Source of the DNA: a virus
Taxonomy: Duplodnaviria > Caudoviricetes
Length of the DNA stretch: 58,919 nt
Strand: one strand, 5' to 3'
IMG/VR virus record: IMGVR_UViG_3300021964_007473
Coordinates: 1-58,919 of that record
In this document: piece by piece, positions 1 to 58,919 of the stretch
Position numbering within the stretch: the stretch's first letter is position 1
How the letters are laid out: each line of letters begins with the position of its first letter
Program-made: the position numbers and the translations under genes
The notes under the pieces: generated by a model
Databases searched by the model: none
What the model saw: only the letters and a program-made list of their open reading frames with translations
What the model was told of the DNA's origin: nothing

Positions 1-792
1 CACGTGGTGCCGGTAAAGCAGCGACGTGAATTGATTCACCGCCTGTACGTGGCCGGATTTGACAACATCGAAGAGGTCAGTTTTCCAAACCCCAAACTGC
101 TGCCGCAGATGGCGGACGGTGAGGAAGTGTTCAGCGGGCGTGGCTCGGCGTTGGTCATGAACGCACGTGGCATGCAGCGGGCCAAAGCCTGCGGAGTGGA
201 AAAAATCAATGTGGTATTTTCGCCGTGCGAGACGTTCAACATCAACAACATGCGTGCCACACGCGATGAAATTGTGTTGCGCTACCGCACATTCATGCAA
301 GACGTGCCCAAGGAAAACGTGCGCGTGTACCTCTCAATGGCGTTTGGTAGCCCGGATAGTGGGCTTGTCAGCGAAAACACCATGCGCTCATGCCTGCGTG
401 ACGCCAAAATGTTTGGCAACACCGTGGTCTTTGCCGACACCGTGGGTGCGGCTGCACCGCATGAACTGCCGTGGATGGTAAAAATGGCCCGCGATGAGGG
501 GCTAAACGTCGCGTTGCACCTGCACCACCGCGACAAGGAAGAGCGTGCGCTTATGTTGGTGCGCAAAGCGTTGCTTGAGGGCGTGACCGAGTTCGATAGC
601 AGCATTGGCGGGCTTGGTGGTTGCCCGTTTGCCAAGGGCAGCGGGGCCAACCTGTCAACTGAAACGCTTGTGAATCATTTACACGCATGGGGCTTCAAAA
701 CCGGCATAGATACCGGATTACTGCGCTCAGCAAGCGACTTAGCGTACGGAATACGGAACCCTCAACCGGAAGTCTGCGCTACGCATTGTTGA
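1..792 (+). CDS. Hydroxymethylglutaryl-CoA lyase-like DRE-TIM metallolyase (5'-truncated)
   Basis: Contains FADTVG, the LHLH metal motif and FDSSIGGLGGCPFAKGSGANLSTE, matching the HMG-CoA lyase D-S-S-x-x-G-L-G-G-C-P-[YF]-A signature. The frame is open to base 1, so the N-terminal DRE motif lies outside the window. Confidence 0.85.
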   Translation, partial: HVVPVKQRRELIHRLYVAGFDNIEEVSFPNPKLLPQMADGEEVFSGRGSALVMNARGMQRAKACGVEKINVVFSPCETFNINNMRATRDEIVLRYRTFMQDVPKENVRVYLSMAFGSPDSGLVSENTMRSCLRDAKMFGNTVVFADTVGAAAPHELPWMVKMARDEGLNVALHLHHRDKEERALMLVRKALLEGVTEFDSSIGGLGGCPFAKGSGANLSTETLVNHLHAWGFKTGIDTGLLRSASDLAYGIRNPQPEVCATHC

Positions 793-817
793 AAACCTAT
801 GACCTTCTGCGACAAGT

Positions 818-1846
818 ATGCTCAAGATGCCGATTGTGGCAGCAGCCGCTCCGCTTGTTGCGGGTGGAAGTAGCGCGGCTACCGGTGCTGCTGCTACCGG
901 TGCTGCTGCGGGCGCGACAGGATTAGCAGGTAAAGCCGCTACCGCTGCTGCAAGCCCGCAGGGTCAAGCCGCGATTGGTGCGACAACATCAGGCCTTGGT
1001 GCAATGATGGGCGGTGAAAAGCGCAAGGACCAACAGATTGCTGATGCGCAGCAGGCTGCTGAGCGGGCCAAGCAAGGTGCTGAGATTCAGACCGGCGAGC
1101 CAATGGACCTCGCATGGGATTTTTTGGCGTTGCTGAAAGCCCGACGGCACAATCAGCAGAAGGCCAAGGAAAAGCGGTACAAGCAGCAAGGCATGGTCAA
1201 GCCCATCGCTTCAACCATCAAGAAACCCGTGCAGGCCAAGAAGGACTACGAGCGCGAGTTTGAGATGATGGGCCGTGTCAAAGACGGTCCAAAGGACAAG
1301 AAAAACTTCCGCGAAGAAGAGCAGACCGACGAAGAGCGGCAAGCCGAGCGGGAAGTCAAGCAAAACATCGCTGCAACCAAGTTCAGCGGCCCAACCGTGC
1401 TGAGCAACGAAGAGCAGCGCGGCATGGGTGAGGCCATTGAAATGCAGCGGCAGCGGCTTGCTCAAGAGGCTGCACAAGTGCGCTCAGAAGCAGGTAGGCG
1501 TGCCCACGAAACAAGGTTGCTCAACGAGCAAAAGCGACAGGCGCAGGAAGAAGGCGACAAGCAGCGTGCCATGCGTAGCCTGCAAGGTCAGCCTCGACCG
1601 AGCGACCTGACCATTGAATCGCAGCCTCTTGTGCCCGGACACGATTACTTGGGACAGACGCACACCATTTCGTGCCCCGATACCGGTGAAGTCTTTTTGG
1701 AAAACAAGCAGATTGCAAACCCTCAGACCCACCCTTCCGTCCTTCAGCGTCAGTACGAACAACGTGTGTGGGACGAGATGAACGGTGCCGTGCAAACGGG
1801 GCACCCAATGGACCTCGCATGGCGCATGCTCAAGATGCTGAGGTGA
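818..1846 (+). CDS. Low-complexity/charged protein carrying two PMDLAWxxLK tags (putative internal head protein)
   Basis: Ala/Gly-rich N-terminus and charged coiled-coil middle. QTGEPMDLAWDFLALLKA at ~1088-1140 and QTGHPMDLAWRMLK at ~1793-1834. Confidence 0.7.
   Translation: MLKMPIVAAAAPLVAGGSSAATGAAATGAAAGATGLAGKAATAAASPQGQAAIGATTSGLGAMMGGEKRKDQQIADAQQAAERAKQGAEIQTGEPMDLAWDFLALLKARRHNQQKAKEKRYKQQGMVKPIASTIKKPVQAKKDYEREFEMMGRVKDGPKDKKNFREEEQTDEERQAEREVKQNIAATKFSGPTVLSNEEQRGMGEAIEMQRQRLAQEAAQVRSEAGRRAHETRLLNEQKRQAQEEGDKQRAMRSLQGQPRPSDLTIESQPLVPGHDYLGQTHTISCPDTGEVFLENKQIANPQTHPSVLQRQYEQRVWDEMNGAVQTGHPMDLAWRMLKMLR
878..907 (+). repeat. 15-bp coding tandem repeat x2 (GCTACCGGTGCTGCT; ATGAA)
   Basis: Read directly from the sequence. 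Confidence 0.9.
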
Positions 1847-1850
1847 AGTA

Positions 1851-3149
1851 TTGGACCCAATGGAGTCGGCATGGCGTTTGCTGAAGCGGCAAACGACCCT
1901 TACCGGCGACTTTGGGTTTCCTGAAAATCCACGCAACAGGTACAGGGGTGAGTACTTAGGCCCCATTCATGTTCCTACTGAATCACTTGAGATTCCGACC
2001 ATGGAAGAAGTGTACAACCAACCGCTTGACCCAAATTACACTCGACGTGATTTTCCGTTTGAATATGGAAACACCATTAAAGACATTCGTAACATTGCTG
2101 AGGCGAATGCTCAGGCTGATTTTGACCCAAACAGTACGCTTTGGGAAGCCGGTAGGCCAAGCCCGCCCAACGTGCGTTTTACCACGCAGATGACGCTACC
2201 GCAAATGATGCCGGGTTTAACCACCGAGCGGTGGCTTGACCCGCAGACCAACACCGTGATTCCCGGCTCTATTCCGCCCATCAACGCCTACCGTTACACA
2301 GGAGACATTGCACCGCGTGTCATGACCACGCCCGGTGGACAACTCATTCCGATGAGTGGACGAGAATATAGCGGTTCGTATGAGGAAGGTCAACGAAATC
2401 CTTTGCCGTACAAATATCGCTCGGAACATGGTATGCCCATGCAATTTTCTGCCCCGCCGTACGCACAAGAGATGCGTGGGATTAGTGCTGAAAATAGGCA
2501 CAATCTCTTTGGTATTCGCGGGCTTGGGCATTATCCTGAAGATTTAGTGCAAGAACGACCTCGGCACGGAGGGGGTGAAACTGCTGAATACGTTGCAATG
2601 ACACCCATTGACCGCACCCGTTTGACACCTATGCGTGCAAGTCATACACGGGAAAGCAACGAGCCTGATGCGACAAATTGGGAATTAAAATTGGATGATA
2701 GAGATTGGTTGATGAATCAAATGGAACCAAGAATGATTGAAGACAGGCTACGAAATCCAAATCCGCTTGATAGGTTGAATAACCCTTGGGATGATTACAA
2801 AGTCACCCCACATGAAGCCGCATGGCGAGAGTACGTTTCGCAATTTCCAATTTCAGCCATTCATCCTGCACTTGAAGGAGCGTACGACAGGGAAGGATTT
2901 CCCCTCCAACCCGGAGGTCGAGAAATGACCACCGAAGAAAAACTTGAATTGATTGATTACATGCGTGAACAGAAAGGCGGGCAAAAAACAATTCTGCCTC
3001 CCGGTCAATTGGTAACAGGCGAAATAAGTAGCAAAAGTCCACTTGGACTTATGAGGTACGGCTCGTTCCAACAAGGTTTAGACAAGTTGCCTCCTGAGAT
3101 GAAACAGTCCGCGATTGAGGCACTCAAGTACTACCGGCGTTCGTATTGA
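1851..3149 (+). CDS. Tagged protein (N-terminal DPMESAWRLLK) with possible ADP-ribosyltransferase-like domain
   Basis: TTG start after GAGGTGA. The body is more AT-rich than the core genes. Motif order AYRY...QFS...LFGI...AEYVAMTPIDRTRL resembles the R-S-E ART strands (weak). Confidence 0.6.
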   Translation: MDPMESAWRLLKRQTTLTGDFGFPENPRNRYRGEYLGPIHVPTESLEIPTMEEVYNQPLDPNYTRRDFPFEYGNTIKDIRNIAEANAQADFDPNSTLWEAGRPSPPNVRFTTQMTLPQMMPGLTTERWLDPQTNTVIPGSIPPINAYRYTGDIAPRVMTTPGGQLIPMSGREYSGSYEEGQRNPLPYKYRSEHGMPMQFSAPPYAQEMRGISAENRHNLFGIRGLGHYPEDLVQERPRHGGGETAEYVAMTPIDRTRLTPMRASHTRESNEPDATNWELKLDDRDWLMNQMEPRMIEDRLRNPNPLDRLNNPWDDYKVTPHEAAWREYVSQFPISAIHPALEGAYDREGFPLQPGGREMTTEEKLELIDYMREQKGGQKTILPPGQLVTGEISSKSPLGLMRYGSFQQGLDKLPPEMKQSAIEALKYYRRSY

Positions 3150-3159
3150 TGGTGATTTC

Positions 3160-4371
3160 ATGCCTACTTTTAGTGAACGTCTTGCTGAATCAGCACAGAC
3201 ACCACTTACCCCTCAGGAACACATTGACCGTTTGAACGCACTTATCGAGGCTACGGTAAATCAAAATAAATACTCGTTGAAACCGGAAGACGGAATGTAC
3301 GAAGATAGAAACGGTCAAAAAATACCAATGGAAGATGTTGCAGCCATTTTTGACCCTTTGGTGACCACGCCGGAAAGTGAAACGGTACTTCCATCGCAGC
3401 AAGCACTTCGTGAACATACTCAAGCGATGAAAAATTGGCGTGCTACGCTTGATGCTTTGCAAAACGCAGATTACAGTTCAGATGTAGCCCAAAGAGAATC
3501 TGAATTGCGAGACTCAAACAAAACACAATACCGTGATGCATTGCTACAAGCGTTACAGAATCTCTCGTCTAAACACCTTGGTGGAGAAATGGCGCAAGAA
3601 GTAACGAGACAACTTCCTTATCACAATAGTCTTGCAACTCCGTATGATGCTCACGGTGCATATAGTACACCGCTTGCTGCTTTGAACCGCGTTTCACGTA
3701 GGATTCTTACAAGTAATTTGATGCCTGCTTTAGTTGGAAGACCTTCAATGTCCTTGCCAACAGTAAAAGATAATGAATTGAAGGATTTGTTGCACAATTT
3801 GAGGCGAAAAACCGGAGTAAGCGGTACCGACATGTCATTTAGGGCACCTCACCCCCCACCGCAGGACGAACTTCAACAGATTTTGCAGTATGCGCGTGAC
3901 CCTACCGCTCCTGCGCAAGAGCAGGCTAACCTCAGCACGGCAAACATGTACGACGTTCATCCTATGCATTACGACCAATTCACCCAACTTGTGCAGGGCG
4001 GTATGCATCCTGCCATGGCTGCAAAGCAAGTGGGTCAGGGCTTTGACATGTCGCAACCGCAGTTTGGCGACATTCAGATGAGCGCAAGTCCGATGGACTT
4101 GGCCTTCCGTCTGCTCAAGGAGCGCAAGTCGCCTGAAGCCATGCGGCACAAGTTGGAATACGACAAGGAGTACGAATCTTCCCCTGAGCGCGTCAAGTAC
4201 CGTGAAGAACTGAACCGCGAGCGTCGTCGCCGTGGAATCTATGGAAGTCACGACCACAAAGACGTGAGCCACACCCAAGGTAACAAACTGACCCTTGAAA
4301 GTGAACACGACAACCGTGCCCGCCATTTCAAGAATCGTGGTACGTTGAGGCAGATTGACGAAATGGAGTAG
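3160..4371 (+). CDS. Tagged protein with AT-rich N-terminal domain and C-terminal HNH-like basic domain
   Basis: ATG at 3160 after GGTGA. SPMDLAFRLLK at ~4087-4119 is followed by YREELNRERRRRGIYG...DVSH...ESEHDNRARH, which resembles small phage HNH-type (beta-beta-alpha-Me) domains. Confidence 0.6.
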   Translation: MPTFSERLAESAQTPLTPQEHIDRLNALIEATVNQNKYSLKPEDGMYEDRNGQKIPMEDVAAIFDPLVTTPESETVLPSQQALREHTQAMKNWRATLDALQNADYSSDVAQRESELRDSNKTQYRDALLQALQNLSSKHLGGEMAQEVTRQLPYHNSLATPYDAHGAYSTPLAALNRVSRRILTSNLMPALVGRPSMSLPTVKDNELKDLLHNLRRKTGVSGTDMSFRAPHPPPQDELQQILQYARDPTAPAQEQANLSTANMYDVHPMHYDQFTQLVQGGMHPAMAAKQVGQGFDMSQPQFGDIQMSASPMDLAFRLLKERKSPEAMRHKLEYDKEYESSPERVKYREELNRERRRRGIYGSHDHKDVSHTQGNKLTLESEHDNRARHFKNRGTLRQIDEME

Positions 4372-4546
4372 TCACTTTTCTCACTTTTGTCATTCACTTA
4401 GTCACGATTTTGACATGTTTGGAATACTCACTATTCCATAGGTACTACTCTCTCTAATAGTATAGAGAGTAAGACTACTGAAAAAGTGAGTAACCCGGAA
4501 TTGTCATTTTGGTGAAGTAGTGAATGAGAAAAGTGAGGTAGTGGAC
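4371..4546. repeat. Long imperfect in-register inverted repeat (dyad centre 4458/4459)
   Basis: Paired arms: 4380-4398/4519-4537 (18 of 19 bp), 4402-4405/4512-4515, 4411-4415/4502-4506, 4425-4432/4485-4492 and 4446-4453/4464-4471. All pairs sum to 8917. Confidence 0.9.
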
Positions 4547-4547
4547 A

Positions 4548-4562
4548 CAAGCCTTAAGATGA
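4548..4562 (+). promoter_or_regulatory. Putative archaeal TATA-box promoter for the 4590 operon
   Basis: CCTTAAGA lies ~30 nt upstream of ATG 4590, which has no SD, consistent with a leaderless transcript. Confidence 0.45.
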
Positions 4563-4589
4563 CCACTCTTGTGACCAAGCCTGAGCAGC

Positions 4590-5153
4590 ATGTCTTCTAT
4601 GCCTCAGTCCAACGAAGCCGAGATTCGTCTGATGGGCCTGATTATCTCGCAGTCAGCCCTTGTCGGACTTGCCATTGGCCTGTTTGATGCAGGTATGTGG
4701 CTCAACAATGACGATTCGTGGGTGAACGGTTTCACCTACGCCATGGCCGCATTCTTCGTGCAGGGTGTTGCCTACTACGTGTTCAAGATGTTCTTTGAGC
4801 AGAACATGCAGGAACGTGTTGCGGCAACCAACATGGAGCGTGAGCGGCAGTACCGTTTCCGCAGCATGCAGAACACTTTCGACAACCGACGCGCTGAGAT
4901 GGAACTGCGAATGCAGGAAGCCCAACTTGAGCGCGAACTGCGGTGGATGGAAGCCAACCCCGGTCAAATGCCTCCAAGTTGGGGCGTTCAGGGAGGCGCA
5001 CCGTCGTTGGTGTCTCAGTATGACATGTCTCAAATGTCAGGCGCACCCAAGCATGCTGCTGAAGTCAACCAACCTGTCAACCTCGGCGTCAAGGAAGACG
5101 TGCCGCTGAAGAAGGACGGCACGCCTGACAAGCGGTACAAGAACGACGAGTGA
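4590..5153 (+). CDS. Membrane protein (2 TM) with coiled coil and C-terminal KKDGTPDKRY motif
   Basis: Two hydrophobic segments (LMGLIISQSALVGLAIGLF; GFTYAMAAFFVQGVAYYVF) followed by an E/R/Q-rich helix. Confidence 0.75.
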   Translation: MSSMPQSNEAEIRLMGLIISQSALVGLAIGLFDAGMWLNNDDSWVNGFTYAMAAFFVQGVAYYVFKMFFEQNMQERVAATNMERERQYRFRSMQNTFDNRRAEMELRMQEAQLERELRWMEANPGQMPPSWGVQGGAPSLVSQYDMSQMSGAPKHAAEVNQPVNLGVKEDVPLKKDGTPDKRYKNDE

Positions 5154-5416
5154 ACATGGGTCGAATCTTCAAGACGCCCGTGGATGATTCCACGGAAGCC
5201 ACCTTGAGGGCGATGCACACGCAAAACACCCTTGATACGTACTACGAAAAGGGGCTTGGTTGGGTTCGTACACTTGTGTTCAGCGGCATTGCCGTGTTGC
5301 TGACGAGTCTGTACGAATTGAGAACTGACCGCAGCGTGTGGGAAGGTACCGTCAAGTGGTTTTGGCTCAAGATGGGCGATTTGGCTGCTTGGCTAACGGG
5401 GTGGGTCAATGGTTGA
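5150..5416 (+). CDS. Small membrane protein
   Basis: Hydrophobic segment LVFSGIAVLLTSLY and a Trp-rich amphipathic C-terminus. Translationally coupled to its neighbours. Confidence 0.7.
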   Translation: MNMGRIFKTPVDDSTEATLRAMHTQNTLDTYYEKGLGWVRTLVFSGIAVLLTSLYELRTDRSVWEGTVKWFWLKMGDLAAWLTGWVNG

Positions 5417-6125
5417 GCCTGCGGGTACCGCCTTGGTCGGTGCAATGGTGTGGGGTAAGACCCTGTACAACTCTTGGAGGCCGCGCAAAGTCGGCATTTA
5501 CGGTGCAGGGCTGACCGGAAAGACCACCCTTGACCGCTACATGACCACTCCGGGTGAGATGGAAGAGATTCCTGAAGAAGAACGGACCGAACATAGCAAG
5601 ATTCTCGGTCGCTACCTGCTTCCAAAGCCTTCTCGCAAGCGCGTGAGTTGGGAAGGCGAGAAGCGTGTCGTGTTTTCTGCCGATATTGGCGGCCAAGAGC
5701 GGTTTTGGAACCTGTGGATTGATGATATGGTGTCTCGACAAGTCCGTGCAGTTGTCTATCTGTTCGATGACCGAGCAATCAAGGGTGGAAACGACGCAAT
5801 TCAGCAAATTGCAGGATTTCGCTTTCTTGTTGACGCAATTACGGGTCGAAATTACCGGTATCGGACCCTTAAGAGCCGATGGAAGGGTAAATCGTACGCT
5901 CCAAGCCTGATTATGCTTGTTGCAAACAAGGCTGACCGGTATTTTGACGATACTGCGGCCAAATTGTACGCTGAAGGGCGGATTGGGGAGCATCCCATCT
6001 TCGACCCCTTCCGAGATGACCTCATTCGCTTGCAAAAAGCGGGTATTCCAACCCGCAGGTCGTTTATGGCAACCCGAATTGGATGGAACGTGGAACCAAC
6101 GATGGTCAACCTGTTGACGGTGTGA
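5409..6125 (+). CDS. Ras-superfamily (Arf/Rab-like) small GTPase
   Basis: G1 GAGLTGKTT, G3 DIGGQERFWNLW, G4 VANKAD and G5-like MATRIGWNV. Hydrophobic N-terminal segment. Confidence 0.9.
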   Translation: MVEPAGTALVGAMVWGKTLYNSWRPRKVGIYGAGLTGKTTLDRYMTTPGEMEEIPEEERTEHSKILGRYLLPKPSRKRVSWEGEKRVVFSADIGGQERFWNLWIDDMVSRQVRAVVYLFDDRAIKGGNDAIQQIAGFRFLVDAITGRNYRYRTLKSRWKGKSYAPSLIMLVANKADRYFDDTAAKLYAEGRIGEHPIFDPFRDDLIRLQKAGIPTRRSFMATRIGWNVEPTMVNLLTV

Positions 6126-6130
6126 GAAAC

Positions 6131-6304
6131 ATGGATAAAACGAAAGTAGCGTCGGTCGGCTCGGCAAGTCAGTCCCTTCGGACTGTGATTCCGTTGTGGA
6201 TTGCCAAGTTGATGCGATTGAAGAAGGGTAGCATCGTTGAATGGAACGTCATTCGTGAGGAAGACACGTATTCGGCGCACATGCGGGTGGTGGAGGAAGA
6301 ATGA
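6131..6304 (+). CDS. AbrB/MazE/SpoVT-family DNA-binding protein
   Basis: TKVASVGSASQSLRTVIPLWIAKLMRLKKGSIVEW matches the archaeal AbrB pattern S-L-R-x-x-I-P-x-x-I-x(3)-[LM]-x-L-x-x-G-x-x-[VL]-x-W. Confidence 0.85.
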   Translation: MDKTKVASVGSASQSLRTVIPLWIAKLMRLKKGSIVEWNVIREEDTYSAHMRVVEEE

Positions 6305-7233
6305 TTCCGTTTCGTGGTCAAGCACCGCAGCAAAACCTCGGTGACCTCAACGTAGCAAGCGTGTACGCACTTTCGCAGCAAGGTAACTCGATGCTGACCC
6401 ACGAAGCGTTGATGGCACAGGCTACGGCTCAAGCAGCCATGCAGGAAGTTGCTGCCGGGGCCAACCTGCAAGTGCCCAAGGTCAACTTCTATCCAAGCCG
6501 TCACCCTGACCCCGTGAAGGCTCGCCGTAAGGACATTCGACAGGCATACCGTCTGCTGACACCGACCAAGCGACACCTGCTCAACCCTGTGCGTACGCTC
6601 TTGGGTCGCAAGTACCGCTACGACAAGCAAGCCCACGTCTGCGTCATTGACGGCTGCGATTGTGCCGCGCTTATCCAAGTGGACAACCTGTACGACAAAA
6701 TTACGGACGATGAAACCGGGGTAAGTCTGTGGGAGTACTATTGGAAAAATCCCGTCACCGGACAGGCTGAAGCCTTTGTTGCCAAAGACAAGGTGACGAG
6801 CGGTCGCAAGATGCGAGGTACCTACTGCCCTGAGCATCTTCACTTGTACCACCTGCTTTGCAAGTGGGAGGCTGAGGAAGACAAGGTGAGCGAGGCCAAC
6901 CCTCGTCGTCTGCGTGACCGTATGAAGAAGGGCGTTTCGATGGTGACCGTTCCTGTGGCTGCGGTCAAGGCCAAGGACCCCACGCCGTCCTTCTTGCAGA
7001 AGTACGAGCCGTTCTTCGCTGAGTTGGAAAAGGATAGCAAGAAGACAAAGGGCATTTCCATCATGTACTACGAAAACCCGGCTACGGGGCTGAACGATGT
7101 GACGATGATTGCCTTTGACCTGCGGATTTTCCAACAGGAGTTGGCAATGGCAAATCAACCCACCGCCGCCTTCCAATCCATGCTCAGCGGTGAAAACCCT
7201 CATGAGCAACAGACGCTTCCGGTGGTTGAGTGA
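6301..7233 (+). CDS. Hypothetical protein with Cys/His metal-binding motifs
   Basis: CVIDGCDC...YCPEH. Coupled to the AbrB gene and uses core codon style. Confidence 0.7.
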   Translation: MIPFRGQAPQQNLGDLNVASVYALSQQGNSMLTHEALMAQATAQAAMQEVAAGANLQVPKVNFYPSRHPDPVKARRKDIRQAYRLLTPTKRHLLNPVRTLLGRKYRYDKQAHVCVIDGCDCAALIQVDNLYDKITDDETGVSLWEYYWKNPVTGQAEAFVAKDKVTSGRKMRGTYCPEHLHLYHLLCKWEAEEDKVSEANPRRLRDRMKKGVSMVTVPVAAVKAKDPTPSFLQKYEPFFAELEKDSKKTKGISIMYYENPATGLNDVTMIAFDLRIFQQELAMANQPTAAFQSMLSGENPHEQQTLPVVE

Positions 7234-7234
7234 C

Positions 7235-7861
7235 ATGCTTGGTTTGAACAGTCAGCAGCCACAATCACAGGGCGGTTCGTTGAGTCTCGGGGTGACCGGT
7301 TGGGGTCAACCGGCTCCTGCTCAACAGAATCCTTGGCCTCAACAAGCATGGGGTCAACAACCTCAGCAGATGGGGGCCATGGGAGCCTTTACTGCCGGTG
7401 CCGGTGTACCTCAGCAGCCGGTGGCCCCGCCAAGCGAACTTGAAATGCAGATTATGCTGCTTCGCGGTATCGTTCCGGTGGACCGATTCATCGCAAGCCC
7501 ACAGATGGGGGTCTTGGTTGAGATGTTCAACAACATTGTTTCCTTCTCGGTGTTGGAGATTCTCAAGAACGCGGTGTTTGTGGCTGACGAAGATGGCAAC
7601 CTCAAAATGGAAGTCACTTCCTTGCCGCAGCATTTGCAGACCATGAGTGCTGAAAACGTCAAGGCTGACTTCACCGCCTTGCAGTCTGCTGCGCAGCAGA
7701 ACATTCAGAACGCTGAAGGGCAGCAAATGCAACTCAACAACATGGCGAGTCAGTCTATGATGAACTCAGCCTTGGCTGCTGCAATGGACCAAGGTGTGAT
7801 GGAGAAGGCGGGTGGCTTCATTGGCAACACCGCTCGCTCATTCATTACCGGGGGACGATGA
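7235..7861 (+). CDS. Gln/Pro/Met-rich hypothetical protein
   Basis: ATG 7235 immediately follows the previous stop. Low-complexity N-terminus and helical C-terminus. Confidence 0.7.
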   Translation: MLGLNSQQPQSQGGSLSLGVTGWGQPAPAQQNPWPQQAWGQQPQQMGAMGAFTAGAGVPQQPVAPPSELEMQIMLLRGIVPVDRFIASPQMGVLVEMFNNIVSFSVLEILKNAVFVADEDGNLKMEVTSLPQHLQTMSAENVKADFTALQSAAQQNIQNAEGQQMQLNNMASQSMMNSALAAAMDQGVMEKAGGFIGNTARSFITGGR

Positions 7862-7862
7862 T

Positions 7863-8105
7863 ATGCAAGACAAATCGTACATGCCACGTGGTATTGCCAC
7901 GACCACCCTTGACGTGTTGAACCCTGAGCGCAGCGTCATCGTTGACATGATTATGGTGCAGTTTCTCTCGGCCATCCTTGTCCTTGTGGCTATTATTTTG
8001 TTCAAAGGCAACGAACTGCCTGCATCCTCCATGTCCTACTACGTGGTCGGATTGTTTGGTAGCGTCCTTGCGTTGACCGGTGTGTACGCCCGCATCGTTC
8101 GATGA
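7863..8105 (+). CDS. Small 2-TM membrane protein (holin-like size)
   Basis: IMVQFLSAILVLVAIILF and YYVVGLFGSVLALTGVYA, with a basic C-terminus. Confidence 0.7.
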   Translation: MQDKSYMPRGIATTTLDVLNPERSVIVDMIMVQFLSAILVLVAIILFKGNELPASSMSYYVVGLFGSVLALTGVYARIVR

Positions 8106-8142
8106 CGGAATGCTTTTGAAAGAAATGCCACCAAACAAAAAT

Positions 8143-8817
8143 ATGAGCAGCGACCGCGTTATGAAGCGGTCGTGTTCTTTTTGCATGGACGAAGAGCGCG
8201 ATGGGCTTGAGCAGGGCCTTCTCGACGGTCACATTTCGCCAAAGCAGTTGGACAAAGACAAGGGGTGGCGAACCAACACCACCGAGCGGCACTACCGCAA
8301 CCACATGGGCGAGTTTCACCTTGCATCCAATTCAGGATGTCCTGTCTGTACGTCGCATCAGCGTGCTGCGTACGAAGAGTTGTACTTCAACACAGGCAAC
8401 AGCGACCTCATCGCTCAAGAGTTGGAAGTCAGCGAGAACGTGGTCTATCAGCACATGAAGAATCACTTTCAGCCGCTTGTGCAAAAGACGGCTGCTATCG
8501 AAGTCGCCCTGCGTGCAGGCACCGAGATTGATTTGTTGCGAAGCAACGCTGAGCGGCTCAATCACAAGTTGAGCGAACTGCTTGACGAAGGCAGCGTCCA
8601 CGAAGACGGCTTTGTGCGGGATGCGGTGTCGCTGCACAAGGAAGTTCGTGAAACAGTCAAAGACCTGCTTCGCTTCCAAGACCAATGGGGTGCGCAAAGC
8701 GACACGCAGCAGGTCAATCAGACCTTCAACATCTTGCAAGTCGAATTGAGCAAGGAGAGTCCTGAAGTATGGGCGCGGCTTAGGGCGCAATTGATGGAGA
8801 ACATGGGGGTGGAGTGA
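8143..8817 (+). CDS. Tandem CxxC...HxxxH zinc/HTH protein, candidate terminase small subunit
   Basis: Two repeats (CSFC...HYRNH; CPVC...HMKNH) plus a C-terminal coiled coil. Lies upstream of TerL. The TerS assignment is inference. Confidence 0.55.
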   Translation: MSSDRVMKRSCSFCMDEERDGLEQGLLDGHISPKQLDKDKGWRTNTTERHYRNHMGEFHLASNSGCPVCTSHQRAAYEELYFNTGNSDLIAQELEVSENVVYQHMKNHFQPLVQKTAAIEVALRAGTEIDLLRSNAERLNHKLSELLDEGSVHEDGFVRDAVSLHKEVRETVKDLLRFQDQWGAQSDTQQVNQTFNILQVELSKESPEVWARLRAQLMENMGVE

Positions 8818-10106
8818 TGCCGATGATGGGACGCGGCTCGGACACTCGCATGTACTCGCCGCGTAGCGAGTCCGACAAGATGTACTCGTCGGCCAACGAG
8901 GACGAGGACAAGTACTCGCCCACGTCCCCGGAGGACATGGAACGCCGCCGTGAAGAGCGGAAGAAGCGTGAAGAAGAGCGCAAGGACAAGCGCAGTAAAA
9001 TCAAGCACATCAAGGTCAGCGCAAAGTTGCCCCTTGAAGGTGCTGAATCCTCAATGGGTGAGGACGACGGCAACAAGCAGGACTTGGAACGGGAACTTGG
9101 TTTGCAAGGTGGGCCTGCGGGTAGTCGAGGCCACATGCTTGACATGGCTACGGGGGCCAAGACGGGTACCGGTAGTGCAATGACCGGTCCTGTTCCGCTC
9201 TTCATGAGTGAACCAATGGAAGATGCTTGGTCCACGTTGCTGAAGCGTGAAACACCCGGTACCATCGAAGCCCGTCGTCGCCGTGAAGCGCGGCGCGAGT
9301 TCCGCCCATCCACAGGACAATTCAAGCGGCCACCCGGCGGCATGGACCCAAGCGGTGCTACCATGCGGCGTTTTCGCGCCCGTATGCGTGGTATCAAGGG
9401 TGGAAAGAAAACGGGGCTGATGAAACCCCACCTGTCTGTGGAGATGAGTCACCGTGGCATTGCGACGAAGCAACCCATGTCGAAAGACCCGCAAAAGTAC
9501 CGACAGTACATGGGCCAATCTGAGGCTCGCAAGATTCTTGGCAATGTACGCACGACCTTCTCGCCCCACGCCCGCTACGCCGAGCGAGGCAGTTACGCCG
9601 GACCCACCGGAGCAGGAAGGCTCAGCGGACTCTTGCCCGGACAGTCAGGGCAAATGAGGCAACCTGCGCTGCGCTCAATGCGTGTGCGCCGACCCCGTAT
9701 GCCTCGGATGCCTCGCCCACCGATGCCACCCATGCCGCCGATGATGCCTTCACCGCAATCGTCCATGGTCCCCGGCATCCCATCTGCTCCTTCTGCTCCC
9801 TCGTCCATCATGATGAGCGAAGAGCGTGCTGAGAGTGAGATGCTCAAAGGCCGCGCTGCCCGCACGACTGAGCGACTCAACATCATGCGCCGTATCATGG
9901 CAGCGTTGGAGCGTGCCAACAAGTTGCAAAAAGCGGGTACGCGCAGCGCAATGGAGAACGGTCACGTTCCTGCTCACCCTGCCGGTGTGAGTCCCAAAGA
10001 CGAGTCGGACCCTGAAGGGCCGACGGAAAACGACGAGACTGACGCGAAGCAGTTCGGTCTTGACCCGGCGGGTTACCTCGTCTCACAACGGGGGCATATG
10101 GGATGA
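8814..10106 (+). CDS. Highly basic, Pro/Met-rich tagged protein (putative internal head/DNA-binding protein)
   Basis: SEPMEDAWSTLLKRE at ~9207-9250 followed by an Arg-rich domain. Also contains MLKG and LQKA sites. Confidence 0.7.
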   Translation: MMPMMGRGSDTRMYSPRSESDKMYSSANEDEDKYSPTSPEDMERRREERKKREEERKDKRSKIKHIKVSAKLPLEGAESSMGEDDGNKQDLERELGLQGGPAGSRGHMLDMATGAKTGTGSAMTGPVPLFMSEPMEDAWSTLLKRETPGTIEARRRREARREFRPSTGQFKRPPGGMDPSGATMRRFRARMRGIKGGKKTGLMKPHLSVEMSHRGIATKQPMSKDPQKYRQYMGQSEARKILGNVRTTFSPHARYAERGSYAGPTGAGRLSGLLPGQSGQMRQPALRSMRVRRPRMPRMPRPPMPPMPPMMPSPQSSMVPGIPSAPSAPSSIMMSEERAESEMLKGRAARTTERLNIMRRIMAALERANKLQKAGTRSAMENGHVPAHPAGVSPKDESDPEGPTENDETDAKQFGLDPAGYLVSQRGHMG

Positions 10107-12247
10107 TGCTTGACCCGATTGCCATTCGCAAGGCATGGGGTCTTTTTCACCACAGTCCAAGAGGGCATTCAGCCATTCTGCGCAATCCTCCGCCCGAGGC
10201 ATTCCGACCAATGGACCAATTGGACGTGCCTGCGTTTGCTCACGACGGAAAGGGGGAGATTTACCCCGGTCAGTTTGAAAAAGACGATGCGGGGATTCAC
10301 TACTACCACACCCGTCCCAAAGACGACCCGCGTGGACCTCAGTTCTTTATGCACGGCATTGACGCTGCTGCGCACCATTTGAGAAAGGCACTCAAAGGTC
10401 GCGTACCTGAAGGTTTCAATCCCGTACCGTTGATTGATGCTGCAATCCAACTGTACAACAAGAACCACGAAAGTGACGCACATCAACTTGCTCCATTTGC
10501 AAGCAACCAATGGCGAAAGATACGTGCAGGACAATATCCAAGTCACGGTGTTACATCAACCCGAGAAGGTACAAATCGTCCAAGCCGTACGGACAACGGT
10601 ACCAAGATTACTACGCTAACAAATTGGAACCACGCAACCAATCCTAATGGTCGTTTTGTTGAGTCGTACTACCTGCCGTTTAATGCGGAATTACGGTACA
10701 TTCTTGACGACGTGCTTCCGCAATTTGATATTGACCCAAAAGAATTGGAAGGTCGGTTACCCTTTTTGCAAAGCAACAAACCGTTCGTGTACGCCAACAT
10801 GACGGCTCCACCGGACTACATTCACTCTCCACAAAAAGACCCCGGTTCTTCCACCGTGGACCATACGAAGCACCCTTATCCTGATGAGTTTGGCCCGTCT
10901 ATGGATGCCTCCCACACGTGGGAAGTTCTTCACCATCTGCCTGACATTTTTTTCCGACCGGTCGGTGGTAAGCCTGCGGTACAATTAGAACGACTTGCAG
11001 GTGAATACATTGCAGAAGCCTTGCAGGAAGGTTTGGACCACGTGCCCAATGTGCCTGTCACCATTGATGTACCAATGGAAGGGCGCATGCAAATGGGCAT
11101 GAGGGATGCTATGGAAAATCCAACCTACCGACAAGCCCTCATCAAGTCGGTGTCAAAGGTTCCGGCCATGATGTTCCTGTTTGGTCGTTCAAGCCAAGGT
11201 CCTTTCGTCAAACTCTTCAACGACGTGCAAGAGACATTGGAAGGTGATGGAATTGGCTACGAAGGTCAACTTGGTCACGTTAAGCAAGGCAGTTCGTCAA
11301 AAGGTCAAGCGGGTACTCACGTCAGGGGTGCAGAAGTTCTTGCCCTTGCCCGTGCTATGGGTGAAGGGGAGGAAGGAAAGAGTGCGCTTAGCCAAGTGCC
11401 CTTTTCCGGCGACGAACAGATGCAAGAAACCATTGCTCGCAACCGTCGTACCATTGAAGCACTTGCGGACCATCAAGCCTCAGCCCGTGGTCATGAAATC
11501 CGTCTTGGACTTGGAGAGATTCCAAGCGAGTTGGCTGCTCAGCGTGTGTACGAAAACTACCCAACCGCTGACCCGGAAACCGGGCAAATGCCCCTTGGTC
11601 AAGACCTTGACCCGCACATGGAAGCCTATTTTCATGGCATGAATTATGCAGGCTATTCGCCTGTCCCCACACAACAAGAAGTCCCTGCGTCTGCACCCGT
11701 ACCGGCGTCCGCTCATCCGTCGGCTACGGTGCCTCCACCAACAAGCGGCCCTTCACCTCCGCCGCTCGCAGACGCAGGGGCACCTCAACCCTTGTCGGCT
11801 GAGTTCCAAGCCATCCGACCGGACATTGGCCGCTACTCCCCTGCACAGTTCAGGGAAATGCTCGACCTTGCAGGTCGTGGTCGGCAGCGGCCTGTTGCTT
11901 CGCCTGAGTTGTCTCCCGTTGAAGCACGCGCTCAAGCAGGCCTGTCCGACCCACGCCAAACCTTGCTGACGCAGTTCATGCGCAGCGAAGACGTGCATCT
12001 GCCTGTGATGGACCAAGTAATGAAGGCACTTGAGCGAATGCAGTACCGCGAGGCTGAATTGGACAACAACGTGGTGAAACACCTCAGTTCTTCCCGCACG
12101 TCCTCCCGTCAGTTGGCTTCATACGTTGGGCTTACCTCCGAGGAAGTGACCAACATTCATCACACGATGGGTGATTGGCACAAAATTGCGAAGTCGTACA
12201 ACGTCCAACCCGAGGTCGTCAAGGTCATCAAAATGAGTATGAGGTGA
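10103..12247 (+). CDS. Hypothetical protein (714 aa), Pro-rich linker, HTH-like C-terminus
   Basis: Long ORF coupled to its neighbours. C-terminal RQLASYVGLTSEEV...WHKIAKSYNVQPEVV is HTH-like. Confidence 0.7.
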   Translation: MMLDPIAIRKAWGLFHHSPRGHSAILRNPPPEAFRPMDQLDVPAFAHDGKGEIYPGQFEKDDAGIHYYHTRPKDDPRGPQFFMHGIDAAAHHLRKALKGRVPEGFNPVPLIDAAIQLYNKNHESDAHQLAPFASNQWRKIRAGQYPSHGVTSTREGTNRPSRTDNGTKITTLTNWNHATNPNGRFVESYYLPFNAELRYILDDVLPQFDIDPKELEGRLPFLQSNKPFVYANMTAPPDYIHSPQKDPGSSTVDHTKHPYPDEFGPSMDASHTWEVLHHLPDIFFRPVGGKPAVQLERLAGEYIAEALQEGLDHVPNVPVTIDVPMEGRMQMGMRDAMENPTYRQALIKSVSKVPAMMFLFGRSSQGPFVKLFNDVQETLEGDGIGYEGQLGHVKQGSSSKGQAGTHVRGAEVLALARAMGEGEEGKSALSQVPFSGDEQMQETIARNRRTIEALADHQASARGHEIRLGLGEIPSELAAQRVYENYPTADPETGQMPLGQDLDPHMEAYFHGMNYAGYSPVPTQQEVPASAPVPASAHPSATVPPPTSGPSPPPLADAGAPQPLSAEFQAIRPDIGRYSPAQFREMLDLAGRGRQRPVASPELSPVEARAQAGLSDPRQTLLTQFMRSEDVHLPVMDQVMKALERMQYREAELDNNVVKHLSSSRTSSRQLASYVGLTSEEVTNIHHTMGDWHKIAKSYNVQPEVVKVIKMSMR

Positions 12248-12251
12248 AATC

Positions 12252-12983
12252 ATGAAGCCCGTACTCGTTCGTAAATCTGAAACTGCGTTGCAGCAGGTAC
12301 CAAGTGGCGGTTTGCAGTTGGTGGTTGGTGGCAAAGGCCCATCAATTCGTGAACTTGCGGGCATGGCTTTTGGCCGAAAAACAGGTCAGAAAGGGCAAGG
12401 ATGGCAAAGACTTGGTGCTATTGCTGATTTGGCAGGTCGCGGTCTTTCTGCTGCGGCTACCACGCAACAAATTGCAGACCAAATGCAAGGGGGCAACCTC
12501 GCTGCTCCTATGGGTGCGTACGCACAATACCTTGCAAACCAACCGTGGCAATTCATTGAAAGGCAAAAAGAAACACAACCTCAAACTCAATCTTCGCCCA
12601 CTCAGCAGCAATCCCCACAAATGCAGTCTGTTGCACCGGGTTCAACTGCTCCTGATGGCTCCGCACTACCACCGGAGCAAATGATGCTACCGGGTATGGA
12701 GCAACCTCAGCAACCTCAGCAACCTGTGCAGCAACCTGTGCAGCAACCTGTGCAGCAACCTGTGCAACCTGTTCCTCCTGAAGAAGCAGCAGCGGCCATG
12801 ACAGGACAACCTGTTCAACAGTCTGCTGCTGCTCAGCCTGCTGCTCAACCTGCTGCTCAGCCTGTTAACCCTGCACTTGCAGCAGAACAACTCCGAGCGC
12901 AAGGACAAACCGGTTTATTCACCTATTCTGCTGAGCCGTTTGAACATGCGATGGACTACTTGCTCAAGAGGTTGAGCCGATGA
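12252..12983 (+). CDS. Gln/Pro-rich protein with C-terminal tag (EPFEHAMDYLLKR)
   Basis: GAGGTGA SD, N-terminal VLVRKS, and QPVQ and AAQP repeats. Confidence 0.75.
   Translation: MKPVLVRKSETALQQVPSGGLQLVVGGKGPSIRELAGMAFGRKTGQKGQGWQRLGAIADLAGRGLSAAATTQQIADQMQGGNLAAPMGAYAQYLANQPWQFIERQKETQPQTQSSPTQQQSPQMQSVAPGSTAPDGSALPPEQMMLPGMEQPQQPQQPVQQPVQQPVQQPVQPVPPEEAAAAMTGQPVQQSAAAQPAAQPAAQPVNPALAAEQLRAQGQTGLFTYSAEPFEHAMDYLLKRLSR
12701..12773 (+). repeat. Coding tandem repeats (9-bp QQP and 12-bp QQPV units)
   Basis: GCAACCTCA and GCAACCTGTGCA units read directly. An AAQP x3 repeat follows at ~12828-12863. Confidence 0.9.
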
Positions 12984-14467
12984 ATGAAGACATGAATCAG
13001 TTCATCCTTGAGATGGACCGTGAAATGTCGGCCAAGTCCTTCAGGTACTTCTTTACCGAGATTCTCGGTTTTGAGTACTCGTACCACCATGAATGTTGGG
13101 ACAAAGGGTTGGACTCCAACCGCTACTACTGTGTGAAAGCAAGTCGTGACCACGGCAAATCCGTGTTCTTCATGTCCTATGCCCTGTGGATTGCGGCGTT
13201 TCAGCCCAACACCCACGTCATGATTTTCAGCCACTCGCTTGAGCAGACGCTTGAACACATGCGGTTCATTCGCAACAACATCGAATCCACCCCGTGTCTG
13301 CGACACCTTATTCCTGAAGGCCGACCTTGGCGAAAGACCTACTTTGACTTTGCAAACGGAAGCCGTATGATGGCAAAGTCCGTGGGTGGTGGTACCCGTG
13401 GTTTCCACCCGAACGTGGTTGTGTGCGACGACATTCTGTGGGGCACGACCGGTACTGAATTGCAGCGTGCTGCGGATTGGTTCTATGGTGTTCTGCTTCC
13501 TGTGCTGCACCACACCGGTCGCATGATGATTGTCGGTACACCTTTTTCGTACAACGACCTGTACGCAGAACTTGAGCAACGTGAGGCATTCACCGTTGAA
13601 ACCTACCCTGCCATCAACACCGAAGGAAAAGCCCTGTGGCCTGAGCGGTGGGATTTGGAATCGCTTGACCAACGGCGACTTTCTATGCCTGCTATTCAGT
13701 TCTCCCGTGAATACCTGTGCGAGCCGATTCACGACGTTGCGAGTATGTTCCCCAACGACATTCTTGAAAAAGCAAGGGACAGGGACCTTGTGTTGCTTGA
13801 CCGCGCTGAGATGGAGTATGACGAAGAAGGTGAGTCGGCAGGCATCTTTGGGCAGCATTTCATCGGATGGGACACGGCGATTGCCTCGGACAAGAACGCT
13901 GACTTTACCGCTATGCTTGTGCTACGTACGTTACCTGATGATGGTACCAAACAAATTGTCGGTGTGCATCACGAACGTGGAATGAGCGGTGCAGCGCAGA
14001 AGCGGCAAATCCTGATGATGAACAACCGCTTCCAACCTGACTTGATTGAACTTGAGGGCAACAACTTCCAACGCATGTTTGCTGCTGAACTGCAAGACAT
14101 GCGCAACGACATTCCCATCAAGACGTTCATGACCACCCGTCAGCGCAAGGAATCCATGTTCATGTCCCTGCTCATGGCGTTTGAGCAAGGTCAGATTCGC
14201 ACACCCTACGGGGATGAGCGAAGCCGTGAGTTCACGCACAAGTTGGAGCAAGAACTCAACCGCTTCGGCATGCAGAAAAACGGGAAGTTGGAAAGCGTGG
14301 GTACGCACGACGACTTGGCAATGGCCCTCGCTTTGGCGAATTGGGGCACCAAGGAGTTCCGTGGCTCGCTCGTCATGCTTGACGACTACATGCCCGGATT
14401 TGGCGATTGGCTTAGTGGTGGTCGTCAGGAAGAGAAAGGAGGGTTTGGTGGATGGCTGACCCCTTGA
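12980..14467 (+). CDS. terL: Terminase large subunit
   Basis: Walker A ASRDHGKS, Walker B VVVCDD, coupling motif VGTP, and nuclease IGWDTA and HDDLAMALALA. Confidence 0.95.
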   Translation: MNEDMNQFILEMDREMSAKSFRYFFTEILGFEYSYHHECWDKGLDSNRYYCVKASRDHGKSVFFMSYALWIAAFQPNTHVMIFSHSLEQTLEHMRFIRNNIESTPCLRHLIPEGRPWRKTYFDFANGSRMMAKSVGGGTRGFHPNVVVCDDILWGTTGTELQRAADWFYGVLLPVLHHTGRMMIVGTPFSYNDLYAELEQREAFTVETYPAINTEGKALWPERWDLESLDQRRLSMPAIQFSREYLCEPIHDVASMFPNDILEKARDRDLVLLDRAEMEYDEEGESAGIFGQHFIGWDTAIASDKNADFTAMLVLRTLPDDGTKQIVGVHHERGMSGAAQKRQILMMNNRFQPDLIELEGNNFQRMFAAELQDMRNDIPIKTFMTTRQRKESMFMSLLMAFEQGQIRTPYGDERSREFTHKLEQELNRFGMQKNGKLESVGTHDDLAMALALANWGTKEFRGSLVMLDDYMPGFGDWLSGGRQEEKGGFGGWLTP

Positions 14468-14520
14468 ATTACCCGTTCGCTGAGTGGGGTTTTTAACCAA
14501 TGGTCAAGTGAGTGGTCATT

Positions 14521-15819
14521 ATGTGGGGGAGTGCATTGGTGGGTGACGTGTACGACGTGCCCCTTGTGAGTGACGACCCTTTCACCAAGATGGTGATGAA
14601 CTCCATTGCTCAGCATCCCTTCTTTTCACCGCATGACGTACCCATGCAAACCACGTCAACGGTTTTTCTCAAAGAAGACCTGCGAAAGCGAGAGTTCCCG
14701 AAGAACGGCGACGGATGGCTTGAGACGTATTGGGGAAAAGACGCTGACACCATCATTCGTGAGTGCCGCAAGATGCGACGGCACGACAAAGACAACCGTG
14801 ACGAATACGACGAAACGATTGGGCTTGTGCGCCAACTGAAAGCCATGGAGGTTGAAGCAACCATCAACAACCTGTCGTGGGCTGAAGGTATGGAGAGCGT
14901 CATTAAACAAATGGGGCTGACTGACCGTAGCCTCAAGGCGTTGCGTAAGTTTGGTGAGAGCCGTAGTGTGTCGTTGCAGAAGGCATGCCATCAATTCCTC
15001 AAGGCCAACACCGTGTTGCAAATGCTCAACGACAAAGTGGATTGGGATGAAGACGACCAACAATCGTGGGTTGACGCCACGCATTTGCAGAAAGATGCTC
15101 GCAAAATGTGGCGAAACGTACTGCACCAAGTGGACACGTTGAACAAGGCAGAACAAGATGCCCTGTACTTTGCAGCAGAAGAATTGCAAGCCCACGGTCA
15201 CCTGAGCAGCCGAGAGTTGCTCCGCCGTGGCTCAGACACCTTGGACCGCAACATGACGGCGCAGCGCATGGGTGCATTGCTCAAGATGTACGGTGAAGAG
15301 TTGAACATCTTCAAGAGTACATCACGCGGTGACTACGTTCTTTTGGGTCGTGATGGATTCATCATCAAGGACATTTGGGCGTACATGGCGGGTTCACTCG
15401 ATTCTGACGGTAGCATCTTCATCAGCGAGCGCGGTGACCCCCGTGTGACCTTCGTTGCAAGCGGTGACTCAGGGAAACAACTGTGCGAAGACTTGCACAA
15501 GGCCACCGGATGCGGTCGTCTTGTCACGGACCAAAAGGTGTCCCGCAACACCAAGAAGAGCGTACACCGACTCATCTTTTCACGCAAGGACGACATTCGC
15601 CGTGTCCTCAAGGCTACCCTTCCCCACATGATGCTCAAGACCACGCAAGCGAGAGCCATGCTCTCGTACGTGGATGAGAATGATTCCATGCGAAAGCAGG
15701 AGTTGTACCGACTTGTCACCTTCTCAAATTGGAAGGACCATACGGTGAAAGCCAACGGGCTTCTTGATAAGTGGGGAATTGATGCCGATACCATCGGTGC
15801 ATACGCGGAGGGTCTATGA
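14521..15819 (+). CDS. Protein with C-terminal LAGLIDADG homing-endonuclease-like domain
   Basis: YMAGSLDSDGSIFI at ~15382-15423, preceded by a ~280-aa helical/winged-helix-like region. TTTTTAAC TATA-like box at ~14490. Confidence 0.75.
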   Translation: MWGSALVGDVYDVPLVSDDPFTKMVMNSIAQHPFFSPHDVPMQTTSTVFLKEDLRKREFPKNGDGWLETYWGKDADTIIRECRKMRRHDKDNRDEYDETIGLVRQLKAMEVEATINNLSWAEGMESVIKQMGLTDRSLKALRKFGESRSVSLQKACHQFLKANTVLQMLNDKVDWDEDDQQSWVDATHLQKDARKMWRNVLHQVDTLNKAEQDALYFAAEELQAHGHLSSRELLRRGSDTLDRNMTAQRMGALLKMYGEELNIFKSTSRGDYVLLGRDGFIIKDIWAYMAGSLDSDGSIFISERGDPRVTFVASGDSGKQLCEDLHKATGCGRLVTDQKVSRNTKKSVHRLIFSRKDDIRRVLKATLPHMMLKTTQARAMLSYVDENDSMRKQELYRLVTFSNWKDHTVKANGLLDKWGIDADTIGAYAEGL

Positions 15820-17567
15820 TGGCTGAAGAAGGACGCATTTCTCGGTTCCTGTCAGGCCTTCGTAGCCCGTTCAAGTCGCGTGAGTCACCCACGCCGACCA
15901 TGCCGTTGTGGTCAAGCGGTATTCAGGAACCCGTGATGGCTCAGGGCATCACCATTCCGGCCCTCTATGCGGTCAGCAACGAATCGCTGATTCTGCGCAC
16001 CGTTCTTTCCAAGTTGCGTCAAGAAATGTTCCGTCGCGGCTACTATTGGGAAAAGAAGTTCACAGTCAAGTGTACGGTGTGCGATGAAGAGTACCAACAG
16101 GAAATGGAATCCTGCAAGCAATGCGGTGGTGAAGTGCGCAAGCCTGACCCTGATGAGTTGACCTACCCTAAGTGGTTGCTCGGTCAGGAGAACTCGATGG
16201 AACAATCGTTTGTCCATCTGCTCCATGAAGTTGAGAATGACCTCAACATTGTGGACGACGCCTTCCTCATCTTGGTCAAGGAATACTTCATTGACCCTGA
16301 AAGTAAGGAGATTGCGTTTTACCGTGTCAAGGAGATGATTCGTGGTGACCCCATCTTCATGCGCATTGTGGCCGACAAGCGCGGTGTGCGTGGTGGCCGA
16401 TTCAAGGTCTGCATCATCCATCGTGACGAAGTAAAGACACACGCTGACGACAAGGTGTGTGAGAACTGCGGTCGTGACCTTGAAGACGTTCACTACGTCA
16501 ACATGGCCGGTAGCGGAAAGACGCAGTATTTCGTTGAAGGTGAAGTGATACACGTCAGCAAGTACACTCCGTCGAAGTTGTACGGACGTAGCCCTGTCAA
16601 CACCATGTGGCGTCAAGCCATGACACTCACGGCCATGGACAATTACATGTACACGGCTTACCAAAAGCGACGGATGCCCAAGGGTATCATCTCGGTGACT
16701 ACGGACAACCTTGAGTCCATGAAGTCGTTTTGGAAGTCCGTTGACGAAAAGATGGAGCGTGACCCCCACTACATTCCCCGTGTTGGTATTGAATCGCAAA
16801 CCGGCAAGGGTGGCGTGAATTGGGTCAAGTTCATGGACACCTTGGAGGAAATGCAGTACATTCCGGTTCGTGACGAGATTCGCAACAGGATTGCTGCATT
16901 CTATGGTGTTTCAAGCATCTTCATGGTGGACACCGGCAAGTCCGGTGGTCTGAACAACGAGGGCATGCAGATTCTTGTCACCAACCGTGCGGTTGAGTTT
17001 GGTCAGAAGGTGTACACCGATGTTTTGTTCCCCCGTCTGCTCAGGCAGATGAACGTTAGCGATTGGAAACTCACCTTGTACCCCAACGAGGAAGAGGACG
17101 AAATCACTCGCCTGCGCCGCGACGAGCAGGAACTCAACGTGGCTCAGCGCATGGCTCAGTTGGGCTTCCAACCGGAACTGCTTGAAGACCCGGCCAACCG
17201 TGACATTCGCTTCGTGTACCGCAAGCCACAACCGCAACCCGGTATGCCCGGTATGCCTCCCGGTGGCGCACCTCCGGGTATGCCCGGTATGCCTCCCGGT
17301 GGTATGCCTCCCGGTGGTATGCCGCCGCAGATGGCAGGCGGACCGCCGATGGTTGGGGGGATGCCTCCGGGTATGCCGATGCCGCCGCCTCAGCCGGGTG
17401 GTCAGGGCGTTGGTCTGCGCAATCGAGGTCCTGCTGCTCCTGAGCGAAGGACCACGGTTGGTAGCGGCGCACCGGTCAGCAGCGTTCAGCAACGCGGTCC
17501 GCAGCCGAACCTACAACAAAATGTCAGCAACGCATTGATGAACGCCCGAAGGCCTCGCGGTGCCTAA
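15816..17567 (+). CDS. Portal protein with Zn-ribbon insertions and Pro/Gly/Met tail
   Basis: Lies after terL. Portal-like segments EVIHVSKY..SKLYGRSP and RNRIAAFYGVS. Inserts CTVC/CKQC and CIIH/CENC. Confidence 0.9.
   Translation: MMAEEGRISRFLSGLRSPFKSRESPTPTMPLWSSGIQEPVMAQGITIPALYAVSNESLILRTVLSKLRQEMFRRGYYWEKKFTVKCTVCDEEYQQEMESCKQCGGEVRKPDPDELTYPKWLLGQENSMEQSFVHLLHEVENDLNIVDDAFLILVKEYFIDPESKEIAFYRVKEMIRGDPIFMRIVADKRGVRGGRFKVCIIHRDEVKTHADDKVCENCGRDLEDVHYVNMAGSGKTQYFVEGEVIHVSKYTPSKLYGRSPVNTMWRQAMTLTAMDNYMYTAYQKRRMPKGIISVTTDNLESMKSFWKSVDEKMERDPHYIPRVGIESQTGKGGVNWVKFMDTLEEMQYIPVRDEIRNRIAAFYGVSSIFMVDTGKSGGLNNEGMQILVTNRAVEFGQKVYTDVLFPRLLRQMNVSDWKLTLYPNEEEDEITRLRRDEQELNVAQRMAQLGFQPELLEDPANRDIRFVYRKPQPQPGMPGMPPGGAPPGMPGMPPGGMPPGGMPPQMAGGPPMVGGMPPGMPMPPPQPGGQGVGLRNRGPAAPERRTTVGSGAPVSSVQQRGPQPNLQQNVSNALMNARRPRGA
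17239..17400 (+). repeat. Coding PGMPPGG repeats in portal C-terminus
   Basis: CCCGGTATG and CCTCCCGGTGGT units read directly. Confidence 0.85.
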
Positions 17568-17610
17568 ACCTTGATAACCGCCCCACGACTGCACAAAGCG
17601 AGGGAATCTC

Positions 17611-17967
17611 ATGGACCTCTTGAAGATGCACCCAATGGCCCGAAAGATGGAGCAGGCTCAGCGAGCCTTCCTGACCGCTCTTGAGAGTGGTGATGGAAGT
17701 CTCGCCAAGGAGCATTTGTCCGAAGTCAGCAAGTTGAGCGACTTCCTCCTTGAAGACCTCAACACCGAGATTGCCAAGTCCCAAGACGTTCTGCCGAACG
17801 CACAGGGTCCGAACGACCTGTTCGCGGGCGGTGTGCCTGTGCGCAAGTTCGTTTCCGAGCCGGAGACGGTGACCCTTGAGGGTACCCGTCTGCCCGGTAT
17901 CATCTCAAGCGGGCACCGTGGTTCCCGCCTCTCTCCCGCTCAGGGTACCTTCGGTCGTTGGGGTTGA
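17611..17967 (+). CDS. Hypothetical head-associated protein
   Basis: Starts MDLLK and contains EIAKS. Putative TATA (CCTTGATAA ~17569) and GAGGG SD upstream. Confidence 0.7.
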   Translation: MDLLKMHPMARKMEQAQRAFLTALESGDGSLAKEHLSEVSKLSDFLLEDLNTEIAKSQDVLPNAQGPNDLFAGGVPVRKFVSEPETVTLEGTRLPGIISSGHRGSRLSPAQGTFGRWG

Positions 17968-17972
17968 ATCCA

Positions 17973-18311
17973 ATGAGTGACGCATCATCGGCTGAGCAAC
18001 TGATGACCGTCCTTGTCACCAAGATGGAGAGCATGGACAACGACCTTGCACTCCTGAAGGCTGAGAATGAGCGACTCAAGAGCCTGATTTCATCCCCCGC
18101 CGGTCTGTTTCGTAAGGCCGGTTTCGTCCCGGTGTCCACGCCGTTCACCGACGACCTGATGCCTGACCCCCTCCGTATGGACATTGAGGGCAACTCCATC
18201 CTCAAGGGTGGTCCGGTTTCGTCCATTCCGCAGACGAACGAAGAGTTTCACAACATGTCGTGGGAAGACATTCACGAAATGGCACAACAAGCAAAGGGGG
18301 CACCTGAATGA
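17973..18311 (+). CDS. Small scaffold-like protein (C-terminal NMSWEDIH)
   Basis: Coiled coil. The C-terminus matches the protease/scaffold end (NMSWDEVH). Confidence 0.7.
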   Translation: MSDASSAEQLMTVLVTKMESMDNDLALLKAENERLKSLISSPAGLFRKAGFVPVSTPFTDDLMPDPLRMDIEGNSILKGGPVSSIPQTNEEFHNMSWEDIHEMAQQAKGAPE

Positions 18312-18886
18312 AGCCACGACCCGTTGAATCCGAAGTACTGACGAAGGCCCGTGACATGGCTGCTCGCCTTGATGCCTTGGAGAAGGCCAAGTGTGATTGC
18401 GGCAAGGAACCCTGCGAGTGCAAGTCTTGCCCCAAGTGTGGTGGCAAGATGGCAAAGATGGGATGCATGAAGGCCGGTTGCGGCTCTATGCAGAAGGCCG
18501 ACGAACAGGTGAAGGAGAAGATTACCGAGGTGAACCCTCACTTTCTGACCGAGACGGGCGGACAGACGCGCACCGCGTACTACTCCACCCGTGACCGTCC
18601 CATTGAGACGGAAGACCACAAGCCCAAGCGTGCTAAGGACGGCAGCAAAGTCAGCCTTGAATCCCTTGGAAGCCGGATGAACCCGCATGAGGGAACCGGT
18701 GTTGACCGTGAGGATGCACAGGGCGGCTCCCCTGTCAAGAAGTCCCCCGCGAGTGAGATGCGCGAGGCTGCTGAACAGGGTGCGCCCATGGTCTGCGGTC
18801 TGTGCGGCGGTACTGAAGACACCGGTTGTCTCGCCCATGGTGGTATTGACCTCATGGCCTGTCCGAAGTTCAAGCCGCTCCGTTGA
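18308..18886 (+). CDS. Cys-rich head-associated protein
   Basis: ARLDALEKA, then CDCGKEPCECKSCPKC..., with a C-terminal CGLC...C...C. Confidence 0.7.
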   Translation: MKPRPVESEVLTKARDMAARLDALEKAKCDCGKEPCECKSCPKCGGKMAKMGCMKAGCGSMQKADEQVKEKITEVNPHFLTETGGQTRTAYYSTRDRPIETEDHKPKRAKDGSKVSLESLGSRMNPHEGTGVDREDAQGGSPVKKSPASEMREAAEQGAPMVCGLCGGTEDTGCLAHGGIDLMACPKFKPLR

Positions 18887-18897
18887 GGGGTGGTCTT

Positions 18898-21800
18898 GTG
18901 TCCTACGAGCAGTTCGACCATGCGACGGTCAACCTGCTTAAGTCGCTGAGCGACGGGCTTGATTTGGAAGAAGCCGCTGCTGAGTACATCATTGCATGGG
19001 ACTCGTTGCAGAAAGCCCCATCCGGTGATGCATCTTACGTGCTGCTTAAGCGCGAGGCTGAAAACATCATTGAAGGGAAGAAGCGGGCAAGTGCTGATGC
19101 ATACCTGCTTGGGTTTGACCCGGTGGGTGAGCCAAGCCTGCACCCGTGGTACGAAGGGCTACAATCGGTAAGCGACCACAAACACGGACACGCCTTTTGG
19201 CCGACGTACAACGCACCTGTTGGTGCGCCCTACCAAAACGAAAACTTCCCCTTCCATCCTATGCATCATCCGCTGCTGCGTCAGCATGCGGTAAGCGGTA
19301 AGCCTGCATTCGTCGAGGGTCTGCGAAAGTTCGTTCTTGGAAAAGGTGGACACGCACAAGAAGAGAAAGAGATGGAGCAGGCTTGGCTTGCTGAGTTGGC
19401 GGGAGAAAAACACCCTGTCACCCACGGCTACAAGCCTGACCCAAAGGACCCCACCCGTACGATTCCAATTGTCGGGAACCTGAACGAAGGCATGTCGGAT
19501 GATGCGAAACATCAGGTTGACCTGTATGAACGGGACTTCAGGCGTTGGATGAAAGCCAATCCTGAGCGTGAGGACTATTGGCGCACGCATCAGGCTGAGA
19601 TGGTCAAACGTGGGTACCAAACAATTGACGATGCTTTGCGCAACGAGCATTTCGATTCACGCTCAAACGAATGGATGAGCGAAGACTACGCCGAAGACCC
19701 ATATGCAGGTGTGTCTGTACCTGAAGGGCTTGGGCACATGGGCTACATGCTTGGTCTTGAGTGGTTCAGCCCTCAAGAGCGACAGGTGGTGATGGACGCC
19801 ATCAACGAAGGTACGGTTGGTACTGAACATAGCAAGAACATCACGCTGCCTGACGGGACCAAGGTTCCCACGGCTCGATTCATTCACAACATGTTGTACC
19901 GCATGACTCCTGAAATGGATTGGGCAACCCGTAAGCCCAAGCACTTTGGTCGCAACGCTGCTATGCGCCTTGAGAACAACGACACCGACTACGCTCAAGG
20001 TGAAGAAGGTCGCTTCCTTCAGTCTGCTTTGGGCAAACTCAGCCACTACTCTCGTCTAACAGACTTGGGTGGAGACACCCTCTTCGGTGCAATTCGTGAC
20101 AAGATTCACGACCTTCATGGTATTGACCCTGAAGACGATGAAACGGCTGAGGTTTTGGAAAACCTACCTCGGTTTGAAATCGGTAAGAATCAACATCTGC
20201 TCAACGGCAAGATGGATTGGAACGATGTGGTCGAAGGTTCATGGGGGCACTTTAAGGGCAAGAAGCGCGAACCTGAGAAAGTACGCATGACCATGGACGA
20301 CCTGTGGTTTTTGTCAGGCTACGACCCAAACACAAAGCAGGTGATGCCTGACCACCCCATTTACGGTTCTCAAAACGTGGATGAACCGTTCATCAACCGT
20401 GATACGTTGGAGGCCATGGAAAAGGAAGCAGGTAAGCACAAGGGGCTTGAGCAGCAAGCAAAGTCCATTCGTAATCATCTTGGTTTCCTCAAGAACTCAT
20501 TTGGTCCCTCACCTGACGACAAGAACATACCCTCGTATTGGAAGTTTCATCCAAGTGGTTATTCCTACGGTCCGGGTCGCTTTTGGTCCCAATCCTTTGA
20601 CAATGTTGGTGGGCAGGGTATGTCCCTACCTACCTACCTCGACGTGGTGCATTCACCGCACGCTGACGAACAAGGCAATTCGTTCATGCTGATGGGTGAA
20701 AGTCAATCTCAGCAGAACATGCCAAACATGGCAAACCATCGCCTCATCAATCACTTCCTTCCTGAAGTAACACAGGCCCGTGGTGAGTACGAGGTGATGG
20801 GTGACGAAGGGAAGGTGACCGGTCGCTTTGTCCGCCATACCCCTGCGTTGTTGATGCAGAACGTCCTCTCACCTACCAACGTCACCCGTGTGTTGGGTGG
20901 ACGAGAAGGCTCGACGTTCAAGAACAATCACACCGATTTCAAACACTCCTTCTCACCGTTGTACGAACGTACCCTTCGTGACTTCAATGACCGTGGTGCC
21001 AACATTTCATCGGTTTTGCCCGCAGGTCTGAAGACGATGGATTCTCGGTTGAGTCACAATCAATTCCTTCGCCTTAACCCTGAATCAATGTACGGTGCTA
21101 CTCCCGGTGAGTTCACAATGGCAAAGGATGCACACCGACAAGCATTCGGTCTTGGACACATTTTCCATCCGAGCCAACCTTCAACCAAGAGTGTGCTTAG
21201 CCATCGTGACTTAGTAAATGGGGCACCGTTCACGGCAGGTGAATCCCCTGAAGACTTTGAGAGCATCATGGGATGGGGTGGCATCAAGTCGCCAACCCTT
21301 CAACGTCTCAAGCAGCGTATCATTGAGTTTCCATCGGATGCTGAAGCGGTGCAGACCGTTTCCATGGTGGCACGCATGCTCAACACGGACAAACCGCGTG
21401 ACGTGTGGAACTACTTGTCTGAGGGCGATTACAAAGAACTTGAGAACTACTACAACGAAGCACGTGGTGGCGGCTTCTCTTCTGAGCAAATCAACAAGTT
21501 GGTTGAAGATGCCAAGGCGGTTATCCCCGCTTGGTCCGAGGTCGCTCGCCAAAGCCTGTCTTCACAGAAAGGTGCGGTCAAGGATTCACCTGTTCGTGGT
21601 GTTGAACACATGCTCGGTATGGGCGGTGCAATGCCTGCTCTTCAAGAAGAGCAGCGTTTGCAGGATGAAGTCGAATACTTGCAGAACCGGCTGATTGAGC
21701 CAACTGAAGAAGACGACGTTGACCTGCTGCGTCAGCAGTATGAGGATGCGAAGCAGCAACTCATTCAGTTGCAGATTGGCGCACAGTCGAAAGCACTTGG

Positions 21801-24642
21801 TACCACAAAGAAGACAGGTTGGTGGAAGAAAGAACAGGAAGAGCATGAGGACCTGATGAACGCTTCTCGTTCAGCGGTGTCTGAAGTTGCCGGTCGTCTC
21901 AAGGAGATTTGGGAGAAAGAAGACCCATCTGCCTTTGACCCTGCCAATCCCGATAAGGCACTCGCCAACACGCTGCGTCTGTTCCATGACGCTGAGCGTT
22001 TCATCATGAGTGTACCACACGAAGTTCACGGCGTCACCGGCCTTGGATATGGTATTCGTGAAGAAGAGCCACAGGTGCGTCAAGCACAAGACAACTCGAT
22101 GTACGCCAATATCGCTCAACACATGGGCGAAAACGGCTACACCCTCTATGGGGCGGAGTCACCCGAAGAAGTGTTGGATGCACTTGGCATCGAAAACACA
22201 CCTGCTGCGAAAGAACATGCACGCTCTATCATTGATGATGTGCGAGAAAGCGGTCAGCCTCGGCAACTCAGCACAATTGGTAACCTGCTGACAGGTGGTG
22301 CTATTGCTGACATGACGGTTGGAAACCGTTCTCACAACGTGTCTCACTTGCATGAGCCGGAGGAAGGTTTCCTTGAGCAGAACATCGCTGACTTGGAAGG
22401 GCAAGACGAAACTCGACATGCGGTTCACACCCATGGATATTCTGAGGGTGTCAAGAATCTGCAACAAGACAAGTACCAAGGTAAGTTGGGTGAGTGGCGA
22501 GGTCACGACATTCACACGGCACCGAGAACACTTGCACAGATGATGAACCCGCAAATGTTTGATGCTTCACTCAGGCAACAAGGACTGAAGTTGCATCATG
22601 GGGACATTCACGGTGCAAAAGGTCAGAACAAGAAGACCTTCGGTTGGACCAATGCAACCACACGCAACTACGCAGACGCCATCGTTTCCTATGACCCAAT
22701 GAGCGGCGGTGTCGCACCTGAGCAGGAAGTCACAGAAGCCCGATTCAACCGTGGGTACTACGGTGGTATGCCGCTTGGTGCGGTCAATCCCAACCACAAC
22801 ACCCTGTATGCACAGTACAACACAGGCAATGCGGTTCACTTCCGTGGAGACAGTCACATGCCGACAGGTGGCTTTGAGTTCACCGATGATGGTCGGGTTG
22901 TGTACGGTGAAAATGTAGGACCGAGCATGTTCTTGCAGGTTCCTCAGCCTGAAATTGAGAAGGTGTTTGGTAAGGACTACTTCAAGCAAGTGTGGGACAA
23001 CGCTACCCCACCTACGGACCTGTCCTCCCCTCAGACTCGGTTGGAACAGAACATGGAGCCAACCAACGTCAATCCATCAACGATTGCTACATCGGAAACG
23101 ACCGACCTCATCAACCGTCTGATGAACCCGGACACATTCTTCACCAAGGAAGATGAATCCGAATGGGTCGCACCAATCCGGCCCATGCACCGCATCTTTG
23201 AGTTGACTGACCTGCAACACCTTCGCGGCTTCAGCAATTCTTGGGCCGTGTCCAAGTGGTACGATGGAAAGCGTGTCATCATCGTCAAGAACGGTGACGA
23301 GATTACGGTGCTTGATGAAAACAACCGCAAGGTCAGCGTGAAGAAGAAGTTCCGTGAGGCCTTGGAACAGTTGAACGACCGCAACTACACCCTCGATGGT
23401 ATCTTGGGTGACGAAGAACTCAACATCGTTGACATTGTGAACTACGACAACAACAACGTGTCCGACATGCAGATGCATGAGCGACTGAAGGTGTTGCGCA
23501 GCCAATTCGATAGCCGCGAATGTGTCATCATTCCCGGTCCACACGACACCAAGATGACCGACGAGGAAGGTCTTGAGGAAGCAGTCAAGGGACTGCAAGG
23601 TGAGCATGAGAACATCTTGCTGCGTGATAGCAAGTCCACCTATATGCGTGGCGAGCGTCGTCACCCCAAGTGGGTACTGCTGCGTCCAAGCCGTGACTAC
23701 AACTTCATCATCCTTGACCGTAGGGGCACCGGTCCCTACACCTACCAACTTGGTGCAGGTCCAATCCTTGACGGGTCGGTACTTGGAAACCGTGCGGTGG
23801 AGTACAAGGGTAGCGACTACATGGACGTAGGTACGGCTCGCAACCAACAGAAGGCATTCAAGGTCGGTGACATTGTTCGTGTCTCCATCTCAGGTGTGAC
23901 CAAGAAGGTGCGTGGTGGGCGCAACGTGTACGACATTCACGTGCGACAGATTGAGGGTGACGGTGAGGGTGAAGGTGCAGCGAGCGCAGAATCCCTTGAC
24001 TTGCTCACCAAGTCGTTTGCTCCTACCTACGTACCGTTTGAGATTGAGCAGACCGATACGGGCATCACCCTCTCGTTCAAAGACATGGATGATGTGACCT
24101 ACAAGGTTGAGAAGTTCAACGATGCATGGTACGTTCACTCACCTAAGTCCACCCTTGGTGACCTGTACAAGAGCGATTACCCTGTGCAACTTGCTGAGTC
24201 CCTTGCTCCCTATTGGTCGCCGTTTGTGCCGCTGATGATGGAGAACGTCTTGGTCAAGATGGAGGGGAAGGTTCCCAATCTTGAACAACAGGAAGAAGAA
24301 TCGGCGGGTCTGTTGGAAGAGGACGACGAAGAGCGGCTGCTCAAGCCACGTACAAAGAAGGCATTGGACCTGATTTCTCGCACCCTCGATGTGTTGGCAA
24401 AGGAGCGCATGACGTGGACAGGACCGAAGGGATTGGGTATTGACCTCGCTACACCTATTGAGTCCCCACACGGACCAACTAAGGTCACGGACGAGGAAAA
24501 CCTCCCTGATTACGACCCGAAGGGGGTCGGTCGGCGGGCCGTGGACAAGAAGCGCACAGAACACGTCGTTATTCCTGTGGATGGCGAGCAGTCTGTCGTT
24601 TTGGACTACGAAAACGACCAAGCGAAGGTGTCACCCGCGTAG
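18898..24642 (+). CDS. Large (~1900 aa) protein with C-terminal degenerate ATP-dependent DNA ligase fold
   Basis: SKWYDGKR, YTLDG, IVDIV, ERLKVL, ENILLRDSKSTY..GERRHPKW and an OB-like region at ~23150-23960. The GTG start at 18898 follows GAGGGGTGG. Confidence 0.8.
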   Translation: MSYEQFDHATVNLLKSLSDGLDLEEAAAEYIIAWDSLQKAPSGDASYVLLKREAENIIEGKKRASADAYLLGFDPVGEPSLHPWYEGLQSVSDHKHGHAFWPTYNAPVGAPYQNENFPFHPMHHPLLRQHAVSGKPAFVEGLRKFVLGKGGHAQEEKEMEQAWLAELAGEKHPVTHGYKPDPKDPTRTIPIVGNLNEGMSDDAKHQVDLYERDFRRWMKANPEREDYWRTHQAEMVKRGYQTIDDALRNEHFDSRSNEWMSEDYAEDPYAGVSVPEGLGHMGYMLGLEWFSPQERQVVMDAINEGTVGTEHSKNITLPDGTKVPTARFIHNMLYRMTPEMDWATRKPKHFGRNAAMRLENNDTDYAQGEEGRFLQSALGKLSHYSRLTDLGGDTLFGAIRDKIHDLHGIDPEDDETAEVLENLPRFEIGKNQHLLNGKMDWNDVVEGSWGHFKGKKREPEKVRMTMDDLWFLSGYDPNTKQVMPDHPIYGSQNVDEPFINRDTLEAMEKEAGKHKGLEQQAKSIRNHLGFLKNSFGPSPDDKNIPSYWKFHPSGYSYGPGRFWSQSFDNVGGQGMSLPTYLDVVHSPHADEQGNSFMLMGESQSQQNMPNMANHRLINHFLPEVTQARGEYEVMGDEGKVTGRFVRHTPALLMQNVLSPTNVTRVLGGREGSTFKNNHTDFKHSFSPLYERTLRDFNDRGANISSVLPAGLKTMDSRLSHNQFLRLNPESMYGATPGEFTMAKDAHRQAFGLGHIFHPSQPSTKSVLSHRDLVNGAPFTAGESPEDFESIMGWGGIKSPTLQRLKQRIIEFPSDAEAVQTVSMVARMLNTDKPRDVWNYLSEGDYKELENYYNEARGGGFSSEQINKLVEDAKAVIPAWSEVARQSLSSQKGAVKDSPVRGVEHMLGMGGAMPALQEEQRLQDEVEYLQNRLIEPTEEDDVDLLRQQYEDAKQQLIQLQIGAQSKALGTTKKTGWWKKEQEEHEDLMNASRSAVSEVAGRLKEIWEKEDPSAFDPANPDKALANTLRLFHDAERFIMSVPHEVHGVTGLGYGIREEEPQVRQAQDNSMYANIAQHMGENGYTLYGAESPEEVLDALGIENTPAAKEHARSIIDDVRESGQPRQLSTIGNLLTGGAIADMTVGNRSHNVSHLHEPEEGFLEQNIADLEGQDETRHAVHTHGYSEGVKNLQQDKYQGKLGEWRGHDIHTAPRTLAQMMNPQMFDASLRQQGLKLHHGDIHGAKGQNKKTFGWTNATTRNYADAIVSYDPMSGGVAPEQEVTEARFNRGYYGGMPLGAVNPNHNTLYAQYNTGNAVHFRGDSHMPTGGFEFTDDGRVVYGENVGPSMFLQVPQPEIEKVFGKDYFKQVWDNATPPTDLSSPQTRLEQNMEPTNVNPSTIATSETTDLINRLMNPDTFFTKEDESEWVAPIRPMHRIFELTDLQHLRGFSNSWAVSKWYDGKRVIIVKNGDEITVLDENNRKVSVKKKFREALEQLNDRNYTLDGILGDEELNIVDIVNYDNNNVSDMQMHERLKVLRSQFDSRECVIIPGPHDTKMTDEEGLEEAVKGLQGEHENILLRDSKSTYMRGERRHPKWVLLRPSRDYNFIILDRRGTGPYTYQLGAGPILDGSVLGNRAVEYKGSDYMDVGTARNQQKAFKVGDIVRVSISGVTKKVRGGRNVYDIHVRQIEGDGEGEGAASAESLDLLTKSFAPTYVPFEIEQTDTGITLSFKDMDDVTYKVEKFNDAWYVHSPKSTLGDLYKSDYPVQLAESLAPYWSPFVPLMMENVLVKMEGKVPNLEQQEEESAGLLEEDDEERLLKPRTKKALDLISRTLDVLAKERMTWTGPKGLGIDLATPIESPHGPTKVTDEENLPDYDPKGVGRRAVDKKRTEHVVIPVDGEQSVVLDYENDQAKVSPA

Positions 24643-24660
24643 TAGGGCTTTATGTACCAT
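24643..24660 (+). promoter_or_regulatory. Putative TATA-box promoter for protease/capsid operon
   Basis: CTTTATGTA ~25-30 nt upstream of ATG 24680, in a short intergenic gap. Confidence 0.45.
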
Positions 24661-24679
24661 AACGTAGGATGGGGAGGCA

Positions 24680-26053
24680 ATGCTTACGATTCAGCGACCT
24701 GAAGTCGGACTCTCGCTCCTGAAGGGCGGGTCCGACCTTGTGGTTGCCGGATATGCGTCCGTCGAGTTGGTGGACAAGCAGGGCGACCTCATTACGCGGG
24801 GTGCCCTCAAGGATGCCTTTGACGGCTTCATGAAGAGCGACAAGTACCGCAACGTGCAACTCGCTCACTCCAACATTCAAGTCGGTGAAGTCATTGACTC
24901 CTACGTGGACTCCAACGGTCGCATGTGGAAGTCCGAGTGTGACGACACCGGCATGTTCGTCGTTGTGCAACTCCGCAACGACATTGAGAAGGCCCGTGAG
25001 GTTGCTGCGGAAATCCGCAAGGGCAACCTGCGCGGCTTCTCCATTGGGGGTCAGGCGTTCAAGCGTGTTCGCAAGTCTGACTCTATCCACGGAGATTACC
25101 AAGAAATCTCCAAAATGGAACTCCACGAGATTACGATTTGCGAGAAGGGGATTAACCCTGAAGCGCAGTTCAGCATCTTGAAGGAGGACACCACTATGAG
25201 TGCAGACAACGATTTGACCGACATTATGAGCCGACTTGAAGCCCGCCTCGATGCGATGGAAAAGGGCGAACTTCCTCTTGCTCTCCGTGAGAGCATGAAG
25301 GAAGAAAAGAAGGAGTCCTCGGACTCCGAAGAAAAAGAGTCCCAAAAAGACAAGAAGGAGGACGAAGACATGCCTGAAGATATGGAAAAGGGAGAATATA
25401 GCGACGTTATCACCGCTGAATACCTCTCGTGGATGGAAGACACGCTGAAGAGCGCGGGTGTTGACACCCACGCGGCCCGACTGCACTTCGACCAAATGTC
25501 GAAGGCTCAGATGGGCGGTTTCGACAACCCCGACTCCGTGGACGGTGCCGAGTACTTCGCCGGTCAGGTTCGCGGTCGCGGTCAGGAGAAGGGTAGCCCC
25601 TCGACGGGTGCCATCTCCGCCCTCACCTCCGGTGCAGGCAAGGAGCCTGCCGGTGCCCTCGGACCTGTCCAACTCGGCAAGTCCTACGTCACCGACGCCT
25701 CCGACGCTGACATCGAGGCTGCGTACGAAGTGTACAAGGCCGCTGCGCTTGAGCAGGCCTTCCGTGGCAACCTTGAGCAGCAGTTCTCTTCCCGCTTCTC
25801 TCAGGAGATGCAGGTCGCCAAGGCTGAAGCCGAGCGCAACCAATTCGATGCTCGCGCTCCGCTCGCTGAGGTACTCAAGTCCATTGAATCCCTGAGTGAC
25901 CGCCTCGACAACCTGTCCACCGGCAGCGTTGAGGTTGGCACCACCATTGCAAAGTCCTCCACGAGCGTTGAGGTCCCCACCACGGGCGACCTTGCGAACA
26001 TGTCGTGGGACGAAGTTCACACCCTCGCGGGCCGAGCGGTCCGGGGTGAGTGA
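24680..26053 (+). CDS. HK97-type prohead protease fused to C-terminal scaffold
   Basis: VAGYASVELVDKQGD, catalytic His (QLAH), GFSIGG (Ser) and EITICEKGINPEA. Acidic/coiled-coil C-terminus, directly upstream of the MCP. Confidence 0.93.
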   Translation: MLTIQRPEVGLSLLKGGSDLVVAGYASVELVDKQGDLITRGALKDAFDGFMKSDKYRNVQLAHSNIQVGEVIDSYVDSNGRMWKSECDDTGMFVVVQLRNDIEKAREVAAEIRKGNLRGFSIGGQAFKRVRKSDSIHGDYQEISKMELHEITICEKGINPEAQFSILKEDTTMSADNDLTDIMSRLEARLDAMEKGELPLALRESMKEEKKESSDSEEKESQKDKKEDEDMPEDMEKGEYSDVITAEYLSWMEDTLKSAGVDTHAARLHFDQMSKAQMGGFDNPDSVDGAEYFAGQVRGRGQEKGSPSTGAISALTSGAGKEPAGALGPVQLGKSYVTDASDADIEAAYEVYKAAALEQAFRGNLEQQFSSRFSQEMQVAKAEAERNQFDARAPLAEVLKSIESLSDRLDNLSTGSVEVGTTIAKSSTSVEVPTTGDLANMSWDEVHTLAGRAVRGE

Positions 26054-26080
26054 GGAAATCAAACAAAAGGAGTGAATGAA

Positions 26081-27208
26081 ATGGCACGAGACTACATTAG
26101 GACAATTACCGACATGGAGCGGTACTTCTATGGCGCGGGTAACGCCATGGGGTACTCCTACTCCGGCAGCGAACTCTTGAAGGCTGACGCACCAATGCTC
26201 TCCACCACGGCGGGCATCTATCAGGCCATCTATGGCCGCAAGGTGTGGAGCCAACTCAACCAAGAGTTCAACGCCTTCTCCATCCTCCCCAAGCGACCTT
26301 GGGAGCGCAGCGGGTGGCGCGTCATCACGGAGCGTCCCTCCTTCGCCGTCGGAGGTGGCCTCGCGGAGAACTCGACCCTCCCCGACACCACCAAGCCGAC
26401 CTTCCAACACATCGCTGCGAAGCCCAAGACCATCGCGCACACCTTCGACATGTCGGAGACGGCGATGTTCCTTGCTGACAAGGACGACGGCCTCGGTGAC
26501 ATCCGAGCCGTGCTGAAGGAAGAGATGGGTAAGCACCACGCAGAACACATCAACAAGATGCTCACCGAGGACGTGACGACCGTTGCCGGGAACGACTTTG
26601 AGTCGCTCGACCGTGTGACCGTCGGCAACAACTCGATGGTTGCGGCTACCCACTACGACGCGGGTGACGAAGACATGTACTCGATTGACCGCAGCGCGAA
26701 CTCGTGGTCCTTCGCTGAGGACTCCGCGTCCGCGACCGCGACCGACCGTGTTCTGTCCCTCGACCACCTCGATGAAATCTTCCGCCTGACGTGGGAGCGC
26801 GGTGGCAACCCCAAGGTCATCCTGACGGGCTACGACACCCTCATGCGCTTGCAGCAACTCTTGCAGTCGCAGCAGCGGTTCCTTGAGGAAAAGCGTGTCA
26901 CCCCCACCTACAACGGTGTGAAGGGTGTGCCCGGTATCGAAGCCGGTTTCATCGTGGCGACCTACAACGGTATTCCCATCATCCCCTCCAAGGACGTTGC
27001 GAAGGACACCCTGTCCCGCATGTACTTCCTCGACACGGACTACCTGTACTTCTCCACCGCCATCCCGACTCAGTACTTTGAGTCCGGCATCGAGACGGGC
27101 GACCCCTTCGCCATCAACAGGCTCGGTCAGGAAGGCATGTACCGCACCATGGGTGAGTTGTGGACCACTTTCTTCGGTGGTCACGCTTCCATCCGTGACC
27201 TGAAGTGA
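26081..27208 (+). CDS. Major capsid protein (HK97 fold)
   Basis: Follows the protease, has the strongest C-ending codon bias in the window and a GGAGTGA SD. HK97-like segments: GGLAENSTLP, PKTIAHTFDMSE, YNGIPIIPS, MYFLDTD. Confidence 0.92.
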   Translation: MARDYIRTITDMERYFYGAGNAMGYSYSGSELLKADAPMLSTTAGIYQAIYGRKVWSQLNQEFNAFSILPKRPWERSGWRVITERPSFAVGGGLAENSTLPDTTKPTFQHIAAKPKTIAHTFDMSETAMFLADKDDGLGDIRAVLKEEMGKHHAEHINKMLTEDVTTVAGNDFESLDRVTVGNNSMVAATHYDAGDEDMYSIDRSANSWSFAEDSASATATDRVLSLDHLDEIFRLTWERGGNPKVILTGYDTLMRLQQLLQSQQRFLEEKRVTPTYNGVKGVPGIEAGFIVATYNGIPIIPSKDVAKDTLSRMYFLDTDYLYFSTAIPTQYFESGIETGDPFAINRLGQEGMYRTMGELWTTFFGGHASIRDLK

Positions 27209-27248
27209 GGTCCTTTGGAGACAAACTGAAAACAAGGAGTGATTTGAA

Positions 27249-27716
27249 ATGGCAAAGACAACTGAAAGTGAAAAGGGCTTGACCATCTCGTACGAAACCG
27301 GTGAGTTCTCGTCCGTTGAGATTCTCGTTGACCTCGACATGCGTACGGGTACGCCTGTTGAAGAGACGGGTTGGCTTGACGGCAACTCCGGCGGTTCCTA
27401 CCCCGGTGGTGGCCTCGCCACCTTTACCGCGAGCAACGCGGACGGTAGTGCGGTTGGTAGCCTTCGATTGGTGACCATTCAGTTCACCTTGGCGACGACG
27501 GACGCGGAAGTGTTCGTCTTTACTGCCGGGTGTTCCAAGATTCTCGGCGTTGTTGGTAGTTCGTTTGAGGTGGCTGACAAGACCCTCTCCATCGCCTTTA
27601 CCAACACGGGCGACGACGCTGCGCCTCCGGCCAAGACCGGTGGCTCGCTTGGTGCAATCGAGGCTCATGCTGAAGGTGCGGGAACGGGGACCATTACTGT
27701 CCTCTTGCTCAACTGA
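27249..27716 (+). CDS. Putative capsid decoration/structural protein
   Basis: Thr/Gly/Ser-rich beta-type protein directly after the MCP, with a GGAGTGA SD. Confidence 0.6.
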   Translation: MAKTTESEKGLTISYETGEFSSVEILVDLDMRTGTPVEETGWLDGNSGGSYPGGGLATFTASNADGSAVGSLRLVTIQFTLATTDAEVFVFTAGCSKILGVVGSSFEVADKTLSIAFTNTGDDAAPPAKTGGSLGAIEAHAEGAGTGTITVLLLN

Positions 27717-27725
27717 GGTGGTTGA

Positions 27726-28067
27726 GTGCCCGTCGTGACCTACGTGGGTCGTTCGTTTGAGCGGCGAAGGCCTGATGGCCCGAGCGTTTTCAGGCGGCGT
27801 CAGCCCATTGAGGTCAGTCAGGAGTGGCTCGACACGTGGCGTACTCGACTCCCTGAGGGTCAGTTTGTCATCGAGGGTGACGCAGGCATCACGGTGGATG
27901 AAGGAGGCGATGGCCTACCTGACGCCGGATGGACCCGCAAGGACATTCTCGCTTGGCTTGACGAACAGGGCGTGGAGTATTCCGGCTACGTGACCAAGGC
28001 GGCAGGACTTGCCTTGGTTGAGGAACACCTAAATCCGACGGCACCAACCGAAGAAACACAGGAGTGA
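27726..28067 (+). CDS. Small protein with C-terminal HeH/Rho-N-like helical motif
   Basis: DAGWTRKDILAWLDEQGVEYSGYVTKAAGLALV. GAGGTGG SD. Confidence 0.65.
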   Translation: MPVVTYVGRSFERRRPDGPSVFRRRQPIEVSQEWLDTWRTRLPEGQFVIEGDAGITVDEGGDGLPDAGWTRKDILAWLDEQGVEYSGYVTKAAGLALVEEHLNPTAPTEETQE

Positions 28068-28073
28068 TGAAAT

Positions 28074-28382
28074 ATGGCAGTAACTATTGACCCCCGACCG
28101 ACCGTTTTTGGCGACCGATTCATTGTGACCGGCTCGTATGATGCCGCTGACGCAACCATTGACCTCAGCGCATTTCTCAGCAGCATTGACTTTGCAGGAG
28201 CAAACTCAAGCGGTGCTTCCGCTGCGGTGCCTATCACAGACACGGGTGCGACACCACCGTCGCAAGACGTGTACTTCCAACCAATCGTTCGGATTGATGG
28301 AACTTCATTGCGGATTGCGGCAGGGCTTGCCGACCAAGCGGCTGAAGCGGGTACTTTCTTCGCCATCGGTCGCCGCGCTTGA
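28074..28382 (+). CDS. Putative virion structural protein
   Basis: GGAGTGA SD and small beta-rich composition within the head module. Confidence 0.6.
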   Translation: MAVTIDPRPTVFGDRFIVTGSYDAADATIDLSAFLSSIDFAGANSSGASAAVPITDTGATPPSQDVYFQPIVRIDGTSLRIAAGLADQAAEAGTFFAIGRRA

Positions 28383-28393
28383 GGTGATTCCTC

Positions 28394-28570
28394 TTGGCGG
28401 ACGGAGCCGTAGTGATTGGTCCTTATTCCCCTAAGGACTTCAGCGACCTTTCGACGCTGAATAGTGCCATTGCTGCTGCCGTGACCGCAGCGATTGCTAC
28501 GAATGAACTGCTCAGCGCAGAACCAATCACCGTGCTTGGGAACATCTATATCGTCGTCTCCCACACTTGA
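28394..28570 (+). CDS. 58-aa protein absent from the ORF track (MADGAVVIGPYSPKDF...IYIVVSHT)
   Basis: TTG start after GAGGTGA. It fills the gap exactly up to the next SD. Confidence 0.65.
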   Translation: MADGAVVIGPYSPKDFSDLSTLNSAIAAAVTAAIATNELLSAEPITVLGNIYIVVSHT

Positions 28571-28581
28571 GGTGAGGGACG

Positions 28582-28875
28582 ATGGGGTTTGATGCACGTT
28601 CAATCGAACTTGAAGACCTCGTTCGCGCAGGCAAGCAGGGCGTCAAGTACGACCTTGAGAACGCGGTCGTCACCAACACCGACCGGCCTCTCGCGGGCGT
28701 TACGGCGGCTCAGCGCAACCGAAATGCAAATATCGGTGATGTGCTGAACATCGGTTCAGGTACGCGGTGCGTGCATTGCGGGTTCCTCCACTTCCTGTGG
28801 CGGGCAACCTGTGGTGCGTGTGAGCGTCCCATGGAGTACAACCTCGGACACCGAGACGAAAAGAACAGGTTGTGA
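28582..28875 (+). CDS. Zinc-ribbon protein
   Basis: CVHC...CGAC. GAGGTGA SD. Confidence 0.75.
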   Translation: MGFDARSIELEDLVRAGKQGVKYDLENAVVTNTDRPLAGVTAAQRNRNANIGDVLNIGSGTRCVHCGFLHFLWRATCGACERPMEYNLGHRDEKNRL

Positions 28876-28880
28876 ATAAA

Positions 28881-29765
28881 ATGACGTATGTACTTGTCAA
28901 AGCAAGTGAAATGACGCCTCAGCGTCAGAAAGTGTACTACAACATTCCGAGTGGACGCCACGCCGGTATGGGGCCACACCCCCTTTCCCGTGTTGCCAAC
29001 AAACTTGCTTACCCTCAGTTGCGTGAGATGGGTTGGACGAACCAAGCCGACCCGAAGTACGGTCCTACCGCTGAGCGTCTTCGTGACCTCATCATGATGC
29101 AGATGCTCGCCAACCCTGAGATGCACGACCTTGAGTTTCAAGGCGAGCCTATGGCAATCAACCCTGAAATGCAAGCAGCAATGCAGGGTATGTCCCTTGA
29201 GGACATTTTCTCTCAAATCCCCGCTCCCGGTGAAGAACATGCAGGATTCATGACCCCGCGTCAGCAGCGAGATGCTGAGCGTGCTAACCTCATGCGCACC
29301 GGTACGAAGCAGGTGCAGACCCTTGCGGGTAAGGCAGGTCAGTCGCAGAAGTTGCAGGCCATGCAGGACCGTGCGCAGGCCAAGAACGCTGAGTCGTTTG
29401 GCTTCCCCATGCCTGAAGAAGCGCAGGGGTTGTTTGACGAAGAAGGCAAGTTGAATACGTCAATGCCTGCACCTGACATGTCGGCATCGGCTCGCGCTGC
29501 TTCTGAGGCTGCTCCTGAGGCTGCTCCTGAGGCTGCTCCTGAGGCTCCCGCTGCTGACCCGGTGAAGGAGATGCTTTCCACGCTCAGCGCAGACCAACTG
29601 CGACAACTCTTGGCTGCAAGCGGCCTTTCGATGCCTCAGTCTGCCGCCCCTCAGTTGCGCGACCCCGGTGAGGGTGGTAGCGAAGACATGTTTGGCAAGG
29701 CTTCTCGACAGTTCCGCGCTCACCGTGCGGCGTTTGGTGACGCTTGGAGCCTGATGAAATACTGA
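28881..29765 (+). CDS. Tagged protein (N-terminal VLVKA, C-terminal AFGDAWSLMK)
   Basis: Met/Gln/Ala-rich, with an EAAP repeat and a degenerate tag at the C-terminus. Confidence 0.7.
   Translation: MTYVLVKASEMTPQRQKVYYNIPSGRHAGMGPHPLSRVANKLAYPQLREMGWTNQADPKYGPTAERLRDLIMMQMLANPEMHDLEFQGEPMAINPEMQAAMQGMSLEDIFSQIPAPGEEHAGFMTPRQQRDAERANLMRTGTKQVQTLAGKAGQSQKLQAMQDRAQAKNAESFGFPMPEEAQGLFDEEGKLNTSMPAPDMSASARAASEAAPEAAPEAAPEAPAADPVKEMLSTLSADQLRQLLAASGLSMPQSAAPQLRDPGEGGSEDMFGKASRQFRAHRAAFGDAWSLMKY
29505..29546 (+). repeat. 12-bp coding tandem repeat GAGGCTGCTCCT x3.5 (EAAP)
   Basis: Read directly from the sequence. Confidence 0.9.
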
Positions 29766-29778
29766 GGTGAGTGATTGA

Positions 29779-31365
29779 ATGCCCGTCGTCTTCAGTCCCG
29801 GTGAGCCGGAAACCCGGCCCTTGGACCCGTCGGCAATCGTGTACACCACCGCACAGAAGGTCGCTGACCTGCTCGACATTGGACCCGCAGACGCGGTGCT
29901 GATGAGTGCTGATGCGGACGCAGATGCCGTGTACATCACGGGCAACGAGTTCCGCAGCCACGGCTTTGAGGTCGGTGACCTTGTTCGGGTGTATAGCGAT
30001 GCAGACCCGTTTGGTCACGAAGACTTGGAGATTCAATCCATCGCTGCAAGTACCGCAGGGGACTCAGCAGGGAAGGGACACGTCAAAATCACCTTCACGA
30101 CCTCTCCGTTGACGGCTGCTGACTACCAAGTGGCTGACGACGGCTACATTCAGAACCAAGCCTCGTTCACCAACGGCAAGACCCGTGGTGTGACGAAAGC
30201 CAAGGTTGAGCATGTGATTCAGCGCATGCAAGACCGGATTGACAACATCACGCACAACGCTTGGCGACCCTACCTCGTCACGGCGGAGTACATCAACTTC
30301 GACACGTACAAGCCCTACCGTCGCCGCTACTACACCGATTACGTAGGTACTGCCCCGCTCATGTTCCGCAACGTACAACAAGTGTTGCGGATTGAGTTGT
30401 GGCAAGGAGACGATTACCGTGAAATCGGAGCAGCCGAAGCCCGCATCAAATTGGCAGATGTTTCGGGCTTGGGTGGAGAGAGTCTGTACGTTAGTAGTGG
30501 TAACGGTAGTGTTGGTGTTCTTTCTGTTGGTAGCGGCAGTACTGATTGGCGTGGAGACTTTGACGCAACCACGGCGGCTCAAAACCTTGCTGACCTCATC
30601 AACAAAGAAGACCGGGTGAACAAGGCAGCGGTGACGTTCAGCCCTGCGTTCACGCTTGAAGGCTCCACCTCCAACGTCGCCGTACACAACGAGTTCCTTG
30701 CGAGCGCGAACGCTGACCTTGGTACGGGAGTCGTCAAAATCACAAGCATGCGCCCCGTCAAGAGCGGTGAAACGTGCAGCATCGTGTCCACCACGGATGA
30801 CATTGTGATTGAGCAGGTGGCAGAACACACGGCTACGGTGGCTTCAGCCGTGTCGGGGACTATCACGGTGGATTCGACTGAAGGATTCGTGAATGCCGGT
30901 GTCGCCATCAACGGAGCCATCGTCTTCCGCTACACGGGCAAGACGGCAACCACGTTCACGGGCTGCGCTGACGTGGCCGGTGACCATACCGCCGTGACGG
31001 GTACCATCTCGCAGAAGACCTTCCAAGTGGACCTGCAAGGCGGCAGCAGCAGCGGCGACGTAGGCCGTCTGCGCGATTGGTGGCTTGACCCGGAGCAGGG
31101 CATCATTTACTTCAACAACTCCTATCCGTTCTTTGAATGGAACGCAATTAAGGTCGCCTACATCTATGGCGAGCGGTACATCGAGAAGGCCATTGAGGAC
31201 ATTTGCACGAAGATGGTCGCCATCGAGTTGCTGATGGCTGACGACCGCAGCGTGCTGATTCCTGAAGGTACGCAGAACATTGACCTTGCAAGCAAGGTGC
31301 AACTGTATCAGGCTGAAATTGACCGAACCTTGCCCCGCTACGTTGAGTTGGTGGTGTTTGAGTGA
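29779..31365 (+). CDS. Head-tail adaptor/connector-like protein with large insertions
   Basis: N-terminal YTTAQKVADLL and C-terminal IKVAYIYG...AIEDICTKMVAIELL resemble SPP1 gp15/HK97 gp6-type adaptors. Position fits. Confidence 0.65.
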   Translation: MPVVFSPGEPETRPLDPSAIVYTTAQKVADLLDIGPADAVLMSADADADAVYITGNEFRSHGFEVGDLVRVYSDADPFGHEDLEIQSIAASTAGDSAGKGHVKITFTTSPLTAADYQVADDGYIQNQASFTNGKTRGVTKAKVEHVIQRMQDRIDNITHNAWRPYLVTAEYINFDTYKPYRRRYYTDYVGTAPLMFRNVQQVLRIELWQGDDYREIGAAEARIKLADVSGLGGESLYVSSGNGSVGVLSVGSGSTDWRGDFDATTAAQNLADLINKEDRVNKAAVTFSPAFTLEGSTSNVAVHNEFLASANADLGTGVVKITSMRPVKSGETCSIVSTTDDIVIEQVAEHTATVASAVSGTITVDSTEGFVNAGVAINGAIVFRYTGKTATTFTGCADVAGDHTAVTGTISQKTFQVDLQGGSSSGDVGRLRDWWLDPEQGIIYFNNSYPFFEWNAIKVAYIYGERYIEKAIEDICTKMVAIELLMADDRSVLIPEGTQNIDLASKVQLYQAEIDRTLPRYVELVVFE

Positions 31366-31730
31366 GGGAGTTCACGAAGCAAGGCATGGCTCTTGTTGAT
31401 GGGCTTACCGAGATGTACATGAAAGACAAGAAGTTGCAGGCCGACCTGCGCGAATACTTCACGCAAGAGCCGACGAGCATGCGTGAAATGTTCCTTCGCA
31501 TCGAAGCAGGTGCGGCTGACTGTGAGTTCATTGAAGGTGAAATCATTAACGATGTGGGTGAGCCTGCGGACGAGATGATTGTTGGGGCCATAAACGACGC
31601 GGTGGACCGGCAAATGCTTGCAGCCAACCCTCAGATTCGTGAGCAGCAATTGCAGTACAAGGATGGGTTTTTCGTACCCCTTGACTACCGTGACCTGAAG
31701 GAGATGAAGCGTACGGAGGGGATTCGGTAA
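31362..31730 (+). CDS. Hypothetical protein (neck region)
   Basis: Coupled acidic ORF between the adaptor and the terminator-like gene. Confidence 0.6.
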   Translation: MREFTKQGMALVDGLTEMYMKDKKLQADLREYFTQEPTSMREMFLRIEAGAADCEFIEGEIINDVGEPADEMIVGAINDAVDRQMLAANPQIREQQLQYKDGFFVPLDYRDLKEMKRTEGIR

Positions 31731-32179
31731 TGGTTGCAACGTGGGATGAAGGACTCGATGTGATGGTCGAGTTGTTTCAAAACGATTGGAACCGTGCCAA
31801 CACGGGCAACTACCGTCCTGTTGTGATTGACATTACGACCACCGAGCCGGAGCATGGCAAGCGTCTTGACTTGCAGAAGCACGACTTCATCCTCCTGTAC
31901 GAAACGGCGCACAACGAAGAGGCTCCTGAGTTGTTTTACGATTTCGTGACGACGCGACTCAACATCACCGTTGATGCCCGAACGGTTAAAGGACGGAAGC
32001 ACTTGCAAAAACTTGAGAACGAGATACGACGGCTCGTCCATTCAAAGCGCAAGGGGGATGGTATCAACTTCGACCGTATGGTGTTCAAGACGCGCACCGA
32101 CTTGTCAGACCGCAGCAAACACATGCACCGGATGACATTTCAGATTGAAGTTGTAACACTTGCAGAACTGATTCCTTGA
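31730..32179 (+). CDS. Putative tail terminator/completion protein
   Basis: ~150 aa, directly upstream of the tail tube, ending in the beta strand HRMTFQIEV. Confidence 0.55.
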   Translation: MVATWDEGLDVMVELFQNDWNRANTGNYRPVVIDITTTEPEHGKRLDLQKHDFILLYETAHNEEAPELFYDFVTTRLNITVDARTVKGRKHLQKLENEIRRLVHSKRKGDGINFDRMVFKTRTDLSDRSKHMHRMTFQIEVVTLAELIP

Positions 32180-32188
32180 GGTGAGAAG

Positions 32189-34045
32189 ATGCCGGGTACT
32201 GTGTACAAGGGTGATTTGGCGGAGGTTTCCTTCGCAACAGAAACGGGTTTTACACTCATAGATGGAACGGATGCGGATTTTAGCGCATCGGCAAGTGCCA
32301 CGACCTTCACCTTCACGTCCGGTGCTGCGCCGTTTTTTAGCGGAGTCAACCTGCTCTTCCCAAAGGACATTCTTGTTGGCTCTCAGTTTGTGCTGACCGG
32401 AGCAGGTACCGGAGACAACGCAAGCGAGGGCCGTGTGTTCACCATCACCGGGAACGATGGTAATACGTTGACGTTTTCACCTGCTCTTTTGGCCGGTACC
32501 GGTACCTCGCATTCATTGCACGTTCTGCCGTACAAGACGCCGCCTGTGGATGCTCTAAACAATGAGTATGCAGGTGATTCCCCTACGACTCCTTCCGAGA
32601 GTGTCCTCACCGACCAATTCCTCGGTATCGCTACTGCACTCACGCTGCCTGAAACCAAGGTGGACCTCAAGCGGTACCACGTTGTCGGTCTTGGCCGAGA
32701 CACCGCCGTGCAGGTTCCGGGTAAGTTCATCACCGAAGGTGGTTCTTTTGAGGTGGCAATGCACACCGCTCGTTGGCTCAAGTACTGTCTTGGCAATGAA
32801 ATTACGGTGCCTGCTGACATTGTGAGTGGTACGCAAAAAACCACCTTGAGTGCAAACACAAAGGCAGGTGCGTGTTTCATCAGCGTTACAAGTGCAGCGG
32901 ATTTTATAGCAGGAAAATACGTGGGCATTCAGCCCGCATCCGGTACGGTGCCTGTTGTTCTTGACCATGAGCCGACGGACACGTGGACAAACGCGGTCAC
33001 CGACCGTGATTTTGACCAAGCCACGCCGTACGAAGTGCGGCGTATTGTCGCGGTGAGTGGAACCAAAATCTTCCTCGATGAGCCGTTGATTTACGACCAT
33101 GCCAATTCAGACAATGTGTTCTTGTACGACTACCAAGACGGAGAAGCACCAACCATCAATGCTACGACGTGCGCGATTACGAATCCTGTAACGCATCTGC
33201 TTTTCGCTCGTTCCCACACCCCTTCGTTTAGCCTTGAGGTGTCCCATCGCCGTCTTGACAAGGATGCTGACGGTGTGATTGACGGTAGCGCGACCGACGC
33301 CAAAACGCTGACCCGGGTGTTCCGTGGCTGCAAGGTGACGGACTTCACCCTCTCCACCGACAACGATGCTGCCCTGCGCCTTGCGGTCAATTTCAATTCG
33401 GCCCTGTGCTATACGGATGCGGGTCGCTTGGAAGACCCCGGTACGACTTCGGACCGGTACGACCCACACCGCCTGTTTGACGACACGGCCAACACCCATG
33501 ATGAACGCCTCAAATCGGGCATCGGTTTGGGTACGCAGAAGCCCTTCATGTTCTATGACGGTAGCATCAACATTGCCGGTGTACAAGCAGGGAAGGTGCT
33601 GAACTTCACCCTGAGCGGGCAGACCGGTATGCAGGCTTTCCACACCATCAACGGCTCGACGCAGAACTCAGATACGGCTGAAGGTGCCGTGCCCTTCGGT
33701 GGTAGCCGCAACACCGCCCTGATGGTTGAAGGGAAGACCTCCTACGAGTTGTCGCTTGAAGTCATGGTGGACGACCCGTTGTTCTTCAACAAGATGCGCT
33801 CGGCCACCGAGTTCAGCGTTCACAAAACCGGTGCCACAAACGGGCAAATCGTGATTGAGTTTGAGAAGCCGCTCGGTAACACGGATGCTGCGAATAGCGA
33901 GCGCATGGTCATTCTCATTGACGAGTACTACATCGTTGAGGCACCCCTCCAAATCCCCGAAGACAAGGGCGTTGTCAAGAGCCAACTCAAGGTCATGCCC
34001 AAGTCCATGCGCGTTCTGTCGCGTGACACCCTGCTGAAGTACTGA
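32189..34045 (+). CDS. Major tail tube protein with inserted domains
   Basis: AEVSFATETGF start, RVFRGCKVTDFTLS and PFMFYDGSINI resemble siphovirus tube proteins. Lies upstream of the chaperones and TMP. No sheath gene seen. Confidence 0.7.
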   Translation: MPGTVYKGDLAEVSFATETGFTLIDGTDADFSASASATTFTFTSGAAPFFSGVNLLFPKDILVGSQFVLTGAGTGDNASEGRVFTITGNDGNTLTFSPALLAGTGTSHSLHVLPYKTPPVDALNNEYAGDSPTTPSESVLTDQFLGIATALTLPETKVDLKRYHVVGLGRDTAVQVPGKFITEGGSFEVAMHTARWLKYCLGNEITVPADIVSGTQKTTLSANTKAGACFISVTSAADFIAGKYVGIQPASGTVPVVLDHEPTDTWTNAVTDRDFDQATPYEVRRIVAVSGTKIFLDEPLIYDHANSDNVFLYDYQDGEAPTINATTCAITNPVTHLLFARSHTPSFSLEVSHRRLDKDADGVIDGSATDAKTLTRVFRGCKVTDFTLSTDNDAALRLAVNFNSALCYTDAGRLEDPGTTSDRYDPHRLFDDTANTHDERLKSGIGLGTQKPFMFYDGSINIAGVQAGKVLNFTLSGQTGMQAFHTINGSTQNSDTAEGAVPFGGSRNTALMVEGKTSYELSLEVMVDDPLFFNKMRSATEFSVHKTGATNGQIVIEFEKPLGNTDAANSERMVILIDEYYIVEAPLQIPEDKGVVKSQLKVMPKSMRVLSRDTLLKY

Positions 34046-34054
34046 GGTGAGAGA

Positions 34055-34570
34055 ATGATTATATCCACCGCTATGTGCCGACGGCTTGGGCTTGAGCAGT
34101 ACGCTCTTTGGGTGTGTGAGCAGAATGGCGTCGAGCATGCAGCGGAATGCCCTGTCTCAAGCCACTCGGCCATCATTGCTTGGGTACGAGAGCGTCTTGC
34201 CGTACCGGAAGAGCCGGTGGTCGAAGAGGTTGAAGTGGTGGAACAACCTGCTGAAGAGGTCGTGACCGAAGAGGTCACTCCATTCCCCTCCACATTGGCG
34301 TACGACGCCATGACCGTTGCTGAACTGCGTGAGTTGTGCAAGGAGCGCGGCTTGCCGGTGTACGGTACCAAGGCCGAGATTGTGCTGCGCCTGCGTCAGC
34401 ACGACAACGGCATCGAAGTCGAAGAAGATGAGACGGAAGGCCCCGCTGAAGAAGCGGCCCCTGAAGTCGAGTCGGATGCCCCCGCCGAAGAAGAGGCGGC
34501 TGCACCCATTGGAGATGAATTGAATGACACAAGTAGTGACGGACAAGAGCCTGTTGTTGAAGACGAATGA
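34055..34570 (+). CDS. SAP-domain protein with acidic linkers
   Basis: YDAMTVAELRELCKERGLPVYGTKAEIVLRL is a canonical SAP motif. Confidence 0.88.
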   Translation: MIISTAMCRRLGLEQYALWVCEQNGVEHAAECPVSSHSAIIAWVRERLAVPEEPVVEEVEVVEQPAEEVVTEEVTPFPSTLAYDAMTVAELRELCKERGLPVYGTKAEIVLRLRQHDNGIEVEEDETEGPAEEAAPEVESDAPAEEEAAAPIGDELNDTSSDGQEPVVEDE

Positions 34571-34892
34571 TGAAACGATGCACGTCGTACCCGTGAATCC
34601 CGATGACCCTTCGCAGGTCATCGAGGTTTGGGTGCGCGACATTTCGTTCCTCGACATTCAGGACGCCGCGCAAAAAATGGTCTTCGTTCAAAACGGTGAA
34701 ATCTCCCTCTCGCTCAAGGCGTATTGGGAGCATGCCTTCTCCAATTGGATTGTGCGCACCAACCCCGCCCTGACGGGTGCTGAACTCCTGTCCCTGAAGG
34801 GACCTATCGGTGAAGCCGTGTCGCGTGTGCTTCCGCAGCCAAACGAGATTGCGGAGGCCATGCAAGGGGGGTTTATGACGCCGAGCGAGTGA
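34524..34892 (+). CDS. Tail assembly chaperone (gpG-like)
   Basis: Size and position between the tube and tape measure. Ends with GGGGGGTTT. Confidence 0.6.
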   Translation: MTQVVTDKSLLLKTNDETMHVVPVNPDDPSQVIEVWVRDISFLDIQDAAQKMVFVQNGEISLSLKAYWEHAFSNWIVRTNPALTGAELLSLKGPIGEAVSRVLPQPNEIAEAMQGGFMTPSE

Positions 34893-35164
34893 GGGTCGAA
34901 CGCTTCCTCAAGAAGACAACGTACGATAGCGGAGAGGATTTAGCGACACAGATTGAACTGTGGGCCTACATCATCTCGCAGCACTACGGTATGTCCCTTG
35001 CAGAAGTGTACGCCCTCAGTCCTCGGCTCTTCAAGCAGTCCCTCGTTTGGGCAATGGTGGCGACCGAAGAGAAGACAAAGGAGAGCGAACGTAGGAGACA
35101 ACAGGCGAAGGGCGGCGACCGCGAAACCGTAAGCCTCGATTACTCGTTCTTGGATTGGGAGTGA
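34889..35164 (+). CDS. Tail assembly chaperone second ORF (gpT-like, -1 frame)
   Basis: In the -1 frame relative to 34524. YGMSLAEVYALSP resembles gpT-type motifs. Confidence 0.55.
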   Translation: MRVERFLKKTTYDSGEDLATQIELWAYIISQHYGMSLAEVYALSPRLFKQSLVWAMVATEEKTKESERRRQQAKGGDRETVSLDYSFLDWE

Positions 35165-35168
35165 AGAT

Positions 35169-36227
35169 ATGTCGCTGCTCTCAACCATGGCGTCCTTGTC
35201 GAACCTCGTACAAGGTATCGCTCCTGCGTTTGAGGATATCGGCAAGACTGCAATTAGAGCGTTTGAATCCATCAAGACGTTCGTGAACGACAACGTGGTG
35301 ACCCCCATCTTGGAGAAGTGGGAGAACCTCAAACTTTGGTGGGACGAGTTCAAGGAAAACGTGATGGCTCGTTGGCAGGAAATTAAGGATGGTGTGATGG
35401 AAAAAGTCAATGGCATCTTCGCCCTGTTCACCGGATTTGAATTACCTACCATTTTCACCAAGGAGTATTGGACAGGACTCTTTGACGGATTCTCAATTGA
35501 TTGGGCGGGCATTTTCGCCCTTGTGATACCTGAGCCGCTGCAACTCGTCTTCGACTTCATTACGGGCAGCGGTGCGTTTGCATCGTTCTCCATCAAGGAC
35601 CGGATTGACCTTGCTATCGGTGCGCTACCTGAGCCACTTAGCACCATCGTCAACCTACTGAGTGGTGTTGCGAACTTTGGCATTACGAAGGTCGGAGACT
35701 TCTTCGACTTCGCTATGAACGTCGGTGGTACTGTCATTGGATGGCTCATGGACTTCATCGCTGACCCAACCGGTACGCTTGCGGCCACGGGTGAATCAAT
35801 CACGAACTTCTTCAGCAACCTTGCTACTCAATTTGGTGACTTGATGAAAGCACCGCTCAACCTCATCATTGAGGGGTGGAATGCAGTTGTTGGTAGTTTG
35901 AACTTCTCAAAGACATTCGACCTCGGCCCATTCGGTGAACAAACGGTGGGCATGGACCTCAGCAGTTGGACGATTCCTGCACTCGCTAAGGGTGGTATTG
36001 TCAACTCTCCTACGCTCGCGCTCATCGGTGAGGCAGGCCCCGAAGCGGTTGTACCGCTTACGGGTGACAACGCTCCGGGTGGCAATCAAACCTACAACAT
36101 CACAGTCAACGCGGGAGGCATCACCGACCGTACCGACAAGCGGCAATTGGCCCGTGAGATTGGCAACATGATTCAGCAGGAGTTGGCCCGCAACCTTGGC
36201 GGCACCACCATGAGGGGGCGGTACTGA
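35169..36227 (+). CDS. Short tape-measure-like protein
   Basis: Trp/Phe-periodic amphipathic helices and C-terminal IPALAKGGIVNSPTLALIGEAGPEAVVPL, typical of TMP ends. Confidence 0.75.
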   Translation: MSLLSTMASLSNLVQGIAPAFEDIGKTAIRAFESIKTFVNDNVVTPILEKWENLKLWWDEFKENVMARWQEIKDGVMEKVNGIFALFTGFELPTIFTKEYWTGLFDGFSIDWAGIFALVIPEPLQLVFDFITGSGAFASFSIKDRIDLAIGALPEPLSTIVNLLSGVANFGITKVGDFFDFAMNVGGTVIGWLMDFIADPTGTLAATGESITNFFSNLATQFGDLMKAPLNLIIEGWNAVVGSLNFSKTFDLGPFGEQTVGMDLSSWTIPALAKGGIVNSPTLALIGEAGPEAVVPLTGDNAPGGNQTYNITVNAGGITDRTDKRQLAREIGNMIQQELARNLGGTTMRGRY

Positions 36228-37375
36228 TGGCGAACGGTACACCGATTCGTCTGATTCAGCGCAACGGCGGCATCATTGAGTTGAACGTCACGACGGTCAC
36301 AATGGACGTGGACCGCAAGTTCAACCCCAAGCCACTTGTGTACTCGGGTTCTCACCGTGTTGCTACCGACTCCAACCTGACCCGCGCCGTCATTCAATTG
36401 GAAGGCTTCATAGCCGATGATGATGCGGTGTTCGTGTCGTCAAGCACGCAAGCGAGTGCTTCAATTGATTTTTCGTACAGGATTGATGGGGTGCGAAAAA
36501 TTGGGGATGAAATTACTGATGATGAAAAGGAGGATATGGTACGGAATCTTGCTACATATTGGAGGCCCGGTACCATTTCCAACATCAGAACACCAAAACT
36601 TGCTCTCGATGATACGAATGTGATTTACTTTGTGGAAGATTCAGCATCAGATGGTTACACCGGCTCAGTTCATTGGGTAAGTCTGTACGATGAGTCAACC
36701 TCAACCGCCAAATCAGCAGCATCTATTGCTCAAGGTATTGCAAATCGAATTGCTGCTATGGGTGCGCCTTACACCACTTCAACAGGCACTTCACCCTACA
36801 CAGGTCAAGCAAACGCCGTAGTGAGCATCACTCGTACTGAAAACGGTAATGACACCAAATACCCGAAGTTCAAAAAAACCAATAGTGGTGCATTTGAGCC
36901 ACTCATTATTACAAAGTACGTTGGCTACCAAGAAGGAGCGGGTACCACAGGGATGAGTGCAGGCGACAAAGTGCAACAACTGTGGGGTGTGCTGAACAAC
37001 TCGCAGGACGGCGGACGGGGGCTTGAGAAAGGAAGCCTACGTCAACGAGATGATGTGACCGGGCGTAGGAATACACGCGGTGGTGGAGATTACATCATTG
37101 GTATTCAGATTCCATTTGAGTCAATGGTCAACGCAGTATCGGGTGAGAAGTATTCTGCCGTCAATCACTTCATGACGACAGGCACATACCATTTGCAAAA
37201 TCCTGAGACAAAAGACGTGGAGAACGCCACCCTCGCAGGTGTTGAGTTCAGCGATGCAAAGAACTCCTACACAGGGATTAAGGGTGGTGTGGACAAGGCT
37301 ACGTTTGTGCGATTGGGCGGCGAACCGTTGTACCAATTCACCATCATCTTCCTACCGGCTGACGTAATCCTGTGA
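36227..37375 (+). CDS. Distal tail/baseplate-like protein with variable central insert
   Basis: Directly follows the TMP. AT-richer centre (~36460-36960). Confidence 0.55.
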   Translation: MANGTPIRLIQRNGGIIELNVTTVTMDVDRKFNPKPLVYSGSHRVATDSNLTRAVIQLEGFIADDDAVFVSSSTQASASIDFSYRIDGVRKIGDEITDDEKEDMVRNLATYWRPGTISNIRTPKLALDDTNVIYFVEDSASDGYTGSVHWVSLYDESTSTAKSAASIAQGIANRIAAMGAPYTTSTGTSPYTGQANAVVSITRTENGNDTKYPKFKKTNSGAFEPLIITKYVGYQEGAGTTGMSAGDKVQQLWGVLNNSQDGGRGLEKGSLRQRDDVTGRRNTRGGGDYIIGIQIPFESMVNAVSGEKYSAVNHFMTTGTYHLQNPETKDVENATLAGVEFSDAKNSYTGIKGGVDKATFVRLGGEPLYQFTIIFLPADVIL

Positions 37376-37384
37376 GGTGAAACC

Positions 37385-40300
37385 ATGGTTGCGGTCGGTC
37401 GAACGAGTCACGCCCTCTTCTTTGACGGCGTAAGCGATTCGGTCATTCTGCCGCAAGGCAACTACATCGGTACGGGTCAGCCCACGCCGGACGGGAAGGT
37501 GGTCACCAACCTGCTTCAGAAGGAGCGGCGTAGCGGTGGTGAAAGCCCGCTGATTCCCAAAGCCAACGGCGACTTCGTTATCGAGGCATGGGTCGTGCCT
37601 GACTGCGGTGGTGTGATTGCTCACCGTGAGGGACAGTTCACGCTTTCGCTTGGTACCGTGGACACTCCCGGCCCCGCGACCTTCGACCTGCTGCTTGAGG
37701 GCAGCGCAGGGTTGTTTCAGGCATATCTAACTTCCGCAATTGATGCTACCGACCGATGGGATGGTATCGTCTATCCTCACCACGCAGGCAGCGTACACGA
37801 TTCGTACAACCGCTTTGACACCGGTACCTACGGTGAAGCGACCAACCTCAACGCTGCGCACAGGCCCCTGTACCATGTCGTTGCGGGATTCTCCTACGGT
37901 CAGGCGTTCCTGTACGTGAACGGCGACCTCATCGCATCACAGAAACTCGATGCAGACATGCGTATTGCACGCTCCACCGAACACGTGTACGTGGGCGGCA
38001 AGGGTGGTGAGTTCCGTGGTGCGGTCGAAGCCCTGCACTTCCTCGGCCACTACGACAGGTCAACCGTTGAGTCACACATGCCGACCCAATCGGACGTGTC
38101 CACCGGTCTGTACCGCTTTGAAGAGCCGATTGACGTAGTGGAAGGGACGTATTCGTTCAACGCCGTGAGCGCAGACGCTACGAGCATCACGGTGTCTGCG
38201 AGCGATGCTCAGGCACTCATTGCACGGTTCACCGGTAAGCCGTACGATTCTGCCTCCCCTACCGTTGATTTCACGGCCAAACCGTACAGTATGGGGTCGT
38301 ACAAGGTCGTGGACTACTACACCGGCTCAGGCACCCCCTCAACGCTCTCGATTGCACACGTGCCCTACAACCTGCTCATCAACCCCGGTGCCATCACGCG
38401 GGCCACGCAGAAGCCCAATCAGAAGCCACCGGAGCGTGTGCGTGTCAAGAGCATCAACGGTAGCACGGGTGTCATCGAGTTGACGAGCATTCACGTTGAC
38501 TTTGTGAACGGTACGGGCGGGCTGCGCGGGTTGCTGCACGACCGGACGGCTGACGTGGACAACTACTTCGTCGTGGTCGGTGCCGACCTGCTGATTGACA
38601 ACGGTACGGGTAAGCCGTACCAACCACCGCACTACGGTACGCAAGTCTTCGACCGCACCGGTCAGATGGTGATTGACGAGACGGACAACGAGCAGCACGG
38701 TATGGTGTACTCATCGCGTATGGCAACCACCACCGACGACCCGAACAACCCGTTCGCGGTCGTGTGGCCGAGTGATGTTGACCCCCTGTTCCAAATCGGA
38801 CATAGCGGGCGGCACACCTTCTCGCACGTTGTTGGTCATGAGTTCATGCGCCGCTATCCGGTGCCGTCAGATTTGGTTGTGGACCAAACGGTGACCGGTG
38901 CAGCAGACATTGTGACGATGCGCTACGACAACGTGTCCCGTTCGCTGCGCAATTCGTTTGCCATGAACGCCCTGACCGACGTGTTCAGCGAAGATGCCAC
39001 GGCAACGGTGACTGAAATCGTGTCAAGCACCACGGCGTCTTCGGTCGTACACAACGGTTTGCCGTCTGCTGCCCGTGAAGTCATCGGCATTGGTGGTGCT
39101 GACTTCGACTTCCGACCCTTCTTGCTCAAAGGGCCTGCGCCGTTGTCCGGCTCAGATGTGAATGATACAACGCGGTTGTATCACCTTGTTTCTGAAACCA
39201 CGTCCCGTGTTGCTATCCTCAACGTCCCTGCCTTGCAGACCTCGCACGACATGGCCCCCTTCGTGGAGATTCACTACAATGCGATTGACCTGACAGGTGC
39301 AAGCATGGGTATCAGCGGACCAATGCTGATGGTCGAGAAGACGGTTCCTGCGGCTTCCCTCGACCTTGGTGGCGGGACGTACGTGTACGACCTCATTGCG
39401 GCTGCTCTTGATGCTACGATGTATGCTCCGGGTGGTATGCTGATTCTCGACCCTGATGTGAAGAGCAGCAACGAATACATGTTTGAGTCACACAGTCTGA
39501 TTGGAGACAACACAGGTGGTGCTGACTACGACCCTGAGTTGGACTTTACTCGTACCCCTGCTGAGTACACACCCGTGTCAAGCGTTGATGCTGAACCATG
39601 TACGCCACCTGCTCCCGTACGTGCCTCTCACGTTTCCTCGGACCACGAATCGGTGTACAACCGCCTCACGTTCACCAAGGCAGGTATCGTGACCGAAGAC
39701 GACCTGACCGAGATTGGTACCTACAAGCGGGTCACCCCCACCGAGGAAAAGACCGGTGCGGGTGTCTTTGACGTGGGCATCCCTGACGGCATCAGTCCGG
39801 TGCATGAGACGTTTGACGTGATTGACAACTATTTTGCCCCAACGGGCAAGTTGTACCTCTTCGTGCAGCCGACAGACCGACGGCGCAGCAACCAACTGCT
39901 TTCTGCACTTGAGGACGATTCGTCCATCACGATGATGCTGATGATGGCGCGGGCACGTCTGCGAAGCATCAGCGAGGAAAATGACCCTGAAACAAACTCA
40001 ACGACCATCACCGTCAGCGGTGCAGGTGTCGTTGAGTCCGTGCTGAACCGCAACGTCAGCGCGGTTGGTGAAGGCTCACCTGACTCCTACATCGTCAAGG
40101 AGATTGAGCCAAATGCACCTGTGGTCACGGTGACGCTTGGAGGACCGGGACAAGGTGCGGTGAACACGAAGCCGACGTTTGACCCAAGCCCGTTGATGCG
40201 TCTTCCCGGCTCAACGCGCCGCTCTTGCGCCGTTCGTACAACCCACGTGTACGCCAAAGACGACACCACGACCACGGAGAACATTCTCAGCGTAGCACCG

Positions 40301-43300
40301 TTGAACAACGGCTCGCCTGACATTGCATCGTGGGGCACCATTGCATTCCCGAAGGTAGGGCGTGTGTACCTCGACAACGGTGCGAGTGCGGAATACGCAA
40401 GCAAGGGTGGCTCCGGCTTTGTCTTCACCAACGTCAGCGCGAGCGGTACGGGACGGTTCCTTGGTGCCGATGGTGAAGAGTACTCCAACTTCTTCCTGTG
40501 GTGCAATGCGGTTGGTCTGATGAAGACGACCTCATCACCTGCCGACGTGCAGACTTCGCTGACTTTGTACAACGACCCGAACTTCGCAGACGATGCGATG
40601 GCTCAGGACGGCAGCACCGTGAACGACAGACTGTTTCAGTCCATGGACACGGTGACGCACGACTACCAACTCGGTACGCAGTTTGCAAGCACGCGGGCCA
40701 TGGTCGAGATTCCTGTCTTCCCGCAACAGTTCTTCGACCATCCTGAGCAGGGCATCTTCCCCGGTCCTGACAACTCGATGAAGTTGCACCTCGATGCAAC
40801 GTACACCGCTCACTCATGGAACCCAACACCCGTAGGTCGCCGTGCCAATGATATTGGACAGTCAGACAAGCAGGCATCCTCGGCGTACGGCTTCAACAGG
40901 GAAGGATTTGTCGCAGCGGCTCACATTGAGCGCATCGTCAAGAACACCACTACATCGCCGGGATTCTATGAGATTTACGTTGACAACCCGCAGATTTTCC
41001 CCAATGCGGACGAAGCATCTTTGCCACGAAGTGTTGGGAACATGAAGAGCGTCGGCTACTACCGCCGATGCTTCCTTGCGAACGGCATGAGTGCGTTGTA
41101 CGTCAATGACCCTACGACGGACGGATTCATCGAAGTGCCTGTCCCTTCGGCCAAGAACCACGGCACCTTCATTGAGGGATTCTTTACCAACGCCATCCCC
41201 GGTGCTGCGCTTTTCGTGGCTCAAGGATTCCGTAGTGAAACCCTTGTTCCGACCGATTCGGATGCAAGCACTCCATCGTCTGACTTTGAAGGTCGTTCAC
41301 CGTACTACTACGACGCGGCCAACGTGCAAACGCAAGGTGGAAACCTCGACTACGGTATGCGTCAGTACGTCAGCGCGGTCGAGTTCAAGGCCGGACCGCT
41401 TGCTAACCCGCACGCCCCACGTACCGTGTCTAAGCGTGCTGCATCCACGATTCTTTCAGTTCCATCTGTGAGCGGTAGCACCTACACGATTACGCTTGAA
41501 GACGGGTCACTCTTCCCTGACGTACCGTTCACGCGAGATGCGAGCAACAACATTCAGTTTGAAACGGGTGACCCGTTGTATATTGCTGAAGTAATTCAGG
41601 CTGATGGCTCGACCCAAGACGTGTACTACCTTGGACGATTCAACGACACCTTCACTCAGAACACAATTGCCATTGTCGCTACTTCGACCCCTACATTGGT
41701 CGGTGCTACGCTGCGCTTGAAGCACATTGCACACGCGCTGCACACGCTGAGTAACCCTGCAAGTGCAACGAGTGAGGAAAAGAAGGTCGTCACCTTCTTG
41801 CCTTCTGCAACCGCAGACCAATGGACCTTCTCATCCTCGTACGGCGGTGGTACCACAACCACGCTCAACATCACTTGTACTACGGCTGACTTGATGGCCC
41901 ATGCAAACGTGGTTGGTTTGAACATTCGACCTGATGACCACGTGTACGTGGACACCGGCTCAGCCATCAATTACCTCGGGCAAGTGTCCAAGGTTGAATC
42001 AGCGGAAGTGTCGGGTGGTTCTGACCGTATCATCTTGGCAGCAAACAACCTCGCAGCCATCACTTCAGGTGACAAGATTCGTGTTGCTGCTGAGTCGGTG
42101 ATGACCGTTGACGATGAGGCTATCCTGAACCGTGCTTGGGTACACCCGTACGCGACCGGCGGTCTGCGTCATGGTGACACCGTGTGGGCCAACATGAGCA
42201 TCAACAACCCGCATGCTACCGAAGGCCTATTTGCCAAGAGTCGTGGTGTGTTCAATGACGGCCTCGTTTGGAAGGGCTTCAATGGTGGCTCGGGTACACT
42301 CGCTAACCGACCCCGTGATAGCATCCCACTTGAGAACTTCCTGATTGGAGACTCTTGCCTTGAGACGGCCATCAACTACGCGCAACACGTCAACAAGACG
42401 GTGCAGATGAACTACGAGTCAATGGGTCTTGACGCTGAGCAGGCTCCTGTTGTCGCATATGTTGACCCTTACCTTGCAACTGACGGGCATGCCCGCGTTC
42501 TCCTGTACGACGTGGGCCATGACCGCGAGTTCATCGCCTTCCACGACCTGCATATGCAAGTTCAGTCAAGTGCAGCAACGCCGACCATCGGCTACACTCG
42601 ACAACTCGCCTACAAGGACGGCACCATCAACCTCGACAAGTTCCTGATGGGTCGCAACGGTGCAGCACCACACTACCTGACAACTCAGATTGACGTAGCC
42701 AACGGCTACCCGAGCGAGAACCCATTCTTGCGGGCCACGCAACAGTCGAAGTTTATTGAAGGTGCATATGCGCATAACGTCATTGGTGGGGTAAATCAGA
42801 ACCCGTACAACGCAAGCACCGAGCAATCGTGGACGGTGTTGAACGACCCTGATGTTGATACGTACAACGTCCTGTTCGCATCCAAGGGACACGGGCACTT
42901 TGTCCACACAGGTCTGTACCATGAAAAGGGAAGCAGCGACCTCACCGTTGGTGACAGTACACTACCCCGTACTCAGCCTGCGGTCGCATCTCCGTATTGG
43001 AGCAACGCAATTCACCAACTCTCGCGCATCAACGCTGACTCGCATCCGTTGATTACGGCACTTCGCGCACACCGAGCAGAACAGAACCCAAACACGCACA
43101 CGCTGAAGGACCCGAGTACGCTCTTTGACACACCTGATGGTACGCGCACCATCTCGGCCTTCTTGAGTCTGAAGGGGAAGCGTAGCATTGCTCTCGACCT
43201 TAGCGGTCACGACGAAGAGCGGCTTCAGCATCTTCCGCATTGGACGCAAATGGACTTCGTGCGCCGCATGACCGTGGACTTCGGTGAAATCGGTGTGAAA

Positions 43301-46300
43301 GAAGGTGTGACTGACATTGAGGCAGCAGCCCGTGAGATTGTGCGACTCATCAACCAAGGCGGTGCTGCAAACGGTCGAACCCATGCACGTCGCCCCTCTC
43401 AGCAATATCCCGGCGAAAGCGAGCGTCTTGATTTGACACGTATTGGCGTTCGACAGGACATTGCTAATCCGAACCGTGACCCTACGAGTGCCCATATCTT
43501 TGCTGACTTTGCTGCCACGGGTTCCACTTACGACCCTGCGCCTTGGTGGTACCCTGACGAAGCGTTCGACAGTCATGACCGTGGAAGTCACATGGGGTAC
43601 CTTCGTGCGCACATTGGTCGCGTGGTTGAGGACCTCGACGGCAACGAAGGTTTCTCCATCGTCATTCACAGTACCATCCCCGGTGCAAGCGGTCGCAACT
43701 TCTGTGCTTGGCTTGACAACAGTAAGGGACAGTCCTCCTACAAGCCACAGTACCTCATCGGTCACGGCGGTCGCTTCCGCAACTTTTGGTCGCAACCGGA
43801 CGAGGTTTCCGGTGAGAACATGCACCCCGCTCCGTTGCCGTTGAACAAGCACGGACGCCCCTTTGCTCCAATTACTTCACTCCGAGAATACGTGGCTCAA
43901 GAAGAGCCTGATGACGTGTTTGCAAGCAACCTCGACGTTGCAGCGCGAAACGATGTGGAAAAGAACGCGCTTGCTCGTAAGGTGTCTGCGACCATGGGTG
44001 GTACAGTCAACAACTCGGTGGCTGATGAGTCCTTTGAGGCACAAAGCCCTGCTACGTCGTTGGTCGAAGGGCTACGTCGTGGTAGCACGGCGGTAGGGCG
44101 CATCAACTTCGGTGGGTTGGTTGAAGCAGGTGTACCCGGCTTTGCACCGGACACAGGAGCATTTGGGTTTGGTCGGCGTGGAAGTACCCGCTTCTTTTCC
44201 CGGTATGGAGCCAATGGTCTGAGTGAGTACACAAGTCACGTGAATACGGAAGAGGTCACCGAGGACGCTATTGGTGATACACCGTTGTACGGCATGCGTT
44301 TCACCGACCACCGTGGTCGAGGTTATGGTGTCAGGTACGTCTATCGCTGCGTGAATGATTCCTTTGCCAATGAACTAACAACGCTACCCTCAACCTTGGA
44401 TGATGAAATCGTCATTCACTTCAACGACCGAGACGTTGCACAGGGTGGATTTACCATTGGACACCACATGGCGGGTGAAGGTGATGCAACGGGACGGTTG
44501 GTGCCGAAGAGTGGCATGACTGAAGCAACATGGGTAGGCAACCGTTGGCGTGGCGTCTTTGCCGCAGATGCCGGTTTGAACTGCGAAGCAACGTACAGTT
44601 CAGATACCGTCACCATTGTCCTCGATACCCCTTACGGTACAGGTAGCACCGAGTTCAACAACCATCCTGACATTCTCGGCTACCTTGGTTTCCCCAAGAC
44701 CAACGGTATCATGCAATTGACGGACCCGTATAGTGGAGGTGCTACCACGTTGGATGGTGTGGTTGGCAACACGTTCTCCTATGAATCCCGTACAAGCAAC
44801 GACACGACAGGTACGCACACGTTCTATGGCGTGCGTGGTGCTGATTTCACCGCTACCCACACTTCTGCATCCTTTACTATCACCGACGTACCATTGGGTG
44901 TGTCGTTCAAGGCCGGAAACACTCACCAACTCATCCTCTCTCCGCGTTTGAATTGGACGACGTTGTTGACCGATGAAGTGATTGCGTACGCTACCGTTGC
45001 TGCAATCAACCTACAAGACCCGAACACGGAAGATGGCTACGTTGTTGACGTGCGCCATTTGTATGCAGCAGACGGTCGTACACTCGGAGATTGGGGTGTC
45101 GGTGAAGATGCCGTACTGATTCGTGCGCATAATCCGCAACGTGGTATCAAGCCACTTTCACAGATGTTCAGCGCAAGCCTTCACCGTGACTATGGCATCC
45201 AAGCAGCCCATGTTGAGTTCGGTGAATATCAGAACATCAGCAAGACAAGTGCTACATGGGACGTGACTGCCGGTCTGATTCCACCGTTGAGTGATGATGA
45301 CATTGCATCATCAAAACAAATGACGTGCGGATATATTCCGCGTACCATCGTTCAGATTCGTACCCGAGGTCGCGGCTATCATGCCAACACCCCTACGCCT
45401 ATCCTTGTGGATTCGTACAACGACCCGGTGAACCTCAAGCGGTGGAATGAGAACCTGAAGGGTGTTCGCTTCCTTTCACGACCCGGTGACCATATTCTGC
45501 CTTGTCTGAGCAACCCGCTATTGAAGGTTCAATCCGTTTCAAGCAACGTGTTCACTATGGCTGCGACCAACAAACTCGGTCATGCAATGATTGTCGGTTG
45601 CACTCGTACGATTTCAGGCACCTATACCACATCAAACCGGTTGTTGGCATTCGGTCAAAAGATTCCATTGTTCCACGCAAAGGACAACTATGCACTTGTG
45701 TATGCCAATCAAGGTGCAAACGCGCTTACCGAGTTCACGTACAACACGCAGGAATCATCTCTTCATTGGGATGATGAGTTCGGTGGAAAGACATTGAATC
45801 AGAACTACTACTTCATTTCATCAGTTGGGGAGTTCGACGGTTTCCGTTTGCATGGAAGCGTGGACTCCGAGCCTATCGTGTACTTCCGTGGCGGGCGAGA
45901 TAGCAGCGACCACGATGTGCCGTTGTACTTCGGTGGTGGTTTCAGCGGCGTCGTGCTTGACGTGAACGACGGTACTCAGAACGATTACGCTGACTTCTAT
46001 ACGCACCCGTACTCGACGGGACCAACGGGTACTGCGGGTATTCAGAACGCCAACGAGATTTCAACCTCATTTGCTTTGGTGGATTGCAACGCGCTGCTTG
46101 CCTTCTTCCCCGGTACCGCGCTGCTCAATCAGCACCGAGCCTCAATTCATCCACCTGCGTACAACAAAGATAGCATCCTTACAACTGACGTTGACGTAGG
46201 ATTTGCAACGAAGCACAACGACTTGCCTGCGCACGTCACGGCCCGCTATACCGCCGGTATGGTGTACCAACGCCCAATCCCGCTTGTGCTGCGCATGGGC

Positions 46301-49300
46301 CACCCAACGGCTCGCTACGACGATGCACGCAATAGCGTCACCAACCACACCACCTACGTCATCTATGGACCGGGCCAAGCATTCCCCTTCACCGAAACAA
46401 CCGCTGCTGACGCAGACGTTGAGCCGCACCCCGGTTTTGTCGTGACGGTGGGTAACACATGGAGCAAGGTGCCGCATAGCAAGCAACTGCCCAACCCAAT
46501 TACCAACGATAGGAACGACTACGGCCCACCGACTTCAACCTACCAAAGCAACCGTCAACGTCACCATTGGTACACAACGTGGAATTGGAGTCCCGCTGAA
46601 GGCATCCCTCACGTTGGCGCGGTGTCGAGCGGAGTCAGCCTGTGGCAGCGGCCCGAGCATGGCTACCACTTCGGTGAACACTTCAACCTGCAAGCCACGG
46701 TGTCTTCGCTCAACATTAGCGACTATGCTGCTGCCCACCCCTACAAGCACGCACCCATCGTCGGCTACGGCATTGCTTCGCAGGCTGACTTGACGTTCCA
46801 CATGGACGGCGGCTACCATCCGGGCGGTTCATGGCTTGACAATCAACTCTCATTCAACGCACCCCTTGAGCCAAGCGACTATCGCGTGGCCCGTGATTCG
46901 TGGAACGAGGTCAACCCAACCGCATTCCGTGTTTCAGGTGTCCTTGCAAAGCAGGTTCTCGCGGGTGCATCTGCTGAAGAGGGCGACGACTTCGACCGTG
47001 AAATCATCGTCGTGGATGCTACGCGGTGTCAGAACGGTGAGGAACTCGCAGCCCTGCTTGGACAGGCCATCAACGAGAACCCCGGCAAGGGTGCGCTCAA
47101 GGCCATGGGCGGTACGCACCTTCCTTCGATGGGCAGCGCGATGCGGCAGGACCGCTACGGTTGGGTCGAACTTGACTTCAGCAACTATACTCCTGACATA
47201 TCCAAATCGTACTCTTACGTTGAGGCTACCCTTTCAGGTGGTACGCAAACCATCTTGGAACAGTTGCCTGCGTCGGGATGGATTCGTACAGACAATGCAG
47301 GCCGTACGCTTCACACGGTTGACTTGCCTGCTTTTGCACCTTACCATAGCCGCGAAGTGTACGACAATAGCGGTACGTGGACTGTACGTTTTTGGCTTGC
47401 ACCAAATCGTTTGTTTGGCTATCCTGCATTTGAAGATGCACAGTCTTTTGATGACTTCACTCTTCCTACTCCGGCCAACCTAAGTGGCATCACAAAGGTG
47501 TACGTGTGGAGCAAAGCCGGTGTTCATCGCTTCAACAACGAGGACGACGCTACGCGCAACCACATGACGCAGGTTCACTTTGCAGGCATCGTGGACGCCA
47601 TTGACCGCACTCGCCCTGTGGGTGCGGTTGGATGGGCAGGTGAGCGTTACTCGTACCTCAACTCCCTCAAGGTAGGCACGGAAGGCTACGGTGCAGGTCG
47701 TGGCGCGTGGCATCCAAAGTTGGGCTTCTCTCCCTACGGCTCGGCCTCAACGGTCATGACCGCGTACGGACACGTACCGCACACGTATGCATTGTACAAT
47801 ACTCCTGAATCACTCGTCTATGCAAACTATGACGGCGTGGGTACACCCTACGGTTCATGGACTGTTGAAACCGCATATGCATCTATTTCATACACAACCA
47901 ACAACGCAGACACCGCTACTGCATACAAGGCGGCGGATAGTGCCATCAACCTCACAAACAGTCTGACTGACTTTAGCATCCCGCGTGAGTTGTACCACCC
48001 GCAGGGTGTCTTCTCCAAGGGCTTCCTCGTTGTTTCCTATGAGAGTGAATTGGCATTGGTCGCCAAGTACGACCGCGACGGCATCACGGCAACCGGTGAT
48101 TGGCTTGCAGTTGTCTCCAAAACCCGTGCGGGTACGGCTGCTTCGACGGCCATTACGTTCGCAGGTACAGCGCAATGGGACGAGCGGATTCACGGTCCTG
48201 AGCGGTTCTATGCCCCTGCGACGGGTGGCCCGAACGTCGAGGCCCTGATTGTCAGCGGCACGGCGACACCGGCAAGTGCGGCTACCGACGACCCTGAAAT
48301 TACTCAGTACACCCTTCATACGGCGGCTACCAATGACAACGACCTCGACAATGCAACACCCGCATTCGCGCAAATTGGTGACCTGTTCTTCGACTTGGAC
48401 AAGAGCGTAGGCTCCTACCTACTGAACGACGCAAGTGAGGTTGAGCGTAACCTGATGGTGGACATGCGCACCGCAGGTGGGGGTACCGACTTCAACGCAA
48501 AGCACGATGACCTCCGCTATTGGCTTGCACAAACCAACGGCTACGAATCGCTTGCCCGCACACCAATGCGCAACTTCAGCGTCGAGCATGTCGTGTGGAA
48601 GCGAATGGACGGCGGCAACTTGTCGCTGCCTGCCTTGAACGCTCGCGGTCTTGGCGGTGTACCCTTCGTCACTCGCGTCAGCGGTGGTACTGCCTACACC
48701 ACGGGTGAGAAGTTGTACGGCAACGTGCGCTTCTCCTTTGAGACGACCAACTCGGCCATGTTCCCAATTATCCAAGCGCAAGAGTTGGCTCACCCGCAGA
48801 TTGCTGCTCGCCACCCCGACGAGTTGCGCAACGTGCTGATGGTTCCCAACGAAGAGATTCAGTTTGATTCAATTGAGGTTGAAGACGACACCGGCCAAAT
48901 CCACACCATCGAGGGCGGCTCGCCGTTCGGTACCATTGTTCGGGCCTTCCGAAAGTTGTCTAACCGCACCTCAGAAGGGCTTGCCCCTGCAATTGCAGGC
49001 AGCGGCGTGGAGCCGAACCTGAAGGTGCGCCTGCCCGACCCCAACTCAATTCCCGGCAACATCATCGTGCGCTCAGGGTTCGACCGACTGCAAGCCTATC
49101 AGACTGAAACAATGGGCAGCGGTGGCATGATGCGACCCGACCTTGCTGACGCACTCAAGCACCAATTCACCGATGAAGTCGTTGGTCCCCGACAAGGACC
49201 AACGTATAGCGACTACGAATGGGACCACATCAGTCAGTCTGCAAGCGGTGAGGCGTTTCCCGACATGACGCGCAAGGGGTGGAGTGCAGCAACGGGCAAC

Positions 49301-52300
49301 GCCCCGCTTGAATCGTCCTACGAGTTGCACGACCGCACACTCTTCTTCCATGTGACGAAGTGCGGAAACACGCACACGCACCGCTATCCGACGCACTACA
49401 CGCATGCAAACGGTGTGCAGAACAACGACCTCTCGGCCACAGGATTCTCGTCCGGTACGCTGAGCGTTGATGCGACGATTGATGCCGCCCTGTACCCCAC
49501 GACCTTCGGGAACCAAGAGGCTGCGGACAACCGCCGCTTTTTGCGTCTGTACGATGCTGCTACCGACCGAGGTGGTGTGGCCTCATTCACGGGCATCAGC
49601 GGTGACACGTTCACCGGCTGCGTCGGTGATGCTGAGTTTGATACCTTGGTTGCTAACGGCGTGAGTGGCCTCAAGGTCGTGCCTTCCTACTACATGCCTG
49701 CGGGTAGCACACGCTTCTATGCAGCACGCCGTCTGCGTGACCACGCTGAAGTCAGCGGCAACAGTCCTGACATGATGCACACGTTGTACTACACCAATGT
49801 GGACGCAGACACAACCGCACATAGCATCTTTTCCAAGCCTGTGTTGACGCCAATGGCCCTGCCACGTATGGGTCACCACTACGTCACGCCGACCATGGCT
49901 ATGCTGCCCGGACATTGGGCACATCCTGCCTACCAAGGTCTGTACGACAAACATCGTGCAATTCGTGCGTCCTCGCACAAGTACGTGGAACAGTCGCTTA
50001 TGGAGTCACTTGGATTCGATGAAGTCAAGAGTGACATTACTACGACGACCACGAACCAATTCTTCGGTCTTGACCCACAACTGCGAATTGGTTCGCTGAC
50101 TGCCACACCGGGAGGACCAAGCGACATTCACGGTGGTGCGTTCACGCTGATGTTTGAAACGAAGGTGCGTAGTGACGGCTACGGTGTACTCGCATCCGAA
50201 GGATATGCGGGTAACATCAACAAAGCCGGAGGACACACCATCGTCCTTGAAGGTGCGGCGACGTATTCGCTTGAGCATCACTTCCCTGACCCTGCCGAGG
50301 TTGGTGCGTATCAAATTGTCATTCAGCCAAACTTGAACAAGTCGCAGTTCATTGGTTATCACGAAAATGCAGCAAATGAATTGACAAGCCAACAAGTTGC
50401 TCTTGTAGTAGCAAAACGAGATTACACTTCAGACGTAGGAGGGTGTACGCTTGTGCTTGCACAGGCCACCGACGCTGACGTGCGTGGTTGTGAAATCTTC
50501 ATCAACGAAGTGATGATTGACCACGACCCCGACCACGGTAGCCAATTCACCAACATTCCACCGTTGCTTTTGTACAACTCATTCGGCGTACAGGAAACCG
50601 AAGCACCTGCGTTCACGCGCATGAGTCTGCCCTATCATCCCGGCATGTTTGCTGACGCAACACCGGGCTTCACCACCAACATTCCGTGGTGGAGTATTGT
50701 ACACAATCAAGACCCTACGCATTCCGAATCTGCCGGTTTCCGTCATTTGACGTGGCACCGCTTTGACAACTACTACGAGTTTGCGCGGGCAAACGCGGGC
50801 AACGTGGCTTCTCAAATTACACTTGCGGGCTATCCAAGCAGCGCACCGGACGTTTATTCAGACTTGTACAACCTCATCAGTCTCAACCCTGTTGCTACTG
50901 TTGAGAGTGTGTCAGCAGGTGTGGTTGTTGTTGACGATGCTCGCGGCTTCCCTGAGTACCCCTACTACGGTCAGAAATTGGAGTACACCGATGCAAACGG
51001 TGTACGTCGTACAACTGAATACACGGATGCTATTGCAGGCTCCGCACAACGCACCATCAATCATCCCGTTAATGCTGACTTTACCAACAATTTGACGGCA
51101 GGCACAAAGTTGCGTCTTACCCGTGCGTACGATTTCCGCCCGTCAGGAGCCATCTTTACCGACTCCAAGACAAGCATCATCACGCGCATGCTACCTCAGA
51201 CCTTGCAAGGTAGCCGTGATACGAATAGCCTGCACTTGGCTGATGCATTCCTGTGCATGTGGCATCCGAACCTTGGGCGACCGTACACGTTTTACTCAGA
51301 TTCAGCCCGCACGTTCCTCAACCCGTTGACTGACCGGGCGGTGGACAACAAGCCGTACAACTCAATGCCTGAGCATTTTGAGACAATTCACTACCACGAC
51401 GCACCGTACTTCGGTAGCGTTGGACCCTTTGGGTTGGCTATCAAGACACCTGCGCCGCCAACAAACATTCCCGCCGGTAATTTTGGTGAAAGCAAACGTA
51501 CGGTAGCATCTCACGTAGTTGCTACCAAAACAATCACCACTACGCCATTTACAGGGTTACTTTTCCAACTTTCCGCAGGTGACGTAATCAGCATTGAATC
51601 GAGACAGTACACGGTTGTGTCGGATAACGGTTCAGACATTGTAGTGGACCAAGTTTTGCCTGTTGAAATTACAGTTGGTGCGTTCGTGTACGAAGGAGCA
51701 GATGGCTCAATGAAAACGGGCGAAGAGATGGACCTGCTGCCTTACCTGACTCATCAGGGTGGACAATCTGATTCGGCTGACGATGCTACGAAAGTAATGC
51801 TCAACAACTTGTGGCCGAGCGGTAGTCGTGGCGGTCCTCTCATCAGTTGTCTTGATGGGTACGGCGCAGTATCGTCTTCATGGAGTTACTCAGGATTGTA
51901 CGGCTATGACCGGTACGCTTGGAAAGATGCTGATATGGTGTCTTGGAGTTCATACGCGGTGAGTAGCGGCATTACAACTGAATTATATTCAACCACTCCA
52001 CCGTTGAATAGCAAGCCACTTCCATTTGGCTACCGCTTTGGTCTGCGTCAACCCTACAACAAACCCCAATGGTCCTTCTATGGAATGCGTGCGTACCGTG
52101 CGGGTAGTCCGTACTACACCGCTGATTACCAACATGGCCCATTGGTGCAACGAGAAACGGGTGCTTGGGGTCATGATACGTTGGCTGATGAAGTGTACCC
52201 GGAAACCTACGTGGGTGTCATGGAGCGGCAGACCAACTTCAGCGGCATGCTTGGCGTGGACATGGCTGAGCGGCAGGTTCGGTATAGCGACGGCATGCGT

Positions 52301-53974
52301 ATGACGCGCTCCTTCGGTGCGCCTGTGCGTACCCTACGTAACAAGTCCACGGTAATCCGCGATTGGTGGGGCGACGACAACGGCAAGGACATTGCCACCA
52401 TTGACGAGGCCGTAATGTACTACTTGGTGGATTGGTGGGGCAACACACGCGGTGAAGACGTGCGCCGCTTCCCTGTGCGTGGATTCGGCATCAGACCCGC
52501 GTGGGATGCGGGTGACGCCTACGACCCCGGACGCAACACGGATGCTACACCGTACGAGCGACTGTACAACGACGGCTCACCATTGGTCAACCTCAAGGGC
52601 ATTGTTGCTTCAGCCTCAAGTAACATCTCACTCGCTACCGGTGTCACCATCCCGCGCTTTGGTGGTCGTCAGAACACGACAAACAACAACAACGCAAACA
52701 CGCTGATTGACGTGTTCATGCCTGCCAACGCGATGCGTGTGGGTGACATGGGCAACGGGCGTGGCATTCGCTACCCGACGCAGTTCAACGAGGACAGGTT
52801 GACCGCGTTAGATGAGGCTGATTACACGACCGGTGTTGTCTTGTCGCACCACACCGCTGAACCGGTGTTTGGTGATGGATTCATCCGACCGCGCAACGAC
52901 GAGTTGGCAAGCGACGAGGTACCGCGTGGCATCAGCGCACGCCTCAGCATTGACGAGGACGGGCTACTCAAGCCCGAAGCGGTGGTCAGCCCGCGTGTGG
53001 AAACCATCAGCGGCTCGACCAAGCACACCGACGCGGTGTCCCGTTCAGCCCCGCGTATCGGGCTTGATACCGAGAACGTGGAGGGTGTGGACGACAACCT
53101 CATCGCGCTCAACACCGAAGCGCACAGTCTGCACGCAGACCGTGGAGTGGGGCAGCGCGTCGTGCTTGTCGGCGGCATGACCGCAGGCTCGCAGTCCATC
53201 GGCAACCTCGATTATACGGGACTGAACTTTGGTGCGCAGCCGGTTGGTGGTGTCGCTCGTTTCAGCCACACAAGCAACTTCAACCCGCTTGGCGGTACGT
53301 ACGTGGCAGAAACGCGCAACTACCTTGCTGCGGTCAGCGACTACGGGTGGGGACCTGTGGGTGCAGACAAGGCAAGCAACCCGTACGCTACGTCCACGTT
53401 TGACAGTACTTCAGCACAGATGAACCACACCGACAAGACCATCTCGTTCATGTTCAGGCCTGTGCGTCTGCTTGACGAGCAGCACGTTGAGATGTTCCGC
53501 CCCAACAACAACCTGCATAGCAGCAGCCCACAGTACGGCTCCAACTACTTCTCGACCACGGGTGGCGGTAAGTACGGCGTGTACGCCTACGAGATGCCCT
53601 CAGCGCGTGCGTCTGCGGGCGAGTACATCAGGGCCACCAACCCTGACACCAACCCACCCTACGCGCCTGTGTACCACATGGTGATTGCAACAAGCGACAC
53701 CGTGCCTGATAGCAAGGGGCCAAACCTCGGCGGCTCAAACGGCATGGACACAAGCAAGTTGGACAACGACGTGACTCGACTTGTCATCAGCGAAAACTCC
53801 TTGCAGCACCACCGTAGTGACGCTGCACGTAGGCGCACAAGCGCGGAAAGCGACGACACCGAGCGTCGGGCAGACTACACCGTAAAGGCTCGATTCAGCC
53901 AATCCCTGCACCCGAAGGGGCATAAAGGAGATGTTGACTACGGTGAATCAGACCATTCGGGTGATGCGTCATGA
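37385..53974 (+). CDS. Giant 5529-aa virion (tail tip/baseplate/adhesin) protein with N-terminal LamG/concanavalin-like domain
   Basis: ALFFDGVSDSV...FVIEAWV...YHVVAGF...LYVNGDLIAS...FRGAVE. Uninterrupted 16.6-kb ORF with a GAGGTGA SD in the tail module. Confidence 0.85.
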   Translation: MVAVGRTSHALFFDGVSDSVILPQGNYIGTGQPTPDGKVVTNLLQKERRSGGESPLIPKANGDFVIEAWVVPDCGGVIAHREGQFTLSLGTVDTPGPATFDLLLEGSAGLFQAYLTSAIDATDRWDGIVYPHHAGSVHDSYNRFDTGTYGEATNLNAAHRPLYHVVAGFSYGQAFLYVNGDLIASQKLDADMRIARSTEHVYVGGKGGEFRGAVEALHFLGHYDRSTVESHMPTQSDVSTGLYRFEEPIDVVEGTYSFNAVSADATSITVSASDAQALIARFTGKPYDSASPTVDFTAKPYSMGSYKVVDYYTGSGTPSTLSIAHVPYNLLINPGAITRATQKPNQKPPERVRVKSINGSTGVIELTSIHVDFVNGTGGLRGLLHDRTADVDNYFVVVGADLLIDNGTGKPYQPPHYGTQVFDRTGQMVIDETDNEQHGMVYSSRMATTTDDPNNPFAVVWPSDVDPLFQIGHSGRHTFSHVVGHEFMRRYPVPSDLVVDQTVTGAADIVTMRYDNVSRSLRNSFAMNALTDVFSEDATATVTEIVSSTTASSVVHNGLPSAAREVIGIGGADFDFRPFLLKGPAPLSGSDVNDTTRLYHLVSETTSRVAILNVPALQTSHDMAPFVEIHYNAIDLTGASMGISGPMLMVEKTVPAASLDLGGGTYVYDLIAAALDATMYAPGGMLILDPDVKSSNEYMFESHSLIGDNTGGADYDPELDFTRTPAEYTPVSSVDAEPCTPPAPVRASHVSSDHESVYNRLTFTKAGIVTEDDLTEIGTYKRVTPTEEKTGAGVFDVGIPDGISPVHETFDVIDNYFAPTGKLYLFVQPTDRRRSNQLLSALEDDSSITMMLMMARARLRSISEENDPETNSTTITVSGAGVVESVLNRNVSAVGEGSPDSYIVKEIEPNAPVVTVTLGGPGQGAVNTKPTFDPSPLMRLPGSTRRSCAVRTTHVYAKDDTTTTENILSVAPLNNGSPDIASWGTIAFPKVGRVYLDNGASAEYASKGGSGFVFTNVSASGTGRFLGADGEEYSNFFLWCNAVGLMKTTSSPADVQTSLTLYNDPNFADDAMAQDGSTVNDRLFQSMDTVTHDYQLGTQFASTRAMVEIPVFPQQFFDHPEQGIFPGPDNSMKLHLDATYTAHSWNPTPVGRRANDIGQSDKQASSAYGFNREGFVAAAHIERIVKNTTTSPGFYEIYVDNPQIFPNADEASLPRSVGNMKSVGYYRRCFLANGMSALYVNDPTTDGFIEVPVPSAKNHGTFIEGFFTNAIPGAALFVAQGFRSETLVPTDSDASTPSSDFEGRSPYYYDAANVQTQGGNLDYGMRQYVSAVEFKAGPLANPHAPRTVSKRAASTILSVPSVSGSTYTITLEDGSLFPDVPFTRDASNNIQFETGDPLYIAEVIQADGSTQDVYYLGRFNDTFTQNTIAIVATSTPTLVGATLRLKHIAHALHTLSNPASATSEEKKVVTFLPSATADQWTFSSSYGGGTTTTLNITCTTADLMAHANVVGLNIRPDDHVYVDTGSAINYLGQVSKVESAEVSGGSDRIILAANNLAAITSGDKIRVAAESVMTVDDEAILNRAWVHPYATGGLRHGDTVWANMSINNPHATEGLFAKSRGVFNDGLVWKGFNGGSGTLANRPRDSIPLENFLIGDSCLETAINYAQHVNKTVQMNYESMGLDAEQAPVVAYVDPYLATDGHARVLLYDVGHDREFIAFHDLHMQVQSSAATPTIGYTRQLAYKDGTINLDKFLMGRNGAAPHYLTTQIDVANGYPSENPFLRATQQSKFIEGAYAHNVIGGVNQNPYNASTEQSWTVLNDPDVDTYNVLFASKGHGHFVHTGLYHEKGSSDLTVGDSTLPRTQPAVASPYWSNAIHQLSRINADSHPLITALRAHRAEQNPNTHTLKDPSTLFDTPDGTRTISAFLSLKGKRSIALDLSGHDEERLQHLPHWTQMDFVRRMTVDFGEIGVKEGVTDIEAAAREIVRLINQGGAANGRTHARRPSQQYPGESERLDLTRIGVRQDIANPNRDPTSAHIFADFAATGSTYDPAPWWYPDEAFDSHDRGSHMGYLRAHIGRVVEDLDGNEGFSIVIHSTIPGASGRNFCAWLDNSKGQSSYKPQYLIGHGGRFRNFWSQPDEVSGENMHPAPLPLNKHGRPFAPITSLREYVAQEEPDDVFASNLDVAARNDVEKNALARKVSATMGGTVNNSVADESFEAQSPATSLVEGLRRGSTAVGRINFGGLVEAGVPGFAPDTGAFGFGRRGSTRFFSRYGANGLSEYTSHVNTEEVTEDAIGDTPLYGMRFTDHRGRGYGVRYVYRCVNDSFANELTTLPSTLDDEIVIHFNDRDVAQGGFTIGHHMAGEGDATGRLVPKSGMTEATWVGNRWRGVFAADAGLNCEATYSSDTVTIVLDTPYGTGSTEFNNHPDILGYLGFPKTNGIMQLTDPYSGGATTLDGVVGNTFSYESRTSNDTTGTHTFYGVRGADFTATHTSASFTITDVPLGVSFKAGNTHQLILSPRLNWTTLLTDEVIAYATVAAINLQDPNTEDGYVVDVRHLYAADGRTLGDWGVGEDAVLIRAHNPQRGIKPLSQMFSASLHRDYGIQAAHVEFGEYQNISKTSATWDVTAGLIPPLSDDDIASSKQMTCGYIPRTIVQIRTRGRGYHANTPTPILVDSYNDPVNLKRWNENLKGVRFLSRPGDHILPCLSNPLLKVQSVSSNVFTMAATNKLGHAMIVGCTRTISGTYTTSNRLLAFGQKIPLFHAKDNYALVYANQGANALTEFTYNTQESSLHWDDEFGGKTLNQNYYFISSVGEFDGFRLHGSVDSEPIVYFRGGRDSSDHDVPLYFGGGFSGVVLDVNDGTQNDYADFYTHPYSTGPTGTAGIQNANEISTSFALVDCNALLAFFPGTALLNQHRASIHPPAYNKDSILTTDVDVGFATKHNDLPAHVTARYTAGMVYQRPIPLVLRMGHPTARYDDARNSVTNHTTYVIYGPGQAFPFTETTAADADVEPHPGFVVTVGNTWSKVPHSKQLPNPITNDRNDYGPPTSTYQSNRQRHHWYTTWNWSPAEGIPHVGAVSSGVSLWQRPEHGYHFGEHFNLQATVSSLNISDYAAAHPYKHAPIVGYGIASQADLTFHMDGGYHPGGSWLDNQLSFNAPLEPSDYRVARDSWNEVNPTAFRVSGVLAKQVLAGASAEEGDDFDREIIVVDATRCQNGEELAALLGQAINENPGKGALKAMGGTHLPSMGSAMRQDRYGWVELDFSNYTPDISKSYSYVEATLSGGTQTILEQLPASGWIRTDNAGRTLHTVDLPAFAPYHSREVYDNSGTWTVRFWLAPNRLFGYPAFEDAQSFDDFTLPTPANLSGITKVYVWSKAGVHRFNNEDDATRNHMTQVHFAGIVDAIDRTRPVGAVGWAGERYSYLNSLKVGTEGYGAGRGAWHPKLGFSPYGSASTVMTAYGHVPHTYALYNTPESLVYANYDGVGTPYGSWTVETAYASISYTTNNADTATAYKAADSAINLTNSLTDFSIPRELYHPQGVFSKGFLVVSYESELALVAKYDRDGITATGDWLAVVSKTRAGTAASTAITFAGTAQWDERIHGPERFYAPATGGPNVEALIVSGTATPASAATDDPEITQYTLHTAATNDNDLDNATPAFAQIGDLFFDLDKSVGSYLLNDASEVERNLMVDMRTAGGGTDFNAKHDDLRYWLAQTNGYESLARTPMRNFSVEHVVWKRMDGGNLSLPALNARGLGGVPFVTRVSGGTAYTTGEKLYGNVRFSFETTNSAMFPIIQAQELAHPQIAARHPDELRNVLMVPNEEIQFDSIEVEDDTGQIHTIEGGSPFGTIVRAFRKLSNRTSEGLAPAIAGSGVEPNLKVRLPDPNSIPGNIIVRSGFDRLQAYQTETMGSGGMMRPDLADALKHQFTDEVVGPRQGPTYSDYEWDHISQSASGEAFPDMTRKGWSAATGNAPLESSYELHDRTLFFHVTKCGNTHTHRYPTHYTHANGVQNNDLSATGFSSGTLSVDATIDAALYPTTFGNQEAADNRRFLRLYDAATDRGGVASFTGISGDTFTGCVGDAEFDTLVANGVSGLKVVPSYYMPAGSTRFYAARRLRDHAEVSGNSPDMMHTLYYTNVDADTTAHSIFSKPVLTPMALPRMGHHYVTPTMAMLPGHWAHPAYQGLYDKHRAIRASSHKYVEQSLMESLGFDEVKSDITTTTTNQFFGLDPQLRIGSLTATPGGPSDIHGGAFTLMFETKVRSDGYGVLASEGYAGNINKAGGHTIVLEGAATYSLEHHFPDPAEVGAYQIVIQPNLNKSQFIGYHENAANELTSQQVALVVAKRDYTSDVGGCTLVLAQATDADVRGCEIFINEVMIDHDPDHGSQFTNIPPLLLYNSFGVQETEAPAFTRMSLPYHPGMFADATPGFTTNIPWWSIVHNQDPTHSESAGFRHLTWHRFDNYYEFARANAGNVASQITLAGYPSSAPDVYSDLYNLISLNPVATVESVSAGVVVVDDARGFPEYPYYGQKLEYTDANGVRRTTEYTDAIAGSAQRTINHPVNADFTNNLTAGTKLRLTRAYDFRPSGAIFTDSKTSIITRMLPQTLQGSRDTNSLHLADAFLCMWHPNLGRPYTFYSDSARTFLNPLTDRAVDNKPYNSMPEHFETIHYHDAPYFGSVGPFGLAIKTPAPPTNIPAGNFGESKRTVASHVVATKTITTTPFTGLLFQLSAGDVISIESRQYTVVSDNGSDIVVDQVLPVEITVGAFVYEGADGSMKTGEEMDLLPYLTHQGGQSDSADDATKVMLNNLWPSGSRGGPLISCLDGYGAVSSSWSYSGLYGYDRYAWKDADMVSWSSYAVSSGITTELYSTTPPLNSKPLPFGYRFGLRQPYNKPQWSFYGMRAYRAGSPYYTADYQHGPLVQRETGAWGHDTLADEVYPETYVGVMERQTNFSGMLGVDMAERQVRYSDGMRMTRSFGAPVRTLRNKSTVIRDWWGDDNGKDIATIDEAVMYYLVDWWGNTRGEDVRRFPVRGFGIRPAWDAGDAYDPGRNTDATPYERLYNDGSPLVNLKGIVASASSNISLATGVTIPRFGGRQNTTNNNNANTLIDVFMPANAMRVGDMGNGRGIRYPTQFNEDRLTALDEADYTTGVVLSHHTAEPVFGDGFIRPRNDELASDEVPRGISARLSIDEDGLLKPEAVVSPRVETISGSTKHTDAVSRSAPRIGLDTENVEGVDDNLIALNTEAHSLHADRGVGQRVVLVGGMTAGSQSIGNLDYTGLNFGAQPVGGVARFSHTSNFNPLGGTYVAETRNYLAAVSDYGWGPVGADKASNPYATSTFDSTSAQMNHTDKTISFMFRPVRLLDEQHVEMFRPNNNLHSSSPQYGSNYFSTTGGGKYGVYAYEMPSARASAGEYIRATNPDTNPPYAPVYHMVIATSDTVPDSKGPNLGGSNGMDTSKLDNDVTRLVISENSLQHHRSDAARRRTSAESDDTERRADYTVKARFSQSLHPKGHKGDVDYGESDHSGDAS

Positions 53975-54135
53975 CACCTATGGACGAATCTTGGGCAGTT
54001 CTGAAGGAACTGTGCGAAGCGGGCAAGAAGGCCGCTAAGCGGAAGTTCAAGGTGTACCCTTCCGCGTACGCGAACGGTTGGGCCGTGCAGTACTGTCAAG
54101 GCAAGTTCCGCAAGAAGAAGGGGGACAAGAAGTGA
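53971..54135 (+). CDS. 54-aa basic tagged protein absent from the ORF track (MTPMDESWAVLKELCEAGKKAAKRKFKVYPSAYANGWAVQYCQGKFRKKKGDKK)
   Basis: ATG overlaps the stop of the giant gene (ATGA). Carries the tag at its N-terminus. Confidence 0.8.
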   Translation: MTPMDESWAVLKELCEAGKKAAKRKFKVYPSAYANGWAVQYCQGKFRKKKGDKK

Positions 54136-54293
54136 AACTGAAGAAGGACAAATGCTGCTGCGGGGCGACAAAGAAAACGCCCTGCGTTTGCATGTATGAG
54201 GGCAACCAATGCTCCGATAGTCCCCCTCGTTGTCCTTGTTACGCTTTACTTCATCGGCAAAAGAACCTCAAGAAAATGGTCGGGGTGTATTGA
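54132..54293 (+). CDS. 53-aa Cys-rich basic protein
   Basis: GTG overlaps the previous stop. CCCG...CVC...C...CPC. Confidence 0.65.
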   Translation: MKLKKDKCCCGATKKTPCVCMYEGNQCSDSPPRCPCYALLHRQKNLKKMVGVY

Positions 54294-54619
54294 TGGGTGA
54301 CCGCTGCACTTGCCACGATGTGCTTGTCATCAAGGACTTGCGCCGTTGGTTCAAGGAGAAGTGGGTGGACGTTAGCCGCAAGGACAAGGACGGGAAACAC
54401 CCGCCCTGTGGTCGCTCCAAGGCAAGCAAGAGCAGCAAGGGCTACCCCAAGTGTCGCCCATCGGTCAAGGTCAGTTCCAAGACACCCCGTACATCAGGCT
54501 CGATGAGCGAGGGTGAAAAGCAGGCAGCCACCAAGCGGAAGCGAGCGAAGAAGCAAGGTGTTGGTGGGAAGCCTACCATTGTCAAAGGTGACTTGAAAAA
54601 CTACGTAGGAGTGCGTTAA
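54293..54619 (+). CDS. Small basic viral protein (LRRWFKEKWVDV...PCGR...YPKCRP)
   Basis: ATG overlaps the previous stop. The motif is of a type common in marine phage hypothetical proteins. Confidence 0.75.
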   Translation: MGDRCTCHDVLVIKDLRRWFKEKWVDVSRKDKDGKHPPCGRSKASKSSKGYPKCRPSVKVSSKTPRTSGSMSEGEKQAATKRKRAKKQGVGGKPTIVKGDLKNYVGVR

Positions 54620-54621
54620 AC

Positions 54622-55128
54622 ATGGCAAAGGACAAACCTGAGGGCAAGAAAGGCATGGTCGTGGTCATTGCCCTTGGTAAGCCCAAGAAGGAAGAGAAGG
54701 TCGAAAAGAGCGACGTACTCGTAAAGCGTCGAATGATTGGCGTGCAACAAGGCATGGCGACTTGTACCAACCCGAACTGCTTGGCTCAGACTCCCGCGAC
54801 CGCAGGTGCGTGTCAGACGTGCGGCTCGCCGCTTAGCATGCAGAAGGCCGAGCGTGACCCACGGCTCGCTCGCGCAGGCGTGAGTGGCTTCAACAAGCCC
54901 AAGCGCACGCCCAACCACCCGAAGAAGAGCCATGTCGTCGTGGCCCGTGAAGGTGGGAAGGTCAAGACCATTCGCTTCGGTCAGCAGGGTGTCTCCGGCT
55001 CTCCGAAGAAGCAAGGCGAGTCCAAATCCTATCGCAAGCGTCGTGAGTCGTTCAAGGCCCGCCACGCCAAGAACATCAACCGTGGCAAACTGAGTGCGGC
55101 GTATTGGGCTGACAAAGTGAAGTGGTGA
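54622..55128 (+). CDS. Basic protein with Zn ribbon and KTIRFGQQG...SFKARH...SAAYWA domain
   Basis: CTNPNC...CQTC, then MQKA, then a Lys/Arg-rich domain common in marine phages. Confidence 0.75.
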   Translation: MAKDKPEGKKGMVVVIALGKPKKEEKVEKSDVLVKRRMIGVQQGMATCTNPNCLAQTPATAGACQTCGSPLSMQKAERDPRLARAGVSGFNKPKRTPNHPKKSHVVVAREGGKVKTIRFGQQGVSGSPKKQGESKSYRKRRESFKARHAKNINRGKLSAAYWADKVKW

Positions 55129-55133
55129 GTAGC

Positions 55134-55949
55134 ATGCCGTTTGTCAGTCAGGCTCAACGGCGTTATATGCACGCCAAAGAACCTGAGTTGGCTGAAGAGT
55201 ACGAGAGCAAGACACCCAAAGGCAAGAAGTTGCCTGAGCGGGTGCAGAAGGCCCCGTCACCCATGGACCTCGCTTGGGCATACTTGCTTAAGCAGGTGCC
55301 ACCTTTGGCTGATTGGAGCGGTGAAGACCTTGCCGCACTTCGATGGATTCCACAACGACGTACATCAACGTACCATCAGGCTCGGCCAATCATCGGTGAA
55401 AAGATAGGGCAACCTCTCCAATTTGAATACCAAATGAGACAATACGGTAGGGAAGCACTTCCCGGCGTGTTTGCTCCGAAAATTGACACAGTAAGCGGTA
55501 CATGGGTATCACCTGCTGATGCCATGGCACTCGCTAATCCTGACATTACATCACGGTATTCTGAACCTCACACCTTGCTTGGGATTACTGAAAGCCCGCA
55601 GTATTGGCGAGCCAACCTTTTGCACGGCTATCCTGAAGGTTTTCAGTACGGTGGATATGACCCTGAACAGTTCGTGAATATCCCACTTCCGAACATGTTT
55701 GGTGAGCGTGTGCGTACCCCTGCTCAGATGCAGGATTTTGCATTGGATGCTTTGCAATCACACGATGCCGAAGGAGAGCAGAAGGCCGATTGGTTTGCTG
55801 ATTTGGGGATGCAACCTGAAATCCGTGATGCACGGTGGGTACAGGAAAGAGGTAAGCCTGCAACCCTTGATGAGTTGGTTGAGCAAGGACTTGTGGGAGT
55901 TCTGCCGCCACTCCCACCGACTGACGTAAGGCGACCACCGGGGTTTTGA
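55134..55949 (+). CDS. Tagged protein (SPMDLAWAYLLKQ) with possible ART-like cargo domain
   Basis: N-terminal MPFVSQAQRRYMHA module, then the tag at ~55257-55295, then an AT-richer domain with LRW...GTWVS...LLGI...EGFQYGGYDPEQF. Confidence 0.65.
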   Translation: MPFVSQAQRRYMHAKEPELAEEYESKTPKGKKLPERVQKAPSPMDLAWAYLLKQVPPLADWSGEDLAALRWIPQRRTSTYHQARPIIGEKIGQPLQFEYQMRQYGREALPGVFAPKIDTVSGTWVSPADAMALANPDITSRYSEPHTLLGITESPQYWRANLLHGYPEGFQYGGYDPEQFVNIPLPNMFGERVRTPAQMQDFALDALQSHDAEGEQKADWFADLGMQPEIRDARWVQERGKPATLDELVEQGLVGVLPPLPPTDVRRPPGF

Positions 55950-55955
55950 TGTTGT

Positions 55956-57347
55956 ATGACGGTGATTCAGGGCACACGCTATGATGGCGAGCCTGATGCC
56001 ATCATGACTCACGTACGCAAGCCTGTGTTCGTGGACAACGCCATCCACTACGGGCGACTCAGCGTGCAGAAGAGCGGTAAGCCCAAGGTCACCGTCGAGC
56101 AGAACATGACGCGCACGTTGCAGGTCATGCCCGAGCGCGAGTACACAGTCGTGGAGGGTGAGTCAACCGTCCAACTGACGCACAAGAGCGCAGCCGGTCA
56201 CACGTTCGCAGGCTCGCCGTTCTTTGGTTCTGATGTACTCTCCGACACCAACAAGCCCATGCTGATGTTTAATGGGTCTGATTTTTCGCAGCGACTCATC
56301 GGAGATGGTATTTCAACCTCAAGCAACGGGGTGCTTTTTTCGCTCCGCAACATGAAAGGTCGCACGTTAAATGGCATTGGTTTTACCGGCGATTCGGTAC
56401 GGCTTGGGCAGCCCATCGGCGTAGGTCTGCGCACAAGCGACCTCGCCATCAGACTCGCGGAAAGCGCAACCAACGGCACGACGAGCATCGGCCTGTCCCG
56501 ACCGCGCAACCTGACCGCATCGTACCGCAACCATAGCACACGCTTCGTTGGTCAAGACTTCACCAACACGAACCTCATGACCGCGCTGCGCTTCCTTGGG
56601 CGGCACGATAGCCGCATCATTCTGCTTGACCGGTTCGGCAACCTGTTGTACGTGCCCGTGTCGTTTAGTGAGAGCAACGTCAGCATTGACGAGAACCTGC
56701 GCACCGGTACGCAAAGTGAATCACCTGTGGATAACTCGGACAACTCCGTGACGGTGCAGGGCCTACCGTTGGCCCTGAACGACTTGGTGATTGTCACCGT
56801 GAGCGATGCTGAGAGTCAGGCTGAGGAAGTGCGTGAAAGTCCCTCGCCTGTGGTTGACCACACCGTGCGCAGCACGAACGCAGCGCGGCGTGTTGCACGT
56901 CAAATCCTCAAGGGTCAAGCCTTGAGCAAGGGTGCTATCACGTCTGCGGGTCACCTTGACCTCACGTACCTGCGTCCCGGTATGGTCATCAAGTACGGCG
57001 GGGATAACAAAGTCATCACCGAAGTCATCCATCACCCGCTTGAGGCCACAAGCGACCTGACGCTGCTGAACCTTGAAACAGGGCTTGAGGGTGTGTTGCA
57101 GGGCATCGGAGAGTCCTCAACGGTCATGAGCAACAACGAGAGTCCTTCGACGTACGTGCAGCGCGTGGGGCACAACCTGTCGTTCTTCGGTGAAGTGGAC
57201 CTCATCGTGACGACAACGATTACGAGCCGTAGGGTGAACAACACGGCTATCCTCATCGGCGGCGTTAAAGGCACCCGTACACGTGGTAAAATTGGTGGCA
57301 ACGGTTTGTCCATCGGCATGACCAAGGGACCGACGGAGGAAGTGTGA
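55956..57347 (+). CDS. Tail/baseplate hub-like protein
   Basis: ILLDRFGNLLYVP, NSVTVQG, AARRVARQIL and LRPGMVI resemble tail hub proteins. Tail module. Confidence 0.6.
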   Translation: MTVIQGTRYDGEPDAIMTHVRKPVFVDNAIHYGRLSVQKSGKPKVTVEQNMTRTLQVMPEREYTVVEGESTVQLTHKSAAGHTFAGSPFFGSDVLSDTNKPMLMFNGSDFSQRLIGDGISTSSNGVLFSLRNMKGRTLNGIGFTGDSVRLGQPIGVGLRTSDLAIRLAESATNGTTSIGLSRPRNLTASYRNHSTRFVGQDFTNTNLMTALRFLGRHDSRIILLDRFGNLLYVPVSFSESNVSIDENLRTGTQSESPVDNSDNSVTVQGLPLALNDLVIVTVSDAESQAEEVRESPSPVVDHTVRSTNAARRVARQILKGQALSKGAITSAGHLDLTYLRPGMVIKYGGDNKVITEVIHHPLEATSDLTLLNLETGLEGVLQGIGESSTVMSNNESPSTYVQRVGHNLSFFGEVDLIVTTTITSRRVNNTAILIGGVKGTRTRGKIGGNGLSIGMTKGPTEEV

Positions 57348-57691
57348 TGCCTGTCTCCAACCACCTGCGCCGTCTGCTGATTGAAACGGTGGCGGCGAAC
57401 ATCAACGAGGTGACGCTCGGCTTCGACGGTACGCCCGCGACGAGTGACGACGGTTCAGCAGGTCGGCCTGCCATCACGCTCGTACCTGCGGTGACTATCG
57501 TTGACGATTCTTCAGTCCTAATCGAAGTAACCGTGCCCTTTGACGAATCGTTCAGCGAGTCGCTGCGCGAAGTGTACGTGCAGATGCGCGACACCGACGA
57601 CTTCCTTCCGGTGGCACGATTCAACATTGCACCCTTCACGAAAAATGGGTCCAATGAAATGAAGATTCAGATTGTTATTGAGGTGGAATGA
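57347..57691 (+). CDS. Small tail/baseplate protein
   Basis: LGFDGTPATSDD...LREV...ARFNIAPFTK resembles tail-fibre N-terminal/baseplate-type proteins. Confidence 0.55.
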   Translation: MPVSNHLRRLLIETVAANINEVTLGFDGTPATSDDGSAGRPAITLVPAVTIVDDSSVLIEVTVPFDESFSESLREVYVQMRDTDDFLPVARFNIAPFTKNGSNEMKIQIVIEVE

Positions 57692-58919
57692 TGACAGGCA
57701 ACCCACTTTCAGGGCACACAAAGGCCAATTTGACGCTGACCGGTACGGCTACTGCCGTTGACGGGCTGACGGACGGGGACCATATCCTCAGTCCGACCAT
57801 GACAAACTACCTTGAAGGAATCCACGGCAACGGGATTCTGCTTGAAGAGGACACCGCGTACGGTGATAGCGACCGTGACGTGCCTGAGAACCTGCCCGGT
57901 ACGTGCGACCAAGTGACCAACACGTACACGTTCCGCGTTTCGGGCGGTACGGCTATCCTTGACGGTGTACTGTACTCGTTCGCAGGCGGTCACTCCGGCA
58001 GCATTGACGTGCCTATCACCACGACAAGCGTACACAAGACAGGCTCGCCTACGGCCCTCACAACGGGTCAGGAAGCCCTCGTTGTGGTGTACGTCTCATC
58101 AGACGGTGGTACGCCTGACAACGTGTATTGGGAGATGGGTACGCCCGTCACCACGGCAAGCAACACTTACCCCACCTCACCGTCTGCGTTCCTGAATGCA
58201 CCCGGCTCGCTGACGAACAAGAACACCTGCGTTCTTGCTACGCTGCGCGTCGTGTACAACGGCGCAGGTGGCGACCTGAAGATGGAGATTGAGGAATGCA
58301 ACGACAAGCGTGTGTTCGCTCGCCCGTCACCAATTTATTTCACTCCTGTTACAAGTGGTTCGGTGGGCGGAACAAACGCCATCACCGACATTGACACGGT
58401 ACACTCCGGCGACGAAGCGGGTGACTTGGCAGGTAGCCGCATGGGTGCGCTATGGCAGTCATACAACGCTGACGGCGATTCACTCCTATACTACTCAGCC
58501 AAGGATAGCGGCGGTACGCGCCATACGCATGTGCTTGGGCCATCGGGCATCAAGTCCCTGACGCCAAGCACCACCACGACGTTCACGTTCAATGAGAGTA
58601 ATGTATTCGTCATCACGCCCACGGCTGCGCATCAGTTCAACCCGACCGGCACGTTCCCTGCGGGCCACACGGTCTTCGTGAGCAACCACGCAGCCCACGG
58701 CACCAACTCCATCACCTTTGACAACGGTGGGCTTGGTGCGGTGTTGGACGGCAAGGAGGCCGGTGTCTTCGTGTACGACGGCACCAATTGGCAAAGCGTC
58801 ATCTTCGCAAGCGGTGCTGTGTCGCCCAACGCACACGGCGGCTCAGGCTACGTGCAGTTGTCTGACGGTGTAGGTGGCTTCACAAGCGATGCTGACCTTG
58901 TGTGGGACGCTGCGGGTGG
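57691..58919 (+). CDS. Tail fibre-like protein (3'-truncated; absent from ORF track)
   Basis: MTGNPLSGHTKANL... is open to the window end and Thr/Gly-rich. It ends GSGYVQLSDGVGGFTSDADLVWD, a fibre-type motif. Confidence 0.75.
   Translation, partial: MTGNPLSGHTKANLTLTGTATAVDGLTDGDHILSPTMTNYLEGIHGNGILLEEDTAYGDSDRDVPENLPGTCDQVTNTYTFRVSGGTAILDGVLYSFAGGHSGSIDVPITTTSVHKTGSPTALTTGQEALVVVYVSSDGGTPDNVYWEMGTPVTTASNTYPTSPSAFLNAPGSLTNKNTCVLATLRVVYNGAGGDLKMEIEECNDKRVFARPSPIYFTPVTSGSVGGTNAITDIDTVHSGDEAGDLAGSRMGALWQSYNADGDSLLYYSAKDSGGTRHTHVLGPSGIKSLTPSTTTTFTFNESNVFVITPTAAHQFNPTGTFPAGHTVFVSNHAAHGTNSITFDNGGLGAVLDGKEAGVFVYDGTNWQSVIFASGAVSPNAHGGSGYVQLSDGVGGFTSDADLVWDAAG

Follow-up and report, generated by a model that had tools for sequence, protein, structure and literature searches.

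The window analysed here, the whole 58,919-nt stretch of DNA, belongs to a tailed archaeal virus of magrovirus type that encodes a prohead protease of the HK97 family (S78), in keeping with the original prediction of an archaeal virus carrying a prohead protease. Its plus strand encodes repeated copies of a short peptide, P-M-[DE]-x-A-W-x-L-L-K (the tag), which are given below together with one look-alike, the protease gene and a candidate site in the capsid protein (MCP).

1100..1138, plus strand: internal tag in an irregular 13-residue form, PMDLAWDFLALLK (ORF 818-1846; 21.0 bits)
1805..1834, plus strand: C-terminal tag PMDLAWRMLK, with the stop 3 residues on (ORF 818-1846; 16.8 bits)
1857..1886, plus strand: N-terminal tag PMESAWRLLK, ahead of a degenerate RQTTL leader (ORF 1851-3149; 17.0 bits)
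4090..4119, plus strand: internal tag PMDLAFRLLK, abutting the phrog_6437 end module (ORF 3115-4371; 28.2 bits)
9213..9245, plus strand: internal 11-residue tag PMEDAWSTLLK, preceding a very basic region (ORF 8814-10106; 32.9 bits)
12936..12968, plus strand: C-terminal variant tag PFEHAMDYLLK (ORF 12252-12983; 29.6 bits, profile seed)
18910..18942, plus strand: doubtful look-alike QFDHATVNLLK at the N-terminus of a 1919-aa ORF, not counted
24680..26053, plus strand: S78 (HK97-family) prohead protease gene (PF04586/PF14550), adjoining the MCP gene
26171..26182, plus strand: E34-L-L-K37 of MCP, candidate maturation site (ORF 26072-27208)
29730..29759, plus strand: degenerate C-terminal tag AFGDAWSLMK (ORF 28872-29765; 5.4 bits in the window)
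53977..54006, plus strand: N-terminal tag M-T-PMDESWAVLK (54-aa ORF 53971-54135; 24.8 bits with the N-terminal profile)
55260..55292, plus strand: internal tag PMDLAWAYLLK (ORF 55122-55949; 31.8 bits)

Six-frame translation placed tags at nt 1100, 1805, 1857, 4090, 9213, 12936, 53977 and 55260, all eight on the plus strand, in frame with long ORFs and 3-6 nt from the positions first noted. The original prediction had proposed shuffled controls and a motif scan of the window and its relatives as checks, and both showed the tag to be real and far larger in scale than first seen. The strict pattern P[MF][DE]x[AS][WFM]x2-3[LM]K returned seven window matches, in six frames and in the plus-strand gene set alike, compared with a mean of 0.002 (maximum 1) in 1000 residue shuffles and of 0.005 (maximum 1) in 200 base shuffles, and the relatives yielded 241 copies in 180 ORFs. 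An internal-type profile was built from 17 tag copies, with a threshold of 8 bits, and an N-terminal profile from 50 N-terminal copies, leaving out the window and its nearest relative. The copy at 53977, followed in its ORF by a DUF5872 N-half / phrog_27331 module, scores 4.4 bits with the former and is the top window match with the latter.

Ten copies in about nine unrelated proteins had been listed at first. Eight are solid. The copy at 29730 (AFGDAWSLMKY, then stop) scores at noise level, and it is retained as a degenerate member because orthologous ORFs hold closer matches, such as TPFNDAWSLMK, at 8.9-12.3 bits. The look-alike at ~18907 is not supported, with zero profile matches and absence from two of four orthologues. 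The proteins are indeed unrelated, as no common sequence was found among the nine tag-masked window proteins (best pairwise E 0.8), but the hundreds of copies and the polyproteins described below had been missed. The reported absence of the tag from the terminase, tail tube, tape-measure and giant proteins held: the window ORFs without a copy include those for terminase, portal, protease and capsid, the tube-like and tape-measure ones and the 5529-aa one. The ORF with the variant C-terminal tag, 12252-12983, sits immediately upstream of the large terminase.

Among the 241 copies in relatives, 72 are N-terminal, 22 C-terminal and 147 internal, and the relatives and the window both present the three placements originally described (N-termini, C-termini and domain junctions). 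N-terminal copies lie right after the Met-x of small ORFs, with a ribosome-site-like signal upstream, and C-terminal copies are followed by the end of the ORF 1-8 residues past the tag lysine; in both positions the tag functions on its own. Within "beads-on-a-string" proteins, which reach 1866 aa and 9 copies, the tag is an evenly spaced separator (median gap 132 aa, range 62-383, n=61), with one tag ahead of every module. The window ORFs 818-1846, 1851-3149 and 3115-4371 (818..4371, plus strand) together correspond to one such polyprotein of relatives, sharing its Gly/Ala-rich first module and its phrog_6437 last module, and the breaks between them fall at its tag boundaries.

The 300 tag-attached modules form 125 clusters, nearly all without annotation, and 7 of the 23 clusters with at least 3 members are found as standalone tagged ORFs as well as within polyproteins, which substantiates the original idea of a modular, exchangeable protein set. 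The annotated modules comprise an ADP-ribosyltransferase-like one (Tpt1/KptA, PARP and Arr matches; best E 7.5e-4), an HD phosphohydrolase in a polyprotein (phrog_990, E 2e-36), a GNAT module that passes the Pfam cut-off in two of eight polyproteins, and HExxH peptidase-like modules, seen in 3 of 37 multi-tag ORFs and not in any real gene of the window. Judged by sequence, these readable modules look effector-like. Several tagged proteins are of low complexity, and searches of tagged proteins against known virion families gave no match. Public data contained 595 tag proteins at E <=10, of which the best 120 were all unnamed.

The tag consensus reads [G/S]-E-P-M-D-[I/L]-A-W-[R/Q]-L-L-K, and that of N-terminal copies M-x-P-[M/F]-[D/E]-x-A-W-x-L-L-K; the [G/S]-E ahead of the helix is conserved in internal copies only. 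Conservation reaches 89% or more at each of P, M, A, L, L and K, and W is present in 67% of 122 internal and 96% of 56 N-terminal distinct contexts, the N-terminal copies being the best-conserved class. Substitutions are conservative (M/F, D/E, W/F/M/Y) and the flanking sequence is free to vary. Across 172 distinct DNA contexts, the tag uses CCA (87), CCG (36) and CCT (35) for Pro, GAC (75) and GAT (53) for Asp, AAA (109) and AAG (63) for Lys, six codons for Leu and four for Ala, with GCT favoured (111/159). Selection on the tag thus acts at the peptide level, as had been surmised from the synonymous variation, and conserved residues amid variable flanks and codons point to specific recognition, not bulk chemistry.

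A nucleic-acid element acting in recombination or translation, whose peptide product is incidental, would fit the gain and loss of modules exactly at tags (the closest relative has an additional module and tag within its orthologue of ORF 3115-4371), the GCT preference and the ATG and TGG codons, which the code fixes. Yet every degenerate position varies, conservative replacements follow amino-acid logic, and the motif occurs in a single reading frame of coding strands, with 37 places at >=8 bits on the plus strand versus 0 on the minus strand in the window, four relatives and 80 MCP loci (redundant rows kept). The codon table already largely refutes this explanation, which we regard as exceedingly improbable.

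AlphaFold2 modelled a tagged 140-aa protein with a tag helix at residues 3-14, a low-confidence linker and a domain from residue 31, so that the tag, as modelled, is a short terminal helix on a flexible linker. With six hydrophobic positions of ten, we infer a roughly three-turn amphipathic helix. Such a helix could be a self-associating "sticker" or structural element, whereby tags bind each other or cap modules without a separate receptor, and the many multivalent proteins, with up to 9 tags, and the low-complexity ones would suit it. However, the strict identity of P, D, W and K exceeds what a hydrophobic sticker needs, the modelled tag is detached from the domain, and the same capping helix for all 125 unrelated clusters is not plausible, which makes this a highly improbable explanation.

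Magroviruses are described as being among the most abundant surface-ocean viruses (PMC5434244). Most of their genes are dark matter. The tag is limited to one magrovirus clade: it was not found in HVTV-1 or in more distant MCP relatives (0/5), and 596 Gb of cellular genomes gave 13 pattern matches, about the number expected by chance, one of them in a mis-binned viral ORF. Given this absence from cellular genomes, the tag does not mimic a host motif of identical sequence. A structural homologue was present in 43 loci, whose 73 tags all share the structural-gene strand, with 0 on the opposite one; tags on both strands occur in 5 of 80 loci. Two long relatives have replication blocks on the minus strand, of 28 and 73 ORFs, and neither block contained a tag, the outcome anticipated for early genes by the original prediction. 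These observations are consistent with, if indirect evidence for, a link between the tag and the late or structural block; strand co-orientation is not expression timing.

The prohead protease carries a long, helical, charged, scaffold-like C-terminal extension, and the scaffold seems to be fused to it. In the adjoining MCP gene product, E34-L-L-K37 ends a variable N-terminal stretch and is followed by a conserved ADAP. Among 108 MCP homologues, N-termini of 16 to 108 residues lead into [LIVF] (72%)-x-[K/R] (85%) and then A-D-A-P, and all 35 distinct MCP N-terminal variants seen in the window clade read ELLK/ADAP. The MCP model has low confidence for residues ahead of K37, and a sequence search of solved structures with MCP gave no match. 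The pattern points to ELLK/ADAP as a likely propeptide boundary with putative cleavage after the lysine. The arrangement resembles HK97 maturation in that the S78 gene adjoins the MCP gene and a variable MCP N-terminus ends at a conserved lysine; HK97 gp4 removes about 104 N-terminal MCP residues (PMC9024508), whereas the stretch here has only 37, the scaffold is seemingly fused to the protease and the cut site is a predicted one.

The LLK ending the tag supplies the same P3-P1 residues as the putative MCP site, making the protease encoded at 24680-26053 a candidate enzyme for cutting after it. Were LLK cut, proteins tagged at the N-terminus would shed the tag once loaded, and those tagged at the C-terminus would draw no benefit; docking and cleavage roles are therefore not needed together. 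Could the tag be a processing signal only, where the prohead protease or some other protease cuts polyproteins into modules, with no addressing role? Its regular spacing, the single copy per module, the up to 9 copies per protein and the occurrence of the same modules as separate genes are what such a signal would produce, LLK agrees with the likely MCP site, and built-in peptidases are thought to process polyvalent phage proteins (PMC5512222). On the other hand, cutting at the 72 N-terminal or 22 C-terminal copies frees only a few residues, the single-module N-terminal copies are precisely those conserved best (W 96%), ten residues with helical periodicity exceed the needs of a cleavage site, and the HExxH modules are as scarce as noted above. 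Processing alone is accordingly an improbable explanation.

In T4, the capsid targeting sequence is removed by the prohead protease, and Alt is an ADP-ribosyltransferase, the fold resembled by one tagged module here. T4 internal proteins are described as diverse defence proteins with the capsid targeting sequence as their sole common part (PMC3012670), and the first 30 residues of P1 DarB as enough for encapsidation, this type of peptide being portable to foreign proteins (PMC9024508). The tag is similarly the only common element of unrelated, hypervariable accessory proteins (here 125 clusters), a likeness of layout, with encapsidation here a proposal. In contrast to the solely N-terminal T4 and P1 signals, the tag further occurs at C-termini and inside proteins, as many as 9 times in one, and the T4 gp21 protease is replaced by an S78 (HK97-type) protease in a virus of an archaeal host. 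Encapsulin and microcompartment cargo peptides are short and in many cases form amphipathic helices; they sit at one or the other terminus, on a flexible linker, and dock cargo enzymes inside the shell. The HK97 fold is common to encapsulin shells and the window virus capsid. Those systems differ in having other sequences and one or few cargoes, against more than 100 module families here, for which MCP binding is a proposal.

The polyproteins also resemble the polyvalent proteins of Iyer et al. 2017 (PMC5512222), which combine 2-15 domains per polypeptide, including ART, GNAT, HD and zincin-like ones, and are proposed to be effectors co-delivered with DNA and released by proteolysis. Both show several unrelated small enzymatic or binding domains per polypeptide and fast domain shuffling, and the tag polyproteins, with 2-9 tags, carry modules of the GNAT, HD and HExxH kinds as well as a family of ART-like ones. 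Unlike polyvalent proteins, tag modules also occur as tagged single genes; the text of PMC5512222 describes no conserved inter-domain peptide ("linker" occurs 0 times), and none of the LPD, MuF, MPTase or ART-PolyVal-type Pfam families was detected in 120 modules or 8 polyproteins. An unannotated 23-position profile of PHROGs v4, phrog_9713, aligns to tags in 4 of 8 polyproteins scanned (e.g. P0004, residues 836-846, E 1.8e-8 for the whole protein); single window proteins gave no match at E 0.01. No earlier description of the tag was found in the literature.

Taken together, the data suggest that the tag acts as a docking peptide for one common partner, marking a large, fast-shuffling repertoire of accessory modules made as separate small genes or polyproteins. 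Most likely it is an address label by which more than 100 unrelated modules reach a shared destination, for instance the virus head. Our leading explanation, with a probability of roughly 0.4, is that of a portable docking peptide loading exchangeable effector modules into the procapsid, perhaps cut after LLK. The assembling procapsid would be the most likely destination, with the tag binding the scaffold/protease or the inner capsid surface; the modules would be packed and later delivered with the DNA, and the S78 protease, the probable trimmer of MCP after ELLK, may cut after the tag LLK and so separate the beads. Against capsid loading, tagged proteins match no known virion family, neither the 1919-aa ORF, located between portal and protease, nor the 5529-aa ORF carries the tag, though both would be expected as head cargo, and the module repertoire is very large for one capsid.

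All the docking evidence would fit equally well a hub outside the capsid, be it a viral chaperonin, a host complex targeted by the effectors or a membrane or secretion site. The tag M-x3-W-x2-L spacing is typical of helices entering a hydrophobic groove, as in p53-MDM2, and the replication block of a close relative includes a thermosome subunit gene. The N-terminus of T4 gp23, moreover, directs fusion proteins to GroEL (PMC3012670). Against a chaperonin, the tag is nearly invariant, whereas chaperonins are reported in only 12 of 26 magroviruses and are of two unrelated kinds (PMC5434244); against a host hub, diverse enzymes seldom need one shared host target and the tag is absent from cellular genomes. 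Any such hub leaves the match of LLK to the MCP boundary unexplained, and we consider it rather unlikely. A bolder form of procapsid loading, in which a single ten-residue "zip code" loads more than 100 exchangeable effector modules for co-injection and the protease cuts every tag, is possible but doubtful. The effector library would then span ADP-ribosyltransferase-like, phosphohydrolase, acetyltransferase, peptidase-like and many unknown modules.

Neither virus nor host is cultured. The tag provides a simple, searchable handle on a class of magrovirus dark-matter genes and groups them into one functional set, probably of host-takeover or anti-defence effectors. If it is a capsid-loading signal, it would be the first such in an archaeal virus, one peptide working at either protein end and between domains, and a ten-residue means of bringing proteins inside shells of the HK97 type. 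Should the "zip code" hold true, this magrovirus clade would possess a plug-and-play cargo system with no described archaeal-virus counterpart and a layout broader than that of the T4 and P1 signals.

The window constitutes an entire viral contig of 58.9 kb, with practically all real genes encoded on the plus strand. Profile searches assigned six of these genes, and a very long open reading frame (ORF) was located downstream of the tape measure region.

Genes of the window assigned by profile searches, with the long ORF downstream of the tape measure region
12980-14467: large terminase
15816-17567: portal
24680-26053, plus strand: prohead protease of the S78/HK97 family, bearing a long C-terminal extension
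26072-27208, plus strand: major capsid protein (MCP)
32189-34045: tube-like protein
35169-36227: tape measure
37385-53974: ORF of 5529 aa

The MCP presents 34-36% identity with its counterparts in HVTV-1, HCTV-1 and HCTV-5, which are siphoviruses of haloarchaea, and close relatives of it number in the hundreds in IMG/VR, a pattern described for magroviruses (PMC5434244). In a close relative (MCP 92% identical), a minus-strand block encodes a thermosome subunit, a family B polymerase, a clamp-loader-like ATPase and a PD-(D/E)XK nuclease; the replication block of the close relative G001 contains a full-length group II chaperonin (L084:579-2075, minus strand; thermosome subunit, Cpn60_TCP1, E 3.6e-126). 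Several other features of the gene map were observed. An ORF truncated by the contig end (1-792) encodes an HMGL-like domain of the pyruvate carboxyltransferase/HMG-CoA lyase type (E 3.8e-15), with homologues in 14 of the 80 tag-bearing IMG/VR loci; the 2017 magrovirus paper reported auxiliary metabolic genes as not seen. A 435-aa HNH-containing ORF (14512-15819) separates terminase and portal, as in HVTV-1, and the portal contains a zinc-ribbon-like stretch (aa 85-104) below Pfam cut-offs. Between portal and protease, a 1919-aa ORF (18883-24642) occupies the position of the head-assembly and zeta-toxin-like giants of haloviruses, its sole match being a weak ATP-dependent DNA ligase domain (aa 1516-1597) below cut-off. 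A 911-codon open frame on the minus strand (24650-27385), antisense to the protease and capsid genes, is almost certainly a composition artefact that misleads longest-ORF gene calling.

The original prediction held that a ten-residue tag, P-M-[DE]-x-A-W-x-L-L-K, is shared by about nine unrelated proteins. Copies were confirmed at nucleotides 1100, 1805, 1857, 4090, 9213, 12936, 53977 and 55260, each in-frame within a long plus-strand ORF, and the proteins carrying them are unrelated to each other once the tags are masked. The strict pattern matched seven times in the window, against means of 0.002 in 1000 residue shuffles and 0.005 in 200 base shuffles. A profile of 17 copies, run over 80 MCP loci, four relatives and the window without de-duplicating rows, detected, at 8 bits or more, 37 places on the plus strand and none on the minus strand. 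The N-terminal copy at 53977 scored weakly with this profile (4.4 bits) and was the top window match when 50 N-terminal copies were used to make an independent profile (24.8 bits). The proposed C-terminal copy at 29730, AFGDAWSLMK, lies within noise when taken alone (5.4 bits), but clearer copies are present in its orthologues; the one proposed at about 18907 is an unsupported look-alike. Every degenerate codon position of the tag varies, so selection acts on the peptide, as initially proposed, and we consider it exceedingly improbable that the tag is a signal at the DNA level.

Scanning of related genomes revealed that the tag is abundant, on a scale far above the number initially claimed. 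The exact degenerate DNA pattern for P-M-D-x-A-W-x-L-L-K was identified in 98 IMG/VR stretches, of which the 80 listed (L101-L180) were analysed. These 80 contain 219 profile matches at 10 bits or more, and 78 of them have at least one non-tag protein in common with the window. With window and relatives pooled, 180 ORFs contain 241 tags, of which 72 are N-terminal, 22 are C-terminal (1-8 residues after the K) and 147 are internal; an ORF holds up to eight tags, and the median inter-tag gap is 132 aa (62-383). When 5.8 billion proteins were searched by profile, with natural 44-residue tag stretches as the query, 595 proteins were returned at E <=10. The best 120 of these 595, all with E <=1e-22 and lengths of 386-1866 aa, originate from marine metagenomes, many on contigs close to 100 kb in length, and are named nothing more than 'hypothetical protein', with a precomputed Pfam family in nine; the 15 fetched among them contain 2-9 tags each.

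The 43 loci that also encode a window structural-gene homologue carry 73 tags, all on the strand of this homologue and none on the opposite one; five of the 80 loci present tags on both strands. The long 5529-aa ORF, itself devoid of the tag, has homologues in 20 of the 80. Two long relatives have replication blocks on the minus strand, of 28 and 73 crude ORFs, and these contain no tags. The tag profile matched all five close relatives examined (3-10 matches each) and none of five contigs from an MCP family about 45% identical, including a 47.6-kb contig with terminal repeats; over 100 of the 102 kb of HVTV-1 no tag was detected (best score 4.0 bits). In prokaryotic genomes totalling 596 Gb, the DNA pattern returned 13 matches, against about 17 expected by chance under equal base frequencies, and the single genuine tagged ORF among them resides on a contig that appears to be viral and mis-binned. 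Host mimicry by the exact motif was rejected, given this near-chance number of matches.

Internal copies conform to the consensus [I/K/F/V]-Q-[T/A/K/M]-[G/S]-E-P-M-D-[I/L]-A-W-[R/Q]-L-L-K, and N-terminal copies to M-[T/N/S/K/L]-P-[M/F]-[D/E]-x-A-W-x-L-L-K, with the W conserved in 96% of N-terminal versus 67% of internal copies. The hydrophobic positions 2, 5, 6 and 9 would fall on one helix face, and the Pro and Asp/Glu residues would suit a helix start. AlphaFold2 modelling of a tagged protein of 140 aa (mean pLDDT 68.5, from a 24-row alignment) predicts the tag as a helix (residues 3-14), followed by a low-confidence linker and a domain starting at residue 31. Many tags are immediately succeeded by another conserved stretch, RQTTLGEFHPDxPSPxGP (e.g. 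L136:3806-3859 in a relative); it is invariant in 24 aligned ADP-ribosyltransferase (ART)-like proteins, is also present inside polyproteins, and appears in degenerate form in the window (1887-1940, RQTTLTGDFGFPENP).

The modules attached to the tag are diverse and mostly unannotated. Clustering of 300 modules of at least 45 aa produced 125 clusters; 120 representatives matched 6 Pfam and 22 PHROG families, one member each, with mostly function-less annotation. The tagged proteins of the window matched only phrog_6437, phrog_27331 and, faintly, DUF5872 in Pfam and PHROGs, and the protein Atlas yielded no usable information on ORFs 1851-3149 and 55122-55949. Among readable modules are an ART-like one with a Tpt1/KptA-PARP-Arr-like fold (a single Foldseek match at E <=0.001, the rest of the list being consistent), an HD phosphohydrolase (phrog_990, E 2e-36), GNAT acetyltransferases, zinc ribbons, DUF5872, DUF6321 and, in 7 of the 180 tagged ORFs, HExxH modules. 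A match to S-adenosylmethionine lyase in one polyprotein is weak (16.6 bits against a cut-off of 28) and serves as a lead only. The ART-like protein retains the tag in all 23 aligned homologues (35 found). DUF5872 is divided over two ORFs in the window, with the tagged 54-aa ORF 53971-54135 faintly matching the N-terminal part of the model and the 129-aa ORF 54230-54619 its C-terminal part (E 5.6e-11), and a 71-aa ORF in between.

In 7 of 23 clusters with at least three members, a module that a small gene carries after its N-terminal tag also follows an internal tag of a polyprotein. Three window ORFs at 818-4371 begin with a Gly/Ala-rich module and end with a phrog_6437 module, and a single polyprotein of a relative (P0003) is opened and closed by the same two modules, indicating that gene fission and fusion occur at tags. 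The phrog_6437 module, found again at the end of several other polyproteins, is small and basic (window 4120-4368), and both marine cyanopodoviruses and phages of Flavobacterium have homologues of it without the tag. In the two cyanopodoviruses inspected (P-SSP10, L213:1459-1728; Syn5 gp50) it directly follows the annotated small terminase gene, and in P-SSP10 the next genes in order encode an HNH protein, a transaldolase and the large terminase; these homologues, located between the terminase genes, lack the tag.

We argue that the tag is an address or docking peptide and not a mere linker, because an almost invariant ten-residue peptide of helical periodicity is found on more than 100 unrelated modules, because conservation is strongest where the tag stands alone at the N-terminus and because the modelled tag is detached from the domain. 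A common address on diverse effector-like enzymes would resemble delivery systems. In a tailed virus the procapsid would be the obvious target, as for T4 internal proteins (PMC3012670) and P1 DarB (PMC9024508), and we assign a probability of about 0.4 to the loading of exchangeable effector modules into it. Docking onto another hub instead of the capsid is less likely; the viral chaperonin is a concrete candidate for such a hub, weakened by the patchy, heterogeneous distribution of chaperonins in magroviruses. It is highly improbable that the helix acts as a self-associating sticker.

Alongside procapsid docking, and separable from it, the tag could be a site of cleavage. In 108 MCP homologues, an N-terminus variable in sequence and length (16-108 residues) ends at [LIVF]-x-[K/R] and is followed by a conserved A-D-A-P-[VLI]-[LI]-T-[TS]-T-T stretch. 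This boundary reads ELLK|ADAP in every variant of the window clade and aligns with MSK|AD in HVTV-1, and the MCP model leaves the stretch ahead of K37 disordered. A PDB search by sequence returned no match to the MCP from which its mature N-terminus might be read. The S78 protease is a reasonable candidate for cutting after each tag, since the tag ends in the same L-L-K as the MCP boundary and the protease itself carries, at the end of its catalytic domain, an ILK|ED that is invariant in a comparison confined to relatives at least 70% identical. Those relatives present four conserved hydrophobic-Lys sites (L13..K15|G, ILK168|ED, TLK257|S and K400|S); ILK168, the exact point where the S78 domain stops and an acidic linker starts, may be a self-cleavage site freeing a scaffold domain. 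That the tag is a processing site only is unlikely. Zincin modules were rejected as a general processing enzyme, being found in 3 of 37 multi-tag ORFs and in none of the window genes.

The systems closest in logic to the one outlined here are the sequences that target proteins to phage capsids and the polyvalent effector proteins described by Iyer et al. The tag differs from the former in its position (N-terminal, C-terminal or internal) and multiplicity, and by profile the tagged proteins fall outside the latter, none of whose signature domains was matched. The only prior trace of the tag that we found is phrog_9713, a 23-position PHROGs family without known function that aligns to it. The tag motif strings were in none of the papers searched, and the main text of two magrovirus papers (PMC5434244 and PMC11706807) mentions neither a shared peptide motif nor a polyprotein, with 'motif' used in the second solely for helix-turn-helix. 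The tag brings order to a large block of viral dark matter, and the hypothesis is directly testable.

Follow-up and report, generated by a model that had tools for sequence, protein, structure and literature searches.

The locus and its setting

The window, by which is meant the whole stretch of 58,919 nucleotides that was analysed, carries TerL, portal, protease and capsid genes, together with an ORF at 4-792 that resembles HMG-CoA lyase at a score under the NCBIfam cut-off. In a complete relative, G002, with which 38 of 42 ORFs are collinear, the genes form two blocks read outward and include those for PolB, SNF2, a Hef/Xpf-like nuclease and a thermosome subunit. The same outward-transcribed two-block layout is described in the ICTV profile of Magrovirales, viruses assigned to marine Poseidoniales archaea (PMC10768690). 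The traits by which this order was recognised here, namely a Caudoviricetes structural module, an opposed archaeal-type replication module, a thermosome or GroEL and an HMG-CoA lyase auxiliary gene, are found in the window and G002 taken together, the replication module lying outside this contig. Judged by its genes, the window holds the morphogenetic half of a magrovirus-like virus (Magrovirales), an uncultured virus of marine archaea, and the excerpted text of PMC5434244 describes magroviruses as abundant, globally widespread and infecting uncultured marine Poseidoniales archaea. A viral TFB is reported for the order. In the GenBank phage collection the region 3000-6200 has no DNA match, the 187-aa protein encoded within it has no tblastn match and TerL is <27% identical to any entry, so that no cultured relative could be used.

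At the head of a ~54-kb co-directional morphogenetic (late) head-and-tail block lies a dyad, here called element A, whose parts and neighbours are the following.

3115..4371, + strand: 418-aa gene upstream of element A, with a variable Q/P-rich N-terminal part and a conserved C-terminal domain (4120-4368, phrog_6437)
4369..4546, no strand assigned: dyad element A as a whole, two inverted short-repeat arrays with an AT-rich core between them, symmetry centre 4458/4459
4372..4431, + strand: left arm, with TCAC at 4372, 4381, 4394, 4402 and 4428 and TCAT at 4390
4446..4471, no strand assigned: core, an inner palindrome TACTCTCT / AGAGAGTA enclosing 10 nt of CTAATAGTAT
4486..4536, + strand: right arm, mirror of the left, with GTGA at 4486, 4512, 4520 and 4533 and ATGA at 4524
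4553..4589, + strand: promoter-proximal box, with TATA-like CTTAAGAT at 4553-4560, TGACC at 4560-4564, TGACCAA at 4572-4578 and SD-like TGAGCA at 4582-4587; ATG at 4590
4590..5153, + strand: 187-aa gene, first after element A, with two hydrophobic N-terminal segments (by eye)
6131..6304, + strand: gene for an AbrB/MazE/SpoVT-like small predicted DNA-binding protein of 57-73 aa (alternative start 6083)

The conserved position of element A is fixed by the 187-aa gene, an anchor whose product has 34 related loci at 49-96% identity. On the other side, the phrog_6437 domain is encoded 0-1.4 kb upstream of the dyad in 20 relatives, and in a 21st (L042) only its 16-residue tail was matched, at the contig start. 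The 418-aa protein to which this domain belongs has zero Pfam or PDB sequence matches and an AF2 model of low confidence, and an HNH-like reading of the domain was set aside on the same lack of matches and on a pLDDT <50 in the putative beta-beta-alpha part.

Element A is a true dyad, far beyond what shuffled sequence produces. The first-pass annotation had described near-perfect outer arms, a core hairpin and symmetry in register without indels, and all of these were recovered: CTCACTTTTGTCATTCACT (4380-4398) and AGTGAATGAGAAAAGTGAG (4519-4537) are complementary at 18 of 19 positions, TACTCTCT (4446-4453) and AGAGAGTA (4464-4471) are separated by a 10-nt gap, and around 4458/4459 the TCAC/GTGA pairs fall at 4381/4533, 4394/4520, 4402/4512 and 4428/4486, with a fifth in-register pair, TCAT/ATGA, at 4390/4524. 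The outermost TCAC (4372) stands opposite TGGA, not GTGA. A repeat search delimits arms of 77 nt each (4380-4456 and 4461-4537), 4 nt apart and 71% complementary, and within the left arm the units recur at spacings of 9 and 21 bp, the two lags with the highest autocorrelation in this element. The self-complement alignment scores 132 against a mean of 29.1 and a maximum of 48 in 100 shuffles (z 16.4). Single-strand folds reach -77 kcal/mol for RNA of the + strand (z -8.8), -68.4 for RNA of the - strand (z -8.4) and -35.3 for DNA (z -6.6), and in none of the three did any of 200 shuffles fold as well. The exact string STCACTTTT occurs four times in the window, every time within element A, and the GC minimum of the 58.9 kb also falls there (0.33 per 100 nt, 0.36 per 180 nt). 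The description of the element as the only long non-coding gap needs narrowing: four other ORF-free gaps of 175-489 nt exist, with a GC content of 0.51-0.57, and one of these in the ORF list is where the 73-aa AbrB-like ORF falls; element A is the sole AT-rich gap (GC 0.39). Because an independent DNA contig of another study spans 3607-4966 with zero differences, the element is not an assembly artefact.

Several other identities were considered and rejected. Further dyads in the window (12724-12860, 30935-31092, 34848-35055 and 53000-53263) have coding-type GC, which rules them out as iteron elements. A protelomerase target (telRL) calls for a perfect palindrome at the symmetry centre, where CTAATAGTAT is non-palindromic, and the arms are just 71% complementary. 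A MITE or insertion sequence should be present as dispersed copies with terminal inverted repeats at non-homologous places; the window matches only itself, and the strong AT-rich dyads of relatives are restricted to two syntenic positions, that of A and that of a twin copy, B.

Conservation in relatives and the twin copy

Conservation, proposed as a check on the element, is borne out, as a dyad of the same kind lies directly upstream of the orthologous 187-aa gene in 21 of 21 non-redundant relatives (13 further loci were left out of the counts, 12 as near-duplicates and L010 as a contig that begins 20 nt before the ATG). In these loci and in the window the dyad ends just before a conserved box, and in 21 of the 22 its self-complement score exceeds the maximum of 100 shuffles. 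In the arms the repeats recur every 9 bp around a TCA core, with flanks that are lineage-specific yet the same in both arms; repeat classes TCAC, GTTCA, GTCAT, TATCA and TTGTC can be told apart by lineage, and within each locus the two arms agree. Lag 9 has the highest mean autocorrelation (0.37 versus about 0.28) and is a top-three lag in 19 of 22 loci. Symmetry in register without indels is seen in only some loci, many relatives needing indels to pair, and some relatives, as well as the B copies, share a core like TACTCT...AGAGTA (in a noisy alignment, with the core partly conserved). By these alignments, element A is conserved at the level of the motif and not at that of the base pair. The agreement between arms, and between copies A and B, could stem from gene conversion between repeats, not from selection for one binder.

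In relatives the adjoining box reads AAGCGAAA-N3-TTATATTGACC-N6/7-TGACCAA-N3-TGAGGA-N2-3-ATG, with fixed spacing in an alignment of 22 sequences, in all of which the distance from box to ATG is invariant; in the TCAC-class lineages of the same alignment the final GTGA stands one 9-bp period ahead of GCGAAA. The window's own box is degenerate (CTTAAGAT, no GCGAAA), and the exact string TGACC-N7-TGACCAA occurs in the window once, at this box. By its resemblance to the archaeal BRE/TATA consensus, the box at 4553..4589 would be a promoter of that type. Within <=120 nt of gene starts in G002 the only box-like sequence is A's own, four other regex matches, 3-50 nt from gene starts, being without resemblance to it; the A-type box is unique in that genome and therefore defines no promoter class. 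Runs of >=7 A/T, tried as TATA candidates in the window, were uninformative in a genome of 55% GC. When contigs of three RNA runs and one DNA run were compared with the window, those of one RNA run covered 4145-4295 and the stretch rightward of 4553 but left the dyad bare; the pattern (one low-depth study, variant strain) is evidence neither for a transcript start nor for a silent dyad.

Element A is one of two paralogous dyads per genome in relatives. The second, B, is present in all five relatives for which 9 kb or more of upstream sequence is available (G002, G004, G005, G006 and G007), 8.4-9.4 kb upstream of A and with the same lineage-specific repeats; in G007 a 35-nt outer left arm is identical between the two copies. 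In a matrix of shared 7-mers the A and B of one genome give the row maximum in five of five rows, with narrow margins in two (68 vs 66 and 76 vs 74), and read by columns G004-A outscores G002-A on G002-B. The examined parts of G001 and G003 yielded no iteron-type B copy, the scoring dyads there being coding or GC-rich. Copy B is known from relatives, and in the virus of the window its position falls beyond the contig start. Where it is present, B stands at the strand-divergence point, 45-110 nt from a leftward BRE/TATA-like box of its own, and A abuts its box. Leftward of B all five genomes have a TGAAA-type BRE-like motif (CTGAAA in four, GTGAGAAA in G004), followed by TATTTAA(A) or TTTATAAA and, some 26 nt further on, by an ATG, which opens a frame of at least 70 codons in four of the five, none having been found for G004.

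The two copies have the same orientation and bracket a variable region of accessory genes. A break in conservation coincides with A in two close pairs: between L033 and L034 the downstream genes are 89-99% identical and the upstream protein 58%, and between the window and G004 the figures are 95-98% and 60%. By arithmetic on match ranges, 29 of 35 contigs break off no more than about 13 kb upstream of A. Genome termini were rejected as the reason for this clustering, since the 11 nearest contig ends have no common feature (all look coding-like by eye), G001 has a 702-bp terminal repeat of 97% identity and the terminal repeat of G002 sits in the replication block. Taken together, the featureless ends and these repeats seem to reflect circular assemblies and a variable region prone to breakage, not physical ends.

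Weighing the possible functions

Element A is most likely a gene switch or a replication start site. The first-pass annotation favoured symmetric protein sites over a simple RNA terminator, and this judgement has held; nor does the element match a known RNA. No terminator-like site was found at element A, and an Rfam search of 3800-5200 at a permissive threshold returned no family near threshold (best 31 bits vs a gathering score of 249), the matches being only plant or animal miRNA-precursor models far under their gathering scores, which we read as generic long-hairpin matches. If transcribed, the dyad could form a long hairpin that might, for example, guide processing, stabilise transcript ends or stop transcription where the accessory cassette meets the late block; very stable hairpins are predicted on either strand, the outer arms pair in nearly all relatives, and the flanking genes are all co-directional, so that read-through transcription is possible. 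The pooled dyad positions, however, comprise 1003 Watson-Crick pairs, 41 G:T, 58 A:C and 276 other, so that wobble is not preferred and 276 of 375 mismatches are non-wobble, and the absent G:U bias argues against an RNA helix. Nor is either strand consistently better in fold energy, the difference going both ways among 24 sequences (the window and 23 loci); pairing needs indels in many relatives, and the internal 9-bp direct repeats would have no role in a helix. Covariation, which together with transcription had been named beforehand as the mark of a structured RNA, has an unfavourable term (+1.08) among five close relatives; of 52 pairs, 3 show compensatory change, and about 8 fail to pair in one sequence or another. 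Element A lacks RNA-type constraint, and a structured RNA seems to us very improbable.

A packaging role, the other half of the original proposal, is unlikely. A pac/cos-like site, with the small terminase binding repeats on both sides and cleavage in the core, would have some likeness to the P1 and SPP1 pac sites in its repeats around an AT-rich centre, and element A does head the block that contains the terminase; a conserved domain with a possible beta-beta-alpha shape, in a part of the model with pLDDT <50, is also always encoded just upstream. A pac or cos site is, however, a single site within or adjoining the terminase genes, with the DNA ends defined there, and terL (12980-14467) lies 8.4 kb, and the ORF preceding it ~7.7 kb, downstream of element A, a second copy stands beside the replication block in five of five relatives, and the 11 nearby contig ends show nothing in common. 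We regard such a site as scarcely credible. Somewhat better, though still improbable, is a recombination or module boundary, in which a direct-oriented pair of recombinase sites, or a palindrome kept by gene conversion, would mark the edges of a 9-kb accessory cassette open to exchange, and would serve neither transcription nor replication. The sharp drop in conservation at A in both close pairs, the enclosure of a variable region by two copies of the same orientation and the crowding of contig ends upstream of A all fit such a boundary. Against it, no integrase or transposase was seen in scans of the window and G002 neighbours, and none is reported for the magrovirus family (PMC10768690); both the retention of the architecture down to 49% identity of the anchor protein and the fixed spacing to the promoter box speak for a function in situ.

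A dyad origin of replication is possible, and nearly as likely as an operator. Inverted arrays of initiator sites would flank an AT-rich unwinding core, at which two helicases (MCM) would be loaded in head-to-head orientation. On this view either A and B are both origins, or one is an origin and the other a second cis-element as in P4 ori/crr; origin function could also go together with promoter control, which is the case at many viral origins. What stands of the origin first proposed is its anatomy: 8-10 short repeats, arrayed in inverted orientation on either side of the window's lowest-GC core, lineage-specific as expected of an initiator and its sites, and held in common by two cis-elements. 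An AT-rich core between inverted arrays is exactly the look of a helicase-loading origin, and an operator has no need of such a core. The near-complete archaeal replisome reported for magroviruses includes MCM and lists no Orc1/Cdc6 (excerpted text of PMC5434244; PMC10768690), because of which one would expect the virus to have an origin and an initiator of its own, neither of which has been described. Copy B lies at the strand-divergence point, and the global minimum of the cumulative AT skew of G002 (31265) falls inside it (31248-31418), but this minimum coincides with the coding-strand switch and so is not independent evidence. What did not stand are the expected skew inflection at A and an initiator gene beside it. 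Both cumulative skews keep rising through A (40.8 kb) in G002, and the window has no inflection there either. Beside A or B, Pfam and PHROGs revealed no initiator-like gene, with no AAA+/Cdc6 or Rep-like family in the flanking ORFs of the window and G002 neighbours, although very divergent proteins such as these could escape. The genes from B to A are accessory, two origins 9 kb apart would be unusual, and an origin would not need the fixed 9-bp register that A keeps with the promoter box.

The reading that we tentatively prefer is that element A is an operator, or upstream control platform, for two outward-facing major promoters. It is supported by the twin at the divergence point, the outward BRE/TATA-like boxes at both copies and the 9-bp register with the box, which fit transcriptional control at least as well as an origin. 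As expected of an operator, the same repeats are found at more than one putative promoter region, through the B copies of five of five relatives with their leftward TATA-like box and ATG. The array ends, at fixed spacing in the 22 aligned sequences, at a BRE/TATA-like box that may be a promoter. Element A would then be a double-stranded DNA site on which a symmetric, cooperative protein complex assembles, its roughly 8-10 short repeats (9-bp period, TCA(C/T) core, lineage-specific flanks) forming two inverted arrays around the AT-rich core, with copy A ending at the box that heads the late block and copy B 45-110 nt from that of the leftward replication block. A virus-encoded, sequence-specific DNA-binding protein would coat the arrays at A and B, the coated arrays would control the access of TBP/TFB to both outward-facing major promoters, and the outcome would be the timing of early versus late transcription.

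The binder might be the AbrB-like protein, whose gene belongs to the same operon and lies 1.5 kb downstream, with feedback on A and shut-off at B. The model of this protein (AF2 pLDDT 79) finds AbrB/SpoVT-type structures in 8 of the best 9 Foldseek PDB rows, all at E > 0.1, and its weak matches include Sso7c4, pSSVi C56 and pSSVx C68; at E <= 1, 16 of 19 orthologues match PF04014 (best 3.5e-5), but the window's own copy does not. Its gene is the fastest-evolving of the conserved block, at 28-59% protein identity in the 19 other relatives matched and 97% in G004, where neighbours stand at 59-82%. In L033 and L034 the AbrB-like proteins are 89% identical, with near-identical N-terminal halves, and the repeats differ (TATCA vs GTTCA); L013 and L032/L034 have similar repeats and different AbrB groups. 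The three AbrB sequence groups track phylogeny, so that any match to the repeat classes is confounded. As a candidate binder of the dyad repeats the protein is thus only weakly indicated.

A broader and more speculative combination, which we hold to be rather unlikely, is that the paired dyads form a bipartite specificity system, in which one viral protein reads the lineage-specific 9-bp repeats at A and B, fires replication at the AT-rich cores and switches the outward promoters from early to late, the B-to-A cassette being an exchangeable 'immunity/incompatibility' module. If this were true, the cassette and the two dyads would set which co-infecting magroviruses cross-regulate or exclude each other in the ocean. 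Searches of the marine archaeal virus literature (PMC5434244, PMC11706807, PMC10160649, PMC10768690 and PMC5332604) turned up no description of the dyad element, nor of magrovirus transcription control or the start of replication. The paired dyads would be the first concrete, conserved magrovirus cis-elements to test, being short enough for synthesis, with lineage-variable repeats that allow specificity swaps and a candidate binder encoded nearby. At these dyads, too, a conserved core gives way abruptly to an exchangeable accessory cassette, a boundary that bears on magrovirus recombination and on why assemblies break there.

Comparison with known systems

Archaeal chromosomal origins have ORB or mini-ORB repeats inverted around an AT-rich unwinding element. 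Element A has this arrangement in its TCAC/GTGA arrays and lowest-GC core, in a virus with an archaeal host domain and, in the excerpted literature, a reported archaeal-type replisome. The repeats of element A differ in being 9 bp, with a TCA core, and lineage-variable; at A neither an adjacent orc1/cdc6 or other initiator gene was recognised nor a skew inflection seen, and two copies lie 9 kb apart, each beside a putative major promoter. Iteron origins of plasmids and lambdoid phages, which have at least three helically spaced direct repeats of about 17-22 bp and an adjoining rep gene, were rejected as a model, the units here having a 9-bp period in inverted arrays and no rep gene being recognised. 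Among eukaryotic DNA viruses, the HSV origins oriS and oriL are palindromic and present in several copies per genome. Dyad origins of this kind share with element A the inverted short initiator sites, the AT-rich centre and the promoter-region position and, in HSV, the multiple copies. According to the excerpted text of PMC1779811, the SV40 core origin has four pentanucleotides arranged as inverted-repeat pairs. Element A differs in belonging to an unrelated lineage, in having longer arrays (8-10 units) and in that no SF3-type initiator was identified.

The comparison with satellite phage P4 concerns ori and crr, cis-elements several kb apart to which a single protein binds and which have the same short repeats, in either orientation. 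A and B are likewise two separate cis-elements several kb apart with the same short repeats, but the P4 elements flank the initiator gene, whereas the B-to-A interval holds accessory genes and no recognised initiator. The pac sites of P1 and SPP1 have repeated motifs on both sides of a central region, as does element A, and its length is near the about 160 bp of the P1 site overall; in contrast to these sites, it is far from the terminase genes and present in two copies per genome in relatives.

Lambda OL and OR are paralogous operators around the immunity region, each with three 17-bp dyad sites, and the repressor gene lies between them. Dyads A and B would resemble them as paired phage-specific operators with outward major promoters, a variable cassette between and a conservation break at the operators, and differ from them as arrays of 160-250 bp with an AT-rich core whose candidate binder is encoded outside the cassette. 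The omega heptads of pSM19035 and ParR/parC of plasmid R1 are short-repeat arrays bound by small beta-sheet proteins. Like these, the present arrays have 7-10 short contiguous direct and inverted repeats at more than one promoter region of the replicon, and a small predicted DNA-binding protein is encoded in the putatively regulated operon; unlike these, they have a period of 9 bp, not 7 or 11, the candidate binder is AbrB-type and not ribbon-helix-helix, and they come from a presumably lytic virus in which no partition ATPase was recognised. The predicted model of that candidate has weak structural matches among AbrB-like proteins of Sulfolobus virus-plasmid hybrids. The geometry of A and B would thus be comparable to that of lambda OL/OR, and the type of site to the short-repeat arrays of small beta-sheet regulators.

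Symmetry of element A and the virus that carries it

Element A is a symmetric repeat array of ~160 bp (window 4369-4546) centred on 4458/4459, and its anatomy is as the first-pass annotation described it. The long arm pair, CTCACTTTTGTCATTCACT (4380-4398) against AGTGAATGAGAAAAGTGAG (4519-4537), is complementary at 18 of 19 positions, the core hairpin is formed by TACTCTCT (4446-4453) and AGAGAGTA (4464-4471) with 10 nt between them, and the inward-facing iterons, four TCAC/GTGA pairs plus one TCAT/ATGA pair, are mirrored on the centre without indels. An inverted-repeat search of the window returned 77-nt arms (4380-4456 and 4461-4537) with 71% complementarity, and the self-complement score of the element is 132, compared with a maximum of 48 among 100 dinucleotide shuffles (z 16.4). 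Single-strand folds lie far below those of shuffles, as RNA for both strands and also as DNA. All four exact matches to the 9-mer STCACTTTT in the window fall within element A, which also supplies the window's lowest-GC 100-nt and 180-nt stretches, and a contig from an independent study spans the element with zero differences. Elsewhere in the window, an imperfect dyad of 208 nt and normal GC (34848-35055, score 96) follows closely on two ORFs that overlap each other (34055-34570 and 34524-34892); G002, a complete relative, has a weaker one at the homologous place.

The called genes of the window all lie on the + strand and include those for terminase large subunit, portal, protease and major capsid; no close relative was found among the GenBank phages searched. 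The IMG/VR record is rated ~55% complete, and the window is collinear over 38 of 42 ORFs with G002 (107.6 kb), whose other half is transcribed in the opposite direction and has genes for DNA polymerase of family B, SNF2 helicase, a nuclease of Hef/Xpf type and a thermosome subunit. One further gene bears on the identity of the virus:

4-792, + strand: HMG-CoA-lyase-like auxiliary gene, cut at the contig start (Pfam HMGL-like, E 4.8e-15)

Against the NCBIfam HMG-CoA lyase model this ORF scores 174 bits, the cut-off being 246. HMG-CoA lyase is named as an auxiliary function of Magrovirales in the ICTV profile (PMC10768690), and published accounts of these viruses, which are assigned to marine Poseidoniales archaea, list two clusters of opposed transcription, a replisome of archaeal type that includes MCM, a virus-encoded TFB and HMG-CoA lyase (PMC10768690; PMC5434244). 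The features of the window and G002 match the published description, and the promoters of this virus should therefore be of the archaeal BRE/TATA type.

Several other features of the window were recorded. Two giant ORFs of 5529 aa (37385-53974) and 1919 aa (18883-24642) have G002 counterparts of 6359 and 1978 aa, and a weak match of the 1919-aa protein to an ATP-dependent DNA ligase domain falls below the Pfam cut-off (E 2.7e-4). Tandem Q/P/V-rich coding repeats with CAGCAACCTGTG units occupy 12724-12860 in ORF 12252-12983, just before terL (12980-14467); this ORF is 36% identical to its G002 counterpart, and terL 79%. TATA-like runs (GCTTTATGTACC; GGGGTTTTTAACC) stand 22-30 nt ahead of start codons in the short gaps 24643-24679, before the protease gene, and 14468-14511, before ORF 14512, and may be internal promoters.

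Conservation of the dyad, its box and its neighbours

With the 187-aa anchor protein (gene 4590-5153, the first after element A), 34 related loci were recovered at 49-96% identity; leaving out 12 near-duplicates and one contig that begins 20 nt before the ATG gave 21 non-redundant loci, or 22 with the window. Conservation in relatives, proposed earlier as a check, extends to the whole set: all 22 have a dyad ending just 5' of a conserved box, with dyad lengths from 76 to ~250 nt and a dyad score above all 100 shuffles in 21. The aligned box has the form AAGCGAAA-N3-TTATATTGACC-N6/7-TGACCAA-N3-TGAGGA-N2-3-ATG at constant spacing, the window's own version being degenerate (CTTAAGATGACC...), and GCGAAA is preceded, in lineages of the TCAC class, by the last unit at a distance of one 9-bp period. 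By resemblance to the archaeal consensus, we take this putative promoter to be a BRE plus a TATA element and a short leader.

Upstream of the dyad lies a gene whose length and N-terminal sequence differ among loci; at or closely after its end, 20 of 21 loci have a conserved 80-residue domain of unknown function; L042, the remaining locus, holds only the last 16 residues, at the contig start.

4120-4368, + strand: 80-residue domain phrog_6437, C-terminal part of ORF 3115-4371; near-full-length match, 20 relatives

In the 20 relatives the domain lies 0-1.4 kb upstream of dyad A. Its invariant residues include D48, S50, H51, N65 and R66, and the N-terminal parts joined to it are of very unequal lengths: five relatives have open frames of 367-907 aa and G002, by our own ORF call, one of 911 aa. 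The AF2 secondary structure suggests beta-beta-alpha, at pLDDT below 50.

The arm units themselves differ by lineage (TCAC, GTTCA, GTCAT, TATCA, TTGTC), and the opposite arm holds an inverted copy of that lineage's own unit. On average the strongest autocorrelation is at a 9-bp period (0.37 vs ~0.28), followed by 21 bp; in 19 of 22 loci the 9-bp lag ranks third or higher. Indel-free in-register pairing over the full length is confined to some lineages; the pooled positions of the 22 dyads comprise 1003 Watson-Crick pairs, 41 G:T, 58 A:C and 276 other mismatches, with no wobble tolerance on either strand, and which strand folds the more stably, + or -, varies from sequence to sequence. Covariation, named together with transcription by the first-pass annotation as a pointer to a structured RNA, was not borne out among five close relatives: only 3 of 52 predicted pairs have compensatory changes, several others are disrupted, and the covariation term comes out unfavourable. 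Together these observations argue against a base-paired RNA, and the pattern is that of repeated protein-binding sites or a recombination-homogenised DNA palindrome and not of a selected RNA structure.

A candidate binder of the repeats is encoded nearby:

6131-6304, 1.5 kb downstream of element A: small AbrB-like ORF, conserved in 20 of 21 relatives

L035, one of the relatives, yielded no match to this ORF, which is the most divergent gene of its block (28-59% identity outside G004, the window's closest relative; neighbours 59-82%). The MazE/AbrB/SpoVT family is matched by 16 of 19 orthologues (best E 3.5e-5), the window's copy being unmatched, and the predicted structure (pLDDT 79) most resembles AbrB-like proteins of archaea, all at E > 0.1. 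Three sequence groups of the protein parallel three repeat classes; because these groups are also clades, and because L033 and L034 have nearly identical AbrB-like proteins and different repeats, the proposed link is only a lead. A 238-aa ORF (5409-6125, + strand), flanked by two small membrane-protein genes on one side and the AbrB-like gene on the other, is 69-98% identical in 21 of 21 relatives; Arf/Ras-like small-GTPase motifs (GAGLTGKT, DIGGQE, NKAD) are visible in it by eye, and Pfam and NCBIfam returned no match for it.

The twin dyad and the intervening cassette

A scan of G002 with arm k-mers revealed a second cluster, a paralogous dyad termed copy B (31248-31418 in the orientation used here), with TGTCAT units as in A and a similar core. 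Copy B is present in every one of the five genomes for which 9 kb or more of upstream DNA was available (G002, G004, G005, G006 and G007), 8.4-9.4 kb upstream of A, and was not found in the portions fetched of G001 and G003. It has the same lineage-specific units as the A of its own genome; the same-genome pair is top in 5 of 5 rows of a shared 7-mer matrix, two of them narrowly, and in G007 the left arms of the two copies are identical over their outermost 35 nt. In G004 copy B is 221 nt long with TCAC units, and the window's own copy would lie off the contig, since the window starts only 4.4 kb upstream of A.

Copy B sits where two gene blocks diverge. Leftward of it, five of five genomes have a TGAAA-type BRE-like motif (CTGAAA in four) and then an octamer resembling TATA, which is TATTTAAA in three genomes and a variant of it in G004 and G006. 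An ATG follows ~26 nt from the centre of this octamer; in four of five it starts a frame of 70 codons or more, and the script detected no such frame in G004. Copy A runs right up to the box heading the morphogenetic block. The two dyads thus stand upstream of two outward-facing putative major promoters and bracket an accessory cassette of ~9 kb. Conservation breaks at A: downstream genes are 89-99% identical and the upstream protein 58% between L033 and L034, and the corresponding values between the window and G004 are 95-98% and 60%. The variable B-to-A cassette seems to break assemblies.

Upstream contig ends fall within ~13 kb of dyad A in 29 of 35 cases (window counted; contigs 16-107 kb long), and the 11 nearest share no common feature. 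Between B and A, G002 (reverse orientation, 32875-33010) has a GC-rich stretch (0.60-0.65) dense in CATAGCAC and CTATAGA repeats, and the G003 contig opens with 230 nt of this kind of sequence. To the right of copy B (e.g. L051 ~15690-16220, G002) are ~450 nt without a convincing ORF, with blocks strongly conserved in five genomes, among them GTCCAACCCATATGGGTGCGA and an A-run that precedes GC-rich sequence resembling a hairpin. Rfam gave no match for this region of G002, and the five relatives' loci have no tRNA; the region could be an undescribed non-coding RNA.

Possible roles of element A and related systems

The reading ranked first, and held tentatively, is that element A is an operator or upstream control platform, because both copies flank putative promoters and A is in fixed register with the promoter box. 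A replication origin, ranked a close second, would be compatible with a control role: inverted short repeats with an AT-rich core are the anatomy of a helicase-loading origin, the virus must have one, the published texts searched describe none, and the cumulative AT-skew minimum of G002 (31265) lies inside copy B. That minimum, however, falls together with the strand switch, nothing in the vicinity could be recognised as an initiator gene, and the skew test suggested in the first-pass annotation gave no inflection at A in either the window or G002. A pure recombination boundary is unlikely, and action as an RNA, given the pairing pattern, very unlikely. The earlier suggestion of a packaging site is likewise very unlikely, as terL is 8.4 kb away and a second copy exists.

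Keyword searches in the text of papers on these viruses gave no mention, in this sense, of an origin, inverted repeat, palindrome, promoter, iteron or intergenic element, and a halovirus genome paper reports unrelated short palindromes only. Repeat arrays in dyad symmetry are of a known kind; the novelty lies in the form they take in an archaeal virus, in their pairing around a cassette that is exchangeable, and in units specific to each lineage.

Follow-up and report, generated by a model that had tools for sequence, protein, structure and literature searches.

Between positions 4590 and 8105 of the window (the whole 58,919-nucleotide stretch of viral DNA analysed here) lie seven plus-strand genes, g1 to g7, which abut tightly, each pair of neighbours either overlapping by 4-8 nt or lying 1-5 nt apart, and which are preceded by a conserved TATA-like/SD-like element. 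All seven open reading frames of the original prediction are present. Within this block the window carries its copy of a conserved cassette of five genes (g1, g2, an Arf-like small GTPase, g5 and g6). The cassette is a core feature of magrovirus-like elements, viruses that abound in the ocean and whose presumed hosts are marine group II archaea. To this cassette the window's lineage has added a protein of the AbrB/MazE fold (g4), and it shares a two-TM protein (g7) with one other clade. The genes are coupled, as originally proposed, but they are not a closed operon ending at 8105: every intergenic gap from 4590 to the end of TerL (14467) is 5 nt or less, so the unit extends beyond 8105, and the cassette probably shares a transcription unit with TerL.

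The promoter-like element (4553..4589, plus strand) comprises a TATA-like CTTAAGA, a TGACC-N8-TGACC repeat and a short leader to the g1 ATG, with no second copy in the window. Across the family the upstream consensus reads CGAAAC-CTTTATG-tTGACC-N7-GTGgCC-..-GAGGACA-ATG. The predicted TATA-like box is indeed conserved, a [CT]TTWWDD box lying 36-45 nt 5' of the g1 ATG in 51 of 66 non-identical upstream regions, and is followed by GAGG directly 5' of the ATG. Further upstream is an intergenic inverted-repeat region (4372..4545), whose 77-nt imperfect arms (4380-4456 and 4461-4537) enclose an AT-rich palindrome, with inverted arrays of the 9-mer AAAAGTGAG/CTCACTTTT on the flanks. Its RNA fold has an energy of -76 kcal/mol (z -8.35), and the same architecture, with lineage-specific repeats, was recognised by eye in 7 relatives. 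The region may function as an operator, or it may be an origin-like element. Were it the latter, the cassette might organise an intracellular compartment or replication site, building or tethering a membrane-associated viral factory or acting at the origin itself. Such a role would bring to mind the haloarchaeal oapABC (arvABC), known as "origin-associated" genes, OapA/ArvA having originally been named after its position at an origin, and it draws on the recurrence of the repeat element directly 5' of g1 and on a thermosome gene that adjoins the cassette in a divergent relative, G004. Chaperonin genes were assigned to a replicative cluster by Philosof et al. (PMC5434244). We nonetheless consider this role improbable: the repeats could equally be operators of the adjoining promoter, an initiator gene was not identified beside them, and in P0148-like genomes the cassette comes after MCP.

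The GTPase is encoded by g3 (5409..6125, plus strand; 238 aa) and belongs to a virus-specific Arf-like family. Its motifs are G1 GAGLTGKT, G3 DIGGQ..FWNLW and G4 NKAD, and their predicted intactness extends to the family as a whole: among 189 unique sequences from four clades, GxxxxGK[ST] is found in 187, DxGG in 182 and NKxD in all. In Arf proteins the residue after DxGG is the catalytic Gln. In the three large viral clades this residue is Gln in 48/70, 42/63 and 30/54 unique GTPases, and E, T, D or H in the others; thus the DxGG of the predicted Arf-like DIGGQ signature stands, its Gln is not conserved, and canonical GAP-stimulated hydrolysis is not assured. The G1-G3 segment, which includes a conserved RTxH in the switch I region, is about 13 residues longer than in Arf. 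A hydrophobic N-terminal extension of about 25 aa, predicted for the window protein, occurs on GTPases of all four clades. In the window's GTPase it forms a hydrophobic, weakly amphipathic helix (muH 0.15-0.32 in 18-residue windows) that AF2 models with low confidence.

Structural comparison places g3 among the Ras-like proteins. Foldseek returned 7 PDB matches at E<=0.001 with the g3 model, to Ras, Rho and Rab; a structural second look (VIA) ranked Arl8B first (Z 11.6, rmsd 3.1, 148 aligned), with LokiRagO, Arf3, Gtr1 and G-alpha among the further top matches. The best PDB match of the family profile is 8oun_A (E 6.9e-8), which is GerdArfR1, an Asgard Arf-related GTPase whose membrane binding requires its N-terminal helix (bioRxiv 10.1101/2024.02.28.582541). 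TIGR00231 (small_GTP) matches 18 of 39 family members, Pfam gave no match on the window's GTPase even at E 10, and no GTPase from the window's clade reached the Pfam Arf threshold. We conclude that g3 is a real small GTPase with an intact nucleotide-binding site and a Ras-like fold, whose nearest known relatives are Arf-family proteins; the earlier label of Arf-like is thus apt as the nearest known kind (8oun_A, Arl8B) and not as Pfam membership.

As judged from sequence, these GTPases form an isolated, divergent family. The profile finds 85 proteins at E<=0.001 among 1,835,955,588 representatives, most of them partial sequences from this very family, and a scan of genome contigs found 3 loci, on contigs of 8-16 kb that were all binned into unrelated MAGs. 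This bears on the possibility that g3 is a recently captured host gene, an auxiliary function with no dedicated partners and unrelated neighbours. Certain source annotations do label family members "GTPase SAR1 family protein", and the Arf GTPases of one putative mobile element in Asgard archaea group with those of the host (PMC11529989). Against capture stand the isolation of the family, the lack of any Pfam match for the window's GTPase, and the synteny of g1, g2, g5 and g6, which is fixed in four clades.

The first two genes encode membrane proteins. g1 (4590..5153, plus strand; 187 aa) opens with a hydrophobic TM hairpin at its N-terminus (segments at about 12-35 and 45-68), continues as an extended charged helical region and finishes in a tail rich in P and Q, the end of which is conserved. 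It was detected in 80/80 close, 75-76/80 P0123-like and 4/4 P0128-like loci, with an analogue in 76/76 P0148-like loci, and has no Pfam, PHROG or PDB match. g2 (5150..5416, plus strand; 88 aa) overlaps both the g1 stop and the g3 start, and consists of a conserved N-terminal cytosolic stretch, a single TM at about 35-57 and a Trp-rich C-terminus; it was detected in 80/80 close and 63-77/80 P0123-like loci, with an analogue in 77/77 P0148-like loci. Towards the end of the block, g6 (7235..7861, plus strand; 208 aa) has a Q/P-rich N-terminus, is conserved in its central domain and ends in a hydrophobic tail rich in Gly. It is present in 80/80 close and 80/80 P0123-like loci, has an analogue in 73/73 P0148-like loci and in locus L168, and gave no PDB or Atlas match. 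g7 (7863..8105, plus strand; 80 aa), of holin-like size, occurs in 80/80 close and 80/80 P0123-like loci, was not found in the other two clades and has no family match. Hydropathy agrees with the TM content first proposed: g1 shows a strong and a weaker hydrophobic segment, g2 a single one and g7 a pair, so that two or three partners of the GTPase bear TM segments. Neither a holin, a lysis protein nor any other family was found for g1, g2, g5, g6 or g7 in Pfam, PHROGs, PDB sequences or the Atlas, and the 44 window proteins or pieces include no endolysin-type Pfam family, as had been noted, in a source record that is only 55% complete.

Beyond g7, and abutting it, g8 (8080..8817, plus strand, starting at GTG 8080 or ATG 8110; 245 aa) encodes a Cys-pair and HTH-like protein whose Pfam matches are all sub-threshold. 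By position it is co-transcribed with the cassette, yet it lies outside the part that moves: in G003 a g8 homologue (34%) is found at 43280, near TerL (49059), and the cassette is at about 65 kb, after MCP.

The gene directly 3' of the GTPase in every other clade is g5 (6301..7233, plus strand; 310 aa), an orphan Cys/His protein. In the three other clades (78/78, 4/4 and 80/80 loci), the median distance from GTPase stop to g5 start is 0-17 nt. The motif residues of g5 are C114..C119/C121 and C176-P-E-H179, of which C114 and C176 are invariant and H179 is nearly so across the four clades (the g5 of L168 is without the His of the C-x-x-H motif). The AF2 model (pLDDT 81) resembles no known fold, and the homologues comprise 1149 clusters, none of them named. 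Co-folding the GTPase with g5, GTP and Mg gave 0.46 (runs of 0.53, 0.38 and 0.46) against 0.00 for the best of 3 controls, with at least 40% of contacts shared between runs and a partner pLDDT of at least 64. The mark used is reached by 58/80 solved complexes and 2/110 mismatched pairs, and at scores of 0.60 or less by 7/80 solved complexes and both mismatches; the tool's verdict for this pair is "weak support", a class rated more often wrong than right absent a good prior. The partner search among neighbours envisaged in the original prediction has separated g5 from the controls within this weak class, and g5 is the candidate partner of the GTPase.

Between the two, in the window, lies g4 (6131..6304, plus strand; 57 aa, its start fixed by orthologues), a SpoVT/AbrB-MazE-type swapped-hairpin domain. 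PF04014 (MazE/SpoVT-AbrB) matches 27 of 29 orthologues (best E 4.1e-6), and the window copy has no match to it at E<=0.1. As g4 was detected in 75/80 close loci, in 1/80 loci of the nearest other clade (P0123-like) and in none of the other two clades, it is a clade-specific insertion between GTPase and g5; the AbrB assignment made earlier holds for the domain and not for membership of the module.

The GTPase is present in four viral clades (the window's, P0123-like, P0128-like and P0148-like), and the co-conservation that had been anticipated is found in all of them. The genes g1, g2, g3, g5, g6, g7 and g8 follow one another in the same order in every one of the 80 close loci, and the order g1-g2-GTPase-g5-g6, or analogues at fixed offsets, is maintained across the four clades, even where the cassette occupies another genome position: it lies 5' of g8 and TerL in the window and in G001 and G002, and after MCP, before the tail genes, in G003. 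Between the window and its complete relative G001, identity is 78% for TerL, 76% for MCP and 74% for the GTPase. The GTPase is also among the 12/43 window ORFs detectable in G003 and, with g5, is one of the 2/43 detectable in G004, which carries g1 as well. Going by these sequence comparisons, conservation of the GTPase is close to that of TerL and MCP. Among the carriers is a "group D"-like element without detectable terminase or portal; G004 has no Terminase_6C or Phage_portal match, in a 79% complete record whose capsid genes, if divergent, might escape detection. The idea of a recent, solitary capture from a host is rejected by the isolation of the family, its core-gene conservation and the fixed synteny, and the weak co-fold support for g5 points the same way; we regard capture as already contradicted and its probability as very slight.

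In light of this architecture, what might the cassette do? We propose, with a probability of roughly 0.4, that it is a GTP switch bound to the membrane, serving either release or the remodelling of membranes; its probable target is the membrane of the host, at a late stage of infection. The cassette would be expressed along with the late (packaging and structural) genes, and the GTPase would alternate between its GDP and GTP forms while anchored to the cytoplasmic membrane by its hydrophobic N-terminal extension and/or the membrane proteins g1/g2, which may be its receptor or its exchange factor, in the manner of Sec12 with Sar1. In its GTP state it would engage g6 and g5, the latter as an effector or GAP-like regulator that is possibly zinc-binding, and the three would jointly deform or breach the membrane of a host pictured as having no peptidoglycan wall, allowing progeny to exit or, in capsid-less relatives, vesicle-borne DNA. 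The AbrB-fold g4 would be a lineage-specific regulator. There is precedent in Haloferax volcanii, where ArvA, a small GTPase, drives vesicle formation in concert with ArvB and ArvC, the last a Zn-ribbon protein (PMC10927574).

The original prediction of a membrane-remodelling, egress or superinfection-exclusion module keeps its conserved membrane-protein architecture, from which the putative function is read. Exclusion is the least likely of its three options because conservation is at the level of core genes. Membrane proteins and a switch protein could certainly alter the envelope or a host GTPase pathway, in exclusion or in host takeover more broadly, but exclusion genes are usually accessory and variable, whereas this cassette is core in four clades and diverges in step with the hallmark genes, and neither its position nor its late-gene coupling suggests an early function; we doubt this option slightly more than a replication-site role. 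A role in virion assembly or packaging has a better claim, if still an unlikely one: the cassette proteins would then serve, at the membrane, as a scaffold or checkpoint while heads or tails are built or DNA is packaged, and would not act on the membrane itself. The cassette is found inside the morphogenetic block of each of the three tailed clades, a position that suits assembly no less than release. Conservation on a par with TerL and MCP and the probable transcription unit in common with TerL also speak for this role. Set against it are the cassette genes of G004, which come without a terminase or portal match in that 79% complete record, and the two to three partners that are membrane proteins; we also know of no small Ras-like GTPase among head-tail assembly factors.

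Release or remodelling by a GTP switch has partial parallels in known systems. Holin-endolysin cassettes and archaeal virus-associated pyramids likewise place small membrane proteins with late genes, and wall-less hosts require no wall-degrading enzyme, but none of these devices is known to employ a GTPase (PMC10791045), and the window proteins match no holin or PVAP family in Pfam or PHROGs. The similarity to Sar1-Sec12-Sec23/24 (COPII) and Arf-ArfGAP is one of analogy only. The logic in common is that of a GTPase whose N-terminus inserts into the membrane, working with an activator that spans it and with a GAP or effector that contains zinc, and Sar1 has His in place of Gln, as do GTPases of the P0128-like clade; no sequence or fold similarity was found between g1, g2 or g5 and Sec12, Sec23 or ArfGAP. 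Similar in layout is ArvA-ArvB-ArvC of Euryarchaeota, an operon in which an archaeal small GTPase with an N-terminal helix is accompanied by a small protein encoded directly 3' and by a Cys-rich (Zn) protein (PMC10927574). Unlike in ArvABC, g4 has an AbrB/MazE rather than a SepF-like fold and is clade-specific, and g5 has no known fold; neither ArvB (PF09846) nor ArvC (PF09845) was detected in the window. With the Arf family (Asgard ArfR1, PDB 8OUN/8OUM; Arl8) the viral GTPases share the Ras-like fold, an N-terminal helix ahead of beta-1, NKxD and, in switch II, the signature DxGG(Q)..F/Y...W. Those of the window's clade fall below the Pfam Arf threshold, however, the Gln is replaced in about a third of the sequences, and the family belongs to viruses or mobile elements, where its orphan partners are fixed. 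Arf-type GTPases are also carried by a putative mobile region of Atabeyarchaeia, where they are strain-variable and cluster with Asgard and eukaryotic Arfs (PMC11529989); in contrast, the present family is isolated, core and set within a fixed cassette.

The small GTPase encoded by g3 (5409-6125, + strand, 238 aa) belongs, in our reading, to a new family, and it is carried with fixed partners in a five-gene movable cassette. The original prediction had placed it in a seven-gene membrane operon; that observation is confirmed here and narrowed to the cassette, while the interpretation as a membrane module is supported in part, the function being one that we infer.

That the protein is a small GTPase with intact G1, G3 and G4 motifs is borne out by family-wide motif counts and by Ras-like fold matches. 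The window protein has GAGLTGKT, DIGGQ and NKAD as its G1, G3 and G4, and the P-loop GxxxxGK[ST] is kept in 187 of 189 unique family sequences, with G32, G37 and K38 invariant. Also invariant are D92 and G95 (DxxG) and N173 and K174 (NKxD), with D176 nearly so. The G3 stretch of the window protein reads DIGGQERFWNLW, and W103 is nearly invariant in the family. The residue following DxGG is Q in just 48/70, 42/63 and 30/54 unique sequences from the three large clades, and otherwise E, T, D or H. Since G1 and NKxD are essentially invariant, nucleotide binding is under strong constraint, whereas the canonical catalytic Gln is not. At the switch I position, where the model is of low confidence, RTxH (R59, T60, H62) is conserved in three clades, at the site expected for the G2 threonine, and the P0148-like clade differs; with the Gln varying, a cis Arg or His of this motif could contribute to hydrolysis. 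The hydrophobic N-terminus that had been predicted is present as an extension of about 25 aa in all four viral clades that carry the GTPase, with a median maximal 11-residue muH of 0.52-0.65; the 18-residue muH of the window N-terminus is just 0.15-0.32.

Is this GTPase then an Arf? The Arf-like label stands as a statement of nearest known kind (8oun_A, Arl8B), but the protein lies outside Pfam Arf and the Gln of DIGGQ varies. Membership in PF00025 was rejected because the window GTPase fails the gathering threshold; Pfam gives zero matches for it even at E 10, and phmmer against the PDB finds Arl8 alone, at E about 1, across DIGGQ.RF...W. Distant full-length members are sub-threshold against Arf, Roc, Ras, Gtr1/RagA and MMR_HSR1, one of 13 distant relatives (P0204) lies above the Arf gathering threshold (36.5 bits vs 22.3), and TIGR00231 (small_GTP) matches 18 of 39 family members. 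A profile that includes distant members has 8oun_A as its best PDB match (E 6.9e-8, profile positions 13-122), followed by Arl8A/B (1.6e-5 to 1e-4) and then Rab33B and KRas (about 5e-4); RecA concatemer rows in the same list were discounted as P-loop-only matches. 8OUN is GerdArfR1, described as an Asgard Arf-related GTPase whose membrane binding needs an N-terminal amphipathic helix (bioRxiv 10.1101/2024.02.28.582541). The AF2 model of the window GTPase is mediocre (pLDDT 65); its 7 Foldseek matches at E<=0.001 are small GTPases without exception. A second look with VIA gave Z>=8 in 196 of 1000 chains, headed by Arl8B (Z 11.6, rmsd 3.1, 148 aligned), with LokiRagO (10.8), Arf3 (10.6), Gtr1 (10.4), G-alpha (10.2), MglA (9.3) and GerdArfR1 (9.0) below it, rows at most 1 Z apart counting as tied. 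From this best-hit ranking we read the family as new and as closest, among known kinds, to Arf/Arl or to the broader Arf-Rag-G-alpha group.

The family is large but closed. It forms 474 clusters at E<=0.001, the best 120 of which are 73-99% identical, and a 24-member profile retrieves only 85 proteins at E<=0.001, many of them fragmentary, among 1,835,955,588 representatives. Three distant family proteins (P0204, P0130 and P0162) stand without relatives in IMG/VR, tblastn with the GTPase finds no match in 50,697 phage records, and the 'phages' collection holds no close relative of the window (best TerL identity 27%, GTPase unmatched). A scan of genome contigs, covering close patterns only, gave 3 GTPase loci on short contigs in MAGs. 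These sole genome-contig matches (L082, L083 and L084, 8-16 kb) are binned into Maricaulis, Parvibaculum and Promethearchaeati MAGs and are most likely misbinned viral contigs.

In the window, seven + strand ORFs at 4590-8105 follow one another with overlaps of 4-8 nt or spacing of 1-5 nt: g1 (4590-5153), g2 (5150-5416), the GTPase, the putative AbrB/MazE-fold gene g4 (6131-6304), the Cys/His protein g5 (6301-7233), the Q-rich g6 (7235-7861) and the 2-TM g7 (7863-8105). The tight packing continues past 8105: from g1 onwards, gaps stay at or below 5 nt until TerL ends at 14467, so that by position the block opens a long late transcription unit and is not a closed seven-gene operon. A close GTPase relative occurs on 163 IMG/VR contigs, and among the best 80 of these loci g1, g2, g3, g5, g6, g7, g8 and g9 are collinear in 80/80, with g4 in 75/80 and g10 in 76/80. 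Distant members led to three further clades: P0123-like (81 contigs), P0128-like (4) and P0148-like (140). With HMMs of the window's clade, P0123-like loci contain g5, g6, g7 and g8 in 80/80, g1 in 75/80, g2 in 63/80 (77/80 after iteration) and g4 in only 1/80, and the P0128-like loci contain g1 and g5 in 4/4. After HMM iteration, g5 is found in 80/80 and g6 in 74/80 P0148-like loci; where there is enough flank, these loci also have analogues of like architecture at fixed offsets, namely a TM protein with a charged helix (76/76), a small TM protein (77/77) and a Q-rich protein (73/73). The median distance from the GTPase stop to the g5 start is 0-17 nt across all three further clades. Taken over the four clades, these counts identify g1-g2-GTPase-g5-g6 as the conserved unit; g4 is an insertion of the window's clade, and g7 is common to that clade and the P0123-like one only. 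Synteny across relatives thus holds for the order of these five genes, and of the predicted seven-gene operon the abutting ORFs remain, but not its extent, with g4 clade-specific and the packing running on to TerL. In three metatranscriptome libraries, 14 short contigs (120-479 nt) match g1-g7; they prove neither transcription nor an operon and give no ends, so we draw no inference from them.

The block had also been said to stand behind its own TATA-like box, and this is upheld by a conserved [CT]TTWWDD box at -45..-36 in 51 of 66 non-identical upstream regions of relatives, the consensus of which is CGAAAC-CTTTATG-tTGACC-N7-GTGgCC-..-GAGGACA-ATG. The window's intergenic region before g1 is 218 nt long and ends CTTAAGA-TGACC-N8-TGACC, with the ATG 26 nt further; the motif has no second copy within the window. 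The spacing of the archaeal TATA box relative to the start is well established, and that of the box here would fit an archaeal TATA box followed by a short, GAGG-containing leader. Upstream of this promoter-like element lies a large imperfect palindrome (4372-4545) with 77-nt arms and an AT-rich centre (RNA fold -76 kcal/mol, z -8.35), made of inverted 9-mer arrays that hold 5 of the window's 8 sites for the 9-mer. Relatives have the same layout, each with its own repeat sequences. To judge from its sequence, the palindrome resembles an ORB/DUE-like archaeal origin or else a complex operator.

The window (58.9 kb, estimated 55% complete) also encodes a head-tail module with TerL (12980-14467), the portal (15816-17567), the prohead protease (24680-26053), an SU10-type MCP (26072-27208) and the tail tube protein (32189-34045). 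A 1919-aa ORF (18883-24642), lying after the portal region and before the prohead protease, has only a sub-threshold match to an ATP-dependent DNA ligase domain (E 2.7e-4, residues 1516-1597). The tail region includes a SAP-domain protein (34055-34570, E 3.4e-13); in the P0148-like clade, the ORF immediately upstream of the cassette (L176:5487-5981) has, by eye, a SAP-like motif. Downstream of the tail tube genes, a single ORF of 5529 aa (37385-53974) aligns over about 43% of its length in G001, a relative from the window's clade, at 50% identity, and neither of its halves matches Pfam. At the contig start is an HMGL-like (pyruvate carboxyltransferase-type) gene (4-792), 45% identical to its G001 homologue, which may be an auxiliary metabolic gene.

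Four long relatives were screened for 43 ORFs of the window. In G001 (107 kb), 35 of the 43 are detected (TerL 78%, MCP 76%, GTPase 74%, portal 68%, g5 67%, g1 66%), in the P0123-like G002 (109 kb) 31 (MCP 76%, TerL 75%, GTPase 64%, g5 58%), and in the P0148-like G003 (98 kb) 12 (portal 49%, MCP 38%, GTPase 37%, TerL 35%). In the P0128-like G004 (110 kb, 79% complete; loci L266-L271), 2 of the 43 are detected: the GTPase (34%) and g5 (32%), by tblastn. CheckV rates G001-G003 (98-109 kb) as 100% complete; all four records have PolB, and a Cpn60/TCP1 chaperonin and terminase with portal each occur in three. The relatives fit the published picture of magroviruses, described as having ~90-110 kb, a family B DNA polymerase, a chaperonin and a head-tail module (PMC5434244), the comparison being with that description; marine group II archaea are the putative hosts. 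The cassette changes place: in G003 it directly follows MCP, with the g8 homologue 22 kb away, still beside TerL. In the g8 product (8080-8817), two Cys pairs accompany an HTH-like segment. The gene does not move with the cassette but stays next to TerL, so its product may serve in packaging, like a small terminase, or in late regulation.

G004, with its cassette at L168:5832-9274, bears on whether the cassette serves purely in head-tail assembly. It encodes an Rpb1-like RNA polymerase subunit, PolB, a thermosome subunit, a serine resolvase, an AEP-primase-like protein and a HerA-like ATPase, and this 79% complete record has no Terminase_6C or Phage_portal match. Its content fits 'group D' of Philosof et al. 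2017, described with a DNAP, a thermosome, a resolvase and RNA polymerase A and, in that description, without an identified morphogenetic block (PMC5434244). That the cassette occurs in a record without detectable terminase or portal speaks against a role in assembly alone, though not decisively, because the record is incomplete.

The window's own g1, g2, g3, g5, g6 and g7 find nothing in Pfam, PHROGs or NCBIfam, profile searches of PDB sequences with g1, g4, g5 and g6 give no significant match, and the ESM Atlas offers nothing usable for g5 or g6. The family of g5 comprises 1149 clusters, none of them named. Across the four clades g5 keeps C114, G118 and C176, and nearly always H179; its first motif varies (CxxCG in two clades, CxxDGCxC in the window), and its second is C-P-x-H, the His of which is missing from the g5 of L168. 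This Cys/His pattern suggests a zinc site. For g4, 27 of 29 orthologues match PF04014, the SpoVT/AbrB-MazE swapped-hairpin domain (best E 4.1e-6); the window copy, unmatched at E<=0.1, is 28-53% identical to the matching orthologues and retains their LRTxxP..W motif. Co-folding with neighbours had been proposed as a check in the original prediction. With GTP and Mg present, three co-folds of the GTPase and g5 reached 0.53, 0.38 and 0.46, and the three controls 0.00. The verdict was 'weak support', a class that the tool rates as wrong in most cases where a pairing was not already likely; as the two genes abut in 162/162 loci of three clades, we count it as a modest plus. The g5 model is confident (pLDDT 81, core above 88) but matches no known fold, with a best E of 0.32 in a Foldseek search of the PDB and a best Z of 5.2 in a wide VIA search, where noise usually reaches 7-8.

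What, then, might the cassette do? The intact Arf-like nucleotide switch, the fixed partners (two or three of them membrane proteins), the core-gene constraint, the promoter-like element and the continuity with late genes form the basis of our proposal. In it, the GTPase would act at the membrane, g1/g2 would be its receptor or activator and g5 its effector or regulator, and the outcome would be membrane deformation or rupture leading to release. More broadly, magrovirus-like elements may have their own five-protein, Arf/Sar1-like budding or breaching machine driven by the GTPase, comprising a TM receptor pair, the GTPase, a new-fold, Zn-type regulator and a Q-rich partner, with an evolutionary history separate from that of ArvABC and of the Asgard-eukaryote Arf lineage. 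For tailed members it would be the way out of wall-less marine group II archaea, and for capsid-less 'group D'-like elements, which have only the cassette in common with them, a means of spreading in vesicles. We give this broader proposal roughly one chance in five.

We know of no established route by which tailed archaeal viruses leave their host. Pyramids, budding and undefined membrane disruption are the exits listed in a review (PMC10791045). A core cassette with an Arf-like switch offers a concrete candidate, open to expression and testing, for how release or membrane remodelling is achieved. With it, the small GTPases working on archaeal membranes would gain a deep branch carried by viruses, and the enigmatic 'group D' elements are tied to tailed magroviruses by a common non-structural module. 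The GTPase is not named in the main texts of three magrovirus papers (PMC5434244, PMC11706807, PMC10160649), the supplementary tables of which may list the gene, and the literature we found on magroviruses, Poseidoniales GTPases and small GTPases of Caudoviricetes holds no account of this family, the sole mention of GTP alongside magroviruses being unrelated.

Among known systems, holins resemble g2 and g7 in size and TM count only, neither gene matching a holin family in Pfam (E<=0.1) or PHROGs (E<=0.01). The closest precedent in print that we found concerns Arf GTPases carried by an Asgard element that is putatively mobile (PMC11529989). In Haloferax volcanii, vesicle formation is described as controlled by the small GTPase ArvA together with ArvB, a small protein encoded downstream, and the Zn-ribbon protein ArvC (PMC10927574). 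ArvB (OapB, PF09846) and ArvC (OapC, PF09845) are absent from the window at E<=0.01, the former in a search that matched the Haloferax volcanii and Methanosarcina acetivorans controls, so the cassette would at most work like ArvABC and is not a member of that system. By analogy, ArvA/ArvB/ArvC is the nearest working precedent for the action proposed for the viral cassette.
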